Source: a virus
Direction: 5' to 3' (one strand)
Length of the DNA: 64,000 bases
Virus record (IMG/VR): IMGVR_UViG_3300034103_000446
Coordinates: 1-64,000 of that record
Shown: piece after piece, positions 1 to 64,000 of the stretch
How the letters are laid out: the number at the start of each line of letters is the position of its first letter
How positions within the stretch are numbered: position 1 is the first letter of the stretch
Translations under genes and position numbers: made by a program
Notes under the pieces: model-generated
What the model saw: only the letters and a program-made list of their open reading frames with translations
Databases searched by the model: none
What the model was told of the DNA's origin: nothing

Positions 1-649
1 AGAACTTTTCACGAACCTTCTTAGGTTCTCCGCCTGCAGGGTCAGCGATTCCAAGGTCGAATTCTAAACTGTTTAGTACATTGACATCAAATCCGGTTCT
101 GTTTAGTAGGGCTAGTAACTGTTGTTCGCCTAGAATACTATAGTGATTCAAGTTCCATTCATGTTTACGTTCACAATCGGGTGCAGGGACTTCAATGTAA
201 ATCTTGCTACCTTGTTTCAGTACTCGGTTGTATTCCATCAAGCTAAAGATAGGATATGGACTATGCTCTAATGCGTGACGCAAGAAGATGAAATCTACTG
301 ACTCGTCATGGTACCCATCTTTTTGAGGCAAAAAGCTTAGGTCGTATTTTGAAATCTTATGCCCTTTGCCTTCACATAAGCTAATGTCACCGGGGCTAAG
401 TGTTACACCAGTAACATTTGTGTATTCTCTAGCCTTCATTTCATCTAAGAAATAGCCCGGGCCACAACCCAAATCTAAGATTTTAGCATCCTTAGCTAAA
501 TTCAATGGGTCAATGTAGGTTTTTACAACCTGAGTTGTTAGTTCTTTGTGAAATTGGCTGTCACCTTCATCGTATATGTGTGCTGTATACAACCATTCGT
601 TGTAAAACTTTAACTTGATGAGGTCTATTGTTGTGTTAATATCAATCAT
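1..649 (-). CDS. Class I SAM-dependent methyltransferase (3' end runs off the window)
   Basis: Not in the ORF track. Manual translation from the ATG at 649 gives MIDINTTIDL...KILDLGCGPG...VDFIFLRHALEH...RVLKQG, which carries the SAM-binding motif I; the frame is open to the window edge. Confidence 0.85.
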   Translation of the reverse strand, partial: MIDINTTIDLIKLKFYNEWLYTAHIYDEGDSQFHKELTTQVVKTYIDPLNLAKDAKILDLGCGPGYFLDEMKAREYTNVTGVTLSPGDISLCEGKGHKISKYDLSFLPQKDGYHDESVDFIFLRHALEHSPYPIFSLMEYNRVLKQGSKIYIEVPAPDCERKHEWNLNHYSILGEQQLLALLNRTGFDVNVLNSLEFDLGIADPAGGEPKKVREKF

Positions 650-702
650 TGATGATCCTGTAAATCTGATAGAATTACTTATTCATCAAATGACTGTGTA
701 TA

Positions 703-1077
703 TTATTTTCTTTTGTAACCTTTAAAGGGTTTAACTAAACTCTTAGTGTTCCCCCCGGGTAATTCTTGACTGCGCAAGTCACCTTTGTTTAAGTCTTGGT
801 GATGAGAACCCACCACTTGATATGCCAATTTAAGCATGTTTGCTTCTTCTTGTGTATAAGGTGCCGCAACGTCATGTCTTCCTGCCCAACTCTCGCTGTC
901 TATTTCAGGCATGAAAGTTCCGTCAGTTGAGGCTGCAGCCATCATAATTCTGTTCAGTTCATATATTCGGTCTGCATAATTCTCATCACGAAATTTATGC
1001 AATCCTACAGAAGATTGGCTTTTTCTTTTACTTAGTTTGCCAATCTTATTTTCGTTTATAAATTCATTAGCTCTCAT
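703..1077 (-). CDS. Hypothetical phage protein, possible head-internal protein; paralog of 1074..1481
   Basis: 124 aa; begins MRANEFINE and ends VKPFKGYKRK, both shared with its neighbour. Confidence 0.6.
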   Translation of the reverse strand: MRANEFINENKIGKLSKRKSQSSVGLHKFRDENYADRIYELNRIMMAAASTDGTFMPEIDSESWAGRHDVAAPYTQEEANMLKLAYQVVGSHHQDLNKGDLRSQELPGGNTKSLVKPFKGYKRK

Positions 1078-1481
1078 TTTCTCTTGTATCCTTTGAAAGC
1101 TTTGACAGGAGACGAATGCATTGTGTCATCCATTTCATCACTGCTAGGTGTACTGACTAATTTTTTGCCGGATTTGCCGACCTTCTTTAATGCTTGGGCA
1201 ATAGTTTTACCAATCTCTTTGTCAAACTCAGATGATATAACTTGATTTTCTCCCCAGCTACTTTCTGCCCTAAAATCAGGCTTATAACCATTTTGTACAT
1301 CGTCAGTACCGCTTTCGCCTCTTACTGCGGCAATTGCTACACCGAAACGATATAAATCATAGAAGTCATTGTTCTGTAACTCTGGAATAACATACGTGTT
1401 GGGAAGAGACTTAGATGCTACGTCTAAACCGTCATGAACATCACTAAGTTTTTGTTCTGCTATGAACTCTCTGGCTCTCAT
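1074..1481 (-). CDS. Hypothetical phage protein, possible head-internal protein; paralog of 703..1077
   Basis: 135 aa; begins MRAREFIAE and ends VKAFKGYKRK; ATGA overlaps with both neighbours. Confidence 0.6.
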   Translation of the reverse strand: MRAREFIAEQKLSDVHDGLDVASKSLPNTYVIPELQNNDFYDLYRFGVAIAAVRGESGTDDVQNGYKPDFRAESSWGENQVISSEFDKEIGKTIAQALKKVGKSGKKLVSTPSSDEMDDTMHSSPVKAFKGYKRK

Positions 1482-2017
1482 TCGGGTGTTTCCGTAGTAA
1501 GTATGATATCATCTTCTGTACCCATTACAGACCCGGTAGGATAACCATCCAACTCTATAGGTGTACCTGCCACCATACTAGCAGATGTTATCTGATAGCA
1601 CATATAATGATATATAACTGTATCCTGTATTGGATTTACCAACAATCGCACAGTATTGTCTACTACATCCATGTTATAGCTACACAACGCATTACCTTCA
1701 CGAGAAGTACCGTAGCCTGAAAAACGAACTCCACCTAAGTTATTTGTAATAGCGGCAGCTAATACTATATTTTGCATGTCAGGTGTGCCTGGATCATAAC
1801 TGCGAATCTGTATTGTCCCCTGTGTAAATTCATCTGCGGGATATTCAAATACGACTTGGTTAGGAACTAAACCAGATGTAGTTCCCTGTGTAATGCTAAA
1901 ATTAGTTAAAAATACATTAGCAAAGTTATTGTTAACCTTTTGAAAGGCAACTCGTAACGGATCACCCTCTCCGTCGTTGGGCAATACACCTATATTAATT
2001 ATTTCTTGGGTAGACAT
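1478..2017 (-). CDS. Baseplate/fibre-attachment protein with T4 gp9/gp10-like N-terminus
   Basis: N-terminal IINIGVLPNDGEGDPLRVAFQKVNNNF matches the I.iG..aNDGtGD.LR.af.K.N.NF motif of T4-like baseplate and fibre proteins. Confidence 0.75.
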   Translation of the reverse strand: MSTQEIINIGVLPNDGEGDPLRVAFQKVNNNFANVFLTNFSITQGTTSGLVPNQVVFEYPADEFTQGTIQIRSYDPGTPDMQNIVLAAAITNNLGGVRFSGYGTSREGNALCSYNMDVVDNTVRLLVNPIQDTVIYHYMCYQITSASMVAGTPIELDGYPTGSVMGTEDDIILTTETPE

Positions 2018-2043
2018 GTTTTTTCCTGTATCCTACTATAAAG

Positions 2044-2050
2044 TATTTAT
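2044..2050 (-). promoter_or_regulatory. T4-like late promoter core (ATAAATA)
   Basis: tatttat on the + strand ~27 nt upstream of the ATG at 2017; the same core recurs upstream of many genes. Confidence 0.55.
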
Positions 2051-2325
2051 CAGTTACCTAACCAAGACTTGGGTTGCTGAATGATGATTTGGCGTTTCCC
2101 TCGTTGAATTTCTTGTAATGCTCTTATGGCTTGTAGCTTGACTTCGTTATCAGAACTCTTAACCATTTCAATCAAGGCTGCAATTCTAGCAGCCTCTGCT
2201 ACAGTAGCATCACGGCTTAATGATTTTTGTGCTTCTACATAGGTTTCATAGTGATTAACTGTTGAACATCCGGACAAAGCTAAACAAATTGCCAATAATA
2301 TGCTATTATTTTGCGCTATCTTCAT
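2050..2325 (-). CDS. Small lipoprotein
   Basis: Probable start MKIAQNN; hydrophobic signal ending in the lipobox LSGC. Confidence 0.6.
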   Translation of the reverse strand: MKIAQNNSILLAICLALSGCSTVNHYETYVEAQKSLSRDATVAEAARIAALIEMVKSSDNEVKLQAIRALQEIQRGKRQIIIQQPKSWLGN

Positions 2326-2572
2326 GAATTTTCTTCTGTTCACTATACCATTCTTGCCATCCATCTACTTTCGTTGAGCATTCATAATATAAAGAGTAGT
2401 TATGTACGATGACTTTTAGCATGTCAGTTATTGCTACTTTGTCTCCCTCAATTTTCTTTAGGCTTTCGCACTTTTTCATGAGTTCAGTAGTAGCGTTGGG
2501 GAATTTCTTTTGAACGGGCACTGTAGTAGAGCATCCAACTAGAAATAACAAGGCAATGAATATGTATTTCAT
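2306..2572 (-). CDS. o-spanin (Rz1-like outer-membrane lipoprotein)
   Basis: Lipobox LVGC followed by a Pro-containing segment and two further Cys; directly follows an i-spanin-like gene. Confidence 0.65.
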   Translation of the reverse strand: MKYIFIALLFLVGCSTTVPVQKKFPNATTELMKKCESLKKIEGDKVAITDMLKVIVHNYSLYYECSTKVDGWQEWYSEQKKIHEDSAK

Positions 2573-3066
2573 TTCTTATCACCCTTATTCAATTCAGTTG
2601 CTAGATTGTGTATGTCTATCATTTCTTTAGGTACGGGGCAATTTTCAATGTACTTAATGACTTCTTCTCGTCTGATTCTCTCAGGACCTTCTACTTCTTT
2701 AATAATTTCCTTAGTGTTCCATCTATCGACATACTTGATAATATCTTTACCTTTTTCTCGAATAACTTTAGTTTTTTCTACTACTTTTTCTTGGACTTCA
2801 ATGTTCTTTTCGCTAGCCTTGGTTTCAGCTTGTGCAAGTTTTGCTTCCATCTCTTTGACTTTTAACTGCCATTCTTTATTGTCTGCTAATCCTCCTTCTA
2901 GGTACACCCCTAGAACAAGTAACAATATACTTATGATTTGAATTGCTAGTTTATAGGCTTTGACAAAAGGAACGAATCCTAGCACAAAACCAGTGACTGT
3001 GCCCAAAATACCTAATCCAAAGATTATGTGTATTGCGGCTTCGGGTAGTATTGATATTATCCACAT
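2569..3066 (-). CDS. i-spanin (Rz-like inner-membrane protein)
   Basis: N-terminal TM helices, a coiled coil and a C-terminal CPVP; overlaps the lipoprotein gene. Confidence 0.6.
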   Translation of the reverse strand: MWIISILPEAAIHIIFGLGILGTVTGFVLGFVPFVKAYKLAIQIISILLLVLGVYLEGGLADNKEWQLKVKEMEAKLAQAETKASEKNIEVQEKVVEKTKVIREKGKDIIKYVDRWNTKEIIKEVEGPERIRREEVIKYIENCPVPKEMIDIHNLATELNKGDKK

Positions 3067-3074
3067 ACAACTAT

Positions 3075-4337
3075 TTATCTCATGCTATCTAAAGTAGGAT
3101 TAACTTCTGCTAGTTTTTGATTTCGATTAGAGTCTAAAATATCGTTAAATTTAAAAAATCTAGACAAGTTTTCTTTATGTTCTACTTCTTCCAAGCATCT
3201 ATTTTTAACTGTAGTCATTATTCCGTAGAAATTACTGTCTCGGGGTTTAATGTCGTTTTTCATCCAAGTTTCTATTTTCTCCCAGCATCGTTGTTTATAG
3301 TCTATTGGCAAGTAGTAAAAATCTAAGTAATCTGGCTCCATTAAAATGATGGGGGTTATGTTTATGTCAACCTTGTATTTGTCACTGATTGAATCAAAGT
3401 AGTCAAACAAGTCGGTAATGTATTCCAAATTAGGCTTATAGATTACAGGAGTAGGCCGTACCAACAAATTAGTAAGTCCCATAGATACTAGTTTAGTCAA
3501 AGTATTGTCAATTTGACTCCATTTGCTAGGGTATCTTAGATACTCTTGCATAGATCCATATCCGTCTATACTACACATAAATCGTATTTGTTTGAAGTGT
3601 GGTAGCAAATCATAGAACTCTTTCCTAGTATTGGTCATGTTGGAATTAAACACTATGCTGATGTTCTTACTAACTCCGGCACCAATCATCTTCTGTAAGA
3701 TAACAAGATTGTTTTGAATGATAGTAGGTTCACCGCCATTCATATAATATGACTGGATGTTTCCTAACTGTGAGTCTATGTTTTTCTCAAATACATCAGT
3801 TGTGTACCAATCGTTTAGATTTTTAGTAGAGATGTTGTGGTAATTTCCTATATCAGATATAGGAAACAGTTTGATAACTTCTTTGTTGAATTGGCTACTA
3901 GCTTCTGGATAACAACTTCTACATGCCAAGTTGCACATATTTCCAAATCGGATGTCAAAATATTCTACAGTGTTGTCGATGGCCCCGTCATTGGTAGTAG
4001 AAGATATTATTTTCTTTAGTATAGGAATTTGTTTTGTGTATCCTTCGTTATTCCAATTTCTATAACTCTTGCCACCGTACTTTTCAGTATCATAGCATTT
4101 CTGACATCCTTTGATTGGTTTACCTTCAATCATATCTTTTCTGATTCTTTTTAAATCAGTTGAATTTACGATATTAGGCAGTTCATCATATCCCAAGTTT
4201 AACTTAGTACCATCTTCCTTATGCATGAACTCATCAGACACACAGCATAATCTAACAGTACCATCAGTGTGCGTGGATATATTCATCCATGGCAGCACAC
4301 AAAAACTATTGTTGTTTAAAATATCTAATAACTTCAT
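3075..4337 (-). CDS. Radical SAM protein with N-terminal twitch/SPASM-like Cys domain
   Basis: CNLACRSC and GGEP motifs; N-terminal FCVLPW...CC...CQKC; probable start MKLL at 4337. Confidence 0.85.
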   Translation of the reverse strand: MKLLDILNNNSFCVLPWMNISTHTDGTVRLCCVSDEFMHKEDGTKLNLGYDELPNIVNSTDLKRIRKDMIEGKPIKGCQKCYDTEKYGGKSYRNWNNEGYTKQIPILKKIISSTTNDGAIDNTVEYFDIRFGNMCNLACRSCYPEASSQFNKEVIKLFPISDIGNYHNISTKNLNDWYTTDVFEKNIDSQLGNIQSYYMNGGEPTIIQNNLVILQKMIGAGVSKNISIVFNSNMTNTRKEFYDLLPHFKQIRFMCSIDGYGSMQEYLRYPSKWSQIDNTLTKLVSMGLTNLLVRPTPVIYKPNLEYITDLFDYFDSISDKYKVDINITPIILMEPDYLDFYYLPIDYKQRCWEKIETWMKNDIKPRDSNFYGIMTTVKNRCLEEVEHKENLSRFFKFNDILDSNRNQKLAEVNPTLDSMR

Positions 4338-5370
4338 CACCAATAAACTCAACTTCCTCATCAGTCAATTCGGGATATATAGGTAAACTAATGACACCTC
4401 TACTGAGCAGTACACTTGTACTTATCATATCTGGTTTTGCTAAATCTTTTGCAGAAGGTAAATCTCCTAGAACATATTCATAGTGTCTCTTGCAGTCAAT
4501 TCCATTCAGCATTAAATGCGTAAAAAGTGAATTGCGATCCGGCAAATACATTACAAATTTTTGATGTGCGTGGGGATCCTTTGTATCACTAAGACAGGTT
4601 AGCGGTAGATCCTTAAAAGACTGGCACCAAAATTTAGCAATCTCTTTTCTTCTGGTTTGCCATTCGTCTATATATTTTACTCTAACTAGAAGATGAGCAC
4701 AATCTAGCTCACTCATTCGTGAATTAGTTCCAACATCATGAAAGTATGGCTTGCAATTGTCTCTGTAGCTTGATGCATATAGATATAACTTTTCATCATT
4801 GGTTACGATAGCACCACCGTTACCACTGCTGTTCAAATTTTTAGTAGGATCAAAACTGATTGCCATGCCACTACCTACATTGCCGCCGGCTTCTAACCAG
4901 TGTTGTGCTCCGTCAACTATAACGCCATAACTATCTTCATATCTTACATCTGACCATGGCCTTCGGCCCGCAAAGCCCATGACACAATCATATATTCCAC
5001 CTACTCTAGACTCATGAGAAATGATACCGTTTTTGTCAGTGTCTGCTAATTCAACATCCCAACCTGCAGTTAAAAATGCATTAAGTGTTGCAGGATAGGT
5101 TAGGTTGGGGATGCGAACTTTGGGATTTCCATCCATAGTTTCATTATGCTTAATCTTTTTCCATCGTGCAATTATTTCAAGTGCTTGAGTACCACTATGT
5201 ACCGTTATAGCATATTTAGTCTTAGTCTTATGTTTCAACCATTCTTCAAACGAACGAGTGTAGTGACCACCGACTAATTGACCGTCTTTTAAAGCACGGT
5301 GAGTTGCATCTAGCAACTCTTCCCCGATGTTCTTATACTGTCTTGCTAGACCGAAGTGAGTGATTTTCAT
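4306..5370 (-). CDS. DegT/DnrJ/EryC1/StrS family PLP sugar aminotransferase
   Basis: SGTQAL, VDGAQ, SFDPTKNL (PLP lysine), NSRMSE and SLPIYPEL motifs. Confidence 0.9.
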   Translation of the reverse strand: MKITHFGLARQYKNIGEELLDATHRALKDGQLVGGHYTRSFEEWLKHKTKTKYAITVHSGTQALEIIARWKKIKHNETMDGNPKVRIPNLTYPATLNAFLTAGWDVELADTDKNGIISHESRVGGIYDCVMGFAGRRPWSDVRYEDSYGVIVDGAQHWLEAGGNVGSGMAISFDPTKNLNSSGNGGAIVTNDEKLYLYASSYRDNCKPYFHDVGTNSRMSELDCAHLLVRVKYIDEWQTRRKEIAKFWCQSFKDLPLTCLSDTKDPHAHQKFVMYLPDRNSLFTHLMLNGIDCKRHYEYVLGDLPSAKDLAKPDMISTSVLLSRGVISLPIYPELTDEEVEFIGDEVIRYFKQQ

Positions 5371-5542
5371 TTTTTGCCCATTCTATATAGCCGCCGTTAG
5401 TAACAGACCACGGGCAATATTGTTCCCATAACACTGTTGATTGTTCAGGATTTTCCTTCATCAACTTATCCACTATGACTCTAGATTTATATCCATTTAA
5501 AGTCCAGTCATGTGTTTTTAATGCAGTTTCTAATTCATTCAT
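5333..5542 (-). CDS. Hypothetical protein
   Basis: 69-aa ORF tightly packed between the epimerase and the aminotransferase. Confidence 0.5.
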   Translation of the reverse strand: MNELETALKTHDWTLNGYKSRVIVDKLMKENPEQSTVLWEQYCPWSVTNGGYIEWAKNENHSLRSSKTV

Positions 5543-5543
5543 T

Positions 5544-6509
5544 TTATATTCTATTCTGCCAGTAACTTGATGTACTCAGCCATTCATAGTACTTTTGAAA
5601 TCCTTCTTCAACATCTACTTTCGGATCATAACCGAAGTCTCTACGGGCAGCATCAATGTTTAGTGCACCTCGACTTGGGAAGTCAGCGTCTTTGTCTCTA
5701 ACTTCAATAGATCCTTTACCGACAATCTTCACAGCTAGTTGTGCCGCATCAAGCAGACTCCTACTGTGGCTCTTGGTAATGTTGTATGTCTTATTGTCGG
5801 TATTGGAACTTAAACTCGCGGCAACGATTCCATCGGCGGCGTCTTCAACGTAGGTGAAATCGAGTGTTTCTCCTGCTCCATTAACCTTAAGAGTAGCACC
5901 GCGCATTGCTGTGAGCATGAATTTTGCAATAACTCTATCTTCCACATCAAGCGGGCCGTATACAGCACTTGGCCGAATAATAGTATGATTAAAACAGCCT
6001 CTGCGAGTGTAATCTTTAACCAGGTGTTCCCCAGTGAGCTTGAGTATTCCATATTGTCCTTGTGGCTTACAATTATAATCTTCTGTCACATCGTTGGTAA
6101 AGTCACCATAGACCATACTTGAACTGATGTATACAAATTTCTTTACGTTATTCTTTTTACTCATTTCACATAGGTTGAGTAGACCTTCACTCATTACACG
6201 ACTGCCCCATGGTGGGTTAGCATTGACCACTTTCTGTCTAGGGAAGCTAGCCATGTGAATGACGATATCAAATTTATTTGCCGCAAACAACCATTCAATG
6301 TTTCCAGCACTACAAATATCAAACTTAAAATTTTGATATGTCTTTATTTTCTTTTTTCGTTCAGACACCAGATAGTTGACTTCTTCTTGTGGAATAATTC
6401 CGTAGTTTGTTTGGGTGTCAACTATAACAACATCATGTTGTAGTTGCTCTAATTTAGATACGACATGATGTCCTATCAATCCCATGCCGCCGGTTACTAA
6501 TATTTTCAT
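5544..6509 (-). CDS. NAD-dependent nucleotide-sugar epimerase/dehydratase (extended SDR)
   Basis: TGGMGLIG Rossmann motif, SSSMVYG, YGILK (YxxxK), DFTYVED. Confidence 0.9.
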   Translation of the reverse strand: MKILVTGGMGLIGHHVVSKLEQLQHDVVIVDTQTNYGIIPQEEVNYLVSERKKKIKTYQNFKFDICSAGNIEWLFAANKFDIVIHMASFPRQKVVNANPPWGSRVMSEGLLNLCEMSKKNNVKKFVYISSSMVYGDFTNDVTEDYNCKPQGQYGILKLTGEHLVKDYTRRGCFNHTIIRPSAVYGPLDVEDRVIAKFMLTAMRGATLKVNGAGETLDFTYVEDAADGIVAASLSSNTDNKTYNITKSHSRSLLDAAQLAVKIVGKGSIEVRDKDADFPSRGALNIDAARRDFGYDPKVDVEEGFQKYYEWLSTSSYWQNRI

Positions 6510-6805
6510 TTAAATTTCAATTCAAAAAATGTTATTTGTTCGGGTGTTAGGTCTGCTCTTATTTGAAACTTATACCCATATGTCATCGCATCAAGCTGCT
6601 TATACCAGGTTGGTTTAGTAATTGCATTTTTCATTACCCATTGACCTGGTTCACTACGTTCCCAGTCAAAGATAGGACCGCCTGCATAGATATCAGGATC
6701 ATCTACGTCACTTAACGAAAATGTATGAACAACATAACTACTTGTTATGATGTCCTTACCGTCATCAAACTGCCATATTCGCTTTAATTTGTCCATGGCT
6801 CTCAT
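6506..6805 (-). CDS. Hypothetical phage protein
   Basis: Coupled to both neighbours; ends FFELKFK; start uncertain. Confidence 0.55.
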   Translation of the reverse strand: MRAMDKLKRIWQFDDGKDIITSSYVVHTFSLSDVDDPDIYAGGPIFDWERSEPGQWVMKNAITKPTWYKQLDAMTYGYKFQIRADLTPEQITFFELKFK

Positions 6806-7670
6806 AGTTATCTAAGTGAATGTCTTCCATTCTCATTTCAAATATATTTGTTTTCTGAGCACTCAGATATAAAGTAGGAGCAGAAAATTCGGTTCGTGAT
6901 AGTTGTGTTTTAACTTGTTCAATGTGATCTTTGTAGATATGAGTATCACCTGTGCTGATAATCAACTCGCCTACTTTCAATCCACAATGATGCGCAATCA
7001 AATGTGTCAGTAACGCATAACTAGCAATGTTAAAAGGAAGACCTAAGAACACATCAACACTACGTTGGTACATATGACAACTAAGTTCTTTATCTTTGTT
7101 GACATAGAATTGACTCATAACGTGACAAGGTGGCAATGCCATTTGGTCTAGTTCGCTCACGTTCCAGGCACTTAAAATGTGTCTGCGCCCATTAGGATCT
7201 TGTTTCAGTCCTTCGATGAGATTTGTCAATTGGTCAACTTCTGTTCTGTCTACCGCGAGGCGTGTGCCACCTTTGTGCGCTGGACCCATGTCTTTTTCAA
7301 CCGTGTCTTTGTTCCAGTGGCGCCATTGTACGCCGTATACCCTACCCAAGTCACCTTCGAATTTCGCTTTTGGTTTCCAATACGGCGCAAGCGCATTCGG
7401 TGTCCAGATAGTAACCTTTCCCTCTGCGTTACCTTCACCATGGGTGAGTTCTGCCAATCTACGTTCATCACTAGATCCTTCAATGAACCAAAGAAGTTCA
7501 CCGACACAAGCTTTCCATGCAAGCTTTTTAGTAGTGATAGCGGGAAAGCCTCTACGCAAATCAAAGCGAAGATTACGGCCAAAAACACTATAGGTGCCAA
7601 CACCAGTTCTATCATCTTTAAGTTCTCCATTATCTAGTATGTCTTGTAGTAAATCGTGATATTGTTTCAT
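6765..7670 (-). CDS. thyA: Thymidylate synthase
   Basis: DDRTGVGT, ELLWF, YGVQWR, MALPPCH, YQRSVDVFLGLPFN and DTHIY motifs. Confidence 0.97.
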   Translation of the reverse strand: MKQYHDLLQDILDNGELKDDRTGVGTYSVFGRNLRFDLRRGFPAITTKKLAWKACVGELLWFIEGSSDERRLAELTHGEGNAEGKVTIWTPNALAPYWKPKAKFEGDLGRVYGVQWRHWNKDTVEKDMGPAHKGGTRLAVDRTEVDQLTNLIEGLKQDPNGRRHILSAWNVSELDQMALPPCHVMSQFYVNKDKELSCHMYQRSVDVFLGLPFNIASYALLTHLIAHHCGLKVGELIISTGDTHIYKDHIEQVKTQLSRTEFSAPTLYLSAQKTNIFEMRMEDIHLDNYESHGQIKANMAV

Positions 7671-8119
7671 TTTCTTTTCCAAATTTCATATGAGTGGTCT
7701 GTGTGTTGTTCTTTAAACCAACACACAAACTCTTTCTCTAATTTTACTAAATCGATGAAGGTATCGCAAGTGTGTTCGGCTACTGTTCTACTCAAATGAA
7801 CTTCATCAATTAAGTGCCAACTTGAATTAATGATTTTTGCACCACCTATTAACCAAACATCTACTAAATCCATTGTGTCTCTGGCAGGTAGGCTAGTCAG
7901 TGTAGTTATTTCTGGGATAGCCTTACTAGACACTACAACATTAATACGATTGGGTAGAGGTTTTTTAGGTAAACTGTCCCAAGTATTACGACCCATAAGT
8001 ATAACTTTACCTGTAGTCAATTCTTTGAATCTTGGCAAATCGCCCTCGATTTTACTCCAGGGCAATTTGTTGTTGTAGCCTATTCCACCTTTTGGATCAC
8101 ATGCTACTATCAGTTTCAT
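7667..8119 (-). CDS. folA: Dihydrofolate reductase
   Basis: IGYNNKLPW, MGRNTWDSL, PLPNRINVVVS, IGGA, CDTF; adjacent to thyA. Confidence 0.95.
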   Translation of the reverse strand: MKLIVACDPKGGIGYNNKLPWSKIEGDLPRFKELTTGKVILMGRNTWDSLPKKPLPNRINVVVSSKAIPEITTLTSLPARDTMDLVDVWLIGGAKIINSSWHLIDEVHLSRTVAEHTCDTFIDLVKLEKEFVCWFKEQHTDHSYEIWKRK

Positions 8120-8412
8120 AGTTTATTCAATAACCTATCAGTTTCTGGTTGTACCGTCTCGGCAATGTTTTGAACATTGAGAACAAATTCCACACTTGAA
8201 ATTTGATCGTCAAGCTCGTGCAGTTTTCTACCAACTGCATCCTCAATTTGTTCAGGGTCCAAACCTTGACTGAGAAACTTTTCAATGTTAATTGTCTGTT
8301 GTCGTTTACCTTCAAGCTTGACGATTATCTTTTTAATAAACTGTACAGGTATTTTTTGTTTCTCAACATCTTCTAAGATGTGTTCCCACTTTGCGATGAA
8401 TTCAGGTGACAT
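8116..8412 (-). CDS. Hypothetical phage protein
   Basis: 98 aa; in operon with folA. Confidence 0.65.
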   Translation of the reverse strand: MSPEFIAKWEHILEDVEKQKIPVQFIKKIIVKLEGKRQQTINIEKFLSQGLDPEQIEDAVGRKLHELDDQISSVEFVLNVQNIAETVQPETDRLLNKL

Positions 8413-8418
8413 GTGTTG

Positions 8419-9105
8419 TTACGCTACTGCTTTTGCCTTTGCAGGACGACCTCTACGCTTTGGTTGAACAGAGATAGAAGCAGTTGACACTGTTTCAAGT
8501 ACCCCGCCGTCCATCTGTGCGGCTTCTTTCAGCAAACGTTGTGATTCTGCTAGTAGTCCTTTAGCCTCTGCATCCATCTTTTGTGCTTGCTGACGCAAGT
8601 TATTTGCTAACTCATTATCGGCTAATACGCCCTGGGCACTTTGTACGTTTTGCGGTGGTTCTTGATTGCCACGCATTCTACGAGCAACATCGGCCGGGTC
8701 CTGCAATCCGCGGCTACTATCTATCTCGGCAAGACGCTTGACTGCGGCTTCACCCTGTTTCATTTCATTCAAAATTTTGTTGAGTTCATTCAACCTAATC
8801 TTAGTGTTGGGTGCAGGAGTCATCAGTACCATCTCAGTATTGACTTTCTTCAATTGACCTTCTCTGTGTAAAACTTGTAGAATTGGATTACCGTCTTTGG
8901 TATAAGACCGATTCAATGCGTCCGCCAAGTTTTCACTGTTTTGACCAATATCAGACTCAATACATTTAATCATTGGATCATGAATGTGTTGATTTAACAA
9001 CTCTGTATAGGCTACCAAGCACATATGCGGCTCGCCCGGTACCTCTCTAAAAATGACTGCAACTTTTCGGTCGCCATGTTTACCTACGTGTCTTAAAAAA
9101 CTCAT
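8419..9105 (-). CDS. Hypothetical protein with coiled coil and C-terminal AT-hook-like motif
   Basis: 228 aa with a good SD (aaggag); ends PKRRGRPAKAKAVA. Confidence 0.65.
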   Translation of the reverse strand: MSFLRHVGKHGDRKVAVIFREVPGEPHMCLVAYTELLNQHIHDPMIKCIESDIGQNSENLADALNRSYTKDGNPILQVLHREGQLKKVNTEMVLMTPAPNTKIRLNELNKILNEMKQGEAAVKRLAEIDSSRGLQDPADVARRMRGNQEPPQNVQSAQGVLADNELANNLRQQAQKMDAEAKGLLAESQRLLKEAAQMDGGVLETVSTASISVQPKRRGRPAKAKAVA

Positions 9106-9165
9106 AATAGTTTTCTCCTTTTGATATTATTATTTAATAGTAGTTTTCGACACTTAAAATAAATG

Positions 9166-9447
9166 TCAAGACCATTTTAGTTCGTACAGTAATGCCTCAG
9201 TAGGATCTTCAAATGAGGGCAATGTAATTGGCACAAAGAAATCATCTATGGATTCTGATCCAATAAAGGTATAACGTCCTGATAGGGTATGAACGATCCA
9301 TTTAGCTGATTCTCTTGTTATTGCTGTGTTTGCTGTGACAAAATGTGGGGGCTTGAAGTCTAACTTTCTATTAACATGCCACACCTCAGGCTTTATTTCG
9401 ATGATAGAATGGACACTCAATTGATTAGGATCCTTTTTTGATAGCAT
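9166..9447 (-). CDS. Hypothetical phage protein
   Basis: 93 aa; ends LLYELKWS. Confidence 0.55.
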   Translation of the reverse strand: MLSKKDPNQLSVHSIIEIKPEVWHVNRKLDFKPPHFVTANTAITRESAKWIVHTLSGRYTFIGSESIDDFFVPITLPSFEDPTEALLYELKWS

Positions 9448-9667
9448 ACAACATTTCTACCTTACTTATTGCATCATTGAGTGTAGGATCACTGTCTGCC
9501 ATGAACACGGCTTCTTTTAATTTAAACCACCTAGCAGATAGTTCTCCTTCTTTTTTGTGCACCGGGTCAACCCAATGAAGGTGTCGATCAGTCTCGCCCA
9601 TTTTACGAGCATACACTGTTTTACCTCCATCGGGTGATTCGAAAATTAACTTTTCACTTGTCATCAT
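9425..9667 (-). CDS. Hypothetical phage protein
   Basis: Probable start MMTSEKLIFESPDGGKTVYAR, overlapping the stop of the VWA gene. Confidence 0.55.
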   Translation of the reverse strand: MMTSEKLIFESPDGGKTVYARKMGETDRHLHWVDPVHKKEGELSARWFKLKEAVFMADSDPTLNDAISKVEMLYAIKKGS

Positions 9668-10937
9668 ACAGTGCGTAAGTACCGAATGGGGGATTCGGAT
9701 TAGGGTCACCATGAATGATCCAAGTTGTATCGCAGTAATCAGCATCACCCCAAGAACCGCAGGGATAACCGTCAGTGAAAACAATCAATCGCTTGGGAAC
9801 ATTGCCGACTTCTTTCAAGTATTCAAAGATAGCATCAAAGTCAGTGCCACCGCCACCTTGTGGTTCGTAGCCATCAATTGAATCAAGGTTCTCGCTAGTG
9901 AAGTCAGCAGGGTTGTAGATTTCAGTATCGAAACAGAAAACATGAACCTTGTAGCCATCGAATGCATCCATCATGCCACCAATCTCACCCAAAAATGCTT
10001 GCGCTTGCTTGTTAGAGATAGAGCCTGACATGTCGATAGCAACGACCACATCGATTTCTTCACCGGGCGTCATGCCGGGCATGATAGCATCCATGTGCCA
10101 ACCACGGCGTGAAGGACGCATCCAAGAGAAGTCAGTACGAATTGCACTGGTCAAGTTAGTCTGAATCAGTTCACGCCAGGGCATGACTGGGTCAGTAACG
10201 CTACGAATCAAACGCTCAACACCTTTAGGCAATGTGCCTGCTTCGGCAGACTGTGCGGCATTTAAAATAGCTTGCTTGATTTCTTGACGGGCACGTTCAC
10301 GTTCTTCAGGAGACATCTTAGGACGACCTTTGCCTTTGCCTTCTTTTTCGTCACCGTCACCATCAGATTCACCATCACCATCACCATCGAGGTGATCGTC
10401 AATCATCTGGTCAATCAGACTATTGATATCAATCTTTTGGACATTCTTCATGAGGTCATCATAGATTTCCTCAGAAGACTTACCGTCATACTTTTGCTCA
10501 TACAAGCAAGGCACAGTGGTAATGAATTGACCAACCTTGTGTCGCTTCAAGTCGGCATTGACTGCATAGTCGTTTGCAATGTTAAAGAGTTGCGGGTCAC
10601 GAGTACCGCGGCGACCCATGTGATCGTACACTACATGCAACACCTCATGTGCCACAAGAAACTCAACCTCTTTAGGCTTGAGCATCATAATGAAACGGGA
10701 GTTGTAATAGAATTTGAGACCGTCAGTTGCCGCAGTACTACACCATTCATCGGCATTGGTCAATGACATGCGTGTTGCGAGGTTACCGAAAAACGAATGG
10801 CGCAACAGCAAACCGATTCGAGCAGTTACCAGTCGCTCACGGGCTTGCAGGTCAATCTTGGGATCAGTTGGGCCGACAAGTTTATCAAACTTGTCATTGT
10901 TCTTTTTAGTTTTGCGCTTGTCGATAACTTCGCTCAT
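9654..10937 (-). CDS. VWA-domain putative metallopeptidase (DUF2201-like), partner of the MoxR-type AAA ATPase
   Basis: AHEVLH (HExxH), MIDAS motif DMSGS, GGGGTDF and VFTDG. Confidence 0.88.
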   Translation of the reverse strand: MSEVIDKRKTKKNNDKFDKLVGPTDPKIDLQARERLVTARIGLLLRHSFFGNLATRMSLTNADEWCSTAATDGLKFYYNSRFIMMLKPKEVEFLVAHEVLHVVYDHMGRRGTRDPQLFNIANDYAVNADLKRHKVGQFITTVPCLYEQKYDGKSSEEIYDDLMKNVQKIDINSLIDQMIDDHLDGDGDGESDGDGDEKEGKGKGRPKMSPEERERARQEIKQAILNAAQSAEAGTLPKGVERLIRSVTDPVMPWRELIQTNLTSAIRTDFSWMRPSRRGWHMDAIMPGMTPGEEIDVVVAIDMSGSISNKQAQAFLGEIGGMMDAFDGYKVHVFCFDTEIYNPADFTSENLDSIDGYEPQGGGGTDFDAIFEYLKEVGNVPKRLIVFTDGYPCGSWGDADYCDTTWIIHGDPNPNPPFGTYALYDDK

Positions 10938-10963
10938 GTTAGTCCTTTAGTGTTTATGCGTCT

Positions 10964-10992
10964 ATTATAGCAAATAATAGATTTTCTGTCAA
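10964..10992 (-). promoter_or_regulatory. sigma70 early promoter TTGACA-17-TATAAT
   Basis: Perfect consensus upstream of the VWA gene. Confidence 0.85.
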
Positions 10993-10993
10993 A

Positions 10994-11278
10994 TTATTGA
11001 AGGGTCCGTTTTGTAGCACGATTTACTACATCCTCGTCAAGGTCAACTTCGTTAAGGTCATCGAGGTCAATACCCATCTTTCCGGCAAGTTCTTCTAATT
11101 CCTCGTCCGAGAGTTCATCCAAATCAACAGGAAGTGATCGTTCAAACAGTTCACCTGTTTCGGCTAGGCGATTAATCTCAGCAATCATTTCGTCCAGTTC
11201 TTTCTGTGTACCATCAAAGTCATCAAAGCAACCTGGGGCAAACACAACCTCTAATGGCTTTTTTTCTTCGTTACTCAT
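10994..11278 (-). CDS. Small acidic hypothetical protein
   Basis: 94 aa, very D/E-rich. Confidence 0.65.
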   Translation of the reverse strand: MSNEEKKPLEVVFAPGCFDDFDGTQKELDEMIAEINRLAETGELFERSLPVDLDELSDEELEELAGKMGIDLDDLNEVDLDEDVVNRATKRTLQ

Positions 11279-11427
11279 AGTGACAACCCTCGGTAACCTG
11301 CATCAAATGCGATTCGTGCATAGGCTGCACCTGCTTCAATTTTGAAGTGCTCCATACCATCATCCTTGGTCCAACCCCAAGAGCGGGCACGTTGCCCTAA
11401 TGCATAAAAATACTTTTTACCTGACAT
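11275..11427 (-). CDS. Small hypothetical protein
   Basis: Probable start MSGKKYFY with SD aagga; the longer track ORF runs through a terminator. Confidence 0.55.
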   Translation of the reverse strand: MSGKKYFYALGQRARSWGWTKDDGMEHFKIEAGAAYARIAFDAGYRGLSL

Positions 11428-11440
11428 AATAATCCTTAAT

Positions 11441-11474
11441 AAAAAAAGGGTGAGCATATTGCTACACTCACCCT
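11441..11474 (-). terminator. Rho-independent terminator
   Basis: AGGGTGAG...CTCACCCT hairpin followed by a T run, just downstream of the AAA ATPase stop. Confidence 0.75.
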
Positions 11475-11492
11475 GTAAAACTAGTAACTGAA

Positions 11493-12593
11493 TCAGTTAC
11501 CAGCCTCCACGATGTACTTGCCGTACTTCTTGTGGAAATCATCAAATGTAGCACCAAGCAAGCTAGGCTCGATTGGGAGTTTGTAAGTCTTGAGTGCAAT
11601 CTTAGCACCCATAACAACCAACTCAGTTTCAAAGTTAGCCATGATGTATGTGAAGAAGTTCTTCGCCATGTCATGGAATTCTTTGTTGGTCACTTTCTTG
11701 TTTTCAAGTGCATCACGCAATTCGTAGCACATAGAAACTGTCAGTGAGTACATAGCCGAGATTTCTTTGACAGACAAGTCTTTGACTTTACCTGACAAGA
11801 TATCAGCTGGGTCGGGCATACGACCTGCGACTTTGCGGTGTGCCATAAACTTAACAGCAAGACCTTCACCAACTGCACCTGCAACCAAGTTGAACAGTGT
11901 GTCAGTGTCAACGTCCTCGTCTTTCAACAAGTCAGACACGAATACCCAAGAACGGGGAGTAGCGAATGCTCGGCTTGAAGACTTAGAATCGAATTCGTAC
12001 AAGTCTTGTTTTGCAAAAGACAAGTAACCAACCACGTCTTTGTGAATGCCTTTGTCAACAGCCCAGTTCTGCCATGCAGTAAAGTCGGCTCGCATTTCCA
12101 AGTGCAAGAAACGATTAGCGAGGGGCATCGGCATGCGATATGTCACACCTTTGTCAGAGTCACGGTTACCTGCGGCAACGATAACGACATTATTGGGCAA
12201 CTTGTACTTACCGACTCGACGGTTCAAAATCAGTTGATAGCCTGCAGCCTGAACAGCTGGGGGTGCAGAGTTCATTTCATCGAGGAAGAGAACAACCACT
12301 GGGTATTGTTTTGCGAATTCTTCATCGGGCAGATCGACGGGTGCGGCCCAGTCCATCTTGTTGATATCTTTGTTGAAGTAAGGGATGCCTCGAATATCAG
12401 TAGGCTCCATTTGCGCCATACGCAAGTCAATGACGAAACCACCAAGTTCATCAGAAATTTCTTGAACAACCTCAGACTTGCCGATGCCGGGAGGGCCCCA
12501 CAAGAAAATAGGACGCTTTGCTTGGAAAGCTTTGAGAACAGCCTTGCGGGCTTGAACGGAAGTGATTGTGAGATTGTCAGAAACTTTAGACAT
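11493..12593 (-). CDS. MoxR-like AAA+ ATPase
   Basis: Walker A GPPGIGKS, Walker B LFLDEMN, AAGN, LANRF, TPRSW. Confidence 0.92.
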   Translation of the reverse strand: MSKVSDNLTITSVQARKAVLKAFQAKRPIFLWGPPGIGKSEVVQEISDELGGFVIDLRMAQMEPTDIRGIPYFNKDINKMDWAAPVDLPDEEFAKQYPVVVLFLDEMNSAPPAVQAAGYQLILNRRVGKYKLPNNVVIVAAGNRDSDKGVTYRMPMPLANRFLHLEMRADFTAWQNWAVDKGIHKDVVGYLSFAKQDLYEFDSKSSSRAFATPRSWVFVSDLLKDEDVDTDTLFNLVAGAVGEGLAVKFMAHRKVAGRMPDPADILSGKVKDLSVKEISAMYSLTVSMCYELRDALENKKVTNKEFHDMAKNFFTYIMANFETELVVMGAKIALKTYKLPIEPSLLGATFDDFHKKYGKYIVEAGN

Positions 12594-12635
12594 GTGTTAT
12601 CCTATAAAGAAAGTGTGTTAAAAGAGAGAAACTGT

Positions 12636-12664
12636 AGTTTAGCAGAGATTTGATTTGTCGTCAA
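12636..12664 (-). promoter_or_regulatory. sigma70 early promoter TTGACG-17-TAAACT
   Basis: Near-consensus, upstream of the AAA ATPase. Confidence 0.6.
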
Positions 12665-12671
12665 ATTTATT

Positions 12672-12971
12672 TTACATGATTTGGGCAACGATGCGATTGT
12701 ACACATCCTTCTTTGCCATCATGTAATCGTAGTCACGCTCGCCTGGGCGAAAGTTGTTCCATTGATTCTGACCTGCATATGAAATGAGGTCACGCTTCAA
12801 TGATTGACCTGTGTAGCTTGCAATGAAACCGTACAGGTCATAGTGTGCGATGAAACCGGAACACTGATAGACAAAGTTGTAACCTGTCTTGTTCAGATTA
12901 TCAATGTTTTTGACTGCTTTAACAACGTTAGAGACAATCAGAGTTTTTTGGCGTTCTGTCAGGGGAGTCAT
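12672..12971 (-). CDS. Hypothetical early protein
   Basis: 99 aa, with its own promoter and SD. Confidence 0.65.
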   Translation of the reverse strand: MTPLTERQKTLIVSNVVKAVKNIDNLNKTGYNFVYQCSGFIAHYDLYGFIASYTGQSLKRDLISYAGQNQWNNFRPGERDYDYMMAKKDVYNRIVAQIM

Positions 12972-13004
12972 TTTCAGTTCCTATGTTTCAGTGTCAATAC
13001 AAGT

Positions 13005-13033
13005 ATTGTAGCACAAGGTCCATTTATTGTCAA
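13005..13033 (-). promoter_or_regulatory. sigma70 early promoter TTGACA-17-TACAAT
   Basis: Near-consensus with a 17-bp spacer. Confidence 0.8.
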
Positions 13034-13034
13034 A

Positions 13035-13322
13035 TTACATTGACCAGTAGCTTTCGCTAGCAGGGTTGCAAGCCCAAGGAGTGTTACGGTCGATCTGAAC
13101 ATCTTTGCCAGTCATGAGGTTCTTGACTGTAATCATAGAAGGGTGAAACTCGATACGGAAACCCTTGCTTGTTGGATACAGTTCGTATTGAAGTTCGCGG
13201 ACTTCACGCTTCATTTCAGCTTCATCACGGTTGCGCCATACTGTAGTTGAAACAATACGCTCGCCGGACTTAGTGCGCTTGTCGGCTTTGTAGATGTACA
13301 TTGTGTGATCTTGCTTAGTCAT
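13035..13322 (-). CDS. Hypothetical early protein
   Basis: 95 aa ending TPWACNPASESYWSM; has its own promoter. Confidence 0.65.
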   Translation of the reverse strand: MTKQDHTMYIYKADKRTKSGERIVSTTVWRNRDEAEMKREVRELQYELYPTSKGFRIEFHPSMITVKNLMTGKDVQIDRNTPWACNPASESYWSM

Positions 13323-13352
13323 TTCAGTTCCTTTGTTTCAATCTATGTATAG

Positions 13353-13381
13353 ATTATATGCCCAAACCGATTTATTGTCAA
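13353..13381 (-). promoter_or_regulatory. sigma70 early promoter TTGACA-17-TATAAT
   Basis: Perfect consensus; near-direct repeat of the promoter at 13823-13851. Confidence 0.88.
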
Positions 13382-13386
13382 CCTTT

Positions 13387-13797
13387 TTATTCCTCAAACG
13401 CACGACGGAGAATCAGTTCTTGCCGACTGAATGCTTCGATTTCCCAAGGCATACTCAAGTATTCAGTTTTCTTGCTATACTTTTTGCCTGCCCAAATAGT
13501 GGTTCCGTTTTTTGTAGACTTTAGTGTACCCTTAGCCATTTGCTTGACATGGACCATTTCATGTGCAAGTGTCAGTCCAATCTCTTTGAGTCGGCGATTG
13601 GGCTTGATGACTACCATGTAGCATCCTGTTGCCTGTGAAAGGTCTAGCGTAATGCCGCTGTTGTCCCCACATTCATCGGCAATACGAATAACCACTGCTT
13701 TGGTACTATTTTCAAGTTTCAGTTGTTTGAACATAGAGGGTAGTAATGCTTCTACGAATTTTTTGTTTCGGCGACTGCCTTCAACTTTGAATTCCAT
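13387..13797 (-). CDS. Small HExxH metallopeptidase-like phage protein
   Basis: TLAHEMVHVKQ and PWEIEA motifs. Confidence 0.75.
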   Translation of the reverse strand: MEFKVEGSRRNKKFVEALLPSMFKQLKLENSTKAVVIRIADECGDNSGITLDLSQATGCYMVVIKPNRRLKEIGLTLAHEMVHVKQMAKGTLKSTKNGTTIWAGKKYSKKTEYLSMPWEIEAFSRQELILRRAFEE

Positions 13798-13822
13798 TAC
13801 TAATCCTTTGATCTATGTATAG

Positions 13823-13851
13823 ATTATATTACCAAACCGATTTATCGTCAA
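13823..13851 (-). promoter_or_regulatory. sigma70 early promoter TTGACG-17-TATAAT
   Basis: Near-consensus; shares its spacer and downstream CTATACATAGAT with 13353-13381. Confidence 0.85.
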
Positions 13852-14048
13852 CCTTTTTTCACGCAAAGGTATTCTTTGGAGACTTTGACTTGTAGGTCGA
13901 TGGTTTGTTCAAGTTCTTTCAATCGTTGCCCTGGAGGATTGAGCCGTTGTGCATAGATTTCCCGAACTGCATTTTGACAGGCAGACTGTGAATCAAATTC
14001 GACAGCCCAGCCATTTGAAAGGATCAATGATATTAAAATGAATTTCAT
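13848..14048 (-). CDS. Small hypothetical protein with possible signal sequence
   Basis: Hydrophobic N-terminus and two Cys. Confidence 0.55.
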   Translation of the reverse strand: MKFILISLILSNGWAVEFDSQSACQNAVREIYAQRLNPPGQRLKELEQTIDLQVKVSKEYLCVKKG

Positions 14049-14049
14049 G

Positions 14050-14304
14050 TTAGTCTACTAGTTTAGCAATTAGTATTAGTTTTTCTAAATGTGTTATGGA
14101 CTCGTTTAGGTTTTTCAGAGGTGTCTCTAAAATATGTTTACTAGGAGTACGGCGACAAGTCACTTCTAGTTTGGAAAGTTCAGTAACCATAGATATGATG
14201 TTCTTCAACATTTTGTTGAGATCCGGGTTGTAGCGTAGTTTAGACAAGTCTTTGCGTAACTTGTCACATGCTTCGCTACCTTCTAATGCAGTTTTTATTT
14301 CCAT
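14050..14304 (-). CDS. Hypothetical helical protein
   Basis: 84 aa, directly downstream of a sigma70 promoter. Confidence 0.6.
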   Translation of the reverse strand: MEIKTALEGSEACDKLRKDLSKLRYNPDLNKMLKNIISMVTELSKLEVTCRRTPSKHILETPLKNLNESITHLEKLILIAKLVD

Positions 14305-14309
14305 ATTGT

Positions 14310-14338
14310 ATTCTATACTATATCCTATTTATTGTCAA
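14310..14338 (-). promoter_or_regulatory. sigma70 promoter TTGACA-17-TAGAAT (probably gives a leaderless mRNA)
   Basis: Only 5 nt separate the -10 box from the ATG at 14304. Confidence 0.65.
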
Positions 14339-14345
14339 GCCATGG

Positions 14346-14368
14346 AAAAAGGCTCCGAAGAGCCTTTT
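14346..14368. terminator. Rho-independent, possibly bidirectional terminator after the porin
   Basis: aaaaaGGCTCcgaaGAGCCtttt: GC stem with a UUCG loop on the minus strand and flanking A/T runs. Confidence 0.85.
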
Positions 14369-14384
14369 GTTGAGGTCGATCTTA

Positions 14385-15266
14385 TCAGAAACGATGTGTC
14401 AAACCTACACCCACTTGCTCAACATCATGTGCTGAACCTGTCTTGTTGACATTGCGATATGCAACAGTCAACGCAGTACGCTTGCTGAAATTATAATCAG
14501 CACCTAGTGCGTATGCTTTAACATCAGTGTTTGTGGTACCATAACTTGCCTTAGCAGTGATAGAACCGATGTCACGTGAGACACCAATCAAGTCACCTTT
14601 GCTATTAGTAGCACCTTGGTCATCACTATGAGTATAAGTAATTTTGTTACCAAATAACTTAGTGCTTAGACCGACAACAGTACTCTTTTCAGTACCTTGC
14701 TCAAAACGAGCGACTGTTGCACCTACGCCCAATAATGTCGTAGAGCCAGCAACTACAGTAGCTTCTTGTCCTACAATAGTTTGTGAACGCTCATAAGCAA
14801 CTGCTAAGTTTTTAACAGGAGTTACGTTAACGAACACTGAATCACCTAAACGTAGATTACGTAGATTGTGAACATCACCTGCAACACTACCAAACAATGT
14901 ACCGAAAGTATCGTTGTTTGTGATTGCTAAGAAATGGCTATGAACATTGCGGCCGATATCAACTGAAACAGATTTAGATGCTACACCAATTGTGCTTTGA
15001 CGATCACCTAATTGTGTGCCATTGCCATTGATAGTGTTTGCACCGATACTTGTTTCAACAACAACACGTGCCTTCAATCCACCGCCTAAATTTTCTGTAG
15101 CAGAAATTGCGATGTTGTTTGTTGGCTCACCGGCAATGCTAGTTGTGCGAACCACACCAGTTTTGGTGCTATCTACAAACTCAGCAACTTTACCAGAGAT
15201 TGATACTTGTGCTGATGCAACCATTGTTGTTGCGGCCAATAATGTCGCTAATGCGATTTTTTTCAT
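14385..15266 (-). CDS. Gram-negative general porin (Betaproteobacteria-like)
   Basis: Sec signal ending ASA-Q, EnLGgGLKA motif, alternating beta strands, YNFSKRT and C-terminal GLTHRF. Confidence 0.9.
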   Translation of the reverse strand: MKKIALATLLAATTMVASAQVSISGKVAEFVDSTKTGVVRTTSIAGEPTNNIAISATENLGGGLKARVVVETSIGANTINGNGTQLGDRQSTIGVASKSVSVDIGRNVHSHFLAITNNDTFGTLFGSVAGDVHNLRNLRLGDSVFVNVTPVKNLAVAYERSQTIVGQEATVVAGSTTLLGVGATVARFEQGTEKSTVVGLSTKLFGNKITYTHSDDQGATNSKGDLIGVSRDIGSITAKASYGTTNTDVKAYALGADYNFSKRTALTVAYRNVNKTGSAHDVEQVGVGLTHRF

Positions 15267-15313
15267 AAGATTTTCCTTTTAAAATAAAACTGTTTTTCAA
15301 CAAGTTAGAATAG

Positions 15314-15320
15314 TATTTAT
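15314..15320 (-). promoter_or_regulatory. T4-like late promoter core (ATAAATA)
   Basis: Upstream of the porin ATG. Confidence 0.5.
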
Positions 15321-15403
15321 TGAGCTAACTACAACCCAATAAAATAGTTCATGTAGCAAAGTATACTATTTGTTTACACAAAAAGTAAGTCTATTTGGAT
15401 AGT

Positions 15404-16033
15404 TTATTCTAAATCCGGATATTGCACAGTAATATGTAACATTGTAGAAGAATCTTTTTTTCCTATAATTCCAGAAAAGAATGAATTAAATGCTATAGAA
15501 TATCTATCATCCCTAGTAATATTAGTTTCAACATCATGTCGAATATTAGAAGGGAAAATAATCAACTTGCCTGCAACTGGTTGCACTTCAGTTATTATAA
15601 ATTTTTCGGAAGTTATAAAATGTTCACCCGAATATATTATATTGCTAAAATCCATATGATAGAATGGGTTAGGAAAATAAAATTTAGTTTTAGCTTTTTT
15701 AGTATGGGTTGTTAAATAAAATATTCCGCTAAGTACAGAATTTGGATGTGCATGTATATGATGTTTTTCAGTATATGACGATTTGTTATACCATGCATCA
15801 CTTACCTTTATATCAAACAAAGAGTCTTTATACAAATCATTTTTAGTTTCTAGTATACACGAATTAAACCAAGTAACTAATTCTTTACTTTTTATTAATT
15901 CTTGAAAATTCGATTTATTTGTCATATTTGCAGTATATTGTTGACGTTGTGCTAACTCTAGTGTTTTAGTTGTTAGTTGCTCGTCAGCCGTAAATTCATA
16001 AAATGGTATATTAAATGCTGGAATTTTTTTCAT
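15404..16033 (-). CDS. 2OG-Fe(II) oxygenase (TIGR02466-like)
   Basis: HAHPNSVLSGIFYL, GKLIIFPSNIRHDV and RYSIAFN motifs. Confidence 0.85.
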   Translation of the reverse strand: MKKIPAFNIPFYEFTADEQLTTKTLELAQRQQYTANMTNKSNFQELIKSKELVTWFNSCILETKNDLYKDSLFDIKVSDAWYNKSSYTEKHHIHAHPNSVLSGIFYLTTHTKKAKTKFYFPNPFYHMDFSNIIYSGEHFITSEKFIITEVQPVAGKLIIFPSNIRHDVETNITRDDRYSIAFNSFFSGIIGKKDSSTMLHITVQYPDLE

Positions 16034-16040
16034 AGTAGTG

Positions 16041-16048
16041 TATTTATA
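16041..16048 (-). promoter_or_regulatory. T4 late promoter TATAAATA
   Basis: Exact consensus a few nt upstream of the ATG at 16033. Confidence 0.55.
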
Positions 16049-16060
16049 CTTCTATTATTA

Positions 16061-16957
16061 CTAATATATTATTTTTATTTGTTCTGAATTAACCTTACCA
16101 ATCCAAGGGTATCTAAATTTTATTTCAAACGCTCTTTTGCTAAATTGAGTCGTATACATTAAACGTTCTTTGGGTGTGATTGGAAAATGTATGTCGCAAT
16201 AATCTTTTATTTTTTCAAAACCACTGAGTTTAATTTCTTGAGGTATTACTGGGAACCCACCTTCTTGATACGTCAAATATTTTATTTTATAATCATATAA
16301 AGGTCGGTTATATATGTTGATTGACTTATCTATATTTGGATCGTTTACTATTTGTTTGTGAACACGCTGGTATATGTCTATAAAGGCAAAAAGTAATTCT
16401 GGATCTTCTATTCCAAAGAAGTTACCTATAATATTTCTTTTACTTAACTTAGTATAATTTAGCCATGCTATTTCTATCAGATTGAGTTCAGTTATATAGG
16501 AACCAGCAAGTACCCCACTAAAAATTACAGTACCATCTTTGACCATTTCTGACATAGCAAAGTGAGTACATAACATAGGTGATATACAATTATAATTAAT
16601 TGCGTATTTCTCTAGTTGTGTGGTTAAAAAGGGTATTACGTTAAAATTTAAAATTTCCAAATCAAAATTATATTTTTCTTTGAAAAGCTGTAATTCTACA
16701 AAATCATGCTCATTAAAATCATTTTCATATTTAACAAACACAACCTTAAAATCTACCCCTGATTTAAGCCAAGCATATATGCATGACTGACTATCCACAC
16801 CACCAGATGCAAATAATGTATAAGGTGGGGGATATCGTTCTGTTATTCTTTTTACTGCATCTACTGCAATATCGATCGGTGCTCTTTTAGAAAAGATAGC
16901 GTTCTTAAATGACAGAGCCTTAATTTTACTATCATTGATCTCCGGTATCCAATACAT
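16061..16957 (-). CDS. PP-loop (adenine nucleotide alpha-hydrolase; asparagine synthase-like) ATPase
   Basis: LFASGGVDS motif; no glutaminase domain visible. Confidence 0.65.
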   Translation of the reverse strand: MYWIPEINDSKIKALSFKNAIFSKRAPIDIAVDAVKRITERYPPPYTLFASGGVDSQSCIYAWLKSGVDFKVVFVKYENDFNEHDFVELQLFKEKYNFDLEILNFNVIPFLTTQLEKYAINYNCISPMLCTHFAMSEMVKDGTVIFSGVLAGSYITELNLIEIAWLNYTKLSKRNIIGNFFGIEDPELLFAFIDIYQRVHKQIVNDPNIDKSINIYNRPLYDYKIKYLTYQEGGFPVIPQEIKLSGFEKIKDYCDIHFPITPKERLMYTTQFSKRAFEIKFRYPWIGKVNSEQIKIIY

Positions 16958-17161
16958 TTACCATTTACCTATTGGACAGCTAGCACCTTTTAATTTTGTT
17001 TTAGCGTCAACAAAACAACCGCATTTTTTACAATTACGCAGTCCGGATAAATATTCACATGAACTACATATAGCAATACGTTCTTGTGCTAATTCAGTAT
17101 CAACAAAAACAATATCACGGCCACGCTTAAGTTGTTCTTTAATTTTGTCTGTAAAATTCAT
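16958..17161 (-). CDS. Small Cys-rich Zn-binding protein (DUF6171-like)
   Basis: RIAICSSC...CKKCGCFVDAK...CPIGKW. Confidence 0.7.
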   Translation of the reverse strand: MNFTDKIKEQLKRGRDIVFVDTELAQERIAICSSCEYLSGLRNCKKCGCFVDAKTKLKGASCPIGKW

Positions 17162-17188
17162 AATTATTAACTTCCTATTAGGGGGCGG

Positions 17189-18769
17189 TCAAAAGCAGGC
17201 GCATACGTTAGGAAAACCTGGCCACCGGCACTGCACACCTTTCTGTGGAGCGGTGCAGTCGGTGAAACATGCAAAGCCGTTAGGACAGTTCGGGCCTGCT
17301 TGTAAATGTACAACAACTTCAGGATCGTCTAACAATGTAACATCAAACTCACTATCTTTTTTAATTAATAAGCGTATTTCACTAAATCCAGTTTCTCCTA
17401 AAATAGTTGTAAAATTACATCTTGTAGAGAATAATTTGTAGTCTTGACCTTCTAAATAATTGGAATCAACTACTCCATCAATAAATCCATCAATAAATTG
17501 TAAACCTGTAGGAAGTGGCTGTTCTAGGTTATATGACTCAATGAACATATTCAAAAATACAACTTCACCAATTGGCTGTCCCACTGTTTTTGTTTCGTAT
17601 AGATCAAATGCTATAATCTGAAGTACTTCAGGTTTAGACATTATTGATGTTATCCTATTAGTTGAATTTACATAGTTACCTTCTAGTGTTAATATATGTT
17701 CTCTCCAGCCGGCGTGTAATTTATCAAGATTAGGAATGTTTATTACTTCATTATAACGTACTGAACTTAAATATTGATTAGGGTCACTTACACTAAATTC
17801 TAACCCAATTTGAAATGCTACAGCAGAGCTATGGATAGCAGACGAAATACTAGTTCCGGATACAATATGATAAGAACCATCTTTGTTGGCTGCCATAATA
17901 CCAACACCCGGAGCCCACACATCGATTGCACCATAGTTAACAGTTCCACCTGTTACTGCAATTCCACTACTTGTATAGTTAGAAAAATCACATGGTTCAA
18001 AGTCATGGTTATATGCGCCAACTGTTACCACATCGGGCATCGATGATGGAGTAACATTGGGAATTGGTATTCCTGCATTACCTGCAGAACATACAACTAT
18101 AATCTTATTATCAAGCAATTTTTGAATTTTAGATTCAATAAACTCATTTTTATCAATAGCCCAACTTAAATTAACTACTGATCGGAAAGGATTTGCAGAT
18201 TTATGAGAAATAATAGCATCAAAAGCCGCAAGTAAATGACTTTGACGAGTAGGTGTTTCTCCAAATATTTTTACAACTTTTATGTCTGTATTAGCTAATG
18301 AACAAGTATTACCACCTATTATACTAGATATAGCAGTACCGTGACCGTTAATGTCATTAAATGTACCATCATAGCTATAAACATTTTCTACATTAACTCC
18401 AACAAATTCAGGATGATCCGCAGTAATTCCGCTATCTACAACATATACACTAATATAATGTTCATTTAATTTATGTGTTATAGTTGGCTTATCATAAACG
18501 TGTAAATCTAATACTGCAAGTTTCCACCAATTTGAATCAACTTCAGGATCAAAATCGACCGTTTCACGACTTAAAAGTTTTATAGGTGCTTCCTCATCAT
18601 TGATAACATATTCAATGATATCAGTAGTAGGTGGGATAGAATCAGTAGACACCTCATAAACTAATCCCAATTTATCAAACTGTCTAATGACAGTAATAGT
18701 ATTATCAGTAAAATATTGCTGAATTGTTGCTTCAGCCGTGTCGTTTTTAAAATCTATTAAATATTTCAT
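17189..18769 (-). CDS. S8 subtilisin-like serine protease with prodomain, Ig-like domain and Cys-rich tail
   Basis: Catalytic VVDSG, GHGT and SGTS; oxyanion SAGN; LPTGL Ig-like segment; 6-Cys C-terminus. Confidence 0.9.
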   Translation of the reverse strand: MKYLIDFKNDTAEATIQQYFTDNTITVIRQFDKLGLVYEVSTDSIPPTTDIIEYVINDEEAPIKLLSRETVDFDPEVDSNWWKLAVLDLHVYDKPTITHKLNEHYISVYVVDSGITADHPEFVGVNVENVYSYDGTFNDINGHGTAISSIIGGNTCSLANTDIKVVKIFGETPTRQSHLLAAFDAIISHKSANPFRSVVNLSWAIDKNEFIESKIQKLLDNKIIVVCSAGNAGIPIPNVTPSSMPDVVTVGAYNHDFEPCDFSNYTSSGIAVTGGTVNYGAIDVWAPGVGIMAANKDGSYHIVSGTSISSAIHSSAVAFQIGLEFSVSDPNQYLSSVRYNEVINIPNLDKLHAGWREHILTLEGNYVNSTNRITSIMSKPEVLQIIAFDLYETKTVGQPIGEVVFLNMFIESYNLEQPLPTGLQFIDGFIDGVVDSNYLEGQDYKLFSTRCNFTTILGETGFSEIRLLIKKDSEFDVTLLDDPEVVVHLQAGPNCPNGFACFTDCTAPQKGVQCRWPGFPNVCACF

Positions 18770-18796
18770 ATGGTAATTCCTGTTAGTTGTATCTAG

Positions 18797-18803
18797 TATT
18801 TAT
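18797..18803 (-). promoter_or_regulatory. T4-like late promoter core (ATAAATA)
   Basis: Upstream of the S8 protease. Confidence 0.5.
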
Positions 18804-18805
18804 CA

Positions 18806-19387
18806 TTAGTAAATCCAAGACACAAAAGAATATCTTATACCCCGGGTGACCTTGTTTACCTGGTGGTTGTATAGAAAATTACTAGGAAACACTAATATGT
18901 CTCCTATTTCTAAATTCATATCATATTTATCCCAAAATTTAAACTCGCCACCTTGAAACTCATCATTTAACAACCCAACCACACTCAGTGTGGGTATTCC
19001 CTTAGTTTCCCCGTCAAAAATACTAGTGATATGGTCTACGTGTTCTGCCATTCCCTTACCTTCTCTGTATCTGTTGATTTCAGGTATAGTTATACCATTA
19101 ATGTTAAAATTGGTTCCTAATGTTTTGATAACATATTTTTTATATTCATCAATTGCATTCTTAACAAATCCAGATATTAATAATCTTGTCATTCCGAAAA
19201 GTTCAGTCCTATCACAATTTTCCTCTGATTTTGGTGCTTCCGATAGCTTATTGTAGCCGGACCATTGATGTGGCAACCAATGAAATTCATCTGTTTTTTT
19301 AATTACGAATGAACATTGTTCTTTGGTAATTACTTTTTTATAAACTTGTACAAAGTCTAGTATAGTATGTTCTTCTGGTTTTAACAT
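18806..19387 (-). CDS. Prolyl-4-hydroxylase-like 2OG-Fe(II) oxygenase
   Basis: HVD, LNDEFQGGEF, FPSNFLYNHQV and RYSFVSW motifs. Confidence 0.88.
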   Translation of the reverse strand: MLKPEEHTILDFVQVYKKVITKEQCSFVIKKTDEFHWLPHQWSGYNKLSEAPKSEENCDRTELFGMTRLLISGFVKNAIDEYKKYVIKTLGTNFNINGITIPEINRYREGKGMAEHVDHITSIFDGETKGIPTLSVVGLLNDEFQGGEFKFWDKYDMNLEIGDILVFPSNFLYNHQVNKVTRGIRYSFVSWIY

Positions 19388-19389
19388 GT

Positions 19390-19998
19390 TTATACTCCGC
19401 CACAATATTTTTCAGGATCAGGCATGCCTAAACATTTCCTACGGTCATATTTGTAATCTTTGTATTTACCGAATTTATCCACATAGAACAAGAACGCTTG
19501 TAATTGTCTCTCACCCAGGTATTCATTTCTCCAATGGGGTAAAACACTCCCTTTATAAACAATAAGATCACCGGGATTTAATAAAATAGGAAATCTATTT
19601 CCTTTTAAATCATCAAACCAAATTTCCCAAGGCTCAGGGTCTATTGAAATATTAATAGTCGTAGCAAATTCACAACCTGGTCTGTCTTTGTGTTCTGCCA
19701 TTGTAGCACCGTTGTAATATATTCTAGCATAGCTAAAACTACTATATAATTGTTTGCCAATTACTTTTTCCATTAATGGTAGTAATTTGATACTCAGTGC
19801 TTCAACACATGGAGGGGCATACCTGGAATAAGAATTAGTAACTTGTCCATCTGAAAATATAAATTTATTTTCTTCATCTTGTTTGTTTTTGGCGTAAGTT
19901 ACTTTTTTCAATAACTCCATTTCTATGTCTACAAGTTCTAACACTTCAGGATGTAATGCACCCCTAATAATTTCATAATGATTGTCTTGAAATGACAT
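19390..19998 (-). CDS. 2OG-Fe(II) oxygenase-like protein
   Basis: YARIY, HKDRPGCE, PGDLIVYKG and HWR motifs. Confidence 0.8.
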   Translation of the reverse strand: MSFQDNHYEIIRGALHPEVLELVDIEMELLKKVTYAKNKQDEENKFIFSDGQVTNSYSRYAPPCVEALSIKLLPLMEKVIGKQLYSSFSYARIYYNGATMAEHKDRPGCEFATTINISIDPEPWEIWFDDLKGNRFPILLNPGDLIVYKGSVLPHWRNEYLGERQLQAFLFYVDKFGKYKDYKYDRRKCLGMPDPEKYCGGV

Positions 19999-20013
19999 TT
20001 TTTTTCCTAAATT

Positions 20014-20340
20014 AGGGTAGGTTATTCTGTTACGAGGAAACCTACCGAAACCCTAAGCGGCCGCTTAGGCTGCTAAAGCGAACTGTTCGTCGTTTGCATT
20101 TACGTTTTTTGCTTCTTCGACCAGGTTACCCCAATCCTAACGGCTTCTACATTGCCGGACTGTCCATTTCAATACTCTTGACCCAATCGATCCTGTGTCA
20201 GGCCCATCAAAAACATACTAACCGCTCTGTTGCTACTGTATGCCTACAGTTTGTATCCATTCGTCTAATATGCTTATGGTGGACCTGGCGGGCACTGCCC
20301 CCGCGTCTTGAATCCTTTTCTGTCTACTTCATACAGTCTT
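20014..20340 (-). ncRNA. ssrA: Two-piece (circularly permuted) tmRNA, alphaproteobacterial type
   Basis: The acceptor piece ends CAGGUCC-A-CCA at 20277 and pairs with GGGCCUG starting at 20205, including G3:U70. T-loop is GGCAGUG. Tag at 20097-20065 encodes (A)ANDEQFALAA*. AACAGAA lies at 20025-20031. Outer ends are approximate. Confidence 0.93.
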
Positions 20341-20345
20341 AACTT

Positions 20346-20570
20346 TTATCTACACACCTGTCTATGTTGATACACAGGACGATGATAGATATCATACCCA
20401 ATCACTCTTTTGGTAGAGTGACATTGCAACGGTCTTGGTGCAGGTTGTGAGTATACTGAACCCATAACTGCGGCGCCGATTATTGCACCGGTCAATGCCG
20501 CGTTTTGTTGAGGTGTAGCACACCCAACAAGACTACCCAAAATAACAACAGCACCAATAAAACGTTTCAT
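20346..20570 (-). CDS. Small glycine-zipper lipoprotein
   Basis: Lipobox LVGC followed by GAIIGAAVMG. Confidence 0.7.
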   Translation of the reverse strand: MKRFIGAVVILGSLVGCATPQQNAALTGAIIGAAVMGSVYSQPAPRPLQCHSTKRVIGYDIYHRPVYQHRQVCR

Positions 20571-20579
20571 ATACGCTCC

Positions 20580-20693
20580 TTACATTAACAAACCATATGC
20601 AATGCACCAAAGTTCAAGCCCTAACTTGTAGGCTACATATAAGCCCATTAGTGCTAGTAATCCCTTAAGTGCTAAAGCTCTATTCATATTCAT
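20580..20693 (-). CDS. Small hydrophobic membrane peptide (37 aa)
   Basis: Not in the track: MNMNRALALKGLLALMGLYVAYKLGLELWCIAYGLLM; SD aaaggtga; ATAAATA at 20712-20718. Confidence 0.5.
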   Translation of the reverse strand: MNMNRALALKGLLALMGLYVAYKLGLELWCIAYGLLM

Positions 20694-20719
20694 GATTGTA
20701 TCACCTTTCTGTATTTATG

Positions 20720-21751
20720 TCAAATTTCATAGTCCCTACATGATTTGAGGTTTTCATAGTCATCTATCAAGTGTCGATCCAAAATATTCCCGGTATCTTC
20801 ATACCAATCGATGGCTTCTACTGCTATTTTTGGATACAATGATTTATCATAGGCCAATGCCCTTGCATGTTTCTTATTGAATGCAACTTTGTTGGCTATT
20901 TGCATTCGCAATATATACAAATCCTGCTTGTTTACTTTTATAAGTTTTTTGAAGTTTTCTAACAACATCTCATAACGTTTTTCTTCATCGGGTTCGTCAT
21001 CAAACGAATAGTCAAATAGTTCCTCGTACAGTTCAAACCCTAAATTTTTTAAGAATTTATGATAGTGCATCTGACTTGCTACCAGAAAGGGCTTACCTAG
21101 TAACAAAGGAATAGCAGTCTTTTCAGTTAGAATAATTGTATTCCCGGAACTCTCACTTATCAATTGTGCAAATGATTCATAGTACTGATCTACTATTCTA
21201 TATTGATTTTTATCCTCTGCAAACTCAGATTCTAGTATCAATGGTCTACCGTCAAAATATCTATAGGTGTACATTACAGGGGTACCATGCATTGACACTG
21301 CTCCATGTTCTAACAGATTGTTTTTAGCTAACAAATCTATCAATAAACACCTATGAGCATGTGGCCGGTTGTTCATCGATATGTAATGGTATTTGTAGTC
21401 TACATGTTCATATGGGTCTATTGATAATTTTTTCCCTTCATTGCTATTGAATAGAGCTCCTAATGTTTTACCTATCCAATATGTACTCCACCAGGAAACC
21501 TCAGTGTTTTCAACTCGTGTAGGGTAATGCAACTCAGCAGAACCTGATATGACATATAATGGTTGATTCCTACTTTTACAAAAAGAAAGTAGGTTGTTAA
21601 ATAATTCAGGTTGTGCATGCCATTCCCATTCATTCTGGCAAAATAAAATTACCTTGTCATAGTATCCAGAAACAACTTTGTTATAAAAATTAGCAAAGTT
21701 TAGGCCGTCCCATTGATTGTGTCCTATATAGTTAGATACATTACCACTCAT
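20720..21751 (-). CDS. GT10/exostosin-like putative glycosyltransferase
   Basis: LISES...LTEKT..PLLLGKPFLV...LGFELYEELFDYSFD motif; tandem paralog of the next gene. Confidence 0.6.
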   Translation of the reverse strand: MSGNVSNYIGHNQWDGLNFANFYNKVVSGYYDKVILFCQNEWEWHAQPELFNNLLSFCKSRNQPLYVISGSAELHYPTRVENTEVSWWSTYWIGKTLGALFNSNEGKKLSIDPYEHVDYKYHYISMNNRPHAHRCLLIDLLAKNNLLEHGAVSMHGTPVMYTYRYFDGRPLILESEFAEDKNQYRIVDQYYESFAQLISESSGNTIILTEKTAIPLLLGKPFLVASQMHYHKFLKNLGFELYEELFDYSFDDEPDEEKRYEMLLENFKKLIKVNKQDLYILRMQIANKVAFNKKHARALAYDKSLYPKIAVEAIDWYEDTGNILDRHLIDDYENLKSCRDYEI

Positions 21752-22799
21752 AGAATTGCAACATTTCTTCTTCATTATGTAATGAGCAAAGAAGGTGATC
21801 TACTTCTTCGCCTGTCTTAGTATAGTGAGCTAATATTTCTTTTACAAGGTCAGGTTTAAGGTTTCGATCATAAACTATTTCTCTTACCCTATTTTTATTG
21901 TGTAGTAGTTTATCAGAAATCTTATGTGTTATAAATGGTAACTCAGACAACGGAATCTCACATAGTCGTTTGTAATTGTCAACTAGCATTTCATATCTGA
22001 TATCTTCATCCGTAACATCATCAAACGAATAGTTAAAGATTTCATCATATAATACAAAACCTAAATCAACTAACATCTTATGATATCCCTGTCTTGATGC
22101 AACTAAAAAAGGCTTTCCTGCACATAAAGGCATGATTGTTTTTTCACTTATAAAATAGGATCTATCTGTAGTTTCACTAACTAACTGACAAAATGCTTTT
22201 TTATGTACATCGGTGACTGCAAACATTTGCGAGTGTGAATTTACTGTGAACTTTTCATGGTCGACCTCTAGAGGTGTAAAGTTAAAGTGTTTCCAGTTAT
22301 ATGTTCTCCAAGCTTCTTGTGCATAGCCAGAATACACTTCACTATCATGTATAGAAACTTTGCCGTGCTTCAATATATTATGTTTTGCCAATTGATCTAT
22401 AACCCTACAACGATGAGACTTTGGTCTGTGATTAAAATTAAAATAATGATGTGTGTACTCAGCAGGACCAAGAGGATTGATAAAGATACCAGTGCTGTTG
22501 CTTCGTATGGCATTAGTGTATGTTCTGCTAAACCAAGCTGTAGCCCAATATGTCACTACTATATTGTCAATCTGAACTGGGAAATCTTTTTCAGCAGCAC
22601 CAACGATAACATGTATGGGCCTACCTATGCTCTTGCAATGTTCTTGCAACAACTTCCAATGTATTGGTTCGTGGTTGTACCATTCCCATTCATTTTGACA
22701 GAATATTATTATCTTATCCCATTCCTCATTGAGCACACGATGATAAAATTCTATGAATTTATTATCCCCGGACCATTGATTGTGCGTGATATATTTCAT
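21741..22799 (-). CDS. GT10/exostosin-like putative glycosyltransferase
   Basis: LVSET...ISEKTIMP...KPFLV...LGF motif; shares FCQNEWEW with its neighbour. Confidence 0.6.
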   Translation of the reverse strand: MKYITHNQWSGDNKFIEFYHRVLNEEWDKIIIFCQNEWEWYNHEPIHWKLLQEHCKSIGRPIHVIVGAAEKDFPVQIDNIVVTYWATAWFSRTYTNAIRSNSTGIFINPLGPAEYTHHYFNFNHRPKSHRCRVIDQLAKHNILKHGKVSIHDSEVYSGYAQEAWRTYNWKHFNFTPLEVDHEKFTVNSHSQMFAVTDVHKKAFCQLVSETTDRSYFISEKTIMPLCAGKPFLVASRQGYHKMLVDLGFVLYDEIFNYSFDDVTDEDIRYEMLVDNYKRLCEIPLSELPFITHKISDKLLHNKNRVREIVYDRNLKPDLVKEILAHYTKTGEEVDHLLCSLHNEEEMLQFYEW

Positions 22800-25700
22800 T
22801 TGTTAAATCTTTCTCGGAGCCATGCCCACTCATAACTTAATTTTAGTTTGTCTGTCTTGCCATCTACTTCATTGTAATAGTCAATACCGTCTTTGGCTCC
22901 GTCAAGTGAACTCTGTGCAAACTCGCCGGTTGCCTTAGTCAGCCACACTTCTAAGCGGCTGTTGCTAATTTCAGAATCTTCTTTCTTCAATTTGATTACT
23001 TCACGGAATGCAGTACGCCATGTCGACCATTCATCAATATTGTATGTTGCTATACCAGACAATAATTCAATAGTCTCATGCGGACTATCAAGTGTAAAGT
23101 CTAGTCCATATCCTAAGTTATCTAATGTCATTTGCTTGTTGTACGCAATCATGCCCTGATGACCATATATCAAACCATTCACAGGATTCTTAGCTAAGAA
23201 CATATAGTGCTTTGGTATCTGCAATCTATCTGGTTGCCAGTTGAAGTCAAATTTAGTGTTGACTTTCAGTTTAGCAAACACAGTAAACATCCAAGGGGTG
23301 TTGCTTGCTTCTGCTGCCGCATGATATGCTTCAACACGACCATTAACTCCATCTACACGAACAATTCTGTTAGGTAGGCCCTTTGTAGCTTTCAATAGAT
23401 GTTCATAGTTCTCATCCGCACATGCCTCACCGTTACTCAAGAATACGATATCTAATGGGTTACTCTTGGCTAATCGTGATGCAGTCTTGATGTATGGATA
23501 GTCGTACAACTGTGTCTCAACATATTGCTTTGCTTCTTTAGGAACAACAATGCGTGTGCCACCGGTACTAGTAATCAATATGTTCTTTGACTCAATATCC
23601 CACAAGTTCATTGGTTCTTCTTCTACTACTACAATGTCTTTGTTGTCGCTTGTTACAAAAGTTGCATAGGGGAAATCAAAGTCCTGCATTACCGTAGCAA
23701 CATGGCTATCAAAATCAGAAACAATAACAGGAGCTGCCAATCGTTTGGTACGTTGATGCTGATTAAAATTAATCTTGTCATAATCTTTCAATGACTCCAT
23801 GTCCTTTATCAACTCACGTAACTTGTTCACATTGACCAAGAATGTGTCACCAAACTTTTGCTTGTCACTTGGGAATACATGCAACTGCTCTCTAGCAAAT
23901 GGATCACATATGTAAGTGAAGTCAAAACTCTCATAATCACATACTGTGCTTGCTATCCAAATGTAATGTTCTTTCTTCTCAGGAAGTTTAGATATTATAT
24001 TCTTAAAGGTAGTTAGGTAATCAGTATCATAAGGTACAACATTTGCTAAAGGTAAGTTAGGTGTGTTACCGTGATCAATATAGTACACATCGTACAATAC
24101 GTTAGTGGCTTTAGCAGTTCTATCCTTAATAAAGTTAAGGTTGCTCAAATGCTCAATAATCTTGATGTATTTTGTATCAGCAGAAAATGTGTCACGATTA
24201 ACTATAAAGGTTGTACCCCAATGACTCCACTGAGTACCAAACACATGAACCATCTTCATCTGCCAGGGGTTAGGATAGTAGTTGAAATCAAAGTCAGTGT
24301 AATCTAATTCGCTATTCAATATCCAGCACAATTCTGTGGTACTACGATTGATACAACGATTGATAGTATCAACCCAGCTGTTTAGATAACGAGTCTTTTG
24401 AATGTTACCAAATTTAATCTTCAATTCTTCATATCTGTGTGCTGATTCTGGGTTGCCTCTATCAACAAAGAACATGTCTGGTTTGATAAACAACCTAGAC
24501 AAGTAGCCTTCATTCAATGACGCATCTTCTACAAACTTTAAATCTTTCTTACCATCTAGATAAGACCTAGCGTTTACAAAATATGTATGAGTAGTTACTG
24601 AGTCCGGTGATCCAAACACGTGTACGTAGTCAGATTCCCATGCAACATTGATAACTTCTGGTCTCCAATCAAAGTCGAAACCAGTGTAGTCGATGTTCTT
24701 ATTCAATGCCCAGAATACTTCAGAAGAATGTTGATTAATCAAATCTTCTAAAGTAGTTTCGATGTAGTATTCAGGAACAACAACCTGATCAGGGATAGAG
24801 GTTGCTAATTCATTTTCATATGGTTTAGTTATACGTAACTTATATACAATCTCTCCAGTATGACCCGGTGTAACATACTTAGGACCATCCTTATCATCTA
24901 CCATAGTACCAAACTGATACACATACGGTGGTGCTAATTCATCAGGATGCCAGCTAAAGTCAAAATCATTTACAGCAACACCATTGGGGATGACCCAGTT
25001 AGTCTTGTCCTCTTTGCGTTTTGCTCGGATATCATCAACATACTTTATATCAGTTGCTCCGAAAACTTCGTATCTAGGTCCATTTGTCTTTTGATGCTGT
25101 GTGCCAAACTGATAGATGTATGGAGGATCGTTTGGATTAGGGATCCAACTAAAATCAAAACTTTCGGCTTGTATGTTCTTAGGTACTACCCAATTTTTTC
25201 TATTAGGGCTTAGTATTGCAACAATATCTGTCACATATTTTGTTTGCACTGCTCCGGGAACCTTGTATTCAATAGTAGGCATAATTTCAGCAGAATATTG
25301 TTTGTTGCCGAAACGATATATGTATGGTTTCTCAGTGTCATCTGGGTGCCAGCTGTAGTCAAAATCTTTGATATCGTGTTCTATCAATGTAGTGAAATTT
25401 TTCTTATCTTTCAAATGGATAGATTTGATATCACTGCAATACTTAACTGGGGTGTCGCTAGTAGCGCCTTCAGGCACATAGCGAGGGCCACCTGTCTTTT
25501 GCCATTGAGTACCAAACTGATAAATGAATAGTTCATCAGTGTCGTCTGGGTGCCATGAGAAATCAAACACCGATGAGTTTATACTAGGTGGAACAAACCA
25601 ATGCTTCTTAGAAGCTACTGACTTTGCAGTAGATTCTTCTACATATTTTACTTCAGTTGCACCTGATACAGTGTACTTTGGTCCACCTGTCTTTTGATGT

Positions 25701-28700
25701 TGTGTACCAAACTGATAGATATAGGGAGGGTCATTTGGATTTGGTTTCCAACTAAAGTCAAACTGACTTACATCTATTTTGCTCGGTACATCCCATCCAG
25801 TAAGGTCGGTAGCAAGTGTTGCCTTCACATCATTGACATACTTTATCTTTTCAGCATAAGGACTTGAACGATATTCAATCGTAGGCATCACTTCTGCAGG
25901 ATACTGTGTGTTACCAAACACATAGATGAATTCACCGTCAGTGTCATCAGGATGCCATGACCAATCAAACGATGCAACTGATAAGTTGTTTAATACATTA
26001 AATTTACTCTTAGTAGGTAATTTCTTTGATGTGATAACACGAGTATCAATGTACTTGACTGGTGCGCTTCTTTTTGCGCCCGGAGTAACATACCGAGGTC
26101 CGCCTGTCTTCTGCCACTGTGTACCGAACTGATAGATATACGGATCGTCTTCTGCATAAGGGTGCCATGAGAAATCGAAATCAGATTCATCAATGTCAAC
26201 CGGAACTTCCCAGTTAGTTTTGTTAGGCAACGCTTTTGCACTAGGTGAATCCATGTACTTAGTTGCAATTGCGCCATCCATCTTGTATACAGGTCCACCA
26301 CTCAATGCCCATTGAGTAGCAAAATGATAGTTGTACGGAGGGCTAGTACTGTCAGGATGCCAGCTAAAGTCAAAATCAGTTACATCAATGTTCTCAGGTA
26401 ATGTCCACTTGTCATGATCCGGCAATGCTTTTACTTTTTGTGTGGTGACATACTTGACTTCGGTGGCATCGGGAACGATATATCGAGGTCCACCTGTCTT
26501 CTGCCATTGTGTACTGAATTCGTATATGAACGCAGGATCTTTTGGATTGGGTTTCCAACTAAAGTCAAAGCCAGTTGTATCTACACTAGCAGGCACTTCC
26601 CAGTTAGTCATATCAACATCAAGTACAGCAATAACATCAGACACATATTTGATTTGTTTTGCACCCGGAACTTTGTATTCTACAGTAGGCATTATCTCAG
26701 CAGGATGCTGAGTGTTGCCGAACACATAGATATATGGCTCATCGGTTTCATCCGGATGCCACGACCAATCAAACTCTTTAATCTTATAGTTATTGAGTAT
26801 TGCAAAGTTTTTCTTATTCGGTAATCTTTTAGATTTTAAAATACGAGTATCTATATACTTTACAGGGCTAGAAGGAATAACGCCCGGTGTTACATACTTT
26901 GGTCCGCCTGTCTTCTGCCACTGTGTACCGAACTGATAGATGTAGGGCTGATCTTCTACATACGGATGCCATGAGAAATCAAAGTCACTAACATCAACAT
27001 GTTCAGGTACTTCCCAATTGTCTTTGTTCTCCAACGCAATAGCACTTGGTTCTTCCAAGTACTTAGTTTCAACAGCGCCGGGTACAGTGTATATCGGTCC
27101 ACCTGTCAATGCCCATTGAGTAGCAAAGTGATATATGTATGCAGGACTTGTATCATCTGGATGCCAACTAAAATCAAATCCAGTCACATCAATATGAGTA
27201 GGAATAGTCCAGTTGTTCTGATTAGGTAACGCTTTTACTTTTTGAGTTGACACATACTTAACTTCATCAGCACCGGGTACTACGTATCTAGGTCCACCTG
27301 TTTTCTGCCATTGTGTACCGAACTGATAAATGAACGCAGGATCTTTTGGATTAGGTTTCCAGCTAAAGTCAAAATCTGTAGTGTCAATATCATCAGGTAC
27401 TTCCCAGTTAGTCATATCAACATCAAGTACCGCCATGATATTGTTGACATACTTGATTTGCTTTGCGCCAGGAACCACGTATTCTATGGTAGGCATTATT
27501 TCAGCAGGATGTTGATTATTACCAAATACATATATGTAGGGCTCATCAGTTTCATCTGGATGCCAGGTGAAGTCAAACTCTTTAATCTTGTAGTTGTTTA
27601 ATATTGCAAAGTTTTTCTTACTTGGCTTTCTAATAGCCTTTAAAATACGAGTGTCGATATACTTGACAGGACTAGAAGGAATCACTCCAGGTGTTATATA
27701 CTTCGGTCCACCTGTCTTTTGATGTTGTGTGCCGAACTGGTACACATATGGTTGATCTTCTACATATGGATGCCAGCTAAAGTCAAAACTATCTGCATCA
27801 ATCTCATTCGGTACTTTCCAGTTGTCTTTGTTCTCTAACGCAATAGCACTTGGTTCTTCTAAGTACTTTGTCTCGGATGCGCCTGGTACTGTGTACACCG
27901 GTCCGCCAGTCAATGCCCACTGAGTGGCAAAGTGATAGATATAGGGAGGACTTGTATCGTCAGGGTGCCAACTAAAATCAAAGTCAGTAGTATCTACGTA
28001 GCTAGGTACTGTCCAATTATCCTTAGTAGGTAGTGCGGTTACTTGATGTGTTGACACATACTTAACTTCATCGGCGTCAGGTACTACATAACGAGGGCCG
28101 CCTGTCTTTTGATGCTGTGTGCCAAATTGATAAATGAATGCCGGGTCTTTGGGATTAGGTCTCCAACTGAAATCAAAGGTAGATGTATCTGTATTGTCAG
28201 GCACTTCCCAGTTAGTCATATCAACGTCAAGTACAGCAATAACATCAGACACATACTTTATCTGTGTTGCACCAGGTACTACGTACTCAATAGTAGGCAT
28301 AATCTCGGCTGGATGCTGGTTATTACCGAATACATATATGTACGGCTCATCTGTGTCATCTGGATGCCATGACCAATCAAAATCTTTGATTTTGTAATTG
28401 TTTAATATTGCAAAATTCTTCTTGCTAGGTTTTCTGATAGATCGTATGATACGAGTATCAATATACTTAACTGGACTAGAAGGCAGTGATCCAGGGGTTA
28501 AATATCTAGGACCACCTGTCTTTTGATGTTGAGTACCAAACTGATAGATGTAGGGCTGATCTTCTACATATGGATGCCATGAGAAATCAAATGCATCACT
28601 GTCTATATAAGATGGAATTTCCCAATTGTCTTTATTTGGTAATGCGATAGCACTAGGCTCATCTAAGTATTTTGTTTCAACAGCATCAGGACAAGTATAT

Positions 28701-30949
28701 ATCGGTCCACCTGTTAATGCCCACTGAGTAGCAAAGTGATAGATATACGGCGGGCTTGTTCTGTCTGGATGCCATGAGAAATCAAAACCAGTCACATCAC
28801 AATTAACGGGAATAGTCCAGTTACTGTCTGAAACTAATGCTTTTACTTTTTGTGAGTCAACATACTTAACTTCAAATGCGTCCTGCACAATATAACGAGG
28901 ACCGCCTGTTTTCTGCCATTGAGTACCAAACTCATATATAAATGCCGGCTCTTTTGGATTGGGTTTCCAACTAAAGTCAAAACCATCACAATCAATATCG
29001 TCAGGTACTTCCCAGTTAGTCATATCAACATCTAAGGTTGCTATAACATTGTTAACATACTTGATTTGTTTTGCGCCGGGCATTGAGTATTCAATGGTAG
29101 GCATAATTTCTGCTGGATATAGATTGTTTCCAAATACATAGATATATGGCTCATCAGTATCATCTGGATGCCATGACCAATCAAAGTCTTTGATTTTGTA
29201 GTTGTTTAATATTGCAAAGTTTTTCTTATTTGATAGGCGCTTTGCTTTTATAACACGAGTGTCAATATATTTAATAGCACTATTCTTATGAATCCCGGGC
29301 GTTTTATAAATCGGGCCGCCTGTCTTCTGATGCTGTGTACCGAACTGATAAATGTAGGGCTCGTCCTGCGCATATGGATGCCATGAGAAATCAAATGCAT
29401 CACTGTCAATATAATCAGGTACTTCCCAATTGTCTTTATTTGGTAGTGCAATAGCACTTGGATGTTCAACATACTTAATTTCTGTTGCACCTTCCATGTG
29501 GTATATAGGGCCACCAGTTAATGCCCATTGGGTAGCAAAATGATATGTGTATGATGGACTAGTGCTATCAGGATGCCAACTAAAATCAAAGCCAGTTACA
29601 TCACAATTAGTAGGAATAGTCCATCCGTCGGTATTGGCCAATGCTTTGACTTTTTGAAATTCTATGTACTTAACTTCCGTTGCACCTTCGACTACATAAC
29701 GAGGTCCACCTGTTTTCTGCCATTGAGTGCCAAACTCGTATATAAATGCAGGGTCTGCTGGGCTAGGTTCCCAACTAAAATCAAAGCCAGTCGTGTCTAC
29801 ATTAGCAGGCACTTCCCAATTGTCCATGCATGGTTTGCGCTTTGATCTAGCTTCCATGAACTTGTATTCTGTAGCACCTTCTACTACATACTGAATACTA
29901 ACTTTATCTTCAGGCTTGTTCCATTGATTACCCCATGCATAAATGTATGGAGGGGCAGTTGGATTAGGTACCCAACTATAATCAATGCTGTCAGCTTTCT
30001 CTAAATGCTCAAACTTTTCTGCATGGGCGCTTAACTTAGCTTTCATATCATGCAGGTATTTTCTTTCAGTAGCATTTGGCATGTGATACTCAATTGTCGG
30101 CATCACTCCGGCTTCGTATTGCTCATTACCAAATACATATATGAAGTCAGGTTCTCTAGGATCAGGTCTCCAGCAGAAATCAAAAGTTGTTTTATCTACA
30201 TCATGTATGATATCCCACTGATCCCATTCAGGCAACACCGGAACAAGTTCATTCATGTATTTCTTTTCAGTTGCTCCCGGTACATGATATTCTAGTGTTG
30301 CTTTCAGCTTACCATCTACATATTTGTTACCCCATACATATATGAATGGAGGATCCATTGGATCAGGTCTCCAACTCATATCCCATCGGATCCTGTCTAC
30401 TTTTTGAACCTCAACGATGCTATTCCAATTAGGCAATAACTCTACTATAGTGTTCATGTATTTTATATCAGTTGCTCCTGGCACGTGATATTCTAAACAG
30501 GTGCTTAATTCTGCAGGTGCATACTTAGAACCCCATCTATAAATGAATGGAGGGTCTGTTGGATCAGGATGCCAACTAAAGTCCCACTTTTCTACGTTGA
30601 TGTTTTCTAGTATCTTCCAATTGTCAGATACTATGTTCTTTCTTTTGAGAGGCTCAACATCACACCGATACACAATAACATCACTCTTGTTATTTGCGCA
30701 CAGCCACGTGCCGCTATCTTTTTGATGGAGACTAGGCCACACATTGTTGTGATCTTCTGCCCAAACATCACTGTCAGGTAAAAACTCAAAATCAAAATCC
30801 CAATCAAAGTTAGTATAGTCACAGAATTCGTTGATGATCCAAAAGTGTTCTGTTGTTGCTTTTTTTCTAGCGTCTACTAAATTTTTAGCAGGTTGTTCTT
30901 TTGGATGGACATTCGGCTTAGTGCCGAAATAAAAAACATCTCTTAGCAT
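22796..30949 (-). CDS. Giant (2717 aa) tandem-repeat protein with C-terminal GT-A-like domain
   Basis: ~30 repeats of FDFSWHP..PYIY.FG; the C-terminal domain is homologous to 55306..56259. Confidence 0.85.
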   Translation of the reverse strand: MLRDVFYFGTKPNVHPKEQPAKNLVDARKKATTEHFWIINEFCDYTNFDWDFDFEFLPDSDVWAEDHNNVWPSLHQKDSGTWLCANNKSDVIVYRCDVEPLKRKNIVSDNWKILENINVEKWDFSWHPDPTDPPFIYRWGSKYAPAELSTCLEYHVPGATDIKYMNTIVELLPNWNSIVEVQKVDRIRWDMSWRPDPMDPPFIYVWGNKYVDGKLKATLEYHVPGATEKKYMNELVPVLPEWDQWDIIHDVDKTTFDFCWRPDPREPDFIYVFGNEQYEAGVMPTIEYHMPNATERKYLHDMKAKLSAHAEKFEHLEKADSIDYSWVPNPTAPPYIYAWGNQWNKPEDKVSIQYVVEGATEYKFMEARSKRKPCMDNWEVPANVDTTGFDFSWEPSPADPAFIYEFGTQWQKTGGPRYVVEGATEVKYIEFQKVKALANTDGWTIPTNCDVTGFDFSWHPDSTSPSYTYHFATQWALTGGPIYHMEGATEIKYVEHPSAIALPNKDNWEVPDYIDSDAFDFSWHPYAQDEPYIYQFGTQHQKTGGPIYKTPGIHKNSAIKYIDTRVIKAKRLSNKKNFAILNNYKIKDFDWSWHPDDTDEPYIYVFGNNLYPAEIMPTIEYSMPGAKQIKYVNNVIATLDVDMTNWEVPDDIDCDGFDFSWKPNPKEPAFIYEFGTQWQKTGGPRYIVQDAFEVKYVDSQKVKALVSDSNWTIPVNCDVTGFDFSWHPDRTSPPYIYHFATQWALTGGPIYTCPDAVETKYLDEPSAIALPNKDNWEIPSYIDSDAFDFSWHPYVEDQPYIYQFGTQHQKTGGPRYLTPGSLPSSPVKYIDTRIIRSIRKPSKKNFAILNNYKIKDFDWSWHPDDTDEPYIYVFGNNQHPAEIMPTIEYVVPGATQIKYVSDVIAVLDVDMTNWEVPDNTDTSTFDFSWRPNPKDPAFIYQFGTQHQKTGGPRYVVPDADEVKYVSTHQVTALPTKDNWTVPSYVDTTDFDFSWHPDDTSPPYIYHFATQWALTGGPVYTVPGASETKYLEEPSAIALENKDNWKVPNEIDADSFDFSWHPYVEDQPYVYQFGTQHQKTGGPKYITPGVIPSSPVKYIDTRILKAIRKPSKKNFAILNNYKIKEFDFTWHPDETDEPYIYVFGNNQHPAEIMPTIEYVVPGAKQIKYVNNIMAVLDVDMTNWEVPDDIDTTDFDFSWKPNPKDPAFIYQFGTQWQKTGGPRYVVPGADEVKYVSTQKVKALPNQNNWTIPTHIDVTGFDFSWHPDDTSPAYIYHFATQWALTGGPIYTVPGAVETKYLEEPSAIALENKDNWEVPEHVDVSDFDFSWHPYVEDQPYIYQFGTQWQKTGGPKYVTPGVIPSSPVKYIDTRILKSKRLPNKKNFAILNNYKIKEFDWSWHPDETDEPYIYVFGNTQHPAEIMPTVEYKVPGAKQIKYVSDVIAVLDVDMTNWEVPASVDTTGFDFSWKPNPKDPAFIYEFSTQWQKTGGPRYIVPDATEVKYVTTQKVKALPDHDKWTLPENIDVTDFDFSWHPDSTSPPYNYHFATQWALSGGPVYKMDGAIATKYMDSPSAKALPNKTNWEVPVDIDESDFDFSWHPYAEDDPYIYQFGTQWQKTGGPRYVTPGAKRSAPVKYIDTRVITSKKLPTKSKFNVLNNLSVASFDWSWHPDDTDGEFIYVFGNTQYPAEVMPTIEYRSSPYAEKIKYVNDVKATLATDLTGWDVPSKIDVSQFDFSWKPNPNDPPYIYQFGTQHQKTGGPKYTVSGATEVKYVEESTAKSVASKKHWFVPPSINSSVFDFSWHPDDTDELFIYQFGTQWQKTGGPRYVPEGATSDTPVKYCSDIKSIHLKDKKNFTTLIEHDIKDFDYSWHPDDTEKPYIYRFGNKQYSAEIMPTIEYKVPGAVQTKYVTDIVAILSPNRKNWVVPKNIQAESFDFSWIPNPNDPPYIYQFGTQHQKTNGPRYEVFGATDIKYVDDIRAKRKEDKTNWVIPNGVAVNDFDFSWHPDELAPPYVYQFGTMVDDKDGPKYVTPGHTGEIVYKLRITKPYENELATSIPDQVVVPEYYIETTLEDLINQHSSEVFWALNKNIDYTGFDFDWRPEVINVAWESDYVHVFGSPDSVTTHTYFVNARSYLDGKKDLKFVEDASLNEGYLSRLFIKPDMFFVDRGNPESAHRYEELKIKFGNIQKTRYLNSWVDTINRCINRSTTELCWILNSELDYTDFDFNYYPNPWQMKMVHVFGTQWSHWGTTFIVNRDTFSADTKYIKIIEHLSNLNFIKDRTAKATNVLYDVYYIDHGNTPNLPLANVVPYDTDYLTTFKNIISKLPEKKEHYIWIASTVCDYESFDFTYICDPFAREQLHVFPSDKQKFGDTFLVNVNKLRELIKDMESLKDYDKINFNQHQRTKRLAAPVIVSDFDSHVATVMQDFDFPYATFVTSDNKDIVVVEEEPMNLWDIESKNILITSTGGTRIVVPKEAKQYVETQLYDYPYIKTASRLAKSNPLDIVFLSNGEACADENYEHLLKATKGLPNRIVRVDGVNGRVEAYHAAAEASNTPWMFTVFAKLKVNTKFDFNWQPDRLQIPKHYMFLAKNPVNGLIYGHQGMIAYNKQMTLDNLGYGLDFTLDSPHETIELLSGIATYNIDEWSTWRTAFREVIKLKKEDSEISNSRLEVWLTKATGEFAQSSLDGAKDGIDYYNEVDGKTDKLKLSYEWAWLRERFNK
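25810..29830 (-). repeat. Five coding super-repeats of 804 bp (268 aa), each made of four ~67-aa subunits
   Basis: The anchor attgcaaa (NFAIL) lies at 26799, 27603, 28407 and 29211, exactly 804 bp apart; block ends are approximate. Confidence 0.9.
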
Positions 30950-32428
30950 TTATGATATCACTTTAACATTGTACAATTTTTCGAATCTATCGGCATCAAG
31001 TCTATCATTGACCATTGGCTCACCTCTGATATTAAGGGAGGTATTTAACAGTATAGGGCATCCAGTCAAGACATACCACTTTTCGAGTAGTTCTCTGACT
31101 CCGCTTCCATCTTTCGGCACAGTTTGAACACGACTAGTCCCGTCATGATGAACGATAGCAGGAAATAAGTCAGGATGCCTGCAACGAGCGATGACTTGCA
31201 TATACCTACTGTCACTCCAATTACGAGGCATGTCAAAATAATTATGAACATGCTCCTCCAAAATAATGGGCGCAAATGGTCTGAATTTTTGTCTGCGTTT
31301 AATTTCATTTACAGTATCCTTTATTGTATCACCTCTGGGGTCTGCAAGCAATGACCTATTACCCAATGCACGTGGACCGAACTCTGCACGACCTGAGGCT
31401 ACACCTACTATTTTAGTCTTAACTAGTTCGTCAATGATACGATTACTGGGATAATTGCCTGGAATGTCATGCCCTAAGAAAGCATCTACCCAGTTCAACT
31501 TCTTACCGTAGCCCAACGCAGCAGCACCTAAACTAGAACCACAGTCACCTGGATTAGGTACTATCCACATATCATTGAAGTAGTCACCTAAGTTTCTATT
31601 TGCTAGACAGTTAAGTGCGACTCCGCCTCCATATACTAAGTTGCGACTCTTGCCTAACATACGGGCTTTTGCCATGACGGTGTTAATTAGATATTCTACT
31701 AATGCCTGGGCACTGGCGGCAACGTCCATTTCATTAGCGCCTTCTAAAAAGTTTTCAGGGACACCAATGTGTAGGTTTTCTTTGAAATCTATTTTGGTGC
31801 TATTTTCTAACAACTTAGATTCAATGGTATTAAAATGTATAGGTTTACCGTACGCAGCCATACCCATTAGAATGTATTCTTCATCTAGTGGACGTAGACC
31901 AACGTGCTGAGTCATTGCACTATAATATAAACCAATACTGTGTGGATATTTTTTAGTCCAAAGTTTCTTGTATTGGGCATAGCCATTTTCATCGTACCAA
32001 GCATCCCATATAGAGATACAATCGATCTCACCGATAGCATCAATTACTACAACCGTAGCATCATTGTATGGACTTGTTTGAAAGCCGGCAGCGGCATGAC
32101 TTAAATGATGATTGTGTGTAACGACTTTTGGGTTGTTAAACACATCGAGAATAGATTTACCTATACGCATTTTAGCGGTACGTAAATCTAATTTTTGTCC
32201 TGCTCGTAATTGTCGTAATGCAGTCATCCAAGGACGTTCATAATAATGAATTTCACATTCATCAGTTAGAGTCTTGGCTGCGTCTATTGCCAATCCAGAG
32301 CATAATTCAGCGTCATGCTTTTGCTTGCTATAACGCTCACTATGACCTGCAAATAAAATGTTGCCATTCGAATCCACAACAGAGATACCGGCGTCATGGA
32401 AGCCGTTGCTTATTCCTACGTAGTTCAT
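30950..32428 (-). CDS. Carbamoyltransferase (NodU/CmcH/TobZ family)
   Basis: HDAG, ERYSK.KHD, HHLSHAA, GGVALNC, EFGPRALGNRS, FRPFAP, LLNTSLN. Confidence 0.95.
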   Translation of the reverse strand: MNYVGISNGFHDAGISVVDSNGNILFAGHSERYSKQKHDAELCSGLAIDAAKTLTDECEIHYYERPWMTALRQLRAGQKLDLRTAKMRIGKSILDVFNNPKVVTHNHHLSHAAAGFQTSPYNDATVVVIDAIGEIDCISIWDAWYDENGYAQYKKLWTKKYPHSIGLYYSAMTQHVGLRPLDEEYILMGMAAYGKPIHFNTIESKLLENSTKIDFKENLHIGVPENFLEGANEMDVAASAQALVEYLINTVMAKARMLGKSRNLVYGGGVALNCLANRNLGDYFNDMWIVPNPGDCGSSLGAAALGYGKKLNWVDAFLGHDIPGNYPSNRIIDELVKTKIVGVASGRAEFGPRALGNRSLLADPRGDTIKDTVNEIKRRQKFRPFAPIILEEHVHNYFDMPRNWSDSRYMQVIARCRHPDLFPAIVHHDGTSRVQTVPKDGSGVRELLEKWYVLTGCPILLNTSLNIRGEPMVNDRLDADRFEKLYNVKVIS

Positions 32429-32433
32429 TCAAA

Positions 32434-32532
32434 TCACTTGTAGATAAATGGGTCACGTTTACGTAGTTCTTTGATGCGTTTGCGATATTTGTATTCTTTG
32501 ACTAGGTTTTTGAAAAATCTGATTATAAACAT
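32434..32532 (-). CDS. 32-aa basic peptide directly upstream of the carbamoyltransferase
   Basis: Not in the track: MFIIRFFKNLVKEYKYRKRIKELRKRDPFIYK; SD aaggag. Confidence 0.65.
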   Translation of the reverse strand: MFIIRFFKNLVKEYKYRKRIKELRKRDPFIYK

Positions 32533-32562
32533 AGGAGCTCCTTAAATTCCTATGTATTTATA
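32530..32562 (-). promoter_or_regulatory. T4 late promoter TATAAATA plus a start-codon-sequestering hairpin
   Basis: TATAAATA at 32562-32555 followed by CATAGGA-atttaaggagc-TCCTATG. Confidence 0.6.
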
Positions 32563-32564
32563 AC

Positions 32565-34340
32565 TCAATACCTGTTAGGGCATTTTTCTAACAACGTTTT
32601 TCTGTTGTGTTCTAATATTGGCAACATTCTATTGTACATAATCTTGAGGTCGCTTATCGACATATTGTTGATTTGATCTATAATATCAAATATTGCAAAG
32701 AGCCTGGATTCATGATCTTCCAATGCATCATATGACTCATCCCAAAAATCACCAAACGTTTCAAAGCCTTGCTCTTTAAGATAATGCAATGTATGAGGAG
32801 GTGCTACTAACACAAACGGCTTCATATAGAACATAGGTCTATACACTTTTTCGCTATAGTTAGCAGTAGGCTGTGCGAACCTAGATTCATTTACAATGTC
32901 AACAAAAACATCTGCATATGCTGTTTTCAAACGGTCTTTATTGTCACCAAAACTCTGAGTTTTGTGATCAAATATCATTCCTGTAGGAAACATCTTTTTG
33001 AAATAACTATGAGAAATTAATGTGTGCTCTTTGACTTTTAAATCAATGTTCCACGGTGATTTAGAATTCAACTTGTTAAATCCAGTAATCATCTTTTGGA
33101 ATGTATTTGGATTCTTCTGTAACCAATGATGTATACTGTACCAGGGTTCTACACTGACTACACTCATGTCAGATTTAAAGTACCAGGTTAGATACGAATC
33201 TATTTCATAATTAGCCAAATACGCTGATACCAATTGACGATGTGGTGCATATCTCCAATTCATATTGATAAACTTTTTAGTAAAATCGCCGGTCTTAGTG
33301 TCGTCTAGTTGTTCAAATTCATTTATATCAAAAAACTTAACAAACAAATCATCTGCCTCAAGACGCATTTTTGATCTGTAATTTATGTAAAACTTTTGAA
33401 TATTATAGTCGCATGACTTGACAGTAACATTCTTTAATCCATTGTTATCAATGTATTTCTCGATGCTGTCTAGTTCAACTGCCCTTAAATCAAATTTACG
33501 CTGTACGTGGTCATAGTGAAACTCACTATAAAATAGCAATGAATGAACAGTACCATGAGGAGGATATTGCTGAGTATCGGTTGACCTGTAAGAACATAAC
33601 GGTTCATACAGATAAATCTCAACACCTGTTTCATTTAATTTTTGTACTGTCTCTGGATCGTGCTTGATGTTTTCTAATTCAGTAATTTCCCTATTATACA
33701 TGTAGATGTAGTAGGGTGTGGTTTTTTGCATAGCCTTATGCATATTAGCCATTATAGGTGCATCTAATGATTCTTTCTTAGTTTTTAGATCAGGAATGTT
33801 ATACCAATGCAAGCTAGAAATATCATCAAACGTAATCTTCGTACCTGTAATCTGTAATGTGTATCTGTCTTCTATGCCGATGTTACTAGCGGCATGTGAA
33901 ACATCACTGTCCCACATAAAATAGTCTCCGGCGACCCAATTAACCACTCCCACACCATCAATTTCTAAGTAATGTCCAGGTTGCCAATCTTCTAACATTA
34001 CCAATACTCTGACAACATTTTCATATTTTGCATCAAATAATTTCATGTATGTTTGAAAATGATCTACGTGTGTTGGCATAATTTCTAACTGTTGCATTTT
34101 GTAGAAATTATATGTCATGTTCTTTAGATCAAAAATGTTGTTAAATTGGTTGACCCACTCTGGCATAGGATTACGGTTATCATACATCGAGCCAGAAAAA
34201 CTTTTTACATAGTCATAACCTTTAGCTTTCCATTCTTCAAGTTCGCTATCCATTAATGGTTGTTTTACATATTCAAACTTCTTTACATCGTCAGTGTTCC
34301 AAAATCTACTTATGTGTCCTCTTGTCCATTTATTTGCCAT
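32565..34340 (-). CDS. Fusion: cupin/2OG-oxygenase-like N-terminus plus GT10-like domain
   Basis: N-terminal PTHVDH...SHAASN...RYTLQITG; C-terminal IVNES...SEKVYRP..MKPFVL...GFETF. Confidence 0.65.
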   Translation of the reverse strand: MANKWTRGHISRFWNTDDVKKFEYVKQPLMDSELEEWKAKGYDYVKSFSGSMYDNRNPMPEWVNQFNNIFDLKNMTYNFYKMQQLEIMPTHVDHFQTYMKLFDAKYENVVRVLVMLEDWQPGHYLEIDGVGVVNWVAGDYFMWDSDVSHAASNIGIEDRYTLQITGTKITFDDISSLHWYNIPDLKTKKESLDAPIMANMHKAMQKTTPYYIYMYNREITELENIKHDPETVQKLNETGVEIYLYEPLCSYRSTDTQQYPPHGTVHSLLFYSEFHYDHVQRKFDLRAVELDSIEKYIDNNGLKNVTVKSCDYNIQKFYINYRSKMRLEADDLFVKFFDINEFEQLDDTKTGDFTKKFINMNWRYAPHRQLVSAYLANYEIDSYLTWYFKSDMSVVSVEPWYSIHHWLQKNPNTFQKMITGFNKLNSKSPWNIDLKVKEHTLISHSYFKKMFPTGMIFDHKTQSFGDNKDRLKTAYADVFVDIVNESRFAQPTANYSEKVYRPMFYMKPFVLVAPPHTLHYLKEQGFETFGDFWDESYDALEDHESRLFAIFDIIDQINNMSISDLKIMYNRMLPILEHNRKTLLEKCPNRY

Positions 34341-35316
34341 TGTGATTTCTCTCTATGTCTAATGTCACGCAATGAAAGCAGCCTCCTAATGTACGTGCAT
34401 GGCGCATTGGCATCATTTTTACATCAACTTTATGCTTTTCTAATTCTATTCGTAACTGTTCTTGGTGTTCTTCTACTACTGCAAGGTTAGGATTGACGCT
34501 GAATAAGTTCACGCTAACCCATGTACTAGCATTACAGTAGCCAGGGTAATGACCTATGTCTACTGGTTCGGGTGCCCAAATAACATCCCATGATTGTAGT
34601 GGCTTGGGTAGTTGGTCTACTGACTTTATACGTGCCGGGTTCAATAACATCAGACCCTCACGCAATAACGCAATCGTGCTATCTAAGTGCATATAACTAT
34701 ACACACCTTCAATAGTATGTACTTTCTTGTCAGGATGTGCCATTTGCAATAGTTCAGCACCACTTTTGTTTCCGCTGTTACTTACAAGATAAAACAAATC
34801 ATCATTGCTTCTAAGTACATTGGCTGCATCGAACGCAGGTTCTGTCTCAGTCAGTGCTAATATGTCAGGATTACCCAAGCAACCACTGTTGTATAAACTA
34901 CTATCTCTAGGGAATCTAGGAACTAATACATCACCATACTGTGATAGTGTAGGCAACAATGCCTTGTATTCATCTTGTCTACTACGCAATGGCATAGGTG
35001 TAGCAATGATTGTGTCATCATGTATTAATACACTGTCACGTGGGCAATAGTTATAGTAACTAGGCACTACCGACTTATCCGGGCGATGTACTTTTACATG
35101 ACATGACTCTAAGAACTTACTGAACAAGTCTAAGTCTTCGTTAGCTTCGTCAATTACTTGTTTGGGGTATAACCCTGCTGATGGGATGTTATAGAACTTC
35201 TGTACATCAGCATAGTTAACCATACGCAAACTAGTATCTGCTATTGGAACCCGGGCATCATCTGCAATGCCCACTATAACTGATTTTAACGGATCCCATT
35301 CGTTCTTACTTAACAT
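34330..35316 (-). CDS. Amidinotransferase (glycine / inosamine-phosphate StrB-like)
   Basis: NEWDPLKSVIVG, CPRD, FDAAN, HLDS and GGCFHCVTLD (catalytic Cys). Confidence 0.92.
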   Translation of the reverse strand: MLSKNEWDPLKSVIVGIADDARVPIADTSLRMVNYADVQKFYNIPSAGLYPKQVIDEANEDLDLFSKFLESCHVKVHRPDKSVVPSYYNYCPRDSVLIHDDTIIATPMPLRSRQDEYKALLPTLSQYGDVLVPRFPRDSSLYNSGCLGNPDILALTETEPAFDAANVLRSNDDLFYLVSNSGNKSGAELLQMAHPDKKVHTIEGVYSYMHLDSTIALLREGLMLLNPARIKSVDQLPKPLQSWDVIWAPEPVDIGHYPGYCNASTWVSVNLFSVNPNLAVVEEHQEQLRIELEKHKVDVKMMPMRHARTLGGCFHCVTLDIERNHNGK

Positions 35317-35896
35317 TAAATACTTTCATCGTTGATATATCGGGGTAGTCTTTATACGACCATTGTTTAGGTTCTGATTCTTTTGCTTGTTTGAGTTTAT
35401 TTAAACCTAGCTGTGCTGTCTCTGGGGTCATATAGTAATGGTAACCCAATGTATCTACATCTTGTTCAGCCCAGAGTACATCAGGCACTCTGCCGTCATA
35501 ACTCATTTTCTTTAATTGGATTGCCGCTTCACTGTCATCGGTGAGTATCATACCACCACGACCCAAATTCAAATGCTTGCGATATTGAAACGACAAGCAC
35601 ATAAATGCGTCAGGTATATACGAATCACGCTTCCAATACACTGCGGCATCAATAATATTTGTACCACCTATACGATAATAGTCTTTCCAATATGTATCAG
35701 TAAACTTCCAATCTATAGCAAGCTTCTCAAATGTCATAGGAACACTGAGATATGTATGTTTAGGAGTAGTTGCAGTTTTTACATCTTGTAGTCGCAAACA
35801 TAGCTCAATAGCATGTGTACAGCAATCAGTAGCAATAGCATACTTAGCCCCATAGAAGTCTGCTATCTGTTTTTCTAGCTCACTGACTTCTTTCAT
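35306..35896 (-). CDS. Short DegT-like PLP-dependent aminotransferase
   Basis: CTHAIELCL, IIDAA and SFQYRKHL...GGMILTDD; only 196 aa. Confidence 0.75.
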   Translation of the reverse strand: MKEVSELEKQIADFYGAKYAIATDCCTHAIELCLRLQDVKTATTPKHTYLSVPMTFEKLAIDWKFTDTYWKDYYRIGGTNIIDAAVYWKRDSYIPDAFMCLSFQYRKHLNLGRGGMILTDDSEAAIQLKKMSYDGRVPDVLWAEQDVDTLGYHYYMTPETAQLGLNKLKQAKESEPKQWSYKDYPDISTMKVFNVK

Positions 35897-38151
35897 TTCG
35901 GCTTTCGTTTAATACTGTCGATTGAAATAGTCTGTGCCTCTTTAGCAAAGTCAAGTGCAGACATTGCTTCTTTCTCGGGAATAACTTCTCGTGATGTGTT
36001 AGATACTTCAACTTCAAAGTCTTTGTAGTTGCCCCAGTTACCATACCCAATATAATGATAGTCAAATGTAAAGTCAACTGTCTTATTCAACTCAGTCTCT
36101 TCATCCAACAGATCACTAAAGTCTTGACCATCACGACCTTCAGCATCACTCCATGTAGGCTTTGCAAGCTTACGGGCACGTAGTGCAGTGTTACTCATCA
36201 TACGTGAATAGTCTTGTGCATAGAACGGACCTTTGCGACCTAGAGGAGGACGTTCACGATCATCAAAAGGGTTATCGATCTGTTCAAACTTCATATCAAA
36301 GTCTGCTTCCCACTTGCCACTGTCACTGATCTTAAACTTGTATACAGCATTAAACATGCCTGGACCAAACTGTTGACCAAACTCTTTCAAGTCAATCTCA
36401 GGGTTGTATAGTATTTCTGCTTCGTATCCGCCACGACATTTCCATAGCATACGCAAGAAGGGCCACATCTCATTTACCAATGCATCAGCAAACGGATTAA
36501 TGTTTGGCTTAATGATGTTGTAATCAAACTTTTCATACTCAATCTCTCTTGCCATGTCACTATGGTTGAGTTTGATCTTGTAGTGTTCTTTCTCTAATGC
36601 ATGACGCACAGGATAGCTGATAGGTACATCGGTTACTCCACGAAAGAAGTCAGCAAACATGTGCCATGTTTTGACACGAATCATCAAGTGTGTGCCGCCA
36701 AATGTAAAGTCATTGCGTATCCAGTGACCCTGATACTTGTGCCAGCTGATGTTAAACTTGTGGGGATGTTGCCCTACAATAGTCTCAGGACCCATACCGT
36801 AACCAACACCTAAACCTGCATTGTTAATGTTATTGTTACGCATACGCCAGAAGAATGTCATAGTGTCACTGTAATCTTGATAGTCTTCTGTAGGGAACCC
36901 AACGATCCAGTTAGTGGCCGCCCAGATGCCTACTTTCTTACAGTCAATGAAGTTCTGCTCCATCTCAGCGATAGTAACACCTTTAGCCATGTCATCAAGT
37001 ACTTTCTGACTTCCGGATTCAACCCCAAAGTTAAACATGATAGCGCCGCCGGCTGCTAAGTCTTGTAAGTACTCTAAGTCCATACGACCATCACAACGGG
37101 CATATCCTGTCCACTTGACTTTTAAGTCTTTCTCTTTAAGAGCCAGGGCAAAGGCTCGTAGTTCTTTAGGATTACCATTGATTAACGAATCAATGAACCA
37201 GATAATGTCTGTGCCTTTATTATAGTACAGCCACTCAACTTCTGTAATCAAGTCAACACTTTGACGCTGACGATACTTCCAAAAGTGTGTTTCTTCACAG
37301 AATGTACATTTAGCTGTACAGCCGCGTGATATCTCACTGTTCACACCGTTAGGTAATTCATACTGGGAGAAATCAATACTCTCATAGTCGGGCATGGGCA
37401 AGCCGTTGATGTTGATACGCTGATCTTCTGGCTGTGTTAAATAGCGTGGATACTCTACTTCTATCTTGTCTTCTATTTCGTCAAGCATTACCAGTAGATT
37501 CTGTTCACCTTCTCCTACAACAACATAGTCATAGTATGGATGTGTTGCGAACCAACTCTTGTGTACGTTAGGTCCACCTACAGCAATCTTAATGTGAGGT
37601 GCTCTACGCTTGATTTCACGACACATCCACTTAGTAGGTTCTTCGCTAATGTAGTAAACGCTAAAGCCTACTACATCAGGATTCATTTCAATGATCTTAT
37701 CTACGGCCGGGCTTAATATCTCAGGGCCTAACAATGGGTGAATATCATTCATGTAAGTATCACCCATCCAATGCCAAGAACTAGAAGGATCCCATAGTCT
37801 AAATGGAATTCTTTGTTTAGGCCACCAGTCTTTCTTAAATGCGTTATATGCTTTAACATTCAAGTCTATGATGTGTGTCTCATAGCCCGAACTTTTAGCA
37901 ACACCGCTTAATCGTGCAAGACTAAACGGAGGCATATAAGGACTCCATTCAGGGCATAATACAAGAACCAACTTAGTGTTTCTTGTCTTGTAGTCAACGT
38001 ATACAGGAGTTAAGTTCTTTTGTACAGTTGGTTTAGCATAAGGTGCAATTGCTTCCATCATACTACGATGGCGTGCATCAGCAATGTCCTCTGTGGGGCG
38101 TTCCTTAGGCTTTAATTCGTCAACAGCCAATGATCTTAATGTGAAATCCAA
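35893..38151 (-). CDS. B12-binding radical SAM enzyme (class B methyltransferase-like)
   Basis: Cobalamin-domain GGP/GEGE motifs, SRGCTAKCTFC, GVESGS; TTG start with SD aggag. Confidence 0.9.
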   Translation of the reverse strand: MDFTLRSLAVDELKPKERPTEDIADARHRSMMEAIAPYAKPTVQKNLTPVYVDYKTRNTKLVLVLCPEWSPYMPPFSLARLSGVAKSSGYETHIIDLNVKAYNAFKKDWWPKQRIPFRLWDPSSSWHWMGDTYMNDIHPLLGPEILSPAVDKIIEMNPDVVGFSVYYISEEPTKWMCREIKRRAPHIKIAVGGPNVHKSWFATHPYYDYVVVGEGEQNLLVMLDEIEDKIEVEYPRYLTQPEDQRININGLPMPDYESIDFSQYELPNGVNSEISRGCTAKCTFCEETHFWKYRQRQSVDLITEVEWLYYNKGTDIIWFIDSLINGNPKELRAFALALKEKDLKVKWTGYARCDGRMDLEYLQDLAAGGAIMFNFGVESGSQKVLDDMAKGVTIAEMEQNFIDCKKVGIWAATNWIVGFPTEDYQDYSDTMTFFWRMRNNNINNAGLGVGYGMGPETIVGQHPHKFNISWHKYQGHWIRNDFTFGGTHLMIRVKTWHMFADFFRGVTDVPISYPVRHALEKEHYKIKLNHSDMAREIEYEKFDYNIIKPNINPFADALVNEMWPFLRMLWKCRGGYEAEILYNPEIDLKEFGQQFGPGMFNAVYKFKISDSGKWEADFDMKFEQIDNPFDDRERPPLGRKGPFYAQDYSRMMSNTALRARKLAKPTWSDAEGRDGQDFSDLLDEETELNKTVDFTFDYHYIGYGNWGNYKDFEVEVSNTSREVIPEKEAMSALDFAKEAQTISIDSIKRKPK

Positions 38152-38213
38152 AATGTGCTCCTATTTTCTACTATTGTACTACCCTCTCATGAGTAGTACA
38201 ATGTATTTGGACG

Positions 38214-41200
38214 TTAGACTTTAAAGTGATATATACCACAATTTGGATTTTCAACCATTGGGCAGAAGCCCATAAACTTTAATCCACCGCTGGCAGCCCA
38301 TGCAATATAATGTTCTTGATTACTACCAGTAGTAATAAAGATATCAGCACCCGTATTTAAGTATTTTTTGATATTAGCGTAAAAGTCTTGCAATGCTTCA
38401 TATCCTTCATCAACGATTAATCTGCAAGTGTTATCTACACAGTTTAAATGCTCAAGTGATTCAATAAATGCTTGTCTGTCACCACTGTGCGGTGGATTAG
38501 CTACTACCAAATCAAACTTCTCTGTAGTTGGTATTTGTGTAACTTCATTACACACATAGGCACTAATTTTATCTGCTACTTTGTTAGCTGTTGCATTAGC
38601 TAAACAAGATTTTATAGACGGGCTGTGCATGTCAACAAATGCCACTGAGTCTACTTTGTTTTTATCTAGCAAATCATATCCCAGTGGGCCAACTCCAGAG
38701 CACCATTCTAATGCACGACCATAATGTTCTTTTCCTATACGCTCTATTAACGAGTACAATTCCTCTTTAATTTCAAATCCACCACCGTCCATGTGTGTAG
38801 GGTATTCAAGTACAAATCCATTCTCGTATATGCGTGTTTGCTTAGACCAATCTAATTGATTAGGTGAAGATTCTAACGGAATTACTACGGGCTTAACAGT
38901 GTTTATATCTAAGTTAGGTTCTGGTATTGCAACACTAGGTATCACTACAGATAACGGTGCAGGTTGAATTACCGGCAGTTCAATTGGATATACAATTGGC
39001 TGAGGCTTTTCTTGCACAAATATTGGTTTAGCGGCGACTACGTTATTAAACAATTGCTGATAGTTCTTAGTAATTGTAAAATCTTTATTAGAGTGAAAAT
39101 GCTGTTGATTGAATTCAACTATTTCTTTTATTCCAGTTTGCCATACTTCCCAATCGCCGCCGGTGAAGTTATTCAATCGTTTGATTTCTTTAACAATAGC
39201 TTCAAAGCGTAAATCATCATTTTCAATAGTGTCATATGATTCGTCAATATATGGACTAAATGTTTTATACCCTTGCTCACGTAACACACGCAAGCAATAA
39301 GGTCTAGCCATTAATACAAACGGGTGATTTAGTGCAAAGCAACGATATGTTTTTTCAGTTAAGAACAGACTATCTTCTACAAAAGGACGATGCGCTTGAT
39401 CCGGACGATCCTTATCATAGAACAATGTTTCAGTGATTACACTGAAATAACTGTCTTTATAGTATTGCAAATCATCGGGTTGAATGTCCACTGGGTTATG
39501 TCTATCTTCAGTGATATTCAATCGCATAGGAAACATATCTGCATTCTGTCTAATTAATGGAAACTTTTGATCATGCAATAACGGAATCTTTTCTTTAAAA
39601 TCGGTATCGCCCTCAAAACTATACCAGGCCTTATCTACTAGACTCTCATGTAACATACGCTCCAACAATACCATACGATGTTCTCTATTAAGTTTGTTAA
39701 AGCAAGTAAAGTTTTTTCCACGGAATCTAACATCGTACCCACCGATATATTCATATCCCTGTGCATAAGTTGTAGTGATATAATTAAAGAAATGGCAGTT
39801 TAATAACGAAACACGCTTGTTCCAGCCGTTTTTGTCAATTAACTTTTCATACACTTTGTCAGCATCAATTACACCGGTCAATACAATTATGTCTTCTTCT
39901 GGAATAATGTCGTCAACAATGTTAGCAATACGCTGAATTTTGCTTTGTACATGCGGCATAAATGCTTCTGTGGCTGCAAAGAACAAGAACTTAGACTTGC
40001 CGTTCTTATGTGCAAGACGCATTTCTTTAACAATGTCTTGTGTAGGTCTACAAACAAACATTGTTTCAAAGTTAATTGTAGCATCAATTAAATGAATATT
40101 GTGCTCATATTCTTTAATGGCCGGAAACATCTCAAGTACTTGACGCATCATTGTTTCTGTAGTAGTAGACGGAACCTCATATTTATGTTTAGAACGAGTA
40201 TCACCGTAATGTATGATTTCACCACTGTGTTGTTGGCTAGTCATCTTGCGCCATGGATCAATAACTACAGCAGCAGGATCTTTGAACTGTAGACGTTCGA
40301 CCCAAGACTCCCAATATCCAATTAGAAACACATGAGTCCAGTCTTCACGCAGGTCATGATCCTCAGTATTTGGATCGTAGTAGTTTAAGTTGCCACCATG
40401 CTTTTCAATATTGTAACCTACTAACATACTTGCAGAACCGTTAATATAACTCACCCCCGGTTTGTATGCTTTACCAATGATGGTTACATTACGACCATTC
40501 TCTAGGCAACGTAGGGCCATGCGCTCGGCTTGTACTTCACGTGCGGCCATGATTGAATCAAACAAATCATAACCTAAGTCTAGTCTGTCTGCTAGATAGC
40601 GTAGTGCAATGTTATCTCTTGGGTGACATGCACCTGCATCTCCTAGTCCGGCTTTCATGTATGCCGGACCCATGATGCGATGTGTACTCTTAGCCAATGC
40701 TTGTGTAACTACATCTACGTTGATATTGCCATTGGTCTCTGCAACGTCTTGCACCATGTTGACAAGTGCTAGCTTAGTGCTGATAAATGTGTTGTAGAAG
40801 ATTTTGATAGACTCAGCTTCATCCCATGTGCCAACTTCATAGCGTGGCTCGTTCTGCATAAACACTTTATAAAAGTCAATTAATTCACTAGCATCACCAG
40901 TAAGGCTACCATCATCTGTGCCAATAATTACCATTTCTGGATTTACCATGTCCCATTTTACGGTGCCCATAGCAATAAGGTAAGGGTTGTAAATGAATCT
41001 TGCATTAGTGATACAAGGCTCTAGGATGCTACGAACTGTTCCGGGTAGCACTGTACTGATGAGGACAACTAATTGACTTTTAGTAACATGTTTATTGACC
41101 TCTTTTAAAATGTCAGTGACTATTGTATAGTCAAAATCTTTGTTTGGAAGATGGCTTGTTGGAGTTTCACCACCATAGATAGGATCATGTGGTGTGGGTG

Positions 41201-41375
41201 CCGCGATAAAGATAATGTCTCTGTCTGTTACGGCTAATTCTATTGTGTCACGCATGGGGAATGCAGGAGTCCTAGGAACAACATCGTATCCAACAACATC
41301 ATAACCGGCATCTGCCATGACCTCTGCACAATCTTGTCCCAATTTACCCACACCAATCATTGCTACTTTTTTCAT
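38214..41375 (-). CDS. Triple fusion: UDP-glucose/GDP-mannose dehydrogenase + GT10-like domain + class I methyltransferase
   Basis: IGVGKLG, STVLPGT and GACHPRD; SVITET...LTEKTY...HPF; Pro-rich linker; LEWCSGVG and VANPPH. Confidence 0.85.
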   Translation of the reverse strand: MKKVAMIGVGKLGQDCAEVMADAGYDVVGYDVVPRTPAFPMRDTIELAVTDRDIIFIAAPTPHDPIYGGETPTSHLPNKDFDYTIVTDILKEVNKHVTKSQLVVLISTVLPGTVRSILEPCITNARFIYNPYLIAMGTVKWDMVNPEMVIIGTDDGSLTGDASELIDFYKVFMQNEPRYEVGTWDEAESIKIFYNTFISTKLALVNMVQDVAETNGNINVDVVTQALAKSTHRIMGPAYMKAGLGDAGACHPRDNIALRYLADRLDLGYDLFDSIMAAREVQAERMALRCLENGRNVTIIGKAYKPGVSYINGSASMLVGYNIEKHGGNLNYYDPNTEDHDLREDWTHVFLIGYWESWVERLQFKDPAAVVIDPWRKMTSQQHSGEIIHYGDTRSKHKYEVPSTTTETMMRQVLEMFPAIKEYEHNIHLIDATINFETMFVCRPTQDIVKEMRLAHKNGKSKFLFFAATEAFMPHVQSKIQRIANIVDDIIPEEDIIVLTGVIDADKVYEKLIDKNGWNKRVSLLNCHFFNYITTTYAQGYEYIGGYDVRFRGKNFTCFNKLNREHRMVLLERMLHESLVDKAWYSFEGDTDFKEKIPLLHDQKFPLIRQNADMFPMRLNITEDRHNPVDIQPDDLQYYKDSYFSVITETLFYDKDRPDQAHRPFVEDSLFLTEKTYRCFALNHPFVLMARPYCLRVLREQGYKTFSPYIDESYDTIENDDLRFEAIVKEIKRLNNFTGGDWEVWQTGIKEIVEFNQQHFHSNKDFTITKNYQQLFNNVVAAKPIFVQEKPQPIVYPIELPVIQPAPLSVVIPSVAIPEPNLDINTVKPVVIPLESSPNQLDWSKQTRIYENGFVLEYPTHMDGGGFEIKEELYSLIERIGKEHYGRALEWCSGVGPLGYDLLDKNKVDSVAFVDMHSPSIKSCLANATANKVADKISAYVCNEVTQIPTTEKFDLVVANPPHSGDRQAFIESLEHLNCVDNTCRLIVDEGYEALQDFYANIKKYLNTGADIFITTGSNQEHYIAWAASGGLKFMGFCPMVENPNCGIYHFKV

Positions 41376-41399
41376 TTAATACCTCGTGTATATACCTAA

Positions 41400-41406
41400 T
41401 ATTTAT
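41400..41406 (-). promoter_or_regulatory. T4-like late promoter core (ATAAATA)
   Basis: ~25 nt upstream of the ATG at 41375. Confidence 0.45.
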
Positions 41407-41434
41407 TTGCTAGGGACACTAGCCAAATTTAAAA

Positions 41435-42511
41435 TTACAGTTTACCAAGTAATTCTCTATGCTCTAACTCTATACCTGGAAGAGCCAGTTGCAGTTGATT
41501 TATTTCATTTTCTGTTTGATTCATGTAATGGTTATAGTTGTGTCTTACCATTTCTCTTATTTCATTTACATTCTTGTCTAAGTTATCTATAAAATGTTTA
41601 ACACTTTTTGAAGCCCAATCTAAAATCAATTCTGAGTCTTGGCTTATTCTATTAGTATACGGTAAAAAGAACTTATCAAATGTCTTGTAACCTAATCTAG
41701 TTAAGTGTTCATTAATGCCATCGTCCCCTATAATTATAAAAGGATGATGGTTAATCATCGCTCTGTAGAGTTTTTCAGTTAGATATGGCATTTTCAGACT
41801 GGTAATCGTGCCAGGATTAACATCAAAGCTGTTCTCACTGACAATACTAAGACAAGTGTTTTTGTAATATTTTAGATTGGTTGGGAAACCAGTATACTCA
41901 AATACATTGGTATCATAGCATTTTGATATATCAATGTCTAAGCTAGGTCTTTGTATATCTATTAATAATTTGCTTATATAACTATCGTCTTGGAGATATT
42001 CTATATCCAATGATTTTATTGCATGTATATTGGTTTGGCTAGCTGGGAAATACAAACTATAATCTAGATAATCTAATAAATTGTTAACATAGAAATGATG
42101 CATAAGACCTATTCTTTGTCTCTTTAATGGTTTACCTATTAAAAACAATGCTTTATTGCTATCTGGATACCATTTGCTTGTATGTCTTTTTAAACTGTGT
42201 TTATATGTAATATAAGCCCAGGTGTTTAAGTAATACACATTTGTTCTATGCCCGGTTGTTTCTCTAGCAGTATCATGAAATAGAAAATGATGTGGGATAT
42301 TTATTGACTGTGCATATTTTCCTACCTCATCTGATATTGAATTCAAGTAATCTGAATCAAAACTGCTTAGGCTCTCAACTAGGGCATTGAATATAATTTC
42401 ATCGCCGGGCGCATAATATGCTTTTAATTGAAATTGAATATCCTCAATGATATCGTCAAACTTCATTGTATTGCCTATATAGGCAGCAATTCGAACGTAA
42501 ATGTATTTCAT
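41435..42511 (-). CDS. GT10-like putative glycosyltransferase
   Basis: SIVSEN...LTEKLYRAMINHHPFIIIG...LGYKTF. Confidence 0.6.
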   Translation of the reverse strand: MKYIYVRIAAYIGNTMKFDDIIEDIQFQLKAYYAPGDEIIFNALVESLSSFDSDYLNSISDEVGKYAQSINIPHHFLFHDTARETTGHRTNVYYLNTWAYITYKHSLKRHTSKWYPDSNKALFLIGKPLKRQRIGLMHHFYVNNLLDYLDYSLYFPASQTNIHAIKSLDIEYLQDDSYISKLLIDIQRPSLDIDISKCYDTNVFEYTGFPTNLKYYKNTCLSIVSENSFDVNPGTITSLKMPYLTEKLYRAMINHHPFIIIGDDGINEHLTRLGYKTFDKFFLPYTNRISQDSELILDWASKSVKHFIDNLDKNVNEIREMVRHNYNHYMNQTENEINQLQLALPGIELEHRELLGKL

Positions 42512-43299
42512 AATAACGGGAGATAATCTCTGCTCATTAAGTTTCTGATTGATTGGTTAAAATTCTGTCTAATATTGTGTAAAGTTTTACACCGGGCCAA
42601 GGCAGTTGTAGTAACGGTTGCATAATCTTTAGTGATTGTATTAAACTCTAACCCACATGCTTCTAAGTAATCATAGTAAGTTATTGGTTTAGGGTGAGGA
42701 TCAGCATGCGGTTGACCATCGTGATTGATATATGTTACTGGGTCTCTACTCCAATCACGTCCCATAAAATCATATAATGACATAGGCATATTATCATATT
42801 CTTTTTGATATAGGGTTGATAATGTTCTTGATATTTCGATATCATCAACTTTTCCAAAATCAGTGTATTTAAATGGTACACTTCTTAGTAACAATGTACC
42901 ACAATTGCTTTGTTGTAGTAACTTATTGGTAATACTAATTATAGCATGGTCACGAATCATGTGCCCGGTTGGATCACAATATTCTTTTACCCAATCTTTA
43001 GGATACTGACTGTTCCAGGCATTGCCTTGAGCAAACCAACCACCATTAATCCAGCGGTCTTCTCTACTAAATGTAGACCACATAATCATAACTAAATCAG
43101 TATCATTAAATTTATATCTAGCATTGGCTTCAGTAACCCTAGCCATAATGCCCAAATTACCCATACCCGCCATGGCATGGTTATAGTAATCTGCTTTTGT
43201 TTCTACTGCAATTATATCGGCCCAGGTGGGCCATTTATATGCAGTGAAGCTGCAACCAAATGCGAATATACGCTTATATTTCTTTAAATTTATTTTCAT
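42508..43299 (-). CDS. SGNH/GDSL-like protein (putative acyl transferase or esterase)
   Basis: AFGCSFT (block I Ser) and C-terminal DPHP. Confidence 0.65.
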   Translation of the reverse strand: MKINLKKYKRIFAFGCSFTAYKWPTWADIIAVETKADYYNHAMAGMGNLGIMARVTEANARYKFNDTDLVMIMWSTFSREDRWINGGWFAQGNAWNSQYPKDWVKEYCDPTGHMIRDHAIISITNKLLQQSNCGTLLLRSVPFKYTDFGKVDDIEISRTLSTLYQKEYDNMPMSLYDFMGRDWSRDPVTYINHDGQPHADPHPKPITYYDYLEACGLEFNTITKDYATVTTTALARCKTLHNIRQNFNQSIRNLMSRDYLPLL

Positions 43300-45322
43300 T
43301 TTCTCTGATAAAATTAAGTAAGTCAACAGAATAATCCTGTATCTTATTAAGAACCTGATGATTAACTAGTTCCTGCCATGGCTTAGGAACTAGATTGCTA
43401 TTAGTTGCTAATCTCAATATAACTCGTTTATTGTACATGCACTTTTCAAATACAGAATCATATAGTTCTTTTAGTTCAGAGGGTGATTTATCAGTGTATC
43501 TTTTTACATTCTGTGCTATTAAATCGTATCTAATTTTAGTGTCGGGTTCGCTGTCAAAACTGTAATCAAAGAGTTCATCGTATAACTTAAAACCCAACTC
43601 CTGTAACTTTTTATGAAAGTTTATAGACCCTGCCACCAAGAAAGGTTTATTAAAGAATAACGGCATTGCTGTTTTTTCTGTTATAGTAAATGCAATGTCA
43701 TCTGTTTCAGGAACTAATTGCATAAACGATAATGCATATTCTAATGGGAATGTTTCCTGAGATTTAAAACCATCAACCTGATCTCGTAACATTATCTGTT
43801 GATTCCAGTATTCAAACTGATAATTGTCTGTGAGTTCTCTCCAAATAACTATACCATTGTCAATTATATCATGTTTAGCTAGCATATCCATCATTTTAGC
43901 TCTATGTAATTTTGGAGCTTTGTTCATGCTAATATATGGATATTTAATGGGGGTTTTCTCAGATACACGAATATTTTCTACATCTAAGCATATACTATTG
44001 TTAGCCTGATAATTAGGACTTACTGATAGCCTAGCCAATGCCATAGAGAACCAGAATGTAGTCCAGTAATATGTATTAACATGTTTATCTACATTTATAT
44101 GAGTATTGTCTGACGCTGATGCTGTTATTAAATCAAACTCTATGTTATGTATTTTAGCAAACTCAACTAATTCATTGAATTTCTCTACGGATCCGTTAAT
44201 AGTATTGCTGTCAAACTCAGTTGCACCGTTATATATTATCTTAGACACCCGGCCGGCGTTTTCCATAAACCTATCGGCCCTGTCTAATGTGTTATTGTGC
44301 CATATATTGAAATCTATAATTTCATGATTATTAATCATTTTATTATACATATAAATGTATCTGCCGTCGGTTGCGTTATGCACAATAGAATTGTCATTTC
44401 TTAATTCTACTATACGGTCTCTAATCACTGGCGGTATATATTTTACCTCATTTATTATACGGATATAATTGTCATAATTACGCTGTGCTTTTTCTTTTAT
44501 TAACTGATATAACTCAGTAGTATTTTGTTCTGTTATGCGCTTAACATTCAAAGCGATAGCCTCAGCACGTTTAAGCATATCGGGTTCACTGTCAAAGCTA
44601 TAATCTATAATCTCGTCATACAACTCAAATCCTAAATCAACTAATCTCTTATGGAAATATTGATCGGCCATGATAATAAAAGGCTTTTTAAATAATATAG
44701 GTAAACAGGTCTTTTCAGTAATAAATGGCACTGTTGTGGTAGCCTCTCCTATTACATGCAAGAATGATTTATAGTATTTGTCCGGTATTAAGAATGAATC
44801 TAGTTTAGTTTCAAAGTCGTCTGATATTAATCTAACCTCATCATTATAGTGTTTGAATTGATATAAGCTAGGATTTCGTGCTGGAAATCGGTTCCATGTC
44901 ACAATACCTTTATCTAGTAATCCTTGACCAGTTAACTCATCTACTAACATACAGCGATGCATGTGATTCTTGTTATTCAAGCATATATAAGGATAATCGA
45001 AATCAGTATAAGTTTGATTAAAGTCTAAATGGTTGCTGCACATTACAGACCAGTTTAACCAGTATGTGTACCAATTAACTATCTCTATGTTGTTAAAGTG
45101 TTGAGTTTGTTGATGATAGTAACTAGTAGGATAGGAACCAACTGTTACAACTAGTTTAATATTGTTACTGTTTAATAGTTCTGCTAATTCAACTGTTAAT
45201 TCACGAGAATGCCATTCTGTTTCACATAAAAATACTATTGTATTTGGCTTCTCTGTGTTAACAATGTCTACAAACTTTTCATATGAGGGTTCGTCTAATT
45301 GACTGATGTAAACTGTTTTCAT
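43274..45322 (-). CDS. Tandem double GT10-like domain protein
   Basis: Two copies of ITEKT..P..F.KPF...LGF.LYDE..DYSFDSEPD. Confidence 0.65.
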   Translation of the reverse strand: MKTVYISQLDEPSYEKFVDIVNTEKPNTIVFLCETEWHSRELTVELAELLNSNNIKLVVTVGSYPTSYYHQQTQHFNNIEIVNWYTYWLNWSVMCSNHLDFNQTYTDFDYPYICLNNKNHMHRCMLVDELTGQGLLDKGIVTWNRFPARNPSLYQFKHYNDEVRLISDDFETKLDSFLIPDKYYKSFLHVIGEATTTVPFITEKTCLPILFKKPFIIMADQYFHKRLVDLGFELYDEIIDYSFDSEPDMLKRAEAIALNVKRITEQNTTELYQLIKEKAQRNYDNYIRIINEVKYIPPVIRDRIVELRNDNSIVHNATDGRYIYMYNKMINNHEIIDFNIWHNNTLDRADRFMENAGRVSKIIYNGATEFDSNTINGSVEKFNELVEFAKIHNIEFDLITASASDNTHINVDKHVNTYYWTTFWFSMALARLSVSPNYQANNSICLDVENIRVSEKTPIKYPYISMNKAPKLHRAKMMDMLAKHDIIDNGIVIWRELTDNYQFEYWNQQIMLRDQVDGFKSQETFPLEYALSFMQLVPETDDIAFTITEKTAMPLFFNKPFLVAGSINFHKKLQELGFKLYDELFDYSFDSEPDTKIRYDLIAQNVKRYTDKSPSELKELYDSVFEKCMYNKRVILRLATNSNLVPKPWQELVNHQVLNKIQDYSVDLLNFIRENENKFKEI

Positions 45323-47247
45323 TTTCTAGTAACCCATGCCTTACCAAAGTTTCTACGTCTTGCAAAGAATATCTGTTCGCAAAACTTTTCTAATGTCATT
45401 GTCTTATCCTCAGGGAAATCAAACTCATAACTAGCAGGTGATTCTAATTCATTTTGATTCTGTAGATAGCCGAATATATCATACTTGAAATCAATAACCT
45501 TAGGATATGTCCCGCACTGTGTATAGTCAACCAAATAATTACGTTGGATAAGCATTAACTCATCGTGCAAGTCTTTGGGTAATGGATACTCTTTCAGTAA
45601 GAAGTTTTCAATTACATCAAATATATGCTTATGTTTATTCTCACTCTGTAGCATGATAATGGTACTGTGTATTAAGTTCCATCCGTGAATTTGCATACCC
45701 ATTAATAATGGGTGATCAATCATTCCTCGTTCACCCCATAATCCGTAATGTTTACCAATACGTTGAATCTCACTGTTAACCCATGGATCTTTTTCTATAT
45801 ATTGATAGAGTTTTTCATAGAAATCTCTATATTCAACACCGTGCAATTTAAACAATACACGACTAATATAGTTTGTCATGCCATTAATGTGAAATGTATT
45901 TTGATACCAGGCATGTAATTGCGCTTGAAGCATCTTGTCAAGTGGCAAGTCACGTGTGCTTACTACAATTTCAACACCCTCACGTAGGTTCTTTTCGTTG
46001 TTAGAGCCTACTAAGTAATCGTAAACAACTTGACCTTGTAATTTATACATCTTACGCTGAGTCAGATTCATTTCAGCATTTTCTAATAGTTGTGCTTGAT
46101 ATACAGTGATACCAGTGTGATTGCCTGCTTTGTACAATCTATAGAAGTTTTCTTTCCAACTTGCTAATGTTTCGCCCGGCAAGCCTAGAATCAACTCAGT
46201 GTACAATGGGATGTTAGCTTCCTCACACATAACAAACACTTCACCAATCTTGTTAGTATCTAAGTTAGTTCGTTTGATAATCTCTAGTGTGTTCTCATCC
46301 ATAGTCTGCACAGACAAGTTCAAGCCGATCTTGGCTCCACCTTCGTATATCAATTTCTTAACGATATCAACAACTTCTTTCTTTTGATTCTTTGCCCAGG
46401 CAATTGTATATGCACGTGGCATGCCGTATTCTTTTTGTACGGCAATTAATTTATCAGCAATTAAGCTATCACGCTCTGCAAAGATACCGAAATTGGCGTC
46501 AGTAAAGCTAATAAAATCAAATTGATTCTGACCCATCCATTCTAATTCAGCAAATACTCTTTCTAATTCGAATATCTTTACTTTATTGTATGTTAAGCTA
46601 CCCCAGTCACAGAATGTACATGCATAGGGGCATCCTCTGTTTGTTTCGATAGTTCCGTTCCAACGAATCTCAGGGTGCTTCTTCATTAGTTTATCGAATA
46701 TACCAGACAAGTACGGACTAGGAATCGTGTCTAAGTCATCAATGCGAACAGTATCACCCGTACTAACTGCTACACCGTTGTCGTTGACTAGCATACCGTT
46801 GATAGATTTATAGTCAGGGGTATCTTTTAAGTGTTCTTCAAGTACGGCTCTGAATGTTTTCTCACCTTCTAACTTAACGCATATGTCTAAGAAAGGGTAT
46901 TGTTCAAAGATATCTTCTTTCTCAATAGGGAACTCAGGGCCGCCACCAATAATGAATAGATTAGGATTAGCTAATTTTAATGCTTTCCCCAATTCTTTAG
47001 TGTAACTACGATTCCAGATATATGTACTGAAACCAATTACATCACTGTCTTTTAATATCTCTACTGCATCTTCTATGTCTTCGCGGCGCCAAATAAATTC
47101 CCCCAATTCATAGTTTTCATTAATTATAGGGAACTGATTTACGTAACTCCACAGGATTCCTGGACTATAAGGCAAGTAATATGCGTTTAATTCCTTAGGA
47201 CCCTGTTGAAAGTTTGGACTGACAAAGCTGATTATCTTTTTAGACAT
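45319..47247 (-). CDS. B12-binding radical SAM enzyme
   Basis: GFSTYIWN, GGPE, EGE, ETNRGCPYACTFCDW, ILGLPGET. Confidence 0.9.
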   Translation of the reverse strand: MSKKIISFVSPNFQQGPKELNAYYLPYSPGILWSYVNQFPIINENYELGEFIWRREDIEDAVEILKDSDVIGFSTYIWNRSYTKELGKALKLANPNLFIIGGGPEFPIEKEDIFEQYPFLDICVKLEGEKTFRAVLEEHLKDTPDYKSINGMLVNDNGVAVSTGDTVRIDDLDTIPSPYLSGIFDKLMKKHPEIRWNGTIETNRGCPYACTFCDWGSLTYNKVKIFELERVFAELEWMGQNQFDFISFTDANFGIFAERDSLIADKLIAVQKEYGMPRAYTIAWAKNQKKEVVDIVKKLIYEGGAKIGLNLSVQTMDENTLEIIKRTNLDTNKIGEVFVMCEEANIPLYTELILGLPGETLASWKENFYRLYKAGNHTGITVYQAQLLENAEMNLTQRKMYKLQGQVVYDYLVGSNNEKNLREGVEIVVSTRDLPLDKMLQAQLHAWYQNTFHINGMTNYISRVLFKLHGVEYRDFYEKLYQYIEKDPWVNSEIQRIGKHYGLWGERGMIDHPLLMGMQIHGWNLIHSTIIMLQSENKHKHIFDVIENFLLKEYPLPKDLHDELMLIQRNYLVDYTQCGTYPKVIDFKYDIFGYLQNQNELESPASYEFDFPEDKTMTLEKFCEQIFFARRRNFGKAWVTRK

Positions 47248-48115
47248 TTTTATTCTGTATGAAGGTGGCCAATTCTTTGGCTATGAACTTGTATCCTTCC
47301 ACAGTTGGATGAATACAGTTAGTCAAATATTTAGCTGGCCATGCCCTCTTACTGTAAAACTCATAATGTCCGCCCCAATCCTTAGGGTTCATGAGTCCAT
47401 CTAGTTCTACAAATCGCTGCACAAATGCACCGTATTTTGTTTGATTGTGTAAGTATGTAGACCAATCAAACTTGGTAAACATTCGTCCGGTATTTTCTAG
47501 TAGATACTTTTGCACTGAGCCGCCCGGAGATTGATTAAATGCATTAGCAACAACTACTTTGAATCCGTGCGCTTTAGCAAATGATTGTAGATTTAAAAGT
47601 GCCATTAATGCAGTGTTTGCTGCGAATTGCTCACTCCATAACATTTTTCCATATGTAGCCCACAATGGTTCTTCGGCGCCTCCCTCTCCTGCTATAGGCC
47701 AGGCTGTTCTCCACTTATAGTGTGCAAAATCCCCGTTACTGTATCCATCATTTAGCTTCTCGTTGCGCTTTGGATGTGGCTGAAAGAAGTCTAATCGTTC
47801 GAATCCACTAAGCATAAGAATAATATATCCTTCGCTATTAGACCAATCGATTCTATCACAGAAATGCAATTGATTAACAGCGGCGGTGTTTCCTATACCA
47901 CGAACTCCTAAGTTCATAGGAGTATAGTCTGGAAAGTGATTGGTACATAATTGATTTACCCAACTGTTCTCATGTTCATACTTACGCAAGTGATAATCTG
48001 GAACACCCCTCAACTGTACTCTACCGTTGTATTGATTCCATATTTCTTCAGGATAGCCGCCCTCACCTTGAGTCCAGCTGCATCCTAAACCTACGATGTA
48101 TTTCTTTTTAGTCAT
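47240..48115 (-). CDS. SGNH/GDSL-like protein
   Basis: LGCSWTQG, NLGVRG.GN and C-terminal IHPTVEG. Confidence 0.7.
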   Translation of the reverse strand: MTKKKYIVGLGCSWTQGEGGYPEEIWNQYNGRVQLRGVPDYHLRKYEHENSWVNQLCTNHFPDYTPMNLGVRGIGNTAAVNQLHFCDRIDWSNSEGYIILMLSGFERLDFFQPHPKRNEKLNDGYSNGDFAHYKWRTAWPIAGEGGAEEPLWATYGKMLWSEQFAANTALMALLNLQSFAKAHGFKVVVANAFNQSPGGSVQKYLLENTGRMFTKFDWSTYLHNQTKYGAFVQRFVELDGLMNPKDWGGHYEFYSKRAWPAKYLTNCIHPTVEGYKFIAKELATFIQNKNV

Positions 48116-49088
48116 CTGTCTTACCTGAATCAATTTGCTCAACAATCCAGTTGTATGTTTTATGTATACCTACTTCTAACGATTCTGTAGGAGCCCAATT
48201 TAATTTTTCACGTATCAATGTGTTATCACTAGTACGACCCATAACTCCCATTGGCCCGGGTATATTTTTAATATGAACTTTTTTACCAACAAGATCGGCT
48301 ATTAGATAGACTAGATTGTTAATTGATATCATTCGAGAGCTACCTAAGTTGACTGGCTCTGAAAAATCACTTTCCATCAAACGTTGAACACCGTCTAAGC
48401 ATTCATCAATGAATAAAAAGCTACGAGTTTGAGTGCCTGGACCCCATATTTCAATTGTTCCGCCGGGCTCGACAGTTGCAACTTTTCTACAAAGAGCCGC
48501 GGGTGCTTTTTCTTTGCCATTGTTCCATGATCCATAAGGACCAAATACATTATGAAACCGTGCAATGCGTACTTCTATGCCATAGTTCTTAGCATAAGTT
48601 AGATATAATCGTTCACTGAATAACTTTTCCCAACCGTATTCACTGTCAGGATTTGCAGGGTATGCACTTGATTCGGTGAGAACTGGGTTGTTAGGGTCTA
48701 GCTGATTGTGCTCCGGATACATACATGCACTTGAACTATAGAATATTTTAGCGTTTTTATTCTTTCTACGAACATTATCTAATATGTTTAGATTAATCAT
48801 CACAGAGTTATGCATGATATCAGCATCGTGTTCACCGGTAAAGATATAGCCGGCACCGCCCATGTCGGCAGCTAATTGATATATTTCATCGTACCTAATT
48901 GTATGAAATAAGCTCTCTACATTTTGTTGATCTCTTAAATCTACCACATAGAATTCATCAGCCAGCGACTTACTGTATAAGGGTTCTTTTAAGTCTGTAC
49001 CTACTACGTAGTGGCCAGCTTTTTTCAATCTTTCTACTAAGTGGGATCCAATGAACCCACCAGCACCACATACTAAAATCTTTTTCAT
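48108..49088 (-). CDS. GDP-mannose 3,5-epimerase-like NAD-dependent epimerase
   Basis: GAGGFIG, LAADMGGAG, SSSACMYP, YGWEK and EKAPAALCRK. Confidence 0.9.
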   Translation of the reverse strand: MKKILVCGAGGFIGSHLVERLKKAGHYVVGTDLKEPLYSKSLADEFYVVDLRDQQNVESLFHTIRYDEIYQLAADMGGAGYIFTGEHDADIMHNSVMINLNILDNVRRKNKNAKIFYSSSACMYPEHNQLDPNNPVLTESSAYPANPDSEYGWEKLFSERLYLTYAKNYGIEVRIARFHNVFGPYGSWNNGKEKAPAALCRKVATVEPGGTIEIWGPGTQTRSFLFIDECLDGVQRLMESDFSEPVNLGSSRMISINNLVYLIADLVGKKVHIKNIPGPMGVMGRTSDNTLIREKLNWAPTESLEVGIHKTYNWIVEQIDSGKTDD

Positions 49089-49089
49089 A

Positions 49090-50430
49090 TTAATCCTTAG
49101 GTTCTTCTCTTAATCGTTTAGAGACTTCTACACGTATCTTGTCTGCTACTGTCTTAGAAGTGTTAGTAGTCAATATCTTAAAGTTATGATCTACTATGGG
49201 TTTTACTCTACGCTTAAAGTCTAATATTTGTTCTGGTGTCCAGCTAGCAATTTCTTTACAAACTTTTACAATCTCAAACAGTCTGCGTTTAGGGTCTTCA
49301 ATTTCATCATATGATTCATCCCAGAAGTCATCAAACGTTTGGAATCCAAACTCACGCAATGTTCGCAACGCACCTGCAGTTCCCACCATGATGAACGGGT
49401 GCTTTTCTTTGGCAGGCTTCCATGTCTTTTCAGTTGCTGTTAGCTCAGTCAACTCAAAGTTAGTTTCAGTGATAATACTGACTAAGCTGTTCTGATAGAA
49501 GGGTCTGGCTGCAGCATCAAAGTCGCCACACATTCTTTGTATCTCTGTTTCGCCATCGATTTCTAACGGTAACTTTGACATGAATTTTGCTACATCAGTG
49601 TTGCCTATTTGTAACATTGGGTTAGAATACAAATCAACTGTAGTCTTAAAATGAACACTGTTCATCTCGGGATCAGTCAAGTTCATACTGTAATAACTAC
49701 GATCAACGATGCCGGCTTTATCTAATGCCAATGCGAGATGTGTGCGGTGCGGCCTAAATCTACGGTTCCAGCATAAGAATACTTTTTCAGGCACTGTGCC
49801 GATATCGTATTCAGGCTCAGGAGTGTTCTGTAACTGTAATGATAATGCATGTTGTGATATAGGGAAAGGTATCATTATCATACGATGCATTGGATCATCG
49901 GGGATTCCATTTCGATTACACCAGTTGTTGTATAATTCTTCTGCGTTCATGCAACCAGTAATGTATATGACCTTACCCATTGGAATTCTATTGTAATGTC
50001 CAAAGTAGGCATGCATTGCACGTAACTGTCCATCTTGTACCCATGCTTCAGGTGCGTAGTCAATTAAGAAGAAGCCATTACGATCTCTGACTTGATGTGT
50101 TATGTGGTTTGGAGTATGACTAAACTCTAATAGGCCGCCACCGTTCAAGAAATAGTTCTGAAATTGTATACGCCACGCTAATGTATAAGGATATATGAAT
50201 GATTCATGTTCTTCTAAACCAAATGTAGAACTCAACGGATGATTTCCGTTGTGCATAAACACTCGCCAATATATATCATCTGCCCAAAAGAAATTACTAC
50301 CATGTGCGTCGGTGCTTTCACCCACGCTAGCGTAACTCATGATGTTAGGCAACTCTGTGTTCACCATTGGACCTCTTGGTCCTATCCAACTATATACGAT
50401 CTTTAGTGGGTCTTTTTCATTTAACTGCAT
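49090..50430 (-). CDS. GT10-like putative glycosyltransferase
   Basis: SIITET...ATEKTWKP...HPFIMVG...FGFQTFDDFWDESYD. Confidence 0.6.
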   Translation of the reverse strand: MQLNEKDPLKIVYSWIGPRGPMVNTELPNIMSYASVGESTDAHGSNFFWADDIYWRVFMHNGNHPLSSTFGLEEHESFIYPYTLAWRIQFQNYFLNGGGLLEFSHTPNHITHQVRDRNGFFLIDYAPEAWVQDGQLRAMHAYFGHYNRIPMGKVIYITGCMNAEELYNNWCNRNGIPDDPMHRMIMIPFPISQHALSLQLQNTPEPEYDIGTVPEKVFLCWNRRFRPHRTHLALALDKAGIVDRSYYSMNLTDPEMNSVHFKTTVDLYSNPMLQIGNTDVAKFMSKLPLEIDGETEIQRMCGDFDAAARPFYQNSLVSIITETNFELTELTATEKTWKPAKEKHPFIMVGTAGALRTLREFGFQTFDDFWDESYDEIEDPKRRLFEIVKVCKEIASWTPEQILDFKRRVKPIVDHNFKILTTNTSKTVADKIRVEVSKRLREEPKD

Positions 50431-51409
50431 TTTTTTCTAACCAATCGCCATCAAATTTAGGAATAATAATGTCTGTTCCACAATGACAGTGTTCTTTCTC
50501 ACATATGATTTGTTTAGGGCCGACACGATTAATATCATCTAGTATATGACCTACATACCCACCCATGCCGCAACTTGCAAGACTCATCTCGCCGACTGGA
50601 TTGATAAAGATGCAATCACCCACGTTGCAACTCCATCCATTGAAGAAGTTGTTTCCTGCTACAATAACTTCGTTGCTGTTACACACTTCGGTAGAATTGT
50701 CTTCATACTTATTGTAACTTACTGTCAATGTAGTACGCTTCATAGGCTTACGCTTAGTCTGCTGAATCTCTGTAGTATGCTCACGTAACCATGCTTCTTT
50801 AGCAGGATCTTTGTAGTGCCATGGGCCGGTGTTGACTGACATTTCATCAAACAACGGAGTCCACTCTAAGAAGTAATTAGGCATCACTGTCTTCATATGA
50901 TTGCCGAAATCAACTACTTCCCAGAATCTTTCTTCATGCATCAACATCTTAGTAGAAAGATAGTTTACCTTATCACACAAGAAGATAGAGTTTTCCTCAT
51001 AACGCTCTTTGTCAGCAAACTCTATGTGAAAGCTTGCAACCACATCATCAAAAAGATGATAGTGTTTCTTCCACCATTCTAATGGACGACTCAAGTTAGT
51101 GTTAACTGCAAGAGTAGCACGAGGTAGTTTTTCGTAAATCCATTCACAGATAGGAATAAAGTTCTTCCAGGCTGTAGGTTCTCCGCCGCTGAAGAAGAAC
51201 TTAAAGTTCTTATACCCTGCACTCTTATAGCGATTGATAATCGTTTCTAAGTTATTTAGGTATATGTCTAAGTTACCTTCGTTGCGGTCAGTGCCTCCCC
51301 AGTTGCCAGGATTACAATAACTGCACTTGTAGTTGCAGAAATTGTTTACTTGCCATGTTATTGCGAGATAGGGCTGGGGAGCCTCAATCGCTATTAGCTT
51401 CTTGCCCAA
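50417..51409 (-). CDS. Radical SAM protein with C-terminal Cys cluster
   Basis: CNYKCSYC and SGGEPT; C-terminal C...C...C...CHC. Confidence 0.88.
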   Translation of the reverse strand: MGKKLIAIEAPQPYLAITWQVNNFCNYKCSYCNPGNWGGTDRNEGNLDIYLNNLETIINRYKSAGYKNFKFFFSGGEPTAWKNFIPICEWIYEKLPRATLAVNTNLSRPLEWWKKHYHLFDDVVASFHIEFADKERYEENSIFLCDKVNYLSTKMLMHEERFWEVVDFGNHMKTVMPNYFLEWTPLFDEMSVNTGPWHYKDPAKEAWLREHTTEIQQTKRKPMKRTTLTVSYNKYEDNSTEVCNSNEVIVAGNNFFNGWSCNVGDCIFINPVGEMSLASCGMGGYVGHILDDINRVGPKQIICEKEHCHCGTDIIIPKFDGDWLEKNAVK

Positions 51410-52665
51410 TCAAACACCTCTTTTAGTTCTGGAATAACTTCTTCCAATTTCTCGCCCCTAAAGTCATCTAGTTCTTCATTGAACTTGATAAACTCTTGGA
51501 TGCCACCTTTGTTCTCATCACCAACTGTCAAGTTGTAGATAATCATCTTGAATCCGTTATAGATATCAATGTTATCTTTATAACGGTTCTGATAGACACG
51601 ATACAATTCAGCGAGTCTTCGCTTTACACTAGCGGGTAGGATCATAATGTTAGCATACCAGGGGTTGGTAGCTAAATTAAAGCGTGGGCTAGATTTAGTA
51701 TCAATAAACCCTTCATTGATCATGTAGTCAAAGAAGTCAGGAAAAGTAAACACATTCCAAATACTGATGGTTGGAGTAATCTGAAATTCAGCATGCGGCA
51801 CTTGCTCTTTTACTAACTTGATATTACTAACAATACGATCCCAATCTGTACCCTTTCTGATACATTCAGCAACATCACCGTGTGCGTCAAGTGATGCCCA
51901 AATTTTCAGTTTAGGAAATTTCTTCCAATACGCAATCAAGTCAACATCTTTCTTATACTTCAAGCTACTAAAGTTTGTTGTATAAGTCAGTTCCACTTGA
52001 TCCGTTAATCCGTTCTCAATCCAGTAGTCTAAGCATTCATAATGCTCAGGGGTAATAATGATTTCACCACCTGCAAAGTAAACTTCTGTAACGTCTTTGA
52101 GATATGGCTTGAGTTTGGCCATGAATCCCATTTCTTCTGCTGAATTGATAACAATCTTAGTGGTCTTAAAGTATTTCTCATAGTTGTCCATACCAACACG
52201 GTCAACAAACTCTTGTGCCCATTGACTAGAGCAACCAGGGCCGCAACTACGGCACTTCATGTTACAGATGCTACTAAAGCGCAAGTCCATGTACTTCATT
52301 TCAAAGTCAATTAACTTGCCGTCTTCCATGGTGTTCTCTGCGATGTAATTCACATATTCTAGGCCCTTGCGTTTGTTGTGAGACTGTCGCATTGTCCATG
52401 TGCCCATCAGTTCTAGATCATAACAACGCTTACATGCTTCAACTGGCTCATCGTTCATCATAGCAGTGCGTAATTTTTTGTAATCTACACTGTTCATCAT
52501 ATTAATGATTGATTCTCCGTCTTTTAAGTCTGCAACAGGCATGTTGCTATCTGCAATACAGCAAGGCATTACTCGACCGTCAGGCCAGCTATGAAAGTGA
52601 ACCCAGGGTAGTACACAGAAATGCTTTCCGTGCTTAACTAAGTTTTCTACTGTTACGTTATCCAT
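51394..52665 (-). CDS. Radical SAM protein with N-terminal twitch-like domain
   Basis: FCVLPW..PCC..CKRC, CNMKCRSC, FAGGE. Confidence 0.88.
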   Translation of the reverse strand: MDNVTVENLVKHGKHFCVLPWVHFHSWPDGRVMPCCIADSNMPVADLKDGESIINMMNSVDYKKLRTAMMNDEPVEACKRCYDLELMGTWTMRQSHNKRKGLEYVNYIAENTMEDGKLIDFEMKYMDLRFSSICNMKCRSCGPGCSSQWAQEFVDRVGMDNYEKYFKTTKIVINSAEEMGFMAKLKPYLKDVTEVYFAGGEIIITPEHYECLDYWIENGLTDQVELTYTTNFSSLKYKKDVDLIAYWKKFPKLKIWASLDAHGDVAECIRKGTDWDRIVSNIKLVKEQVPHAEFQITPTISIWNVFTFPDFFDYMINEGFIDTKSSPRFNLATNPWYANIMILPASVKRRLAELYRVYQNRYKDNIDIYNGFKMIIYNLTVGDENKGGIQEFIKFNEELDDFRGEKLEEVIPELKEVFDWARS

Positions 52666-52670
52666 CTTGA

Positions 52671-53900
52671 TTACTCCAATAATTCAGATAATTTATTTAA
52701 CTCGGGGAATGTTTTCCAGAAACTTTCCTCACGTATTCTGTCGAGTGATTTGGTATGTCCTAAGAACTGAGTCTTAACTTCACTCCAACTGTCACTCTCG
52801 TTTGCAAAATTTACAGCATCACGCACCAATCGTGATAAGCTAGTGCCGTCGTTGTCGTTGGCATCTGCCCATTTTAATGCTTTTTCTTCTGCTAATGGCT
52901 TCAATGATTTTGGTAAGCTTTTTGCGCTGTAATACAACGGATGGACTGCTAGATACAAACTATGATACCAATCTTCTCGTCTAATGATATTTTTATCCTT
53001 AAGATACTGATAGAACTCGCCGATTGTCAAGTAGTTAAAGATTGAGAACACCGTATTCATTTGAAAACTAACATAATCTAAGTCTCTAAACGTCAACAAG
53101 TTGCTTTCAACTTTGCCCCAATCAGTGCCCGAACGTAATAATTCAGCACGTTCACCATAATGATCTATTGAACAACTCAATTCAACCTTTTTAAAGTGTT
53201 TCCAAAGATCAAGTACATCATGGTTCTTATACTTGATATTACTAGCATTTGTATTGTAGCGTAATGTTACATCAGTGCGACCCTTACGAATCATTTCTTC
53301 TAGTATAACATAGTGTTCTTCTGTAATCAAGGGCTCTCCACCCGCAAAGTACGCTAGGTCTATGTGTTCTACTTGATCCAATACTTCTTCTAGAACTTTA
53401 CCCTTACCATCATCCACGTGAATAACAATTGGGTGATCCTTGTCGTAATTCTTGTTCATCTCTAGTCCCCACTGACTAGAAAACTCTGAACCGCATGTAC
53501 GACATTTGAAGTTACAAATGTTACTGAATCTGATATCAAAGTAACGCATCTTAAACTCGTCAACCGTTCCATCTTTTTGGGTAGTGGGCACAACTTCGTC
53601 ATAATACTTGCCAAAGTGTTCTTTACTATAGTTACGGAAACTGTGCGGACCTGCTTCTTCATGTTGATAACAGAACTTGCATATTTCATTCTTACGCTCG
53701 TTTAGCATATCCAATCTAAGTTCTTTCATCTTAGGACTATTGAATGCTTGTTCGAGGGTAATCTCTTTTGTGTTACCAAAAGGTTTGGTGTAATCGTTTG
53801 AACAGCAAGGATAGATGTCACCTTTAGGAGTCACATTTAAGTGAAGCCACGGGAACATACAAAATGTCTTGCTGTCGTTTAATAATTGGTCTTTGTTCAT
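52671..53900 (-). CDS. Radical SAM protein with N-terminal twitch-like domain
   Basis: FCMFPW..PCC..CKFC, CNFKCRTC, FAGGEP. Confidence 0.88.
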   Translation of the reverse strand: MNKDQLLNDSKTFCMFPWLHLNVTPKGDIYPCCSNDYTKPFGNTKEITLEQAFNSPKMKELRLDMLNERKNEICKFCYQHEEAGPHSFRNYSKEHFGKYYDEVVPTTQKDGTVDEFKMRYFDIRFSNICNFKCRTCGSEFSSQWGLEMNKNYDKDHPIVIHVDDGKGKVLEEVLDQVEHIDLAYFAGGEPLITEEHYVILEEMIRKGRTDVTLRYNTNASNIKYKNHDVLDLWKHFKKVELSCSIDHYGERAELLRSGTDWGKVESNLLTFRDLDYVSFQMNTVFSIFNYLTIGEFYQYLKDKNIIRREDWYHSLYLAVHPLYYSAKSLPKSLKPLAEEKALKWADANDNDGTSLSRLVRDAVNFANESDSWSEVKTQFLGHTKSLDRIREESFWKTFPELNKLSELLE

Positions 53901-55306
53901 TTAAATGGGTTCAGTTGGTTTGTTTCTTGGCACAGTCTGTAGAAGCCCAGCATCTCAGGGAACACTGATAGCATGTCTGCTTCTCGGCGCTCATCTAATT
54001 CATTGAACCAATTATAGAAGTCTCTGCGACCTTCGATTAGTTTTTCTTCAGGGTAAACAGTCTCAGCCATGTAATCTACTACACGCTTGAACTTTTCATA
54101 TTCTATTGAGCTAAATGCATCACTGCGTTTGTCATCAGTGTTAGCCTTCATATACTCCAATGCCTCATACATATAGGGCATGAATTCTTCTTTGGGAAGG
54201 ATGTTCATATCATATTGAATAGGATCACGTAGATATGGGGTATCAAAACGCACACGATGTTGTGGGTTGACCGGGTCATCATACCATCCGTATATCTTGC
54301 GCCACTCAATAAACTTCTCCAAGAAGCTTTTGAATGTAGTCACTGAGAAGATGTTGAACGTAATCATAAACGTGATCGGACTATCAGTTCCTTTAAGATA
54401 TGTGTGGAAGTTCTGTTCCCATAGCTCTAAATCTAAGCCTGTACGAATGTATTCAGCACGAGGGCCCCATGTATCTAGGCTAGTAAATAGTTTGAAACTT
54501 TTGATCTTGCCCTCGTCAGTAAGCTTTTTAACTTTCTCTGCAAGACGCTCAATAAGAATAGGCTTAGTACCTAAGTTACTGTTAATGTTCAACTCTAACC
54601 AGGGCATTGGATCTTCATCAATTTTTTCTAGCAATGTCCATGTTGAACGATGTAGTGTAGGTTCTCCACCGGTAACACGTAAGATGTTCAGTGTCTTGCG
54701 CATCTCAGGCCACCATTCCCAGAATGCATCAACATATGGGTTATCATCTTCACGTTGATACAATCGCATCCAATCTATATCACAACGATGGTTCTTAACT
54801 GATGTTACAGGGCCGTTTTGTTCAATCTCTTTGTAGAAGCTTGTGCTATACTTAGGGTGGCAGTAGCCGCACTTGAAGTTACATTCGTTACCGAAGTTGA
54901 TTTCGATGTACTCGGGGTTGATGTTTTGATTCCACGGACCCTTTGCTGTTTGTTCATATCGTTCATCAGTAAAGATACTTGCGTTACGAATGTGACGGTC
55001 ACTGATGTAATCCGGACCCATTGCCTCGATGTTCCAGCAATACTGACAACCAGTAGGCTTACCACCGTCAAGCATTAGTTTACGTTCTTCTTTCTTCTGC
55101 TGTGTGTTATGAAGTGCAGAAGGGTTATCATATAATTCTTCTAAAGGAATTTTATGAGGTTGAGGATGGTAACAACTATGAGTCTCTCCTGATTGCAAAT
55201 ACATTGTTACATGATGCCATTTAGCAAGGCAAAATGTAGGACCAGTCTCGTTTTCGATCTTAATCCTAATGTCTTTGATTCTTTTTTGTTCGTGACTCTC
55301 GCTCAT
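53897..55306 (-). CDS. Radical SAM protein with N-terminal twitch-like domain
   Basis: FCLAKW..SCYH..CQYC, CNFKCGYC, TGGEPT. Confidence 0.88.
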   Translation of the reverse strand: MSESHEQKRIKDIRIKIENETGPTFCLAKWHHVTMYLQSGETHSCYHPQPHKIPLEELYDNPSALHNTQQKKEERKLMLDGGKPTGCQYCWNIEAMGPDYISDRHIRNASIFTDERYEQTAKGPWNQNINPEYIEINFGNECNFKCGYCHPKYSTSFYKEIEQNGPVTSVKNHRCDIDWMRLYQREDDNPYVDAFWEWWPEMRKTLNILRVTGGEPTLHRSTWTLLEKIDEDPMPWLELNINSNLGTKPILIERLAEKVKKLTDEGKIKSFKLFTSLDTWGPRAEYIRTGLDLELWEQNFHTYLKGTDSPITFMITFNIFSVTTFKSFLEKFIEWRKIYGWYDDPVNPQHRVRFDTPYLRDPIQYDMNILPKEEFMPYMYEALEYMKANTDDKRSDAFSSIEYEKFKRVVDYMAETVYPEEKLIEGRRDFYNWFNELDERREADMLSVFPEMLGFYRLCQETNQLNPFK

Positions 55307-56259
55307 TACCATCCTTCAATTTTTCGAATTACTTCCATCTCGGTGACTAGAGGGCCTTGATTGTGATAATCAGATTGATAGTGACGTTTGAAGAACTTAC
55401 TTTGTTCAGGGCTTAATGTACACATAGGCAATCCTAATTTAGCATACAATGCTTCGCCAATCAACTCTGATTGTTTCATCGGATCTTTTAATTCATGTTC
55501 TTCCCATAACACTGGATAGTTATCAAACCATTGCACATTATGACAATCCCATTCAGTTAGCATCGTCATGTATGTTCCAAGACGAGCGCCATAGATAGCC
55601 CAGATACCGTTCTCAACATCTGCACCGACGTTCTGCCAAATAGTTAAGTTATTTAGATTGCGACTTGCAACCCGTTCTTTGAACTCAGTAGCATCCGGCT
55701 TCTCACCCTTGTCAAGAACCATCTTGACCCCTTCACGAAACCCTGCACGCCATGCTTGAAATGGTGTATGATTGGGATAGGTTGTGCTGTAGCAGTCATA
55801 CATCGCCCAGTACAAGTTGTCTTTACTATCTAAGCAGAAGTCAGCAATGCGTGAACTATCACCGTCTTTCTGTGCTTCATGCGTTTTCATGTTAGCAACA
55901 TAAGTCTTTGTCCAAGAACTCATACCACCATTACCATAACGCAACCCATTAATAGCATTGACTGCTTTCCAGCGAAATTGTGCTTTATAGTATGATGGAT
56001 CTCGGCCCGTGAAGTCAAGTTGCATATTGAAGAACGATTCGTCGGGCATGTTGTCCCCGTCAATCAATATGAATCGCTCAGTGTCGCTAGCGGCGCCGGC
56101 AGCTTTGTGGGCAGCATCAGAGCCTTTGACCCCGTCTACACGCTTGGCCCAAGGGACCATGTTCTTAATCTTTAGCCAGAATTCTTCTTTTTGTGGCTCG
56201 TCATAGCTTAGGTAGATGCAGTCCAAATCTGCTACATCAACAATATCATTTAAGCTCAT
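55306..56259 (-). CDS. GT-A-fold putative glycosyltransferase
   Basis: DCIYLSYDE, AAHKAA, FILIDGD (DxD), YGNGG and AWRAGFREGVKM. Confidence 0.65.
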   Translation of the reverse strand: MSLNDIVDVADLDCIYLSYDEPQKEEFWLKIKNMVPWAKRVDGVKGSDAAHKAAGAASDTERFILIDGDNMPDESFFNMQLDFTGRDPSYYKAQFRWKAVNAINGLRYGNGGMSSWTKTYVANMKTHEAQKDGDSSRIADFCLDSKDNLYWAMYDCYSTTYPNHTPFQAWRAGFREGVKMVLDKGEKPDATEFKERVASRNLNNLTIWQNVGADVENGIWAIYGARLGTYMTMLTEWDCHNVQWFDNYPVLWEEHELKDPMKQSELIGEALYAKLGLPMCTLSPEQSKFFKRHYQSDYHNQGPLVTEMEVIRKIEGW

Positions 56260-56596
56260 AAGTGTTTAGTTTCCATCTAATAATGTTATCACCTTCTGAC
56301 GAAACTAAACTAATATCTTCTGCTTCACATATCTGACCTTGAGTGATATGAGGCATGAGTTTAGAAACAATTGCATGGTTACTGGCAGTAGAAATTTTAC
56401 CGTTAATGATTCGAATATCAGGGCGTGCCTGTGCAAAAGTAATAGCGTCAACTATCAGATAAGTACCTTCGGGTTTCTCGCAAGTATAGCAAGTGACTCG
56501 ACCAGTATCTTCATCATAATATAGACGAAACTCCGGAACTTCAATCTTGGGTGCTTCCCAAAGAATTAGTACTTCATCTTGTGTAGTTTCAGTCAT
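56246..56596 (-). CDS. Hypothetical phage protein
   Basis: 116 aa, overlapping both neighbouring GT genes. Confidence 0.6.
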   Translation of the reverse strand: MTETTQDEVLILWEAPKIEVPEFRLYYDEDTGRVTCYTCEKPEGTYLIVDAITFAQARPDIRIINGKISTASNHAIVSKLMPHITQGQICEAEDISLVSSEGDNIIRWKLNTYELK

Positions 56597-57392
56597 AGGC
56601 TTTTAGTATTTTATTAGAAAATGTCTTCACATGATAGTGAAAAGGGTAAAGCTGGGGGCAAGAATTAATTCTCAATGTGTGAGGTAATATTTCATACACT
56701 AATGCATCAGTCCAATCTTCAGTGGGAAGATTGTTAATCAACCGTTTCATATGAACCATGCTCATTTCATCAAAGTTAGGCAATGTGCAATTTTCTACTC
56801 CCATAACATGTGTAGCATATGCGTATACCCAATCAGTAGTTGCCTCTTCATATGGGCTGCATTTGAGTGTGGACCTAAACTCAGACCAATTCTCAAACAC
56901 ATACCGAACTGTTTCAAAGAACTTCTTAGCAGTCTCTGACTTCTTAAAATATGTAATTGCGTTGTACGTATCGGGTAACTTGTTATCATCAATGAATCTA
57001 CGATAGACCCGTGATGGACTTATCTCTTGTTTGAAATCTCTAATCTTAGTTGAGATTACCAAATCACGATGCTTCAACGCATCCCACCAATAGTCGATTG
57101 ATCTAGGAAGATATATGTCTGCTTCTAGTTTTATAGTGTACTCATATGGGCTAGCGTCATATACTTGCCAATCATTGTTCAACTTCCAAAAGCTTTTAGG
57201 TGATTGATCTCCGTAAGGCAAGGGTATGATTTTATCATAGAGTGCAGTGTTTTTAATCTTATTGTTCGTGATGATTGACACTTTAGCATCAGGCATTGTG
57301 CGTTTTATGCTCTTTGCTAATGCTTCTGCGCATTTCTGATAAGTGTCTAATGTGCCACCATCTTGTGCAACGATAACGAAACCTTTATCCAT
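56589..57392 (-). CDS. GT-A (GT8-like) putative glycosyltransferase
   Basis: ALAKSIK, YDASPYEYTIKLEAD (ExD), TDWVYA and HMK. Confidence 0.65.
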   Translation of the reverse strand: MDKGFVIVAQDGGTLDTYQKCAEALAKSIKRTMPDAKVSIITNNKIKNTALYDKIIPLPYGDQSPKSFWKLNNDWQVYDASPYEYTIKLEADIYLPRSIDYWWDALKHRDLVISTKIRDFKQEISPSRVYRRFIDDNKLPDTYNAITYFKKSETAKKFFETVRYVFENWSEFRSTLKCSPYEEATTDWVYAYATHVMGVENCTLPNFDEMSMVHMKRLINNLPTEDWTDALVYEILPHTLRINSCPQLYPFHYHVKTFSNKILKAYD

Positions 57393-58194
57393 TTTTTATT
57401 AACTCCAAAAAGTTTTCTTTGTTCATCACATGGAAGTCAGTGTCTTTGATATTGATATACTCTTTGCGAATTTTACCACGCTGCCAGTTGTCAAACATAA
57501 CAGTGTATTCAGTATTGAATTCTGTTTCTTTATCGGCATACACTGATGTGTTCTTACCAACATGAAGTAGGTTCCATGGGATAATATCTGACTCATGGTT
57601 CACATGTCCGTTGGCTATACGTAATGCTAATGTCAATGCGTAGTCATTTCTATATACACCTGCGATAAAGCTATGAATGTTTGCATAGTGTTCATAGTTC
57701 TTTTGAACCATTTCTAAACATTCAAATATCTGCTTTGCTCGGTTTGTTTTTCTAAATGTGATTACAGTGGCCCACAATGTATTGAAGCTATAAGCACTTA
57801 ATACTTCTTGCGGGGCTTTTGGATGCATCAAGAATGATGTAGTATCGTGACAGCAGAAGTCTTCACAAATATCAAAGGTACTTAATAACCTATTGCTATT
57901 AACCACATAGTCAGTGTCTAATAGCAATGTTTCATCATACGGACTTAAGTCATATGCTTGATATCTACCTTTGTTAATCCACACTACATAGTCTCGAATG
58001 TTGTTCTTGTCTGGTTCTACAACAATCGTATTGTCAAACATGTAGGTGGAATTCTTTGGTATGCTGGATTCATCAGTAACTATTGTTACTGGAAGTCCCA
58101 AAAAATGATTTATTCTCTTTGCAGTGTACTCCGCCATAGCGTAGTAATTGTATTTGGGTGAGTTAAACGCAAAGAGTAGTGCGCCTCTATTCAT
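57385..58194 (-). CDS. GT-A (GT8-like) putative glycosyltransferase
   Basis: YDLSPYDETLLLDTDY (DxD), RNDYALT and HVMNK; paralog of the previous gene. Confidence 0.7.
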   Translation of the reverse strand: MNRGALLFAFNSPKYNYYAMAEYTAKRINHFLGLPVTIVTDESSIPKNSTYMFDNTIVVEPDKNNIRDYVVWINKGRYQAYDLSPYDETLLLDTDYVVNSNRLLSTFDICEDFCCHDTTSFLMHPKAPQEVLSAYSFNTLWATVITFRKTNRAKQIFECLEMVQKNYEHYANIHSFIAGVYRNDYALTLALRIANGHVNHESDIIPWNLLHVGKNTSVYADKETEFNTEYTVMFDNWQRGKIRKEYINIKDTDFHVMNKENFLELIKNG

Positions 58195-58496
58195 CGTTTT
58201 TTCTCTAACTCTGCCCATTCATTTAGCCACTCACGCATTACAGATTCGTAAGTTTCATTAAGTTTAGCTAAAAGTTCTGTACGATTTACCTCAACTGGAT
58301 TTTCAAAACTGTCAACTAAGATGACAGTTTCTGATTGAGAATTGTTTAAAAAATTGATTGTTTGGAGATTTGCTCTCCAAAGCCCGCCTTGCTCTGCAAC
58401 AATTAAGCGTGTTTCATACTTTTCTTTTAGATATGATTTGGCAGCGTTGTGGCTAAAGCGGGCTTTAGCATCGCTAATTAAAGTTTTTGTGTCCAT
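58191..58496 (-). CDS. Hypothetical protein (possible tail assembly factor)
   Basis: 101 aa between the fibre genes and the GT genes; SD aggag. Confidence 0.55.
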   Translation of the reverse strand: MDTKTLISDAKARFSHNAAKSYLKEKYETRLIVAEQGGLWRANLQTINFLNNSQSETVILVDSFENPVEVNRTELLAKLNETYESVMREWLNEWAELEKKR

Positions 58497-58544
58497 AGAT
58501 CACTCCTAAGAGTATTTAGATAAACACAAGCACTCGCTTAAAAA

Positions 58545-59495
58545 TTATGATCCAGATACAGTTCCGGATAAAGTAATTGCACCCCAAGTATTAGATATGT
58601 GTGTTGTTGCGGGAGGTCTAACGGTCAAGGTAGTTGCTGAGTTAGCTGCTGCTGTCAATCCATCCGGTACTTCATCCCAAATAGTATAGACAGTGATGAC
58701 AGATCCTGCATCACCGTTTGAGCCTTGTGTGCCGTTACTTTTTACAATCACACGAATGAATGTACTTAAATAACCACTAGGTCCGGTTGATGCAGTTTGT
58801 GTAAATGCCGTAACGTTTGATGCAGTCAATGCATAATATCCGCTATTCGTACTAATTGTGGGTGCATTTCCGCCACCGCCTACTTTAGTGATTCCGTTGT
58901 ATGATGTGCCTGCTACAGTTATTGCACCTGATGTTGGGCTGCTTAATACTACAGTGCCAACGTTGCTTGCTAGGTTATTTAACAACAAGTTAATACCAGT
59001 ACCACTAGGATGTGCGCAGGTAATTGCTAGTTGGCCGCCTGAATTAAAGAAATAACGTGCAGCGTCACCGTTTGCAAAAGTAGCAGTGTGAGTAAATGTT
59101 ATTGCCGAACTCCATGTACTGGCATATGTTGCGGTGTTAGCAGTGGTTGAACCCTGTGCTGCCGCATTTAACCTACTAGTGTATATAGTAGTTAGGTTAG
59201 TTGGAATAGCAGACAAGAACGTAACTGTTCCGCCGGCTGATGGTGCTGTAACGCTTGTAATGCTAGTACCCTGATGTGATGCTGAATTTGAAGTTCTATT
59301 AACCAAATTTGCCCAATCAGTAGCGGCTACTGTTCCGCCCACTGACACATTGGCAACTGCTGTTTGACCATATCCTGCGTTTGTACCACCAGTTGCCCAA
59401 ACAGTATTAAGTTTACCGCTTGAAGTTACAGGGTTACCACCAACAAGATTGTTGAAGTCTGTGGCTTCAATTAAACCATATTGTGCGTAACTCAT
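58545..59495 (-). CDS. Virion structural / tail-fibre-like protein
   Basis: T/S/G/A-rich; GYGQT and ARYFFNSGG motifs; follows a fibre gene. Confidence 0.65.
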   Translation of the reverse strand: MSYAQYGLIEATDFNNLVGGNPVTSSGKLNTVWATGGTNAGYGQTAVANVSVGGTVAATDWANLVNRTSNSASHQGTSITSVTAPSAGGTVTFLSAIPTNLTTIYTSRLNAAAQGSTTANTATYASTWSSAITFTHTATFANGDAARYFFNSGGQLAITCAHPSGTGINLLLNNLASNVGTVVLSSPTSGAITVAGTSYNGITKVGGGGNAPTISTNSGYYALTASNVTAFTQTASTGPSGYLSTFIRVIVKSNGTQGSNGDAGSVITVYTIWDEVPDGLTAAANSATTLTVRPPATTHISNTWGAITLSGTVSGS

Positions 59496-59504
59496 CTTTT
59501 ATCC

Positions 59505-60722
59505 TTATTTTATAATTACAATGGCTTCAACTGTGCCAACGCCAGTTGTAGTCTTGTGTTCTAGTGCTCTTCCGATTGTGTTAAATGCATTTGCTTCGCC
59601 TTCTTCGGCAGCTCTTGCAATACCATTACCTGCACTTACCAATCGTTGATGTTTATTAACTACACCAGTGACCTTTACCTTAACACGCCCGCTCATAGCG
59701 ACCGGTGGGTGAGTTTGATCGTTACCTGCACCAGCGTTCATTAAATAACCAGCTGTATCAGAAATGACTCCAAATACATCTTCACTTAATTCATACTGAA
59801 CCGCAGTAATTTCTTGTTCGCCGCCTAATTCAACTACTGTACCAGCATCATATATGTCATCCGCAGCAAATCTTTCGGCCAAGTCAGCGTATGTAGCGTT
59901 TAGTCTTGAACCAGCACTTAACGTCCAGTTACCTGTCATTGTTCCTGCAGTAGTGTTTGCACCAGTAGTTAACACTGTAGCTTGCGTTTGAACGGTTAAA
60001 ACGTTACCGTTGTACGTAGGTAGATAACTAGCTACGTTACTGTTACTATATGTACCAGCAAAAGAGATAGGATCACCGTTTGCATACATGTATTTGTCAG
60101 TTCTGACACCGTATAAGTTTGCACCTGCTGAATTTCCTATAAACAAATTACCATTTGTCAATATAATTGCGTTGCCGGACAATCCACCATTTGTTGTCCA
60201 TGTACCAGTCAAGCTACCTGCAGTAGTATTTGCTCCGGTCGTAATAGTTGTTGTAGTGAGTGTTCCAATCGTAGCACTAGTTATGTTAGCATCTGCAATA
60301 TTGGCATTTGCTGACACTGTAATATAATTAAATGACGCTGCATTACCAGTAACGTTATTGGTTGCAGACAAGTTATTTGCTTGCACGTTTCCAGTAACTG
60401 TCACTGCACCAAAAGTAGTGGTACCGCCCGAGCTAGTAGATGTTAGTGCTAACCAAGCTAATGCGTTTGCTTCACCGTCTGTAGGACAGACATAAAGTGT
60501 GCTGTTGTTCGTGTTGTACCAAAGCTGACCACGTATAGGGTTAGCCGGAGGGGTTGTATCGGCAAAATTCTCTAGTTGATGGACGAAGTTGGTATCTAGG
60601 GTTTGACCGTAACCAGCGTAGTTTCTGCCGGGAAGCCCGATACTTGTGCTGGTAGTATTAATCGTACCGTCTGGTACGGTAGTTAAAACTGTTCCATCAC
60701 TTTTAACAATTGTATATGCCAT
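59505..60722 (-). CDS. Tail fibre-like protein with C-terminal intramolecular-chaperone-like domain
   Basis: N-terminal GRNYAGYG...LENFA...GQLWY; beta-rich T/N/G repeats; C-terminal YADLAERF...GTVV..GG...GVIS...GRVKVKV. Confidence 0.75.
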   Translation of the reverse strand: MAYTIVKSDGTVLTTVPDGTINTTSTSIGLPGRNYAGYGQTLDTNFVHQLENFADTTPPANPIRGQLWYNTNNSTLYVCPTDGEANALAWLALTSTSSGGTTTFGAVTVTGNVQANNLSATNNVTGNAASFNYITVSANANIADANITSATIGTLTTTTITTGANTTAGSLTGTWTTNGGLSGNAIILTNGNLFIGNSAGANLYGVRTDKYMYANGDPISFAGTYSNSNVASYLPTYNGNVLTVQTQATVLTTGANTTAGTMTGNWTLSAGSRLNATYADLAERFAADDIYDAGTVVELGGEQEITAVQYELSEDVFGVISDTAGYLMNAGAGNDQTHPPVAMSGRVKVKVTGVVNKHQRLVSAGNGIARAAEEGEANAFNTIGRALEHKTTTGVGTVEAIVIIK

Positions 60723-60746
60723 TTCAAATCACTCCGATATTCTTCT

Positions 60747-60753
60747 TATTTAT
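60747..60753 (-). promoter_or_regulatory. T4-like late promoter core (ATAAATA)
   Basis: ~25 nt upstream of the fibre gene ATG. Confidence 0.55.
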
Positions 60754-60754
60754 C

Positions 60755-61375
60755 TTAAATAGTTACTAAGTTAGTCAGGGCCTGAATCCTAACAGTGTAA
60801 TCTATCTGAATTTGTCTATTCAAAGACTTTTGTACGGGGTGAAAAATAACATGAGTTAAAAGTCTAGTTATAACATTCCCGTCGTTATCTGTTCCATAAT
60901 TGGCTAATAAGCCAAGTTCATCAAAAACGTACTCACCGTCGGTTTGAGTACTGTTATCAAATGCGTTTTGTCCTGCAGGTTCACCGTAATCTAACAAACA
61001 TTGTACTAAAATGTCAGTATAGACCTTACCGGTAGTATGAGAAACTGTCATTTTGTTACGTGTAGGATCTAAGTTAAAAACGCTAGTATCATCAACAATC
61101 TTAGTATAAGTTTGGTTATACAATGCTGCATTTTGACCAGTAGTATTAGGAGGCAAATAAGTGATAACTCCTGTTTCGTCTACGCTTGCACCACCGTTAC
61201 CAAATGCCATTTCGTAGATTTCTCCGTAACCTCGACTGCTTAATGTGTCAGCAATAGCTTCTGACATATTTTCATAGTTGATAGCGTTCTTTTTATCCAC
61301 TAAAACTTCCCCAGTATTAGGGTCATGGATTTTAAGAAAACCTTCAATCTGATATGTTATTTGTATTCCTGACAT
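60755..61375 (-). CDS. Virion structural protein (baseplate/tail-associated)
   Basis: AFGNGG, FDELGL and HPVQKSLNR.IQIDYTVRI motifs; structural neighbourhood. Confidence 0.65.
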   Translation of the reverse strand: MSGIQITYQIEGFLKIHDPNTGEVLVDKKNAINYENMSEAIADTLSSRGYGEIYEMAFGNGGASVDETGVITYLPPNTTGQNAALYNQTYTKIVDDTSVFNLDPTRNKMTVSHTTGKVYTDILVQCLLDYGEPAGQNAFDNSTQTDGEYVFDELGLLANYGTDNDGNVITRLLTHVIFHPVQKSLNRQIQIDYTVRIQALTNLVTI

Positions 61376-61527
61376 TAGTTATCGCCTCTTTTTTGTACTA
61401 AAACTTCTTTTGTGTTTGGGTCGAAAATTTTCACACTTGAGGAAAAGTAAAAGCCCCCATGCTCGTTAGGCTTGGTTTCGGGCTTTTTTTGTACTTTTTC
61501 CTGGATTGGCGTATGTTTTTCGCTCAT
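61375..61527 (-). CDS. 50-aa protein resembling the N-terminus of the downstream structural protein
   Basis: Not in the track: MSEKHTP...SSVKIFDPNTKEVLVQKRGDN; TAATG overlap; ATAAATA at 61532-61538. Confidence 0.6.
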   Translation of the reverse strand: MSEKHTPIQEKVQKKPETKPNEHGGFYFSSSVKIFDPNTKEVLVQKRGDN

Positions 61528-61541
61528 AATTTATTTATCAT

Positions 61542-64000
61542 TCAGTTTACATCACCTCGCAAGAATGTTGCTGATTCCGTCACTGATATTTGCAACGGAT
61601 CTCCGTCAACTGTATTATATACATCAGAGTTCCATGTTTCTTGATAGTCTGCTATTGACATTCGGTTGTTAGACAATAATCCATATACTTCACTGTATTG
61701 AGGTATAAAGAACTGGCCGCCCGTACCATTAGTGCCCCGTTGTAGACCAGAAATAGTATTGTTTGCTAAATCAACAGAACTGAACTTAATTTGTTCTCCG
61801 TTGATATACAATAGATTTCCTTCTAATACTGTTATTGTCAACTGATTTCCAACAGTAATATACGCACCAGATGTTATTTTTAAGACAGGAGACAAGTTAA
61901 CAATTACGACTTCATAGTTACTACCTGCAATAGTCTGACCTGTAGTAGCATTATAGACAGTTACGTTGGATATAAGTCTCTTATCCGCATCTAAACCTAT
62001 ATAGAAATATCCGTCGACTGCTGCAGGAACAGTTTCTGATTGGGTAACCACGTCAGTTAATCTAGTAACATCGTCTACATACATGACAGTATCAGTGTTG
62101 CTTAACGGTTCAGTTAACCAAGTTCTAGTTTGAGTATTTGCACGATATGCAACACCTGCTCCAGATTGGTTAACATTAATTAAAAACACTTCTTCATTTG
62201 GAGTTGCGCTTGGCATCATACTTGTAATAGTAACTTCATCCAATGTGCTGATAACTGTTAAAATGCTAATTTCATTGTTAGCATTTAATTTTAGTTCTGA
62301 GGATGGGACACGATAGCCATTTACTGTTACCCATAGTCTATCAACATTATCCTGTTCCCATTGAGTTACAAACATAGATCCAGTGTCAGTAGATAACACT
62401 AGATCACTACCATTTCTAGTTGCACTGATGGAGAACTCAGTCGCACTTATTAGTTCTTTAACGTAATAAGTAGTATCGGCTGCTACTCCACCATACACGG
62501 TTCCAGTAAAGACTATCGGGGTACCTATAATTAACGGAACAGTACTTGATACTGTTAGGTAATTACCTAGAATTGGATCATTCGTAGTAGCAGTAACTTC
62601 TAGAGTCTCAATCACATAAGAATTATTTTCCCAAATATATCCACCGCTTACATAGGATGATATTGCGGTTACTGGAGAGTTAACCGCAGTTAGTCCTGAA
62701 CTATATGGTTGATCTAAGTACAAGTCAACTTGTATAGAGTTAATTACATGAACATAATAAGTATTGTTGTTTAATTGAACAGAACCCAATGTTCCGTCAA
62801 TTCTTACTAGATCGCCAGATGTTAGGTTGTGCGCGGTACCAGTAGTAACTCGAACTGCTTGTTGCCCACCAACATATGCTACAATTAATCCAGTGCCAGT
62901 AGACAAGTCAATTATCGTTCCGTTTTCATCTTGAATAGTGAACGTAGTAGGAGAAAGAACAGCACGAACGTAATATACTGTGCCATCAATTTCTATGTCA
63001 CCAAAACTAGTTGCTCCCTTAAACTGAATAGTTTGTCCTGGAACAAATCCGGTAGTTGAAACGCAAGTTATTACCTCTGTTGTACCATTTGAAGCTGTAC
63101 AATTAGTTATAGCTGAAAACGGAACTATCGAGTTGTTTATATCAATTATGTTAGCAACAGTTACTCCGGTTATGCCGTATTGAGTATTTAGGTACTGTCG
63201 TTCAGTATTGTTAAAGGTTGTCACTGCTATTGTATCACCTGACGTAGGTGCAGATGTGAATGTAATTTCATTGGTGTTGTCATCAATAGTATAATCAGTG
63301 GTATTAATCAAACGTAGACCGTTAACTTCTACGATAGCATTATTAGAATTGTCATCACCTACATAATTGTCTAATTCATACGTTGAACTACCGTCAGCTT
63401 CTATAACTTGAACTTCAGGTATAGTGTATCCATATTGCTGAGGAGTAGTTTCACCAAATAATGTATAGCTGATGTAATCAGTTGCATTGTCATAACTATT
63501 AGATGCAAATATGATAGATGCACTTATACCGTTATCTGCAATTCCAAATGCATAGTCATTAGTAATGAATTCTGCGCCACCTGTAGCATTAGTCAATGTT
63601 ATTACAGGGCCGCCGGATGTAGCTGCTACAGTAAACTCATTAGTATCAATGATTGATTGAACGTAGTATGTTGTTTGAGGTAACAATATGCCACCAAACA
63701 TGGTGTCACTGAACACAATACGTTCACCCACGACCATACCCCCAGTCGTGTTAGTTGTTACTGCATTGTTGCTAGCTTTTGTTCTAGTAACAGTGCTTGT
63801 TGTGCCGATCAATAGTTTATCACCATTGTGATAAATGATTGGTGCAGTCCATACTTCACCGTAACCAACTTTAATGATAACATTCATAGAACCAGTATCA
63901 TCAGTTAATGCTAGTGTAGGGCCTGCAGTGCCTGTTCCTACATTTATAGTAGTAGAAACAGTGATTCGATTAGTAACATAACTAATAGTCTTAACATAGT
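61542..64000 (-). CDS. Large virion structural protein (baseplate wedge/tail); 5' end lies beyond the window
   Basis: The frame stays open upstream of 63887 to the window edge; repeated TYYV..I...T.FT...G modules; T/S/N-rich. Confidence 0.75.
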   Translation of the reverse strand, partial: YVKTISYVTNRITVSTTINVGTGTAGPTLALTDDTGSMNVIIKVGYGEVWTAPIIYHNGDKLLIGTTSTVTRTKASNNAVTTNTTGGMVVGERIVFSDTMFGGILLPQTTYYVQSIIDTNEFTVAATSGGPVITLTNATGGAEFITNDYAFGIADNGISASIIFASNSYDNATDYISYTLFGETTPQQYGYTIPEVQVIEADGSSTYELDNYVGDDNSNNAIVEVNGLRLINTTDYTIDDNTNEITFTSAPTSGDTIAVTTFNNTERQYLNTQYGITGVTVANIIDINNSIVPFSAITNCTASNGTTEVITCVSTTGFVPGQTIQFKGATSFGDIEIDGTVYYVRAVLSPTTFTIQDENGTIIDLSTGTGLIVAYVGGQQAVRVTTGTAHNLTSGDLVRIDGTLGSVQLNNNTYYVHVINSIQVDLYLDQPYSSGLTAVNSPVTAISSYVSGGYIWENNSYVIETLEVTATTNDPILGNYLTVSSTVPLIIGTPIVFTGTVYGGVAADTTYYVKELISATEFSISATRNGSDLVLSTDTGSMFVTQWEQDNVDRLWVTVNGYRVPSSELKLNANNEISILTVISTLDEVTITSMMPSATPNEEVFLINVNQSGAGVAYRANTQTRTWLTEPLSNTDTVMYVDDVTRLTDVVTQSETVPAAVDGYFYIGLDADKRLISNVTVYNATTGQTIAGSNYEVVIVNLSPVLKITSGAYITVGNQLTITVLEGNLLYINGEQIKFSSVDLANNTISGLQRGTNGTGGQFFIPQYSEVYGLLSNNRMSIADYQETWNSDVYNTVDGDPLQISVTESATFLRGDVN

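What the first reader, a model, noticed from the sequence alone, without database searches (positions are those of the whole stretch)
20720..58194. ~37-kb phage-encoded glycan synthesis and tailoring supercluster attached to the tail-fibre operon (candidate virion glycosylation system)
Seen: immediately downstream of T/S/N-rich tail genes, about 24 co-oriented, mostly tightly packed genes. They encode 3 GT-A glycosyltransferases, 8 GT10-like domains, a UDP-sugar dehydrogenase, a GDP-mannose 3,5-epimerase, a PLP aminotransferase, an amidinotransferase, a carbamoyltransferase, 2 SGNH proteins, a methyltransferase domain and 6 radical SAMs. Late-type ATAAATA cores, but no sigma70 consensus that I noticed, precede the units. 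Known: these families build and decorate oligosaccharides. Inference: a late-expressed pathway that puts an elaborately modified glycan on virion proteins or remodels the host surface. This degree of tailoring goes well beyond the phage glycosylation systems I know of. No dNMP hydroxymethylase is visible, which argues against T4-style DNA glucosylation.
Basis: partly seen in the sequence, partly recalled or inferred. Interest (0 to 1): 0.9.

Follow-up and report, generated by a model that had tools for sequence, protein, structure and literature searches.

The report
Fibre-linked glycan-tailoring island, lake jumbo phage
An uncultured giant lake phage carries, right behind its tail-fibre genes, 25 tightly packed genes for soluble sugar-transferring and sugar-editing enzymes that most likely build a heavily decorated sugar chain, probably for the virus particle, although neither product nor target has been measured.

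Summary
Window 20720-58496 (minus strand) has 25 co-oriented genes that are 99.8% coding. Nearly all the enzyme calls were reproduced:
- six intact radical SAM enzymes: three of the untested N-terminal-twitch family NF033640, two B12-dependent, one short
- eight paralogous domains whose model is a GT-B glycosyltransferase fold
- three GT-A proteins, plus a fourth GT-A-like domain ending the 2717-aa repeat protein
- a sugar dehydrogenase + GT-B + N-methyltransferase fusion
- an SDR epimerase/reductase and a short DegT aminotransferase
- a StrB1-type amidinotransferase (E 5.6e-81)
- a NodU/TobZ-type carbamoyltransferase

Formal GT10 membership, the two SGNH calls and the "GDP-mannose 3,5-epimerase" label were not confirmed.

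No protein has a membrane helix. The fibre -> GT8-like x2 -> GT-A -> radical SAM core is colinear in 59 of 67 related viral contigs. It is also present in the cultured Ralstonia phage RsoM2USA, inside its virion operon.

The only ThyA homologue is a canonical thymidylate synthase, which argues against DNA glycosylation.

The "glycan synthesis and tailoring" reading is well supported. "Virion glycosylation" is the best guess (about 0.45) but is untested.

This scan has already noted similar fibre-linked islands on many other phage genomes. Pelagimyophage "host recognition clusters" are a published precedent.

The parts
61542..64000 (-). C-terminal part of a 6491-aa giant virion protein (ORF 61542-81017 of the contig), directly after the gp6-like baseplate wedge
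   Evidence: ORF; wedge, hub and gp55; the homologous RsoM2USA ORF361 was found in virions by mass spectrometry
60755..61375 (-). conserved phage protein (phrog_11259); ATAAATA lies in its upstream gap (61532-61538)
59505..60722 (-). fibre/spike-type protein with a C-terminal Peptidase_G2/intramolecular-chaperone domain; ATAAATA 25 bp upstream
58545..59495 (-). T/S/N/G/A-rich (62%) fibre-like protein
   Evidence: conserved upstream of the enzyme core in relatives
58191..58496 (-). small conserved protein (101 aa), function unknown
57385..58194 (-). GT-A (GT8-like) glycosyltransferase candidate with a DTD motif; true start at 58194
   Evidence: paralogue of the next gene, hhalign E 1.7e-48; start inferred from stops in relatives
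56589..57392 (-). GT-A (GT8/glycogenin-like) glycosyltransferase candidate
   Evidence: the profile hits glycogenin chains at E 0.002, and the alignment spans the DxD region
56246..56596 (-). small conserved protein (116 aa), function unknown
55306..56259 (-). GT-A fold (GT2-like) glycosyltransferase
   Evidence: AF2 pLDDT 82; Foldseek BcsA 2.7e-4, PBCV-1 capsid glycosyltransferase 3.6e-4
53897..55312 (-). N-terminal-twitch radical SAM (NF033640)
   Evidence: 312.8 bits against cut-off 170; CxxxCxxC
52671..53900 (-). N-terminal-twitch radical SAM (NF033640)
   Evidence: 372.1 bits; SPASM domain at residues 14-78
51394..52665 (-). N-terminal-twitch radical SAM (NF033640)
   Evidence: 356.3 bits
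50417..51409 (-). short radical SAM with a C-terminal Cys cluster
49090..50430 (-). unknown N-terminal domain fused to a GT-B paralogue
48108..49088 (-). extended SDR NDP-sugar epimerase/reductase (closest to GDP-L-fucose synthase)
47240..48112 (-). possible SGNH-type esterase/acyltransferase (motifs GCSWT, NLGxRGIGN, AHPT)
   Evidence: motif level only
45319..47247 (-). B12-binding radical SAM, KedN5-like C-methyltransferase type
43274..45322 (-). tandem of two GT-B paralogue domains
42508..43296 (-). possible SGNH-type protein (GCSFT ... GN ... DxHP)
   Evidence: motif level only
41435..42511 (-). GT-B paralogue
38214..41375 (-). three-part fusion: NDP-sugar dehydrogenase (aa 1-380) + GT-B paralogue (491-783) + MTS/HemK-type N-methyltransferase with an NPPH motif (870-1025); ATAAATA 25 bp upstream
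35893..38151 (-). B12-binding radical SAM (class B methyltransferase type)
35306..35896 (-). short (196 aa) DegT-family PLP aminotransferase; the short form is conserved in relatives
34330..35316 (-). StrB1-type amidinotransferase
   Evidence: profile against PDB 1BWD E 5.6e-81; the GGCFHC cysteine is aligned
32565..34340 (-). weak cupin / Asp-Arg-hydroxylase-like N-terminus + GT-B paralogue
30950..32428 (-). NodU/CmcH/TobZ-family carbamoyltransferase; ATAAATA in the upstream 136-bp gap
22796..30949 (-). 2717-aa protein: about 30 repeats of 65-70 aa (FDFSWHPD...PYIYxFG...GGPxY) in 4-unit super-repeats, ending in a GT-A-like domain homologous to 55306-56259
21741..22799 (-). GT-B paralogue
20720..21775 (-). 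GT-B paralogue (the one that was modelled)
   Evidence: AF2 pLDDT 93.4; VIA T4 beta-glucosyltransferase Z 11.0, FUT9 Z 9.7
3075..6509 (-). satellite sugar set outside the finding: 4,6-dehydratase-like SDR, full-length DegT/PseC-like aminotransferase, and a fourth NF033640 radical SAM

Best explanation
The island is a cytoplasmic pathway, built entirely of soluble proteins, for making and editing an unusual oligosaccharide. It is transcribed together with, or just after, the tail-fibre genes.

Inferred steps:
1. Nucleotide sugars are modified. They are oxidised to uronic acid (dehydrogenase domain), epimerised or reduced (SDR) and transaminated (DegT). The amine is amidinated to a guanidino group (StrB1-like enzyme). 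Hydroxyls are carbamoylated (NodU/TobZ-like enzyme). Unactivated carbons are methylated (two B12 radical SAMs), and an amine or amide is N-methylated (NPPH methyltransferase). Further radical editing is done by the three N-twitch radical SAMs and the short one.
2. Twelve glycosyltransferase domains (two GT8-like, two GT2-like GT-A, eight GT-B) assemble the chain. Several are fused to the enzyme that presumably makes their donor.
3. The chain is most likely attached in the cytoplasm to virion proteins encoded just upstream (fibres, the giant baseplate-linked protein), or to the 2717-aa repeat protein. This would resemble how chloroviruses, mimiviruses and some mycobacteriophages glycosylate their particles.

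Shown here: gene content, folds, family memberships, synteny and solubility. Inferred: each reaction, the order of steps and the acceptor.
For: Enzyme identities.

GT-B fold of the eight-fold paralogue family. All eight domains keep the invariant R...E...EK...PF columns.

No hydrophobic helix in any of the 28 proteins.

Tight packing, with ATAAATA motifs before the fibre genes and none between 58.5 and 41.4 kb.

The core fibre -> g6 -> g7 -> g9 -> radical SAMs is colinear in 59 of 67 relatives, and 63 of 67 have the fibre genes upstream.

The same order sits inside the virion operon of cultured phage RsoM2USA. Its giant-protein homologue ORF361 was detected in virions (PMC8504454).

N-twitch radical SAMs pair with sugar enzymes elsewhere. 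In the window they sit beside a dehydratase-like SDR and a DegT. In bacteria they sit beside Wzt polysaccharide exporters, DegT, carbamoyltransferases and B12 radical SAMs. This favours sugar over peptide substrates.

g9's structural neighbours include the PBCV-1 capsid glycosyltransferase.
Against: No glycan, glycoprotein or transcript has been observed.

Adjacency to fibre genes is also what the host-surface hypothesis of the pelagimyophage paper rests on (PMC7029224).

Many bacterial glycosyltransferases that work on undecaprenyl-linked acceptors are also soluble, so the lack of membrane helices does not exclude a lipid-linked acceptor.

The bacterial relatives of the radical SAMs sit in surface-polysaccharide loci.

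The best single structural match of the GT-B model is the DNA-modifying T4 beta-glucosyltransferase (Z 11.0, against 9.7 for FUT9).

In Vibrio phages K566/K567 the radical SAM paralogues are not visibly next to fibre genes.
Confidence: 0.45

Rival explanations
1. Host-envelope remodelling. The phage enzymes build or edit a lipid-linked (undecaprenyl-PP or LPS-core) glycan at the inner face of the membrane. The host's own flippase or Wzm/Wzt exporter displays it. This changes the cell surface during infection, for example to block superinfection or to stop progeny re-adsorbing to lysing cells.
For: This is the interpretation given for fibre-adjacent GT8 / LPS-type / radical SAM genes in pelagimyophages (PMC7029224). 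Bacterial homologues of the N-twitch radical SAMs lie beside Wzt ABC-exporter ATPases (7 loci), DegT, carbamoyltransferase and B12 radical SAM genes. Peripheral O-antigen glycosyltransferases such as WaaG and WbnH are among the structural neighbours of the GT-B model.
Against: The island has no initiating phosphoglycosyltransferase, flippase, polymerase, ligase or exporter, and no membrane helix at all. It is embedded in and probably co-transcribed with late virion genes, which is late for a surface change to be useful. The phage would depend on a compatible host exporter for a very unusual glycan.
Confidence: 0.22
2. Free small-molecule or pseudo-oligosaccharide product (aminoglycoside-like). 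The StrB1-like amidinotransferase, DegT, carbamoyltransferase, B12 radical SAMs and twitch radical SAMs make a guanidinylated, carbamoylated, C-methylated sugar compound. It would act on the host or on competitors.
For: The tailoring set mirrors aminoglycoside pathways. The closest solved relative of 34330-35316 is the streptomycin enzyme StrB1 (E 5.6e-81). The carbamoyltransferase is of the NodU/TobZ type. Class B radical SAMs are present. The authors of the cyanophage S-SCSM2R paper read the same trio as "antibiotic synthesis genes" (PMC12801897).
Against: Twelve glycosyltransferase domains are far more than any aminoglycoside needs. No cyclitol synthase, exporter or self-resistance gene was seen. 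The conserved core is the GT-A + radical SAM part next to the fibres, while the aminoglycoside-like set belongs to the variable part.
Confidence: 0.1
3. DNA hypermodification. The GT-B paralogues glycosylate a modified base in phage DNA, as T4 alpha- and beta-glucosyltransferases and the RB69/DLP3 arabinosyltransferases do. The tailoring enzymes diversify the sugar.
For: The best structural match of the GT-B model is T4 beta-glucosyltransferase (Z 11.0), and T4 alpha-glucosyltransferase also scores Z 9.1. Phage DNA can carry di- and tri-saccharides (PMC13326640; bioRxiv 10.1101/2023.12.21.572611).
Against: The only ThyA-family gene in the window, and the single one in the complete 364-kb relative, is a canonical thymidylate synthase. 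It passes the NCBIfam equivalog cut-offs and keeps L143, D169 and N177, so it is neither a 5hmC nor a 5hoC synthase by the published diagnostic residues. No TGT/DpdA was found in the complete relative. Twelve transferase domains and bulky guanidino/carbamoyl tailoring are hard to fit on a base. The island sits in the virion module, not the nucleotide-metabolism module.
Confidence: 0.06
4. Direct protein maturation. The twitch radical SAMs act on the fibre or repeat proteins themselves (cross-links, epimerisation, C-methylation, as in RiPP maturases), and glycosylation is only an accessory step.
For: SPASM/twitch radical SAMs are mostly peptide or protein maturases. Weak NCBIfam side-hits go to sactipeptide/ranthipeptide maturases. 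The enzymes sit next to structural proteins.
Against: No precursor-peptide-like gene or RRE domain was noticed. The same radical SAM family repeatedly pairs with nucleotide-sugar enzymes, both in the window (3075-6509) and in bacteria.
Confidence: 0.08

Closest known systems
Host recognition cluster (HRC) of aquatic T4-like myophages (pelagimyophages, cyanomyophages; Zaragoza-Solas et al. 2020, PMC7029224)
   Same: A hypervariable block joined to the tail-fibre genes of a T4-like phage. It contains GT8-type glycosyltransferases, UDP-glucose 6-dehydrogenase and radical SAM cassettes. Its function has never been tested.
   Different: Here the phage is a roughly 350-kb Rak2/XacN1-like jumbo phage from lakes. 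The island is larger (12 GT domains, 6-7 radical SAMs), has a conserved colinear core, an eight-fold expanded unannotated GT-B family, an aminoglycoside-type tailoring set and a 2717-aa repeat protein.
Virus-encoded virion glycosylation: chlorovirus PBCV-1 capsid glycosyltransferases (A64R, PDB 2P6W), mimivirus fibril glycosylation genes, mycobacteriophage capsid/tail-tube O-glycosylation (Freeman et al. 2023, PMC10527164, cited from reference lists)
   Same: Soluble virus-encoded glycosyltransferases that act in the cytoplasm. Multi-domain fusions of transferase and methyltransferase occur. Genes for making rare sugars are carried by the virus. g9 is a structural neighbour of A64R.
   Different: No glycan has been shown here. 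Radical SAM, amidino and carbamoyl tailoring are not part of those systems (from my own knowledge). The mycobacteriophage systems have only one to a few transferases.
Aminoglycoside biosynthetic tailoring enzymes (StrB1, TobZ, GenK/GenD1, BtrN)
   Same: The same enzyme families are co-located: amidinotransferase (E 5.6e-81 to StrB1), NodU/TobZ carbamoyltransferase, class B radical SAMs, twitch radical SAMs and a DegT aminotransferase.
   Different: No cyclitol synthase, exporter or resistance gene. There are far more glycosyltransferases. The setting is a phage virion operon.
T4 beta- and alpha-glucosyltransferases (DNA-modifying GT-B enzymes)
   Same: Best structural match of the 351-aa GT-B model (Z 11.0 and 9.1). 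Same size class and also phage-encoded.
   Different: Sequence identity is 12% or less. The lineage lacks a hydroxymethylase or 5hoC-synthase type ThyA homologue. The conserved N..HR / SE[ST] / TEK motifs look like the fucosyltransferase (GT10) pattern instead.
Ralstonia phage RsoM2USA ORF348-361 (MG752970; all annotated hypothetical or structural)
   Same: Same gene order: wedge, giant virion protein, SDR, fibre-like protein, two GT8-like genes, GT-A (40% identity), N-twitch radical SAM (37%), second GT-A-like gene.
   Different: A minimal version with one radical SAM and no GT-B paralogues in the 29-kb stretch around the core that was searched or anywhere in the phage collection. It is a soil phage of a cultivable host.

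Membership tests
GT-B fold glycosyltransferases | Two Rossmann-like domains matching solved GT-B enzymes over most of the chain | tested here: met
   AF2 pLDDT 93.4, pTM 0.91. All top Foldseek and VIA hits are GT-B enzymes, Z 8-11 over 230-270 residues.
CAZy GT10 (alpha-1,3/4-fucosyltransferases, Pfam PF00852) | Match to the family HMM | tested here: not met
   No PF00852 hit for any paralogue, even at E up to 10. A six-frame search of the contig found none at E 1 or below, but the control genomes did not ring either.
CAZy GT10 (alpha-1,3/4-fucosyltransferases, Pfam PF00852) | Fucosyltransferase motif (ENS...Y-x-TEK with an upstream N...R) and structural similarity to FUT enzymes | tested here: inconclusive
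   Conserved N135, R142, E208, E218-K219 ("SE[ST]...TEKT...KPF") resemble the motif as I recall it. FUT9 Z 9.7, FUT11 9.2, FUT13 9.0, H. pylori FucT 8.3. These are not above T4 beta-glucosyltransferase at Z 11.0.
GT8 (glycogenin/LgtC-type GT-A) | Sequence similarity to GT8 members including the DxD region | tested here: inconclusive
   The g7 profile hits 19 glycogenin sequences at E 0.002-0.014 over residues 3-103, with EAD aligned to DAD. No Pfam hit. g6 is linked only through g7.
GT-A fold (GT2-like) | Predicted structure matches solved GT-A enzymes | tested here: met
   g9 model pLDDT 81.6. Foldseek: BcsA 2.7e-4, PBCV-1 A64R 3.6e-4, hyaluronan synthase 5.1e-4. DGD motif at residues 67-69.
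NCBIfam NF033640 N_Twi_rSAM | Score above the curated cut-off (170 bits), N-terminal twitch/SPASM Cys cluster, CxxxCxxC | tested here: met
   312.8, 372.1, 356.3 and 323.9 bits. SPASM domain at the N-terminus. CNFKCxxC motifs.
Class B (cobalamin-dependent) radical SAM methyltransferases | B12-binding domain followed by a radical SAM core with CxxxCxxC | tested here: met
   PF02310 and PF04055 both above cut-off in 45319-47247 and 35893-38151. Motifs confirmed. No specific equivalog reached its cut-off.
Amidinotransferases (StrB1 / AGAT type) | Full-length homology and the catalytic cysteine in the C-terminal GGxFHC motif | tested here: met
   Profile against 1BWD E 5.6e-81 over residues 3-321, AGAT 1.6e-43. 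GGCFHC is aligned to GGGFHC.
NodU/CmcH carbamoyltransferases | Both Carbam_trans_N and Carbam_trans_C domains | tested here: met
   125.9 and 162.8 bits, above cut-offs. The N-terminal domain is only partly covered (profile positions 121-345).
SGNH/GDSL hydrolases | Family HMM or structural match, with blocks I, II, III and V | tested here: inconclusive
   No Pfam/NCBIfam hit. The only PDB link is a GDSL-like protein at E 0.73. Motifs GCS[WF]T, NLGxxGxGN and DxHP are conserved. The two families are linked at hhalign probability 79%.
T4-type or RB69-type DNA glycosylation system | A ThyA-family dCMP hydroxymethylase or 5hodCMP synthase supplying the acceptor base | tested here: not met
   The window ThyA passes the thymidylate synthase equivalog cut-offs and keeps L143, D169 and N177 (against the criteria). 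Each of four relatives, including a complete genome, has a single ThyA-family gene; in the translations examined each keeps the PCH and PFN motifs.
Host recognition cluster of aquatic T4-like phages | Variable block joined to tail-fibre genes that carries glycosyltransferases and radical SAM cassettes | tested here: met
   Fibre genes are directly upstream. The core is conserved and the remainder varies among 80 relatives. Description taken from PMC7029224.
Experimentally shown virion glycosylation systems | Glycan demonstrated on virion proteins and dependent on the phage transferases | not testable with these tools
   Needs glycoproteomics and genetics.

The most novel reading that the evidence does not exclude
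A large clade of jumbo phages (lake, marine, soil) decorates its fibres, or a dedicated 65-aa-repeat scaffold protein, in the cytoplasm with an oligosaccharide. The sugars would be guanidinylated, carbamoylated, and C- and N-methylated. The chemistry would include a new kind of sugar-editing reaction by the untested N-terminal-twitch radical SAM family. This would be a prokaryotic-virus counterpart of giant-virus glycan machineries and a new source of glyco-enzymes.
Probability: 0.35. Interest if true: 0.85.

Novelty: new variant of a known kind. Interest (0 to 1): 0.62.

Why it matters
If the product sits on the particle, phage virions can carry self-made, heavily tailored glycans. That would bear on host recognition, on stability and grazing in lakes, on evasion of receptor-mimicking defences, and on immune recognition of therapeutic phages.

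Whatever the target, the island holds several enzyme families with no tested member:
- the N-twitch radical SAMs
- an eight-fold expanded GT-B family with no Pfam model
- a 65-aa repeat found in only 165 protein clusters out of 1.84 billion

The cultured phage RsoM2USA carries the minimal core, so the question can be tested directly.

Tried and rejected
- Megablast of 40 kb of the island against 50,697 phage records gave no match.
- Profile of the GT-B paralogues against PDB sequences found nothing. Only the fold search worked.
- Profiles of g6 and g9 against PDB sequences found nothing useful.
- The C-terminal 668 aa of the repeat protein against PDB gave only a chance-level hit.
hhalign probability was 0.1%. 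PDB and Atlas searches of the repeats gave nothing.
- TATAAATA (the full T4 late box) occurs only twice, fewer than chance. The shorter ATAAATA is the informative motif.
- Tet_JBP (PF12851) matched neither the phages nor any control genome, so that search is uninformative.
- The Vibrio phage K566 and first RsoM2USA radical SAM loci are annotated only as hypothetical proteins, so their context is uninformative.
- A literature search for jumbo phage + radical SAM + glycosyltransferase returned 0 papers. The twitch-domain search was not useful. The "moraphage" paper concerns another lineage.
- Complex prediction was not used: enzyme-substrate pairs are a poor use of it and no binding claim is made.

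Full report
**Context.** The window is the first 64 kb of a 103,062-bp IMG/VR viral contig that CheckV rates 29% complete. Beyond the window lie a gp6-like baseplate wedge, a gp5-like hub, the gp55 late sigma factor and gp46/gp47. The wedge protein is about 33% identical to those of the Rak2, XacN1 and Atu_ph07 group jumbo myoviruses. Related IMG/VR records reach 333 and 364 kb, and the 364-kb one has terminal repeats. Near-identical DNA occurs in lake-water metagenomes from 16 studies. This is therefore an uncultured lake jumbo phage of about 350 kb with T4-like core genes.

**Checking the observation.** All genes from 81 kb down to 20.7 kb are on the minus strand. Between 58496 and 20720 there are 25 genes, and 99.8% of that stretch is coding. 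Of the 24 junctions, 20 overlap or are 5 bp or less apart. The only gaps are 59, 62 and 136 bp.

Upstream lie four virion-type genes:
- a 6491-aa ORF that directly follows the wedge gene
- a conserved phage protein
- a fibre/spike protein with a Peptidase_G2 intramolecular-chaperone domain
- a 316-aa protein that is 62% T/S/N/G/A

**Radical SAM enzymes.** All six are real and keep CxxxCxxC.
- Three (53897-55312, 52671-53900, 51394-52665) score 313-372 bits against NCBIfam NF033640, the "twitch domain-containing radical SAM protein" family (cut-off 170). Their SPASM/twitch cluster is at the N-terminus. No close solved relative exists.
- Two carry B12-binding domains. One resembles KedN5-type C-methyltransferases.
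- The sixth is short, with a C-terminal Cys cluster.

**The "eight GT10-like domains".** All-against-all BLASTP finds one paralogous domain eight times. It forms two stand-alone genes at 20720-22799, a tandem pair in 43274-45322, and the gene 41435-42511. It also forms the C-termini of 49090-50430 and 32565-34340 and the middle of 38214-41375. The family has no Pfam, PHROG or NCBIfam model. All of the more than 177 metagenomic homologues are unnamed.

An AlphaFold model built on 45 sequences is confident (pLDDT 93.4). Every structural neighbour is a GT-B glycosyltransferase:

| Structure | Z |
|---|---|
| T4 beta-glucosyltransferase | 11.0 |
| FUT9 | 9.7 |
| phage HY126 GT | 9.6 |
| FUT11 | 9.2 |
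| T4 alpha-glucosyltransferase | 9.1 |

All eight domains keep the invariant Arg, Glu and Glu-Lys columns. The pattern N..HR / SE[ST] / TEKT..KPF recalls the fucosyltransferase motif, but that comparison rests on my memory of the motif. The Pfam GT10 model does not match. My conclusion is that these are eight GT-B transferase domains, with GT10 kinship plausible but unproven.

**GT-A proteins.**
- A profile of 56589-57392 hits only glycogenin (GT8) chains, weakly (E 0.002). The alignment runs through the DxD position.
- 57385-58194 is its clear paralogue (hhalign E 1.7e-48). Relatives show that its start is at 58194.
- 55306-56259 folds as GT-A (pLDDT 82). Cellulose and hyaluronan synthases and the PBCV-1 capsid glycosyltransferase are its best matches.
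- The last 230 residues or so of the 2717-aa ORF belong to the same family as 55306-56259.

That makes four GT-A-type domains and twelve transferase domains in all.

**Tailoring enzymes.**
- 38214-41375 fuses an NDP-sugar dehydrogenase, a GT-B domain and an MTS/HemK-type methyltransferase with an NPPH motif.
- 48108-49088 is an extended SDR. Its best match is GDP-L-fucose synthase, below that model's cut-off, so "GDP-mannose 3,5-epimerase" is not established.
- 35306-35896 is a 196-aa DegT-family protein. The short form is conserved in relatives.
- 34330-35316 had no Pfam hit. Its profile matches the streptomycin enzyme StrB1 at E 5.6e-81, with the catalytic cysteine aligned.
- 30950-32428 is a NodU/TobZ-type carbamoyltransferase.
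- The two proposed SGNH proteins show only conserved motifs and a weak mutual link.

**The repeat protein.** The 2717-aa ORF holds about 30 copies of a 65-70-aa unit arranged in four-unit super-repeats. Relatives carry versions of 1237 to 2713 aa at the same end of the island. Only 165 of 1.84 billion protein clusters contain the repeat, with 1 to 25 copies each. I found no link to any fold or family. The suggested derivation from the GT-A domain is not supported. Its role is unexplained. A scaffold, an acceptor array or a polymer-binding array are all possible.

**Promoter-like motifs.** ATAAATA is depleted overall (15 copies against 28 expected), and 14 of the 15 are on the coding strand. 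Eleven of those 14 lie in the scarce intergenic DNA, typically 6-50 bp before a start codon. They precede the fibre genes (61538, 60753) and two units of the island (41406, 32561). There are none between 58.5 and 41.4 kb. The conserved core is therefore probably read through from the fibre promoters. Sigma70-like sites are not enriched. With gp55 encoded in the genome, late expression is a reasonable inference, but it has not been shown.

**Conservation.** 114 IMG/VR stretches encode a relative of 52671-53900. Of the 67 loci with enough upstream flank, 59 keep g6, g7, g9 and the four radical SAMs colinear, and 63 have the fibre genes upstream. Downstream of the core the content varies. It draws on the same kit of GT-B paralogues, SGNH-like genes, dehydrogenase fusions, DegT, amidinotransferase and B12 radical SAMs.

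The core also exists in a cultured phage, Ralstonia phage RsoM2USA. Its gene order is:
- ORF362: baseplate wedge
- ORF361: giant protein
- ORF358: SDR
- ORF355: fibre-like protein
- ORF353 and ORF352: the two GT8-like genes
- ORF350: GT-A, 40% identical to g9
- ORF349: N-twitch radical SAM, 37% identical
- ORF348: second GT-A-like gene

ORF361 and ORF356 were identified in purified virions (PMC8504454). A second RsoM2USA locus pairs a radical SAM with a carbamoyltransferase that is 44% identical to the window's.

**What the radical SAMs act on.** A fourth NF033640 member in the window (3075-4361) overlaps a PseC/DesI-like aminotransferase and sits next to a 4,6-dehydratase-like SDR. In bacteria, mostly Bdellovibrionota and Bacteroidota, the family's recurrent neighbours are Wzt polysaccharide-export ATPases, DegT, carbamoyltransferases and B12 radical SAMs. 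This favours sugar substrates over peptides.

**Which target?**
- None of the 28 proteins has a hydrophobic helix. There is no initiating transferase, flippase, polymerase or exporter. The chemistry is therefore cytoplasmic.
- DNA is unlikely. The ThyA homologue in the window passes the thymidylate synthase equivalog cut-offs and keeps L143, D169 and N177. Published diagnostics say these residues change in 5hmC and 5hoC synthases. Each of four relatives has only one ThyA-family gene, with the same PCH and PFN motifs in the translations I examined. No DpdA/TGT was found.
- A lipid-linked acceptor handled by host exporters remains possible. That is the published reading for pelagimyophages.
- A free aminoglycoside-like compound fits the variable tailoring set but not the twelve transferases.
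- The position inside the virion operon, the likely co-transcription with fibre genes, and the analogy to chlorovirus, mimivirus and mycobacteriophage systems make virion proteins the best single guess. I put this at about 0.45.

**Novelty.** The general phenomenon has been noted before: fibre-linked GT8, LPS-type and radical SAM genes in PMC7029224, and the DegT + radical SAM + amidinotransferase trio in PMC12801897. This scan already holds several hundred notes and several follow-ups on similar islands in other phage genomes. No product has been characterised anywhere.

This example adds four things:
- the eight-fold GT-B expansion with domain fusions
- a firm StrB1-type amidinotransferase assignment
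- the rare repeat protein
- the link to a cultured phage that makes the hypothesis testable

I rate it a new variant of a known kind, with interest 0.62.

Noticed in passing
window 3075-6509 (-): A second, separate sugar set: a 4,6-dehydratase-like SDR, a full-length PseC/DesI-like DegT aminotransferase and a fourth NF033640 radical SAM whose start overlaps the aminotransferase gene.
   Followed up: partly
window 22796-30949 (-): The 65-70-aa repeat (FDFSWHPD...PYIYxFG...GGPxY) occurs in only 165 protein clusters of 1.84 billion. Copy number ranges from 1 to 25, and relatives of this phage carry 1237- to 2713-aa versions. It has no fold or family assignment.
   Followed up: partly
window 20014-20340 (-): The gap after the island encodes a tmRNA-like sequence whose tag reading frame ends ...ANDEQFALAA*.
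   Followed up: no
window 14385-15266 (-): A phage-encoded Gram-negative porin (Pfam Porin_4, E 1.5e-18) with an ATAAATA motif upstream.
   Followed up: no
window 15404-19998 (-): An AT-rich cassette with 2OG-Fe(II) oxygenases (Pfam 2OG-FeII_Oxy_3 and _5) and a protease-like 526-aa protein, each preceded by ATAAATA.
   Followed up: no
window 6765-7682 (-): A canonical thymidylate synthase with a roughly 30-residue insertion relative to the Pfam model. It keeps L143, D169 and N177.
   Followed up: yes
L179 (RsoM2USA MG752970, 216.6-229 kb) and L178 (123.5-128.2 kb): A cultured Ralstonia jumbo phage carries the island's core in its virion operon, plus a second radical SAM + carbamoyltransferase pair. 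All of these genes are annotated as hypothetical.
   Followed up: partly
L094 (Vibrio phage K566 OZ196521, 161.5-179 kb): Five NF033640-like radical SAM paralogues are clustered in a 255-kb Vibrio phage, with no recognisable glycosyltransferase from this island nearby.
   Followed up: no
L008:12108-12869 (+) and L008:16543-17232 (+): GIY-YIG-type homing endonuclease genes are inserted between gp55 and gp47 and after gp46.
   Followed up: no
window, whole: ATAAATA is under-represented (15 against 28 expected) yet almost exclusively on the coding strand and in intergenic DNA. This is the pattern expected of a promoter element that is selected against elsewhere.
   Followed up: partly

Follow-up and report, generated by a model that had tools for sequence, protein, structure and literature searches.

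In an uncultured lake phage, one uninterrupted open reading frame encodes a real, selected and soluble giant protein, a member of an unnamed, phage-dominated GT-A-fold family in which the C-terminal half of a GT-A-like mini-module has been amplified in tandem into a long array. From the N-terminus the protein runs from a cap (M0) through 29 half-module units and three mini-modules (M1-M3) to a beta linker and a GT-A-fold end domain, giving 34 module-derived segments in total. The amplified half comprises the strand where GT-A enzymes have their DxD motif, an FDFxWxP loop and three beta strands, and in the lineage studied here a block of four such units was later duplicated five times. The protein offers a clear example from nature of a sub-domain that has been excised from an enzyme and amplified into a long structural array, and the intermediate steps (whole domain, truncated mini-modules and half-modules) are all kept within one polypeptide.

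The DNA analysed (hereafter the window) comprises the opening 64 kb of an IMG/VR virus record of 103 kb, and all of its long open reading frames lie on the minus strand. CheckV estimates the completeness of the record at 29%, suggesting a jumbo phage with a genome of about 350 kb. The giant protein has no signal peptide and no transmembrane segment (its 19-residue Kyte-Doolittle mean peaks at 1.07) and is predicted to be soluble. It is acidic (pI 5.0) and 15% aromatic. A DNA-binding role for the array was rejected because of this acidity, the net charge of the array being -89. The giant gene is present in the sequencing runs of 18 studies, with no RNA run among those listed. A literature search found no description of the family, which has no database model and no name, yet is widespread in lake metagenomes. 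The features of the protein and its neighbourhood are collected in Table 1.

Table 1. Features of the giant gene, its protein and the surrounding operon, with positions given in the window
Feature	Position	Strand	Protein residues	Remark
Two paralogous downstream genes, 352 and 351 aa	20720..22799	(-)		40% identical; first ATG overlaps the stop of the giant gene
Giant open reading frame, 2717 aa	22796..30949	(-)		Uninterrupted, ATG start
C-terminal GT-A-fold domain, 223 aa	22799..23467	(-)	2495-2717
F2558-A2559-K2560 at the DxD position	23270..23278	(-)	2558-2560	From alignment; D-G/A-D in paralogues and bacterial homologues
Beta-rich linker domain	23468..23743	(-)	2403-2494	Confident strands in AF2 model
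M3, mini-module	23744..24100	(-)	2284-2402	M2 vs M3 E 1.3e-27
M2, complete mini-module	24101..24493	(-)	2153-2283	MobA-type nucleotide-binding fold match
M1, truncated mini-module	24494..24802	(-)	2050-2152	E 2.8e-10 to M2
Array of 29 tandem half-module units, 65-70 aa each	24803..30622	(-)	110-2049
Five ABCD super-repeats	25802..29821	(-)	377-1716	268 aa, exactly 804 nt, each
M0, N-terminal truncated GT-A-like mini-module	30623..30949	(-)	1-109	hhalign vs M2 E 1e-22
NodU/Nol-type carbamoyltransferase	30950..32428	(-)		Stop codon directly adjoins the ATG of the giant gene
32-aa micro-ORF, head of the operon	32434..32532	(-)		Ends ..YRKRIKELRKRDPFIYK; conserved
TATAAATA, T4-type late-promoter consensus	32555..32562	(-)		Upstream of micro-ORF and carbamoyltransferase
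Stand-alone 317-aa paralogue of the end domain	55306..56259	(-)		Intact I-D-G-D; BLASTP E 8e-7

Layout and authenticity of the array

A motif scan found 33 FDFxWxP-type cores in the protein. The array holds 29 of them, regularly spaced and alignable as a single family with the consensus nW..p...d...FDfSWhP...d.pyIY.Fg....g(gp).Y..pga...KY. The first-pass annotation had described about 30 repeats of about 67 aa that fall into four types, A to D, with five four-type blocks at an exact 804-bp period. Our count of units agrees with this description, all four type signatures are present in the unit alignment, and a repeat search gave the same exact start-to-start spacing of the blocks. Units 5-24 make up the five blocks, each of 65 + 65 + 70 + 68 aa. 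A search of the phage's own sequence with block 3 retrieved the five blocks at 66-83% amino acid identity, and units of the same type (i, i+4) share on average 77% identity as against 39% between adjacent units. Units 1-4 are type-D-like, and a shorter A-x-D group and two further units end the array. Tandem Repeats Finder reported no repeats in the giant gene, because the period is longer than the 500 nt that it allows and the copies share just 65-78% identity at the DNA level.

Between blocks, pS is 0.60-0.74 against a pN of 0.10-0.26, giving dN/dS values of 0.04-0.2, and synonymous sites are nearly saturated. These values show that the block duplications are old and that every copy is under purifying selection. 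The array could in principle be an assembly artefact or decaying, non-functional repeat DNA, given that it comes from a metagenome assembly and is not crossed by any one long read. We give this reading almost no chance and regard it as already essentially refuted, since the 8.2-kb frame is intact, the selection values just given are those of maintained sequence, and the same architecture recurs on independent contigs: two further IMG/VR contigs (L009 and L010) repeat the 29-unit layout. Furthermore, contigs from four independent lake-water runs cover 30 of 30 bins of the region 22000-31800, with a sequencing depth in the array roughly similar to that on either side and without deletion joints that are well supported. 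Low-depth "joints" within the array in Logan contigs were rejected as real deletions, their sides being shorter than 31 letters and their depth 3-8; they were treated as cross-matches of repeat copies or related strains. Hence the array is not an artefact, as four independent runs hold every part of it and relatives share its layout, and the earlier argument from synonymous differences between blocks is borne out.

Descent of the repeat unit and the GT-A-fold head

The first-pass annotation had proposed that the repeats derive from a glycosyltransferase subdomain, pointing to a likeness between the repeat core and FDFNWQPD...YMF in the C-terminal domain. We compared a repeat profile built from 156 units of 10 proteins with the other parts of the protein using hhalign. 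The profile matched M2 with a probability of 99.2% (E 7.8e-20, 59 columns) at M2 positions 53-113, which form the second half of that module, and it also matched M0 (E 5.7e-13) and M3 (E 1e-6). M2 in turn matched the end domain over roughly its first 90 residues (95.2%, E 2.7e-8, 84 columns). A direct match of the repeat to the end domain (FDFNWQPD...HYMF), the likeness claimed earlier, was found at E 4.5e-5 over 21 columns only; the link via the mini-modules is much stronger. A HMMER search of the phage's own sequence with residues 2150-2717 matched M2 positions 55-114 to 15 or more single units (E 2.6e-7 to 4e-3). From these profile-profile and unit matches, the second half of M2 is the closest relative of the repeat unit, and descent ran from a domain of the end-domain type to a truncated mini-module and on to the half-module unit. 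The proposed origin from a fragment of a GT-A-like module thus stands, but the immediate parent is the second half of a truncated mini-module (M0-M3) and not the C-terminal domain itself.

The structural predictions are consistent with this descent. The earlier suggestion of modelling an ABCD block and searching with its structure was followed with two blocks (536 aa), for which AF2 gave an all-beta model with pLDDT 92.6 and pTM 0.65. Each modelled unit has three main strands, the long third strand reaching near the boundary of the next unit. A continuous rod shape of the array may be read from the secondary-structure string, the inter-unit geometry being moderately confident at this pTM. Foldseek searches with the array model gave nothing significant against the PDB (best E 0.53), where matches to toxin-repeat structures were at chance level (TcdA E 0.83, TcsH E 8.5), and just two uncharacterised homologues, from uncultured phages, against BFVD. 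A wide VIA search with the 536-residue model gave no match with Z of 5 or above, although single-unit matches may be under-scored in such a search. Across these structure searches and the family databases, the unit matched no known Ig-like, CROP, cell-wall-binding, beta-helix, adenovirus-fibre or phage-fibre family. Of the 21 weak VIA matches (Z 2.0-3.2), 18 were GT-A or nucleotidyl-transferase folds, as judged from entry titles and general knowledge of the folds, and each covered exactly one unit. These matches lend independent structural support to an origin from a GT-A fragment.

The N-terminal cap M0 begins MLRDVFYF, carries the pattern W-I-I-N..DY..FDW and is highly conserved across all complete relatives. 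At the other end of the protein, an AF2 model of residues 2150-2717 built on a 40-row alignment (pLDDT 91.5, pTM 0.82) suggests a single compact head made up of M2, M3, the linker and the end domain. Foldseek matched this head to GT-A transferases exclusively, with the K4 chondroitin polymerase K4CP best (E 2.5e-5) and Mimivirus R699, LH3, SunS and WrtF among the others. In the predicted models both M2 and the C-terminal domain have the Rossmann-like alpha/beta/alpha architecture of the GT-A fold. VIA placed M2 nearest to MobA-type domains (Z 10.2, rmsd 2.9, 128 residues aligned) and the end domain near B4GALNT1, GnT-I, IspD and hyaluronan synthase (Z 9.4-10.0). As these Z values are tied, the fold matches to the models appear equally compatible with a glycosyltransferase and a nucleotidyltransferase.

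The end domain belongs to a large and nameless family. Its metagenomic homologues, 158-504 aa long, number 1534, and none of them has a name or a Pfam domain. The ESM Atlas clusters of the end domain are 100% viral, with a 0.87 lead to Glycos_transf_2 (PF00535) as the only pointer to a glycosyltransferase. In Pfam no glycosyltransferase family reached threshold (best Glyco_trans_1_3, 12 bits against the 25 needed). Neither the repeat and the mini-modules nor the end domain and the stand-alone paralogue matched a family in Pfam, PHROGs or NCBIfam, which also lack a model for the stand-alone DxD family to which that paralogue belongs; sequence searches of the PDB gave chance matches only. Searched with megablast, the neighbouring region had no counterpart among cultured phages, and tblastn with the giant protein and a short-form relative found solely a stand-alone gene of the Ralstonia jumbo phage RsoM2USA (RsoM2USA_348, 5e-11 to the giant protein). 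A GTDB scan found 48 bacterial or MAG loci with homologues of the end domain. The stand-alone homologues, from Salinispora, Micromonospora, Streptomyces, Dongia, Parvibaculum and Bdellovibrionales, all have ADAD, ADGD, IDGD, VDAD or VDGD at the DxD position, whereas the multi-module phage-type proteins have VFAK, VNAK, VFGK, VFPK or INAK. Among the neighbours of the bacterial homologues, a GT2_4 and an FkbM methyltransferase in Salinispora give a weak hint of a glycan context.

The DxD motif is missing from the end domain, the mini-modules and the repeat units alike. The lysine of x-A-K that stands in its place was found in every member of the array family examined. An alignment across the DxD and x-A-K subfamilies has 28 invariant columns. 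Both subfamilies share without exception the aspartate of L-D-F-T and the R-E of WRxAFRE, which may be candidates for a catalytic base and an acidic residue on the acceptor side. With the metal ligands replaced by a fixed cationic side chain and the remaining invariant residues kept, the change from DxD to x-A-K looks like re-tooling rather than decay. Metal-independent GT-A enzymes that rely on basic residues are known, and the pattern of residues suggests that the head binds or transfers a nucleotide-activated sugar without metal. An active x-A-K head would extend GT-A chemistry by a metal-independent variant. The giant protein may also not catalyse anything, because the DxD that defines most GT-A enzymes is lacking in every one of its modules.

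Operon context and variation among relatives

The carbamoyltransferase gene adjoins the giant gene in 10 of 12 loci (the window and nine of 11 related complete loci), and in these the two genes appear to be translationally coupled. The micro-ORF at the head of the operon encodes a peptide whose C-terminus, YRKR[IL]KELRKRDPFIYK, is conserved in 12 loci. Upstream lies TATAAATA, present in two copies in the window against 7.7 expected, both of them intergenic and on the gene strand; in the three loci closest to the window (L009, L010 and L011) it is the sole copy in 13-21 kb, at -131 to -136. It is a putative late promoter, which presupposes a late sigma factor of the T4 type. The common domain of the downstream pair of genes recurs in several further genes of the cluster.

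Sugar enzyme genes flank the operon on both sides. The surrounding enzymes include a DegT aminotransferase, two B12-radical-SAM enzymes, a UDP-sugar dehydrogenase-methyltransferase fusion, an epimerase and several radical SAM/SPASM enzymes, with more sugar enzymes at 3-6.5 kb, and a virion structural protein gene lies at 59.5-60.7 kb. The operon thus sits within a large cluster of sugar-tailoring genes, with virion genes nearby. The conserved, putatively late operon of micro-ORF, carbamoyltransferase and giant protein offers a handle on the synthesis of complex glycans by jumbo phages.

Relatives of the giant protein were found at 18 IMG/VR loci. We counted an open reading frame as complete when it starts with a conserved MLRDVFYF-type M0, and left out L013 for its run of N. 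Comparing copy number across relatives, as had been proposed, gave 4-29 short units in complete forms (L023 4, L026 5, L025 7, L018 11, L020 and L014 20-21, L011 23, L022 26, L009 and L010 29 each) and none in short forms of 538-898 aa. Among ten further members of the family scanned with Pfam, only one, a probable chimera, had an informative fused domain. A phmmer search with one ABCD block found only 153 proteins among 1.84 billion cluster representatives, and the repeat is confined to the family of the giant protein. Between the window and L009 or L010 the outer units are one-to-one orthologous and the central units ambiguous. In L022, 21 of 26 units are nearer to a paralogue in the same protein (0.75-0.83) than to any unit of the window (0.5-0.66), and hence the arrays have expanded independently in different lineages.

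These comparisons bear on the earlier idea that the four-unit register mirrors a repeating oligosaccharide, so that the array would read or measure a glycan with a tetrasaccharide repeat. The exact four-type period, and the conservation of the types across blocks and in the closest orthologues, are what such a register would look like. However, ABCD order is limited to the window and L009, L010 and L011, and other relatives with the same head have two-unit AD, three-unit or irregular registers. The edges of the array are one-to-one orthologous and its centre is block-duplicated, the pattern expected from segmental duplication of a diverged four-unit block, and low identity between neighbours is common in tandem-domain proteins. 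We therefore drop the idea as highly improbable, the ABCD pattern being explained more simply by segmental duplication of a four-unit block.

Function and comparison with known systems

The reading that we prefer, and to which we give slightly less than an even chance, is that of a glycan-pathway protein with a re-tooled GT-A head and an extensible beta array. The late operon would yield the giant protein alongside a sugar carbamoyltransferase and two putative transferases, and the giant protein would most likely help to build or attach a carbamoylated glycan. Its re-tooled GT-A pocket would bind or transfer a nucleotide-activated sugar without metal. The acidic, aromatic-rich beta array is probably an extensible rod or track that would either keep the conserved N-terminal cap at a distance from the head or accommodate an acceptor that is long, polymeric or particle-bound; the length of the array would be the evolvable parameter. 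A bolder version, which we consider doubtful, takes the half-GT-A units to be a new autonomous beta-rod, a ruler or track of 0 to ~30 units repeatedly and independently expanded in giant phages, that sets either the reach of a metal-independent, lysine-based head or the length of a carbamoylated glycan on the virion or host surface. Should the array indeed set length, glycan synthesis would have a ruler that is not a coiled coil.

Two other readings keep the architecture and change the role of the head. The protein could be a virion fibre or decoration protein, with a variable-length stalk projecting a GT-A-derived, lectin-like, non-enzyme head for receptor binding or attachment. The loss of DxD from all modules, the putative late promoter and the virion structural genes tens of kb upstream on the same strand would fit, as would the lack of a transmembrane segment or signal peptide and the large shifts in copy number among close relatives with units under purifying selection, as in the stalks of adhesins and fibres. 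However, the gene lies amid biosynthetic genes, and is coupled to one, rather than among tail or baseplate genes, the array-less short forms retain the same head, the family-invariant pocket residues are kept, and the Foldseek searches of PDB and BFVD gave no likeness to known fibre folds; we consider this role unlikely. Alternatively, the DxD-less modules and the array could form a non-catalytic pseudo-enzyme scaffold that organises the real enzymes of the pathway, such as the DxD paralogue, the carbamoyltransferase and the transferase-like pair downstream, as an assembly line. That every module lacks DxD while an intact paralogue is encoded 32 kb off, and that the coupling to genes of partner enzymes is conserved, would suit a scaffold, and a GT-A copy of B3GLCT that lacks DxD can be indispensable for binding the acceptor (PMC13597200), a precedent for an inactive GT-A domain with an essential role in substrate binding. 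The invariant lysine, however, lies exactly at the lost metal-ligand site and the other invariant residues are kept, which argues for re-tooling and not decay, and a scaffold hardly accounts for the need for 0 to 29 units in different relatives. We judge a scaffold to be quite unlikely.

Parts of the giant protein, taken as a glycan-pathway protein, have counterparts in known systems. With the stand-alone DxD family (~230-340 aa) it shares 27-31% identity and the motifs S..E, G..G..A, T, N..NGL.YG, K, D and WR.AFRE..K, but the stand-alone proteins are single-domain and have DxD, whereas the giant protein has x-A-K, an FDFxWQPD..HY segment, 3-4 mini-modules and the array. Several GT-A modules in one chain are also found in the E. 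coli K4 chondroitin polymerase (2z86), human LH3 (6fxk), LARGE1 and B3GLCT; these have 2-3 whole domains and none has an array of half-domains, and their identity to the giant protein is 7-12%. The CROPs of clostridial toxins and the YG or cell-wall-binding repeats of glucansucrases are likewise short beta repeats rich in aromatic residues and glycine that form long arrays on an enzyme of glycosyl-transfer type. Their units, however, are of 20-50 aa as against 65-70 aa here, and the origin of the giant protein's units is different, with no Pfam match.

A parallel in concept is with WbdD of E. coli O9a and WbbB of Raoultella/Klebsiella O12, chain-length rulers of O-antigen synthesis that are coiled coils and act at the membrane with an ABC transporter. 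In both cases a rigid spacer would lie between functional ends and its length would set a dimension of the product. In WbdD and WbbB the spacer is a coiled coil, whereas the giant protein has an array of enzyme fragments that is all-beta in the AF2 model and carries no membrane anchor.

The operon head

At the head of the operon encoding the giant repeat protein lies a conserved micro-ORF, which is preceded by a ribosome-binding site of AAGGAG type and usually followed directly by the carbamoyltransferase gene. It is also present in the related loci L009, L010, L011, L014, L015, L018, L020, L022, L023, L026 and L028, and its C-terminus, YRKR[IL]KELRKRDPFIYK, is near-invariant even in distant relatives. 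The DPFIY of the micro-ORF resembles the DP(P/A)(F/Y)IY strand of the giant-protein repeat units. Given that several radical SAM/SPASM genes lie nearby, its product could serve as the precursor of a modified peptide, or as a small protein that partners the giant one.

The octamer TATAAATA occurs only twice in the 64 kb against an expectation of 7.7, each time between genes and on the strand that carries them. The copy close to the micro-ORF is kept in the closest clade (L009-L011), where it is the sole copy per locus and sits at -131 to -136 relative to the start of the carbamoyltransferase gene.

Positions of features in the window and of one bacterial homologue
Feature	Sequence	Coordinates	Strand	Details
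Micro-ORF	window	32434-32532	-	31-33 aa across loci, conserved
TATAAATA copy 1	window	32555-32562	-	T4-type late-promoter consensus
TATAAATA copy 2	window	16041-16048	-	T4-type late-promoter consensus
Gene pair downstream of giant ORF	window	20720-22799	-	paralogues, 40% identical
Permuted tmRNA	window	19974-20369	-	ARAGORN call; tag peptide ANDEQFALAA
DxD-type bacterial homologue	L032 (Salinispora pacifica CNR114)	5755-6693

Downstream genes and RNA

The paralogous gene pair shares a domain marked by the motif SE[ST]...[ST]EKT..P..GKPF, which found no match in Pfam or PDB sequences. Within the window this domain cross-matches 41435-42511, the C-terminal end of 32565-34340 and a central part of the UDP-sugar dehydrogenase-methyltransferase fusion (38214-41375). 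The tmRNA, just downstream of the operon, would be phage-encoded.

Doubtful sequences and homologues on contigs assigned to cells

The metagenome fragment P0265 (281 aa) carries the central part of a thymidylate-synthase domain (profile positions 119-209 in Pfam, E 5e-37), which passes straight into two mini-module segments at FGDQH. This is probably a chimeric assembly or recombination at the shared word; a real fusion would connect pyrimidine-modifying enzymes with the module. In L013 (IMGVR_UViG_3300016667_000073), an 867-aa ORF that looks closed was rejected as a complete short form because it holds an N run and its start falls within the array.

Multi-module x-A-K-type homologues (42-57% identical) and one DxD paralogue are carried by contigs assigned to cellular MAGs, namely Haliscomenobacter (L028, L029 and L073; contigs of 183 and 148 kb), Pacearchaeota (L030) and Fischerella (L064). 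Mis-binning of jumbo-phage contigs is the most likely explanation, and the assignments give at best a weak hint to the host. In Salinispora pacifica, the DxD-type homologue has as neighbours a Glyco_tranf_2_4 protein, an FkbM-type methyltransferase and ORFs without a Pfam match. This neighbourhood is a small uncharacterised actinomycete cluster of glycan type, which could be a tractable model for the family.

Follow-up and report, generated by a model that had tools for sequence, protein, structure and literature searches.

The amidinotransferase StrB1 (L-arginine:inosamine-phosphate amidinotransferase) acts after the DegT-family enzyme StsC in streptomycin (streptidine) biosynthesis. The phage locus described here resembles this system in that amination would precede amidination and a DegT-family enzyme is the neighbour of the amidinotransferase. 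StrB1 (PDB 1BWD) was the best solved relative of the phage enzyme over its full length, and the two share the same Asp-His-Cys triad. However, the phage enzyme has 328 aa compared with 348 aa and belongs to a phage clade of its own. The phage aminotransferase has a single domain, no cyclitol, kinase, or phosphatase genes lie alongside, and a glycosyltransferase is located within the unit.

The Ugd/ArnA/ArnB system for UDP-4-amino-4-deoxy-L-arabinose (lipid A modification) likewise combines an NDP-sugar 6-dehydrogenase with a DegT-family aminotransferase. ArnB was among the top fold matches of the short phage aminotransferase (mini-DegT), and a counterpart of the locus in Bdellovibrio has the full order UGD-SDR-mini-DegT. 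In contrast to this system, the phage cassette has no adjacent SDR oxidase/decarboxylase but a 2OG oxygenase, adds an amidinotransferase after amination, and lacks a formyltransferase or ArnT. The phage carbamoyltransferase shares the Kae1-like and YrdC-like domains and the metal and adenylate motifs of TobZ, NovN, GdmN, NodU, and the cyanophage "Nol-like carbamoyltransferase" (phrog_1601); however, it is approximately 80-200 aa shorter than the solved enzymes, and it is preceded by a 32-aa ORF and followed by a giant repeat protein.

ORF305-309 of the cultured Synechococcus phage S-SCSM2R (PQ898602) were labelled "antibiotic synthesis genes" on the basis of annotation alone (PMC12801897). This phage carries, among glycosyltransferases, a 195-aa "AHBA synthase" that is a mini-DegT, a 164-aa 2OG oxygenase, and an "inosamine amidinotransferase" (58% identity) in the same clade as the enzyme studied here. 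S-SCSM2R differs in being a T4-like marine cyanophage whose locus contains neither a B12-binding radical SAM enzyme (B12-rSAM) nor a carbamoyltransferase and whose oxygenase is not fused to a glycosyltransferase. The genomic context in the present phage gives no support to the antibiotic reading.

Gene content of the locus

We analyzed a window of 64,000 nt from an IMG/VR virus record of 103 kb (approximately 29% complete) that represents a giant lake phage. The ORF list of the window revealed five tightly packed minus-strand ORFs at 30950-38151 (Table 1). Virion genes adjoin the glycan cluster and tail-fibre genes are among its neighbours; together with the source record, they bear out the phage origin assumed in the preliminary description. 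The enzyme names proposed there for all five genes were also correct, and Pfam, phmmer searches of the PDB, AlphaFold folds, and catalytic residues indicated that the genes are real and intact. Two amendments were required: the aminotransferase is half the usual length, and the 136-nt gap upstream of the carbamoyltransferase contains a TATAAATA motif followed by a conserved ORF of 32 aa.

Table 1. Features of the locus and its flanks, with the basis of each assignment.
Feature	Position (nt)	Strand	Basis or remark
Giant repeat protein, 2717 aa	22796..30949	-	ORF; downstream partner of carbamoyltransferase
NodU/CmcH/TobZ-family carbamoyltransferase, 492 aa	30950..32428	-	Pfam
Conserved basic micro-ORF, 32 aa	32434..32532	-	AAGGAG ribosome-binding site; directly upstream of carbamoyltransferase
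TATAAATA, T4-late-promoter-like motif	32555..32562	-	upstream of 32-aa ORF and carbamoyltransferase
2OG/Fe(II) oxygenase + GT-B glycosyltransferase fusion, 591 aa	32565-34340	-	AlphaFold model
GT-B-fold glycosyltransferase domain, fusion residues ~176-591	32568..33815	-	AlphaFold, Foldseek
Small 2OG/Fe(II) oxygenase domain, fusion residues 1-168	33837..34340	-	motif and fold
StrB1-type L-arginine amidinotransferase, 328 aa	34330..35316	-	phmmer against PDB
Mini-DegT, single-domain PLP sugar aminotransferase homologue, 196 aa	35306..35896	-	PF01041, 2.4e-19
Class B (B12-binding) radical SAM enzyme, 752 aa	35893..38151	-	Pfam
NDP-sugar 6-dehydrogenase + GT-B-like domain + methyltransferase fusion, 1053 aa	38214..41375	-	Pfam, NCBIfam, HMM
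Paralogous GT-B domains	20723-22799, 38217-41375, 41438-42511, 43277-45322, 49093-50430		profile HMM

The amidinotransferase had no Pfam match. A phmmer search of the PDB matched it to StrB1 (1bwd, E 5.8e-66, residues 4-324), HsvA (1.4e-36), GATM (3e-32), and SxtG (2.5e-29), and the triad Asp163, His210, and Cys316 was invariant in alignment A3. Relatives were found on at least 246 viral IMG/VR contigs and in 424 bacterial cases. In the tree, the enzyme grouped with other phage sequences in a clade of 48 members (SH-aLRT 95) whose nearest proteins are those of Bdellovibrio, not those of actinomycetes. Only 12 of 50,697 cultured phage records contained a relative, one of them close; the statement that amidinotransferases are unusual in phages thus holds for cultured phages but not for uncultured aquatic ones.

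The mini-DegT consists of the large domain only, without the C-terminal small domain. Asp83 (IIDAA) and the PLP lysine Lys107 (SFQYRK) were invariant in 40 homologues, and the AlphaFold model (pLDDT 95) matched GDP-perosamine synthase, ArnB, WbpE, and DesI in Foldseek, with a TM score of approximately 0.75 when normalized to the query and 0.41 when normalized to the target. A length of 193-222 aa was maintained over approximately 60 loci, and relatives of approximately 196 aa form at least 8000 clusters in metagenomes.

The AlphaFold model of the 591-aa fusion (pLDDT 91) shows a 2OG oxygenase fold at the N terminus and a GT-B fold at the C terminus. The oxygenase domain carries His91-x-Asp93, His149, and Arg159, gave a weak Pfam match to Asp_Arg_Hydrox, and matched the folds of PiuC-like oxygenases, SnoN/SnoK, and prolyl hydroxylases in VIA-align (Z 12-14.5); many relatives encode it as a separate gene of approximately 165 aa. 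Foldseek matched the GT-B domain to trehalose-phosphate synthase, a chlorovirus glycosyltransferase, and glycogen synthase, and a profile HMM detected at least seven further copies of this family within the window.

The B12-rSAM and the carbamoyltransferase are standard members of their families. The former contains B12-binding (6e-12, residues 150-217) and Radical_SAM (6.5e-18, residues 273-433) Pfam domains and the CxxxCxxC motif CTAKCTFC at residue 278; NCBIfam returned sub-threshold matches only (RiPP C-methylases, PhpK, and others), and its ESM Atlas neighbours were viral without exception. The enzyme is probably a methylase. The carbamoyltransferase exceeded the Pfam cut-offs for Carbam_trans_N (3e-36) and Carbam_trans_C (7e-48), matched NovN (3e-47), GdmN and TobZ (both approximately 1e-36), and phrog_1601 (4e-92), carries HHLSH...D and GPRALGNRS motifs, and was present on at least 595 viral contigs. 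A tblastn search revealed the 32-aa micro-ORF at 59-97% identity in dozens of related loci, where it ends at the carbamoyltransferase start. Only two copies of TATAAATA occur in the 64 kb, compared with 7.7 expected by chance, and both are intergenic and on the coding strand; the motif may act as a promoter. The 1053-aa fusion beside the B12-rSAM contains UDPG_MGDP_dh_N, the central domain, and MTS in Pfam, an NCBIfam NDP-sugar dehydrogenase match (2.4e-41), and a GT-B HMM match; it is the likely source of a uronic-acid precursor.

An optional cassette among backbone genes

Linkage was assessed in 27 non-redundant viral amidinotransferase loci, each with at least 6 kb of flanking sequence. At a distance of no more than 3 kb from the amidinotransferase, the oxygenase occurred in 25 of the 27 loci, the GT-B domain in 24, and the mini-DegT in 22; the last count backs the amination and subsequent amidination that had been proposed. 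A relative of the sugar dehydrogenase was found within 6 kb in 20/27. The most common order was DegT-AMT-oxygenase-GT-B, with the oxygenase and GT-B fused or separate. The B12-rSAM was present in 18 and the carbamoyltransferase in 13 of these loci.

The carbamoyltransferase was followed by the giant 2717-aa gene in 55 of 61 loci, whereas an amidinotransferase was found in only 13 of 68 carbamoyltransferase loci. In many relatives, the B12-rSAM, the carbamoyltransferase, and the giant gene are present but no cassette lies between them; the gap between the first two genes is 0.85-0.9 kb without the amidinotransferase and 3.1-6.3 kb with it. The mini-DegT, amidinotransferase, and oxygenase~GT-B therefore form a cassette that is an optional 3.4-kb insertion in a variable slot, and the B12-rSAM, micro-ORF, carbamoyltransferase, and giant gene form a backbone that is present with or without it.

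These results contradict the earlier view of five enzymes as one co-conserved set acting on a single molecule. Co-conservation in related phages holds for the mini-DegT, amidinotransferase, oxygenase, and GT-B, which travel together, but not for the carbamoyltransferase and B12-rSAM, which are inherited independently. A product that is guanidinylated, carbamoylated, and methylated at once finds no support, since the B12-rSAM and carbamoyltransferase often lie approximately 850 nt apart without a cassette between them. The region is best read as two kinds of genes, optional cassette and backbone, of one large phage glycan-synthesis cluster.

Possible products of the cassette

We favor, with a probability of roughly 0.55, the reading that the cassette makes one cationic guanidino sugar and transfers it within the large glycan cluster. 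The glycan unit, one of the two products originally suggested, is preferred because the cassette itself includes a glycosyltransferase and genes of this kind abound throughout the region. The Bdellovibrio chromosomal counterpart contains twitch-rSAMs, AMT, UGD, SDR, mini-DegT, and GT-B genes, with a polysaccharide lyase and a further UGD/SDR pair nearby; the amidinotransferase of Acidobacteriota and Burkholderiales lies near a full-length DegT and an SDR. Acceptors of the family seen among the PDB matches also include glycine, polyamines, and cyclitols, which counts against a guanidino sugar.

Because the closest folds of the oxygenase include protein prolyl hydroxylases, its substrate may be a protein and not a sugar. 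The oxygenase would then hydroxylate prolyl or lysyl residues of a protein, and the GT-B joined to it would glycosylate these residues once hydroxylated, as collagen-type hydroxylase-glycosyltransferase fusions do; the amidinotransferase and mini-DegT would act on something other than the transferred sugar, such as a free amine or the side chain of a protein. The physical fusion in this phage agrees with such a scheme, as do the many prolyl hydroxylases (P. putida P4H, PHD2, and chlorovirus collagen P4H) matched by the N-terminal domain at Z 11.7-13; however, the sugar-modifying 2OG enzymes SnoN and SnoK scored equally or higher (Z 11.8-13.5). Moreover, the oxygenase remains the neighbour of the amidinotransferase in loci whose GT-B lies apart or on the opposite strand (L039, L062, L072, and S-SCSM2R), which ties it to the amidinotransferase pathway and not to the glycosyltransferase, and the bacterial amidinotransferase associates with sugar aminotransferases and sugar dehydrogenases. 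We consider a protein target unlikely.

A guanidino group and a carbamoyl group occur together in bluensidine, and this precedent, along with StrB1 as the closest solved relative, speaks for a diffusible product resembling streptidine or bluensidine, either a cyclitol or an aminoglycoside-like small molecule, with added guanidino, carbamoyl, and C-methyl groups. The published label of the S-SCSM2R copies (PMC12801897) points the same way. Nevertheless, the cassette includes a glycosyltransferase and is surrounded by at least eight GT-B domains, and inheritance of the carbamoyltransferase and of the B12-rSAM does not follow that of the amidinotransferase. The cluster yielded no kinase, phosphatase, exporter, or resistance gene in Pfam scans, and 2-DOI synthase, inositol-phosphate (inositol-1-phosphate) synthase, and inositol dehydrogenase were not found in the 103-kb record; the record is a fragment covering approximately 29% of the genome, so the absence of a gene proves little. 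The cyclitol or small-molecule aminoglycoside of the preliminary description thus gained no support, and we regard such a product as very improbable. PLP enzymes, radical SAM enzymes, and GT-B glycosyltransferases also serve phage DNA hypermodification pathways, and the cassette could accordingly modify a DNA base with a guanidino sugar or an amine. However, the genome encodes a thymidylate synthase that passes the NCBIfam equivalog cut-off (342 bits vs 327) and lies next to DHFR, which indicates ordinary dTMP synthesis, and the analysis detected neither a hydroxymethylase nor a DNA-base kinase or transglycosylase. The many glycosyltransferase domains and NDP-sugar enzymes of the cluster, its adjoining tail-fibre genes, and the location of the Bdellovibrio counterpart among polysaccharide genes also make DNA modification the least probable of these alternatives.

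Proposed pathway

Synthesis of the guanidino sugar would begin with a nucleotide sugar, probably derived from the UDP-glucuronate of the adjacent dehydrogenase, that is converted to a keto sugar. The phages have the oxygenase and no SDR beside the cassette, whereas the Bdellovibrio clusters have an SDR and no copy of the small oxygenase; this complementarity, drawn from two bacterial loci, suggests that the small 2OG/Fe oxygenase may perform the keto-forming oxidation in phages. Alternatively, this step could fall to the cluster's radical SAM enzymes with an N-terminal twitch. The putative single-domain PLP enzyme would then transaminate the keto group to an amine, to which the StrB1-type enzyme would transfer the amidino group of L-arginine through a thio-intermediate at Cys316, yielding a guanidino group and ornithine. 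Finally, the GT-B domain would move the cationic sugar onto the growing glycan, and tailoring may precede or follow this transfer. The backbone genes would contribute tailoring to the same glycoconjugate as a whole but need not act on the guanidino sugar itself, and the final target would be a macromolecule of the virion or of the host surface.

Identities of the five adjoining gene products

The five ORFs of the interval, whose ends overlap or almost abut, lie within a long co-oriented gene run on a 103-kb IMG/VR virus record, with virion and tail genes immediately upstream. The preliminary description had labelled their products as a B12 radical SAM enzyme, a DegT-like aminotransferase, an amidinotransferase, a cupin-glycosyltransferase fusion, and a carbamoyltransferase, and all five enzyme labels were borne out. 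Pfam and NCBIfam directly confirmed three of them (the B12 radical SAM enzyme, the DegT-family protein, and the NodU/TobZ-type carbamoyltransferase), and PDB homology and predicted folds supported the other two. Near-identical DNA was present in many lake-water metagenomes; megablast of the 7.2-kb region returned no match among cultured phages, and no RNA run was listed among the public runs that contain the DNA. Scans for sigma-70 promoters and terminators yielded chance-level results.

Positions of the features discussed in the text
Feature	Position	Strand	Remarks
Five ORFs under study	30950-38151	-	
Giant gene (2717-aa repeat protein)	22796-30949	-	
Micro-ORF (32 aa, strongly basic, unannotated)	32434-32532	-	AAGGAG ribosome-binding site; directly 5' of the carbamoyltransferase gene
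TATAAATA, first copy	16041-16048	-	Intergenic, on the coding strand, just 5' of a gene
TATAAATA, second copy	32555-32562	-	Intergenic, on the coding strand, just 5' of a gene
Second amino-sugar module	3075-6509	-	
Thymidylate synthase	6765-7682		Adjoins the second amino-sugar module
DHFR	7667-8119		Adjoins the second amino-sugar module
Second B12 radical SAM enzyme	45319-47247	-	

Judged from its sequence, the 328-aa protein is clearly an amidinotransferase of the StrB1/GATM type. A PDB search matched residues 4-324 to StrB1 (1bwd, E 5.8e-66) and also retrieved HsvA (1.4e-36), GATM (3e-32), and SxtG (2.5e-29). Asp163 (FDAAN), His210 (MHLDST), and Cys316 (FHC) aligned with the StrB1 motifs and were invariant in 18 diverse phage homologues. 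Pfam, NCBIfam, and PHROGs returned no match except one PHROG of unknown function, and the open-access literature yielded no phage enzyme of this kind that had been characterised. IMG/VR yielded at least 246 contigs encoding relatives, which also made up 4143 protein clusters (E <= 1e-10), and 424 bacterial relatives showed 40-50% identity. Among 50,697 cultured phage records, a close copy occurred only in Synechococcus phage S-SCSM2R (58% identity); Campylobacter and Enterococcus phages carried distant relatives (23-25%). In a maximum-likelihood tree, the amidinotransferase fell into a clade of 48 viral sequences that included S-SCSM2R (SH-aLRT 95), with Bdellovibrio sp. HCB2-146 and a Pseudobdellovibrionaceae MAG as the nearest bacterial neighbours, and two further viral groups were placed elsewhere among bacterial sequences. 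Some viral loci (L025, L028, and L029) each carried two paralogues approximately 3.7 kb apart, with 62-65% identity to the window's protein and each with its own oxygenase or GT-B neighbours.

The aminotransferase comprises 196 aa, compared with approximately 370 (360-400) for the DegT/DnrJ/EryC1/StrS family, and is referred to here as mini-DegT. Its model (pLDDT 95) superposed on the large domain of GDP-perosamine synthase, ArnB, WbpE, and DesI, displaying the fold-type I large domain; it spanned only approximately 40% of the structural targets (target-normalised TM approximately 0.41) and did not have the two-domain DegT architecture with a C-terminal small domain. The PLP lysine Lys107 (SFQxK) and the pyridine-nitrogen aspartate Asp83 (IIDAA) were invariant. 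A length of 193-222 aa was retained in approximately 60 diverged viral loci, and the same length was observed in at least 8000 metagenomic protein clusters. We rejected the possibility of a pseudogene because of the conserved length, the invariant Lys and Asp, and the confidently predicted large-domain fold without a small domain. A 291-aa gene located between the oxygenase and amidinotransferase genes in marine T4-like loci was considered as a diverged mini-DegT and dismissed (hhalign probability 0.1%, no PDB match). Complex prediction for mini-DegT with the amidinotransferase, run without controls, scored 0.00, a value that bears on binding in neither direction.

The 591-aa fusion protein received nothing from Pfam, NCBIfam, or PHROGs, and a PDB sequence search produced only noise. 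Its predicted model (pLDDT 91) contains an N-terminal double-stranded beta-helix typical of 2OG/Fe(II) oxygenases, with Z scores of up to 14.5 against such enzymes and matches to PiuC-like enzymes, SnoN/SnoK, and prolyl hydroxylases. The motif His91-x-Asp93, His149, and the 2OG-binding Arg159 were retained in the consensus of alignment A1, and the ESM Atlas matched this domain to unnamed viral clusters only. Residues 176-591 are predicted to form alternating helices and strands in a Rossmann-like, two-domain GT-B arrangement, and Foldseek matched GT-B enzymes across these C-terminal 400 residues. The two domains were fused in the window phage and its close kin and were encoded by separate genes elsewhere.

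The 752-aa B12 radical SAM protein combines a B12-binding domain (PF02310, 45.9 bits) with a radical SAM core (PF04055, 65.9 bits) carrying CTAKCTFC (CxxxCxxC) at residue 278, which is the class B organisation. No characterised subfamily predictive of sugar C-methylation (GenK, Fom3, PhpK, and others) came near its NCBIfam cut-off (best 101 bits versus 282), and the ESM Atlas neighbours were unnamed and exclusively viral; we therefore did not adopt a GenK-like methylase reading, given the lack of a subfamily match. The second B12 radical SAM enzyme of the window matched the KedN5 family of methylcobalamin-dependent C-methyltransferases (1.3e-73, below cut-off), far better than any subfamily match of the 752-aa protein. 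The carbamoyltransferase scored 125.9 bits for Carbam_trans_N (cut-off 24) and 162.8 bits for Carbam_trans_C (cut-off 27). It comprises a Kae1-like N-domain and a YrdC-like C-domain of the NodU/CmcH/TobZ type with HHLSH...D and GPRALGNRS, and its best solved relatives were NovN (3e-47), GdmN, and TobZ.

An optional cassette within a conserved backbone

All window proteins were mapped onto 80 amidinotransferase loci, followed by profile HMMs, and partners were counted in 27 non-redundant loci with at least 6 kb of flank. The results revealed that the small oxygenase (25/27), GT-B (24/27), and mini-DegT (22/27) lay within 3 kb of the amidinotransferase gene, most commonly in the order DegT-amidinotransferase-oxygenase-GT-B. 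Within 6 kb, an NDP-sugar dehydrogenase occurred in 20 of the 27 loci, the B12 radical SAM gene in 18, and the carbamoyltransferase gene in 13.

The survey centred on the carbamoyltransferase, which occurred on at least 595 viral contigs, was decisive for separating the backbone from the cassette. The giant gene followed the carbamoyltransferase gene in 55 of 61 loci, and only 13 of 68 carbamoyltransferase loci contained an amidinotransferase or mini-DegT. The distance from the B12 radical SAM gene to the carbamoyltransferase gene was approximately 0.85-0.9 kb without the cassette and 3.1-6.3 kb with it. These linkage counts and the variable spacing indicate that the five genes are a composite, in which an optional 3.4-kb cassette occupies a variable slot of the backbone. 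The backbone consists of a dehydrogenase-GT-methyltransferase fusion, the B12 radical SAM enzyme, the micro-ORF, the carbamoyltransferase, and the giant protein; relative to it, the cassette has been either inserted or lost. The five-gene set proposed in the preliminary description thus held in part: the four cassette functions were inherited together with all catalytic motifs intact, whereas the B12 radical SAM enzyme and the carbamoyltransferase belong to the backbone.

In cassette-less relatives such as L196, a 255-aa gene of an unknown family (9154-9921, + strand) lay between the B12 radical SAM gene and the micro-ORF, which suggests that this slot is a hot spot for exchanging tailoring genes. 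The micro-ORF was 59-97% identical at the amino-acid level in dozens of related contigs, and it always ended where the carbamoyltransferase gene begins; L006/L182 instead have a copy that precedes mini-DegT. The T4-late-promoter-like motif TATAAATA occurred twice in 64 kb compared with 7.7 copies expected by chance, and this scarcity and placement fit T4-type late promoters with selection against stray copies. In marine T4-like contigs, a separate 597-aa carbamoyltransferase was encoded near the amidinotransferase; carbamoylation and amidination thus recur in the same glycan islands, although not as a fixed pair.

Counterparts and a proposed guanidino-sugar pathway

The S-SCSM2R locus encodes a 195-aa 'AHBA synthase', a radical SAM protein, a 164-aa 2OG oxygenase, and an 'inosamine amidinotransferase' among glycosyltransferases. 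These copies have been named 'antibiotic synthesis genes', an annotation made without experiments (PMC12801897). The same study reported a distant second 'glycine amidinotransferase' and a prolyl dihydroxylase-like protein (PQ898602, ORF266/269) in the purified virion proteome (PMC12801897); tblastn of S-SCSM2R with the window amidinotransferase found ORF309 as the only relative. Bdellovibrio sp. HCB2-146 (NZ_JBLEQP010000001.1, approximately 1.85-1.88 Mb; loci L083/L242) contains a homologous chromosomal cluster, which it shares with the Pseudobdellovibrionaceae MAG. Besides at least three N-terminal-twitch radical SAM proteins, this cluster encodes an amidinotransferase and a PP-loop ATPase, UGD and a short SDR, and a 222-aa mini-DegT with a GT-B protein of the family seen in the phage. 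It is bordered by housekeeping genes, and beyond it come a polysaccharide lyase gene, another UGD/SDR pair, and further radical SAM genes. In Acidobacteriota and Burkholderiales, the amidinotransferase gene had genes for a full-length DegT and for an SDR in its vicinity, and the contexts in all three groups argue for amino-sugar rather than cyclitol chemistry. The Bdellovibrio clusters contained the SDR and lacked the small oxygenase, whereas the phages exhibited the reverse. The window itself also carries a second amino-sugar module with an N-terminal-twitch radical SAM protein (NF033640, 1.5e-96), a full-length 354-aa DegT/PseC-like aminotransferase, and a dTDP-glucose-4,6-dehydratase-like SDR.

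We tentatively propose, with a probability of roughly 35%, that guanidino sugars, a cationic unit undescribed in glycoconjugates, are built into glycans by large aquatic phages as well as by some Bdellovibrio. The portable cassette would oxidise, aminate, amidinate, and transfer the sugar, with a new, minimal single-domain PLP aminotransferase and a 165-aa 2OG oxygenase in place of the SDR. In our favoured reading of the phage cassette, in which we place moderate confidence, the starting compound would be a nucleotide sugar, probably derived from UDP-glucuronate because of the conserved dehydrogenase. Once oxidation had produced a keto sugar, mini-DegT would install an amine, to which the StrB1-type enzyme would add an amidino group taken from L-arginine, and GT-B would carry out the transfer. 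The absence of the small domain would leave mini-DegT with a more open active site, so that tailoring after transfer to the polymer is possible. The weakest link is the oxidation, which is provisionally assigned to the small oxygenase because it accompanies the amidinotransferase more consistently than any other neighbour, because the sugar-acting 2OG enzymes SnoN and SnoK rank high in its structural comparisons, and because of its reciprocal distribution with the SDR.

The twitch radical SAM proteins of the cluster (NF033640) are alternative candidates for the keto-forming step, and the likeness of the oxygenase fold to prolyl hydroxylases also weighs against a sugar oxidant; a fusion that hydroxylates protein and glycosylates it is a possible but less probable reading. 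The aminoglycoside-like small molecule or cyclitol envisaged in the preliminary description was not supported. No 2-DOI synthase, inositol-phosphate synthase, or inositol dehydrogenase was found in the 103-kb record, estimated to represent approximately 29% of the genome, and the cyclitol-forming families PF01761, PF07994, and PF01408 had no match there with controls that responded. Pfam scans of the cluster revealed no kinase, phosphatase, or exporter, and at least eight GT-B domains are encoded in the window, making a diffusible product unlikely. A role in DNA hypermodification is likewise unlikely, since the bona fide thymidylate synthase adjoins DHFR and the setting resembles that of polysaccharide synthesis.

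Implications for phage glycans and enzymology

The enzyme families are all known. On the cassette and its minimal aminotransferase, the open-access literature offered only the S-SCSM2R annotation, and it described no glycan with the predicted guanidino sugar. For annotation, the carbamoyltransferase and the B12 radical SAM enzyme should not be taken as steps of one aminoglycoside-like pathway. The half-size aminotransferase family would be of interest to enzymology as a minimal PLP scaffold. Because cultured S-SCSM2R and cultured Bdellovibrio possess the module, the proposal is directly testable. If it is correct, the guanidino sugar would be a new glycan building block, permanently cationic and arginine-like, from viruses abundant in lakes and oceans, and could affect the sticking of virions to cells, the evasion of recognition, or the alteration of host surfaces.
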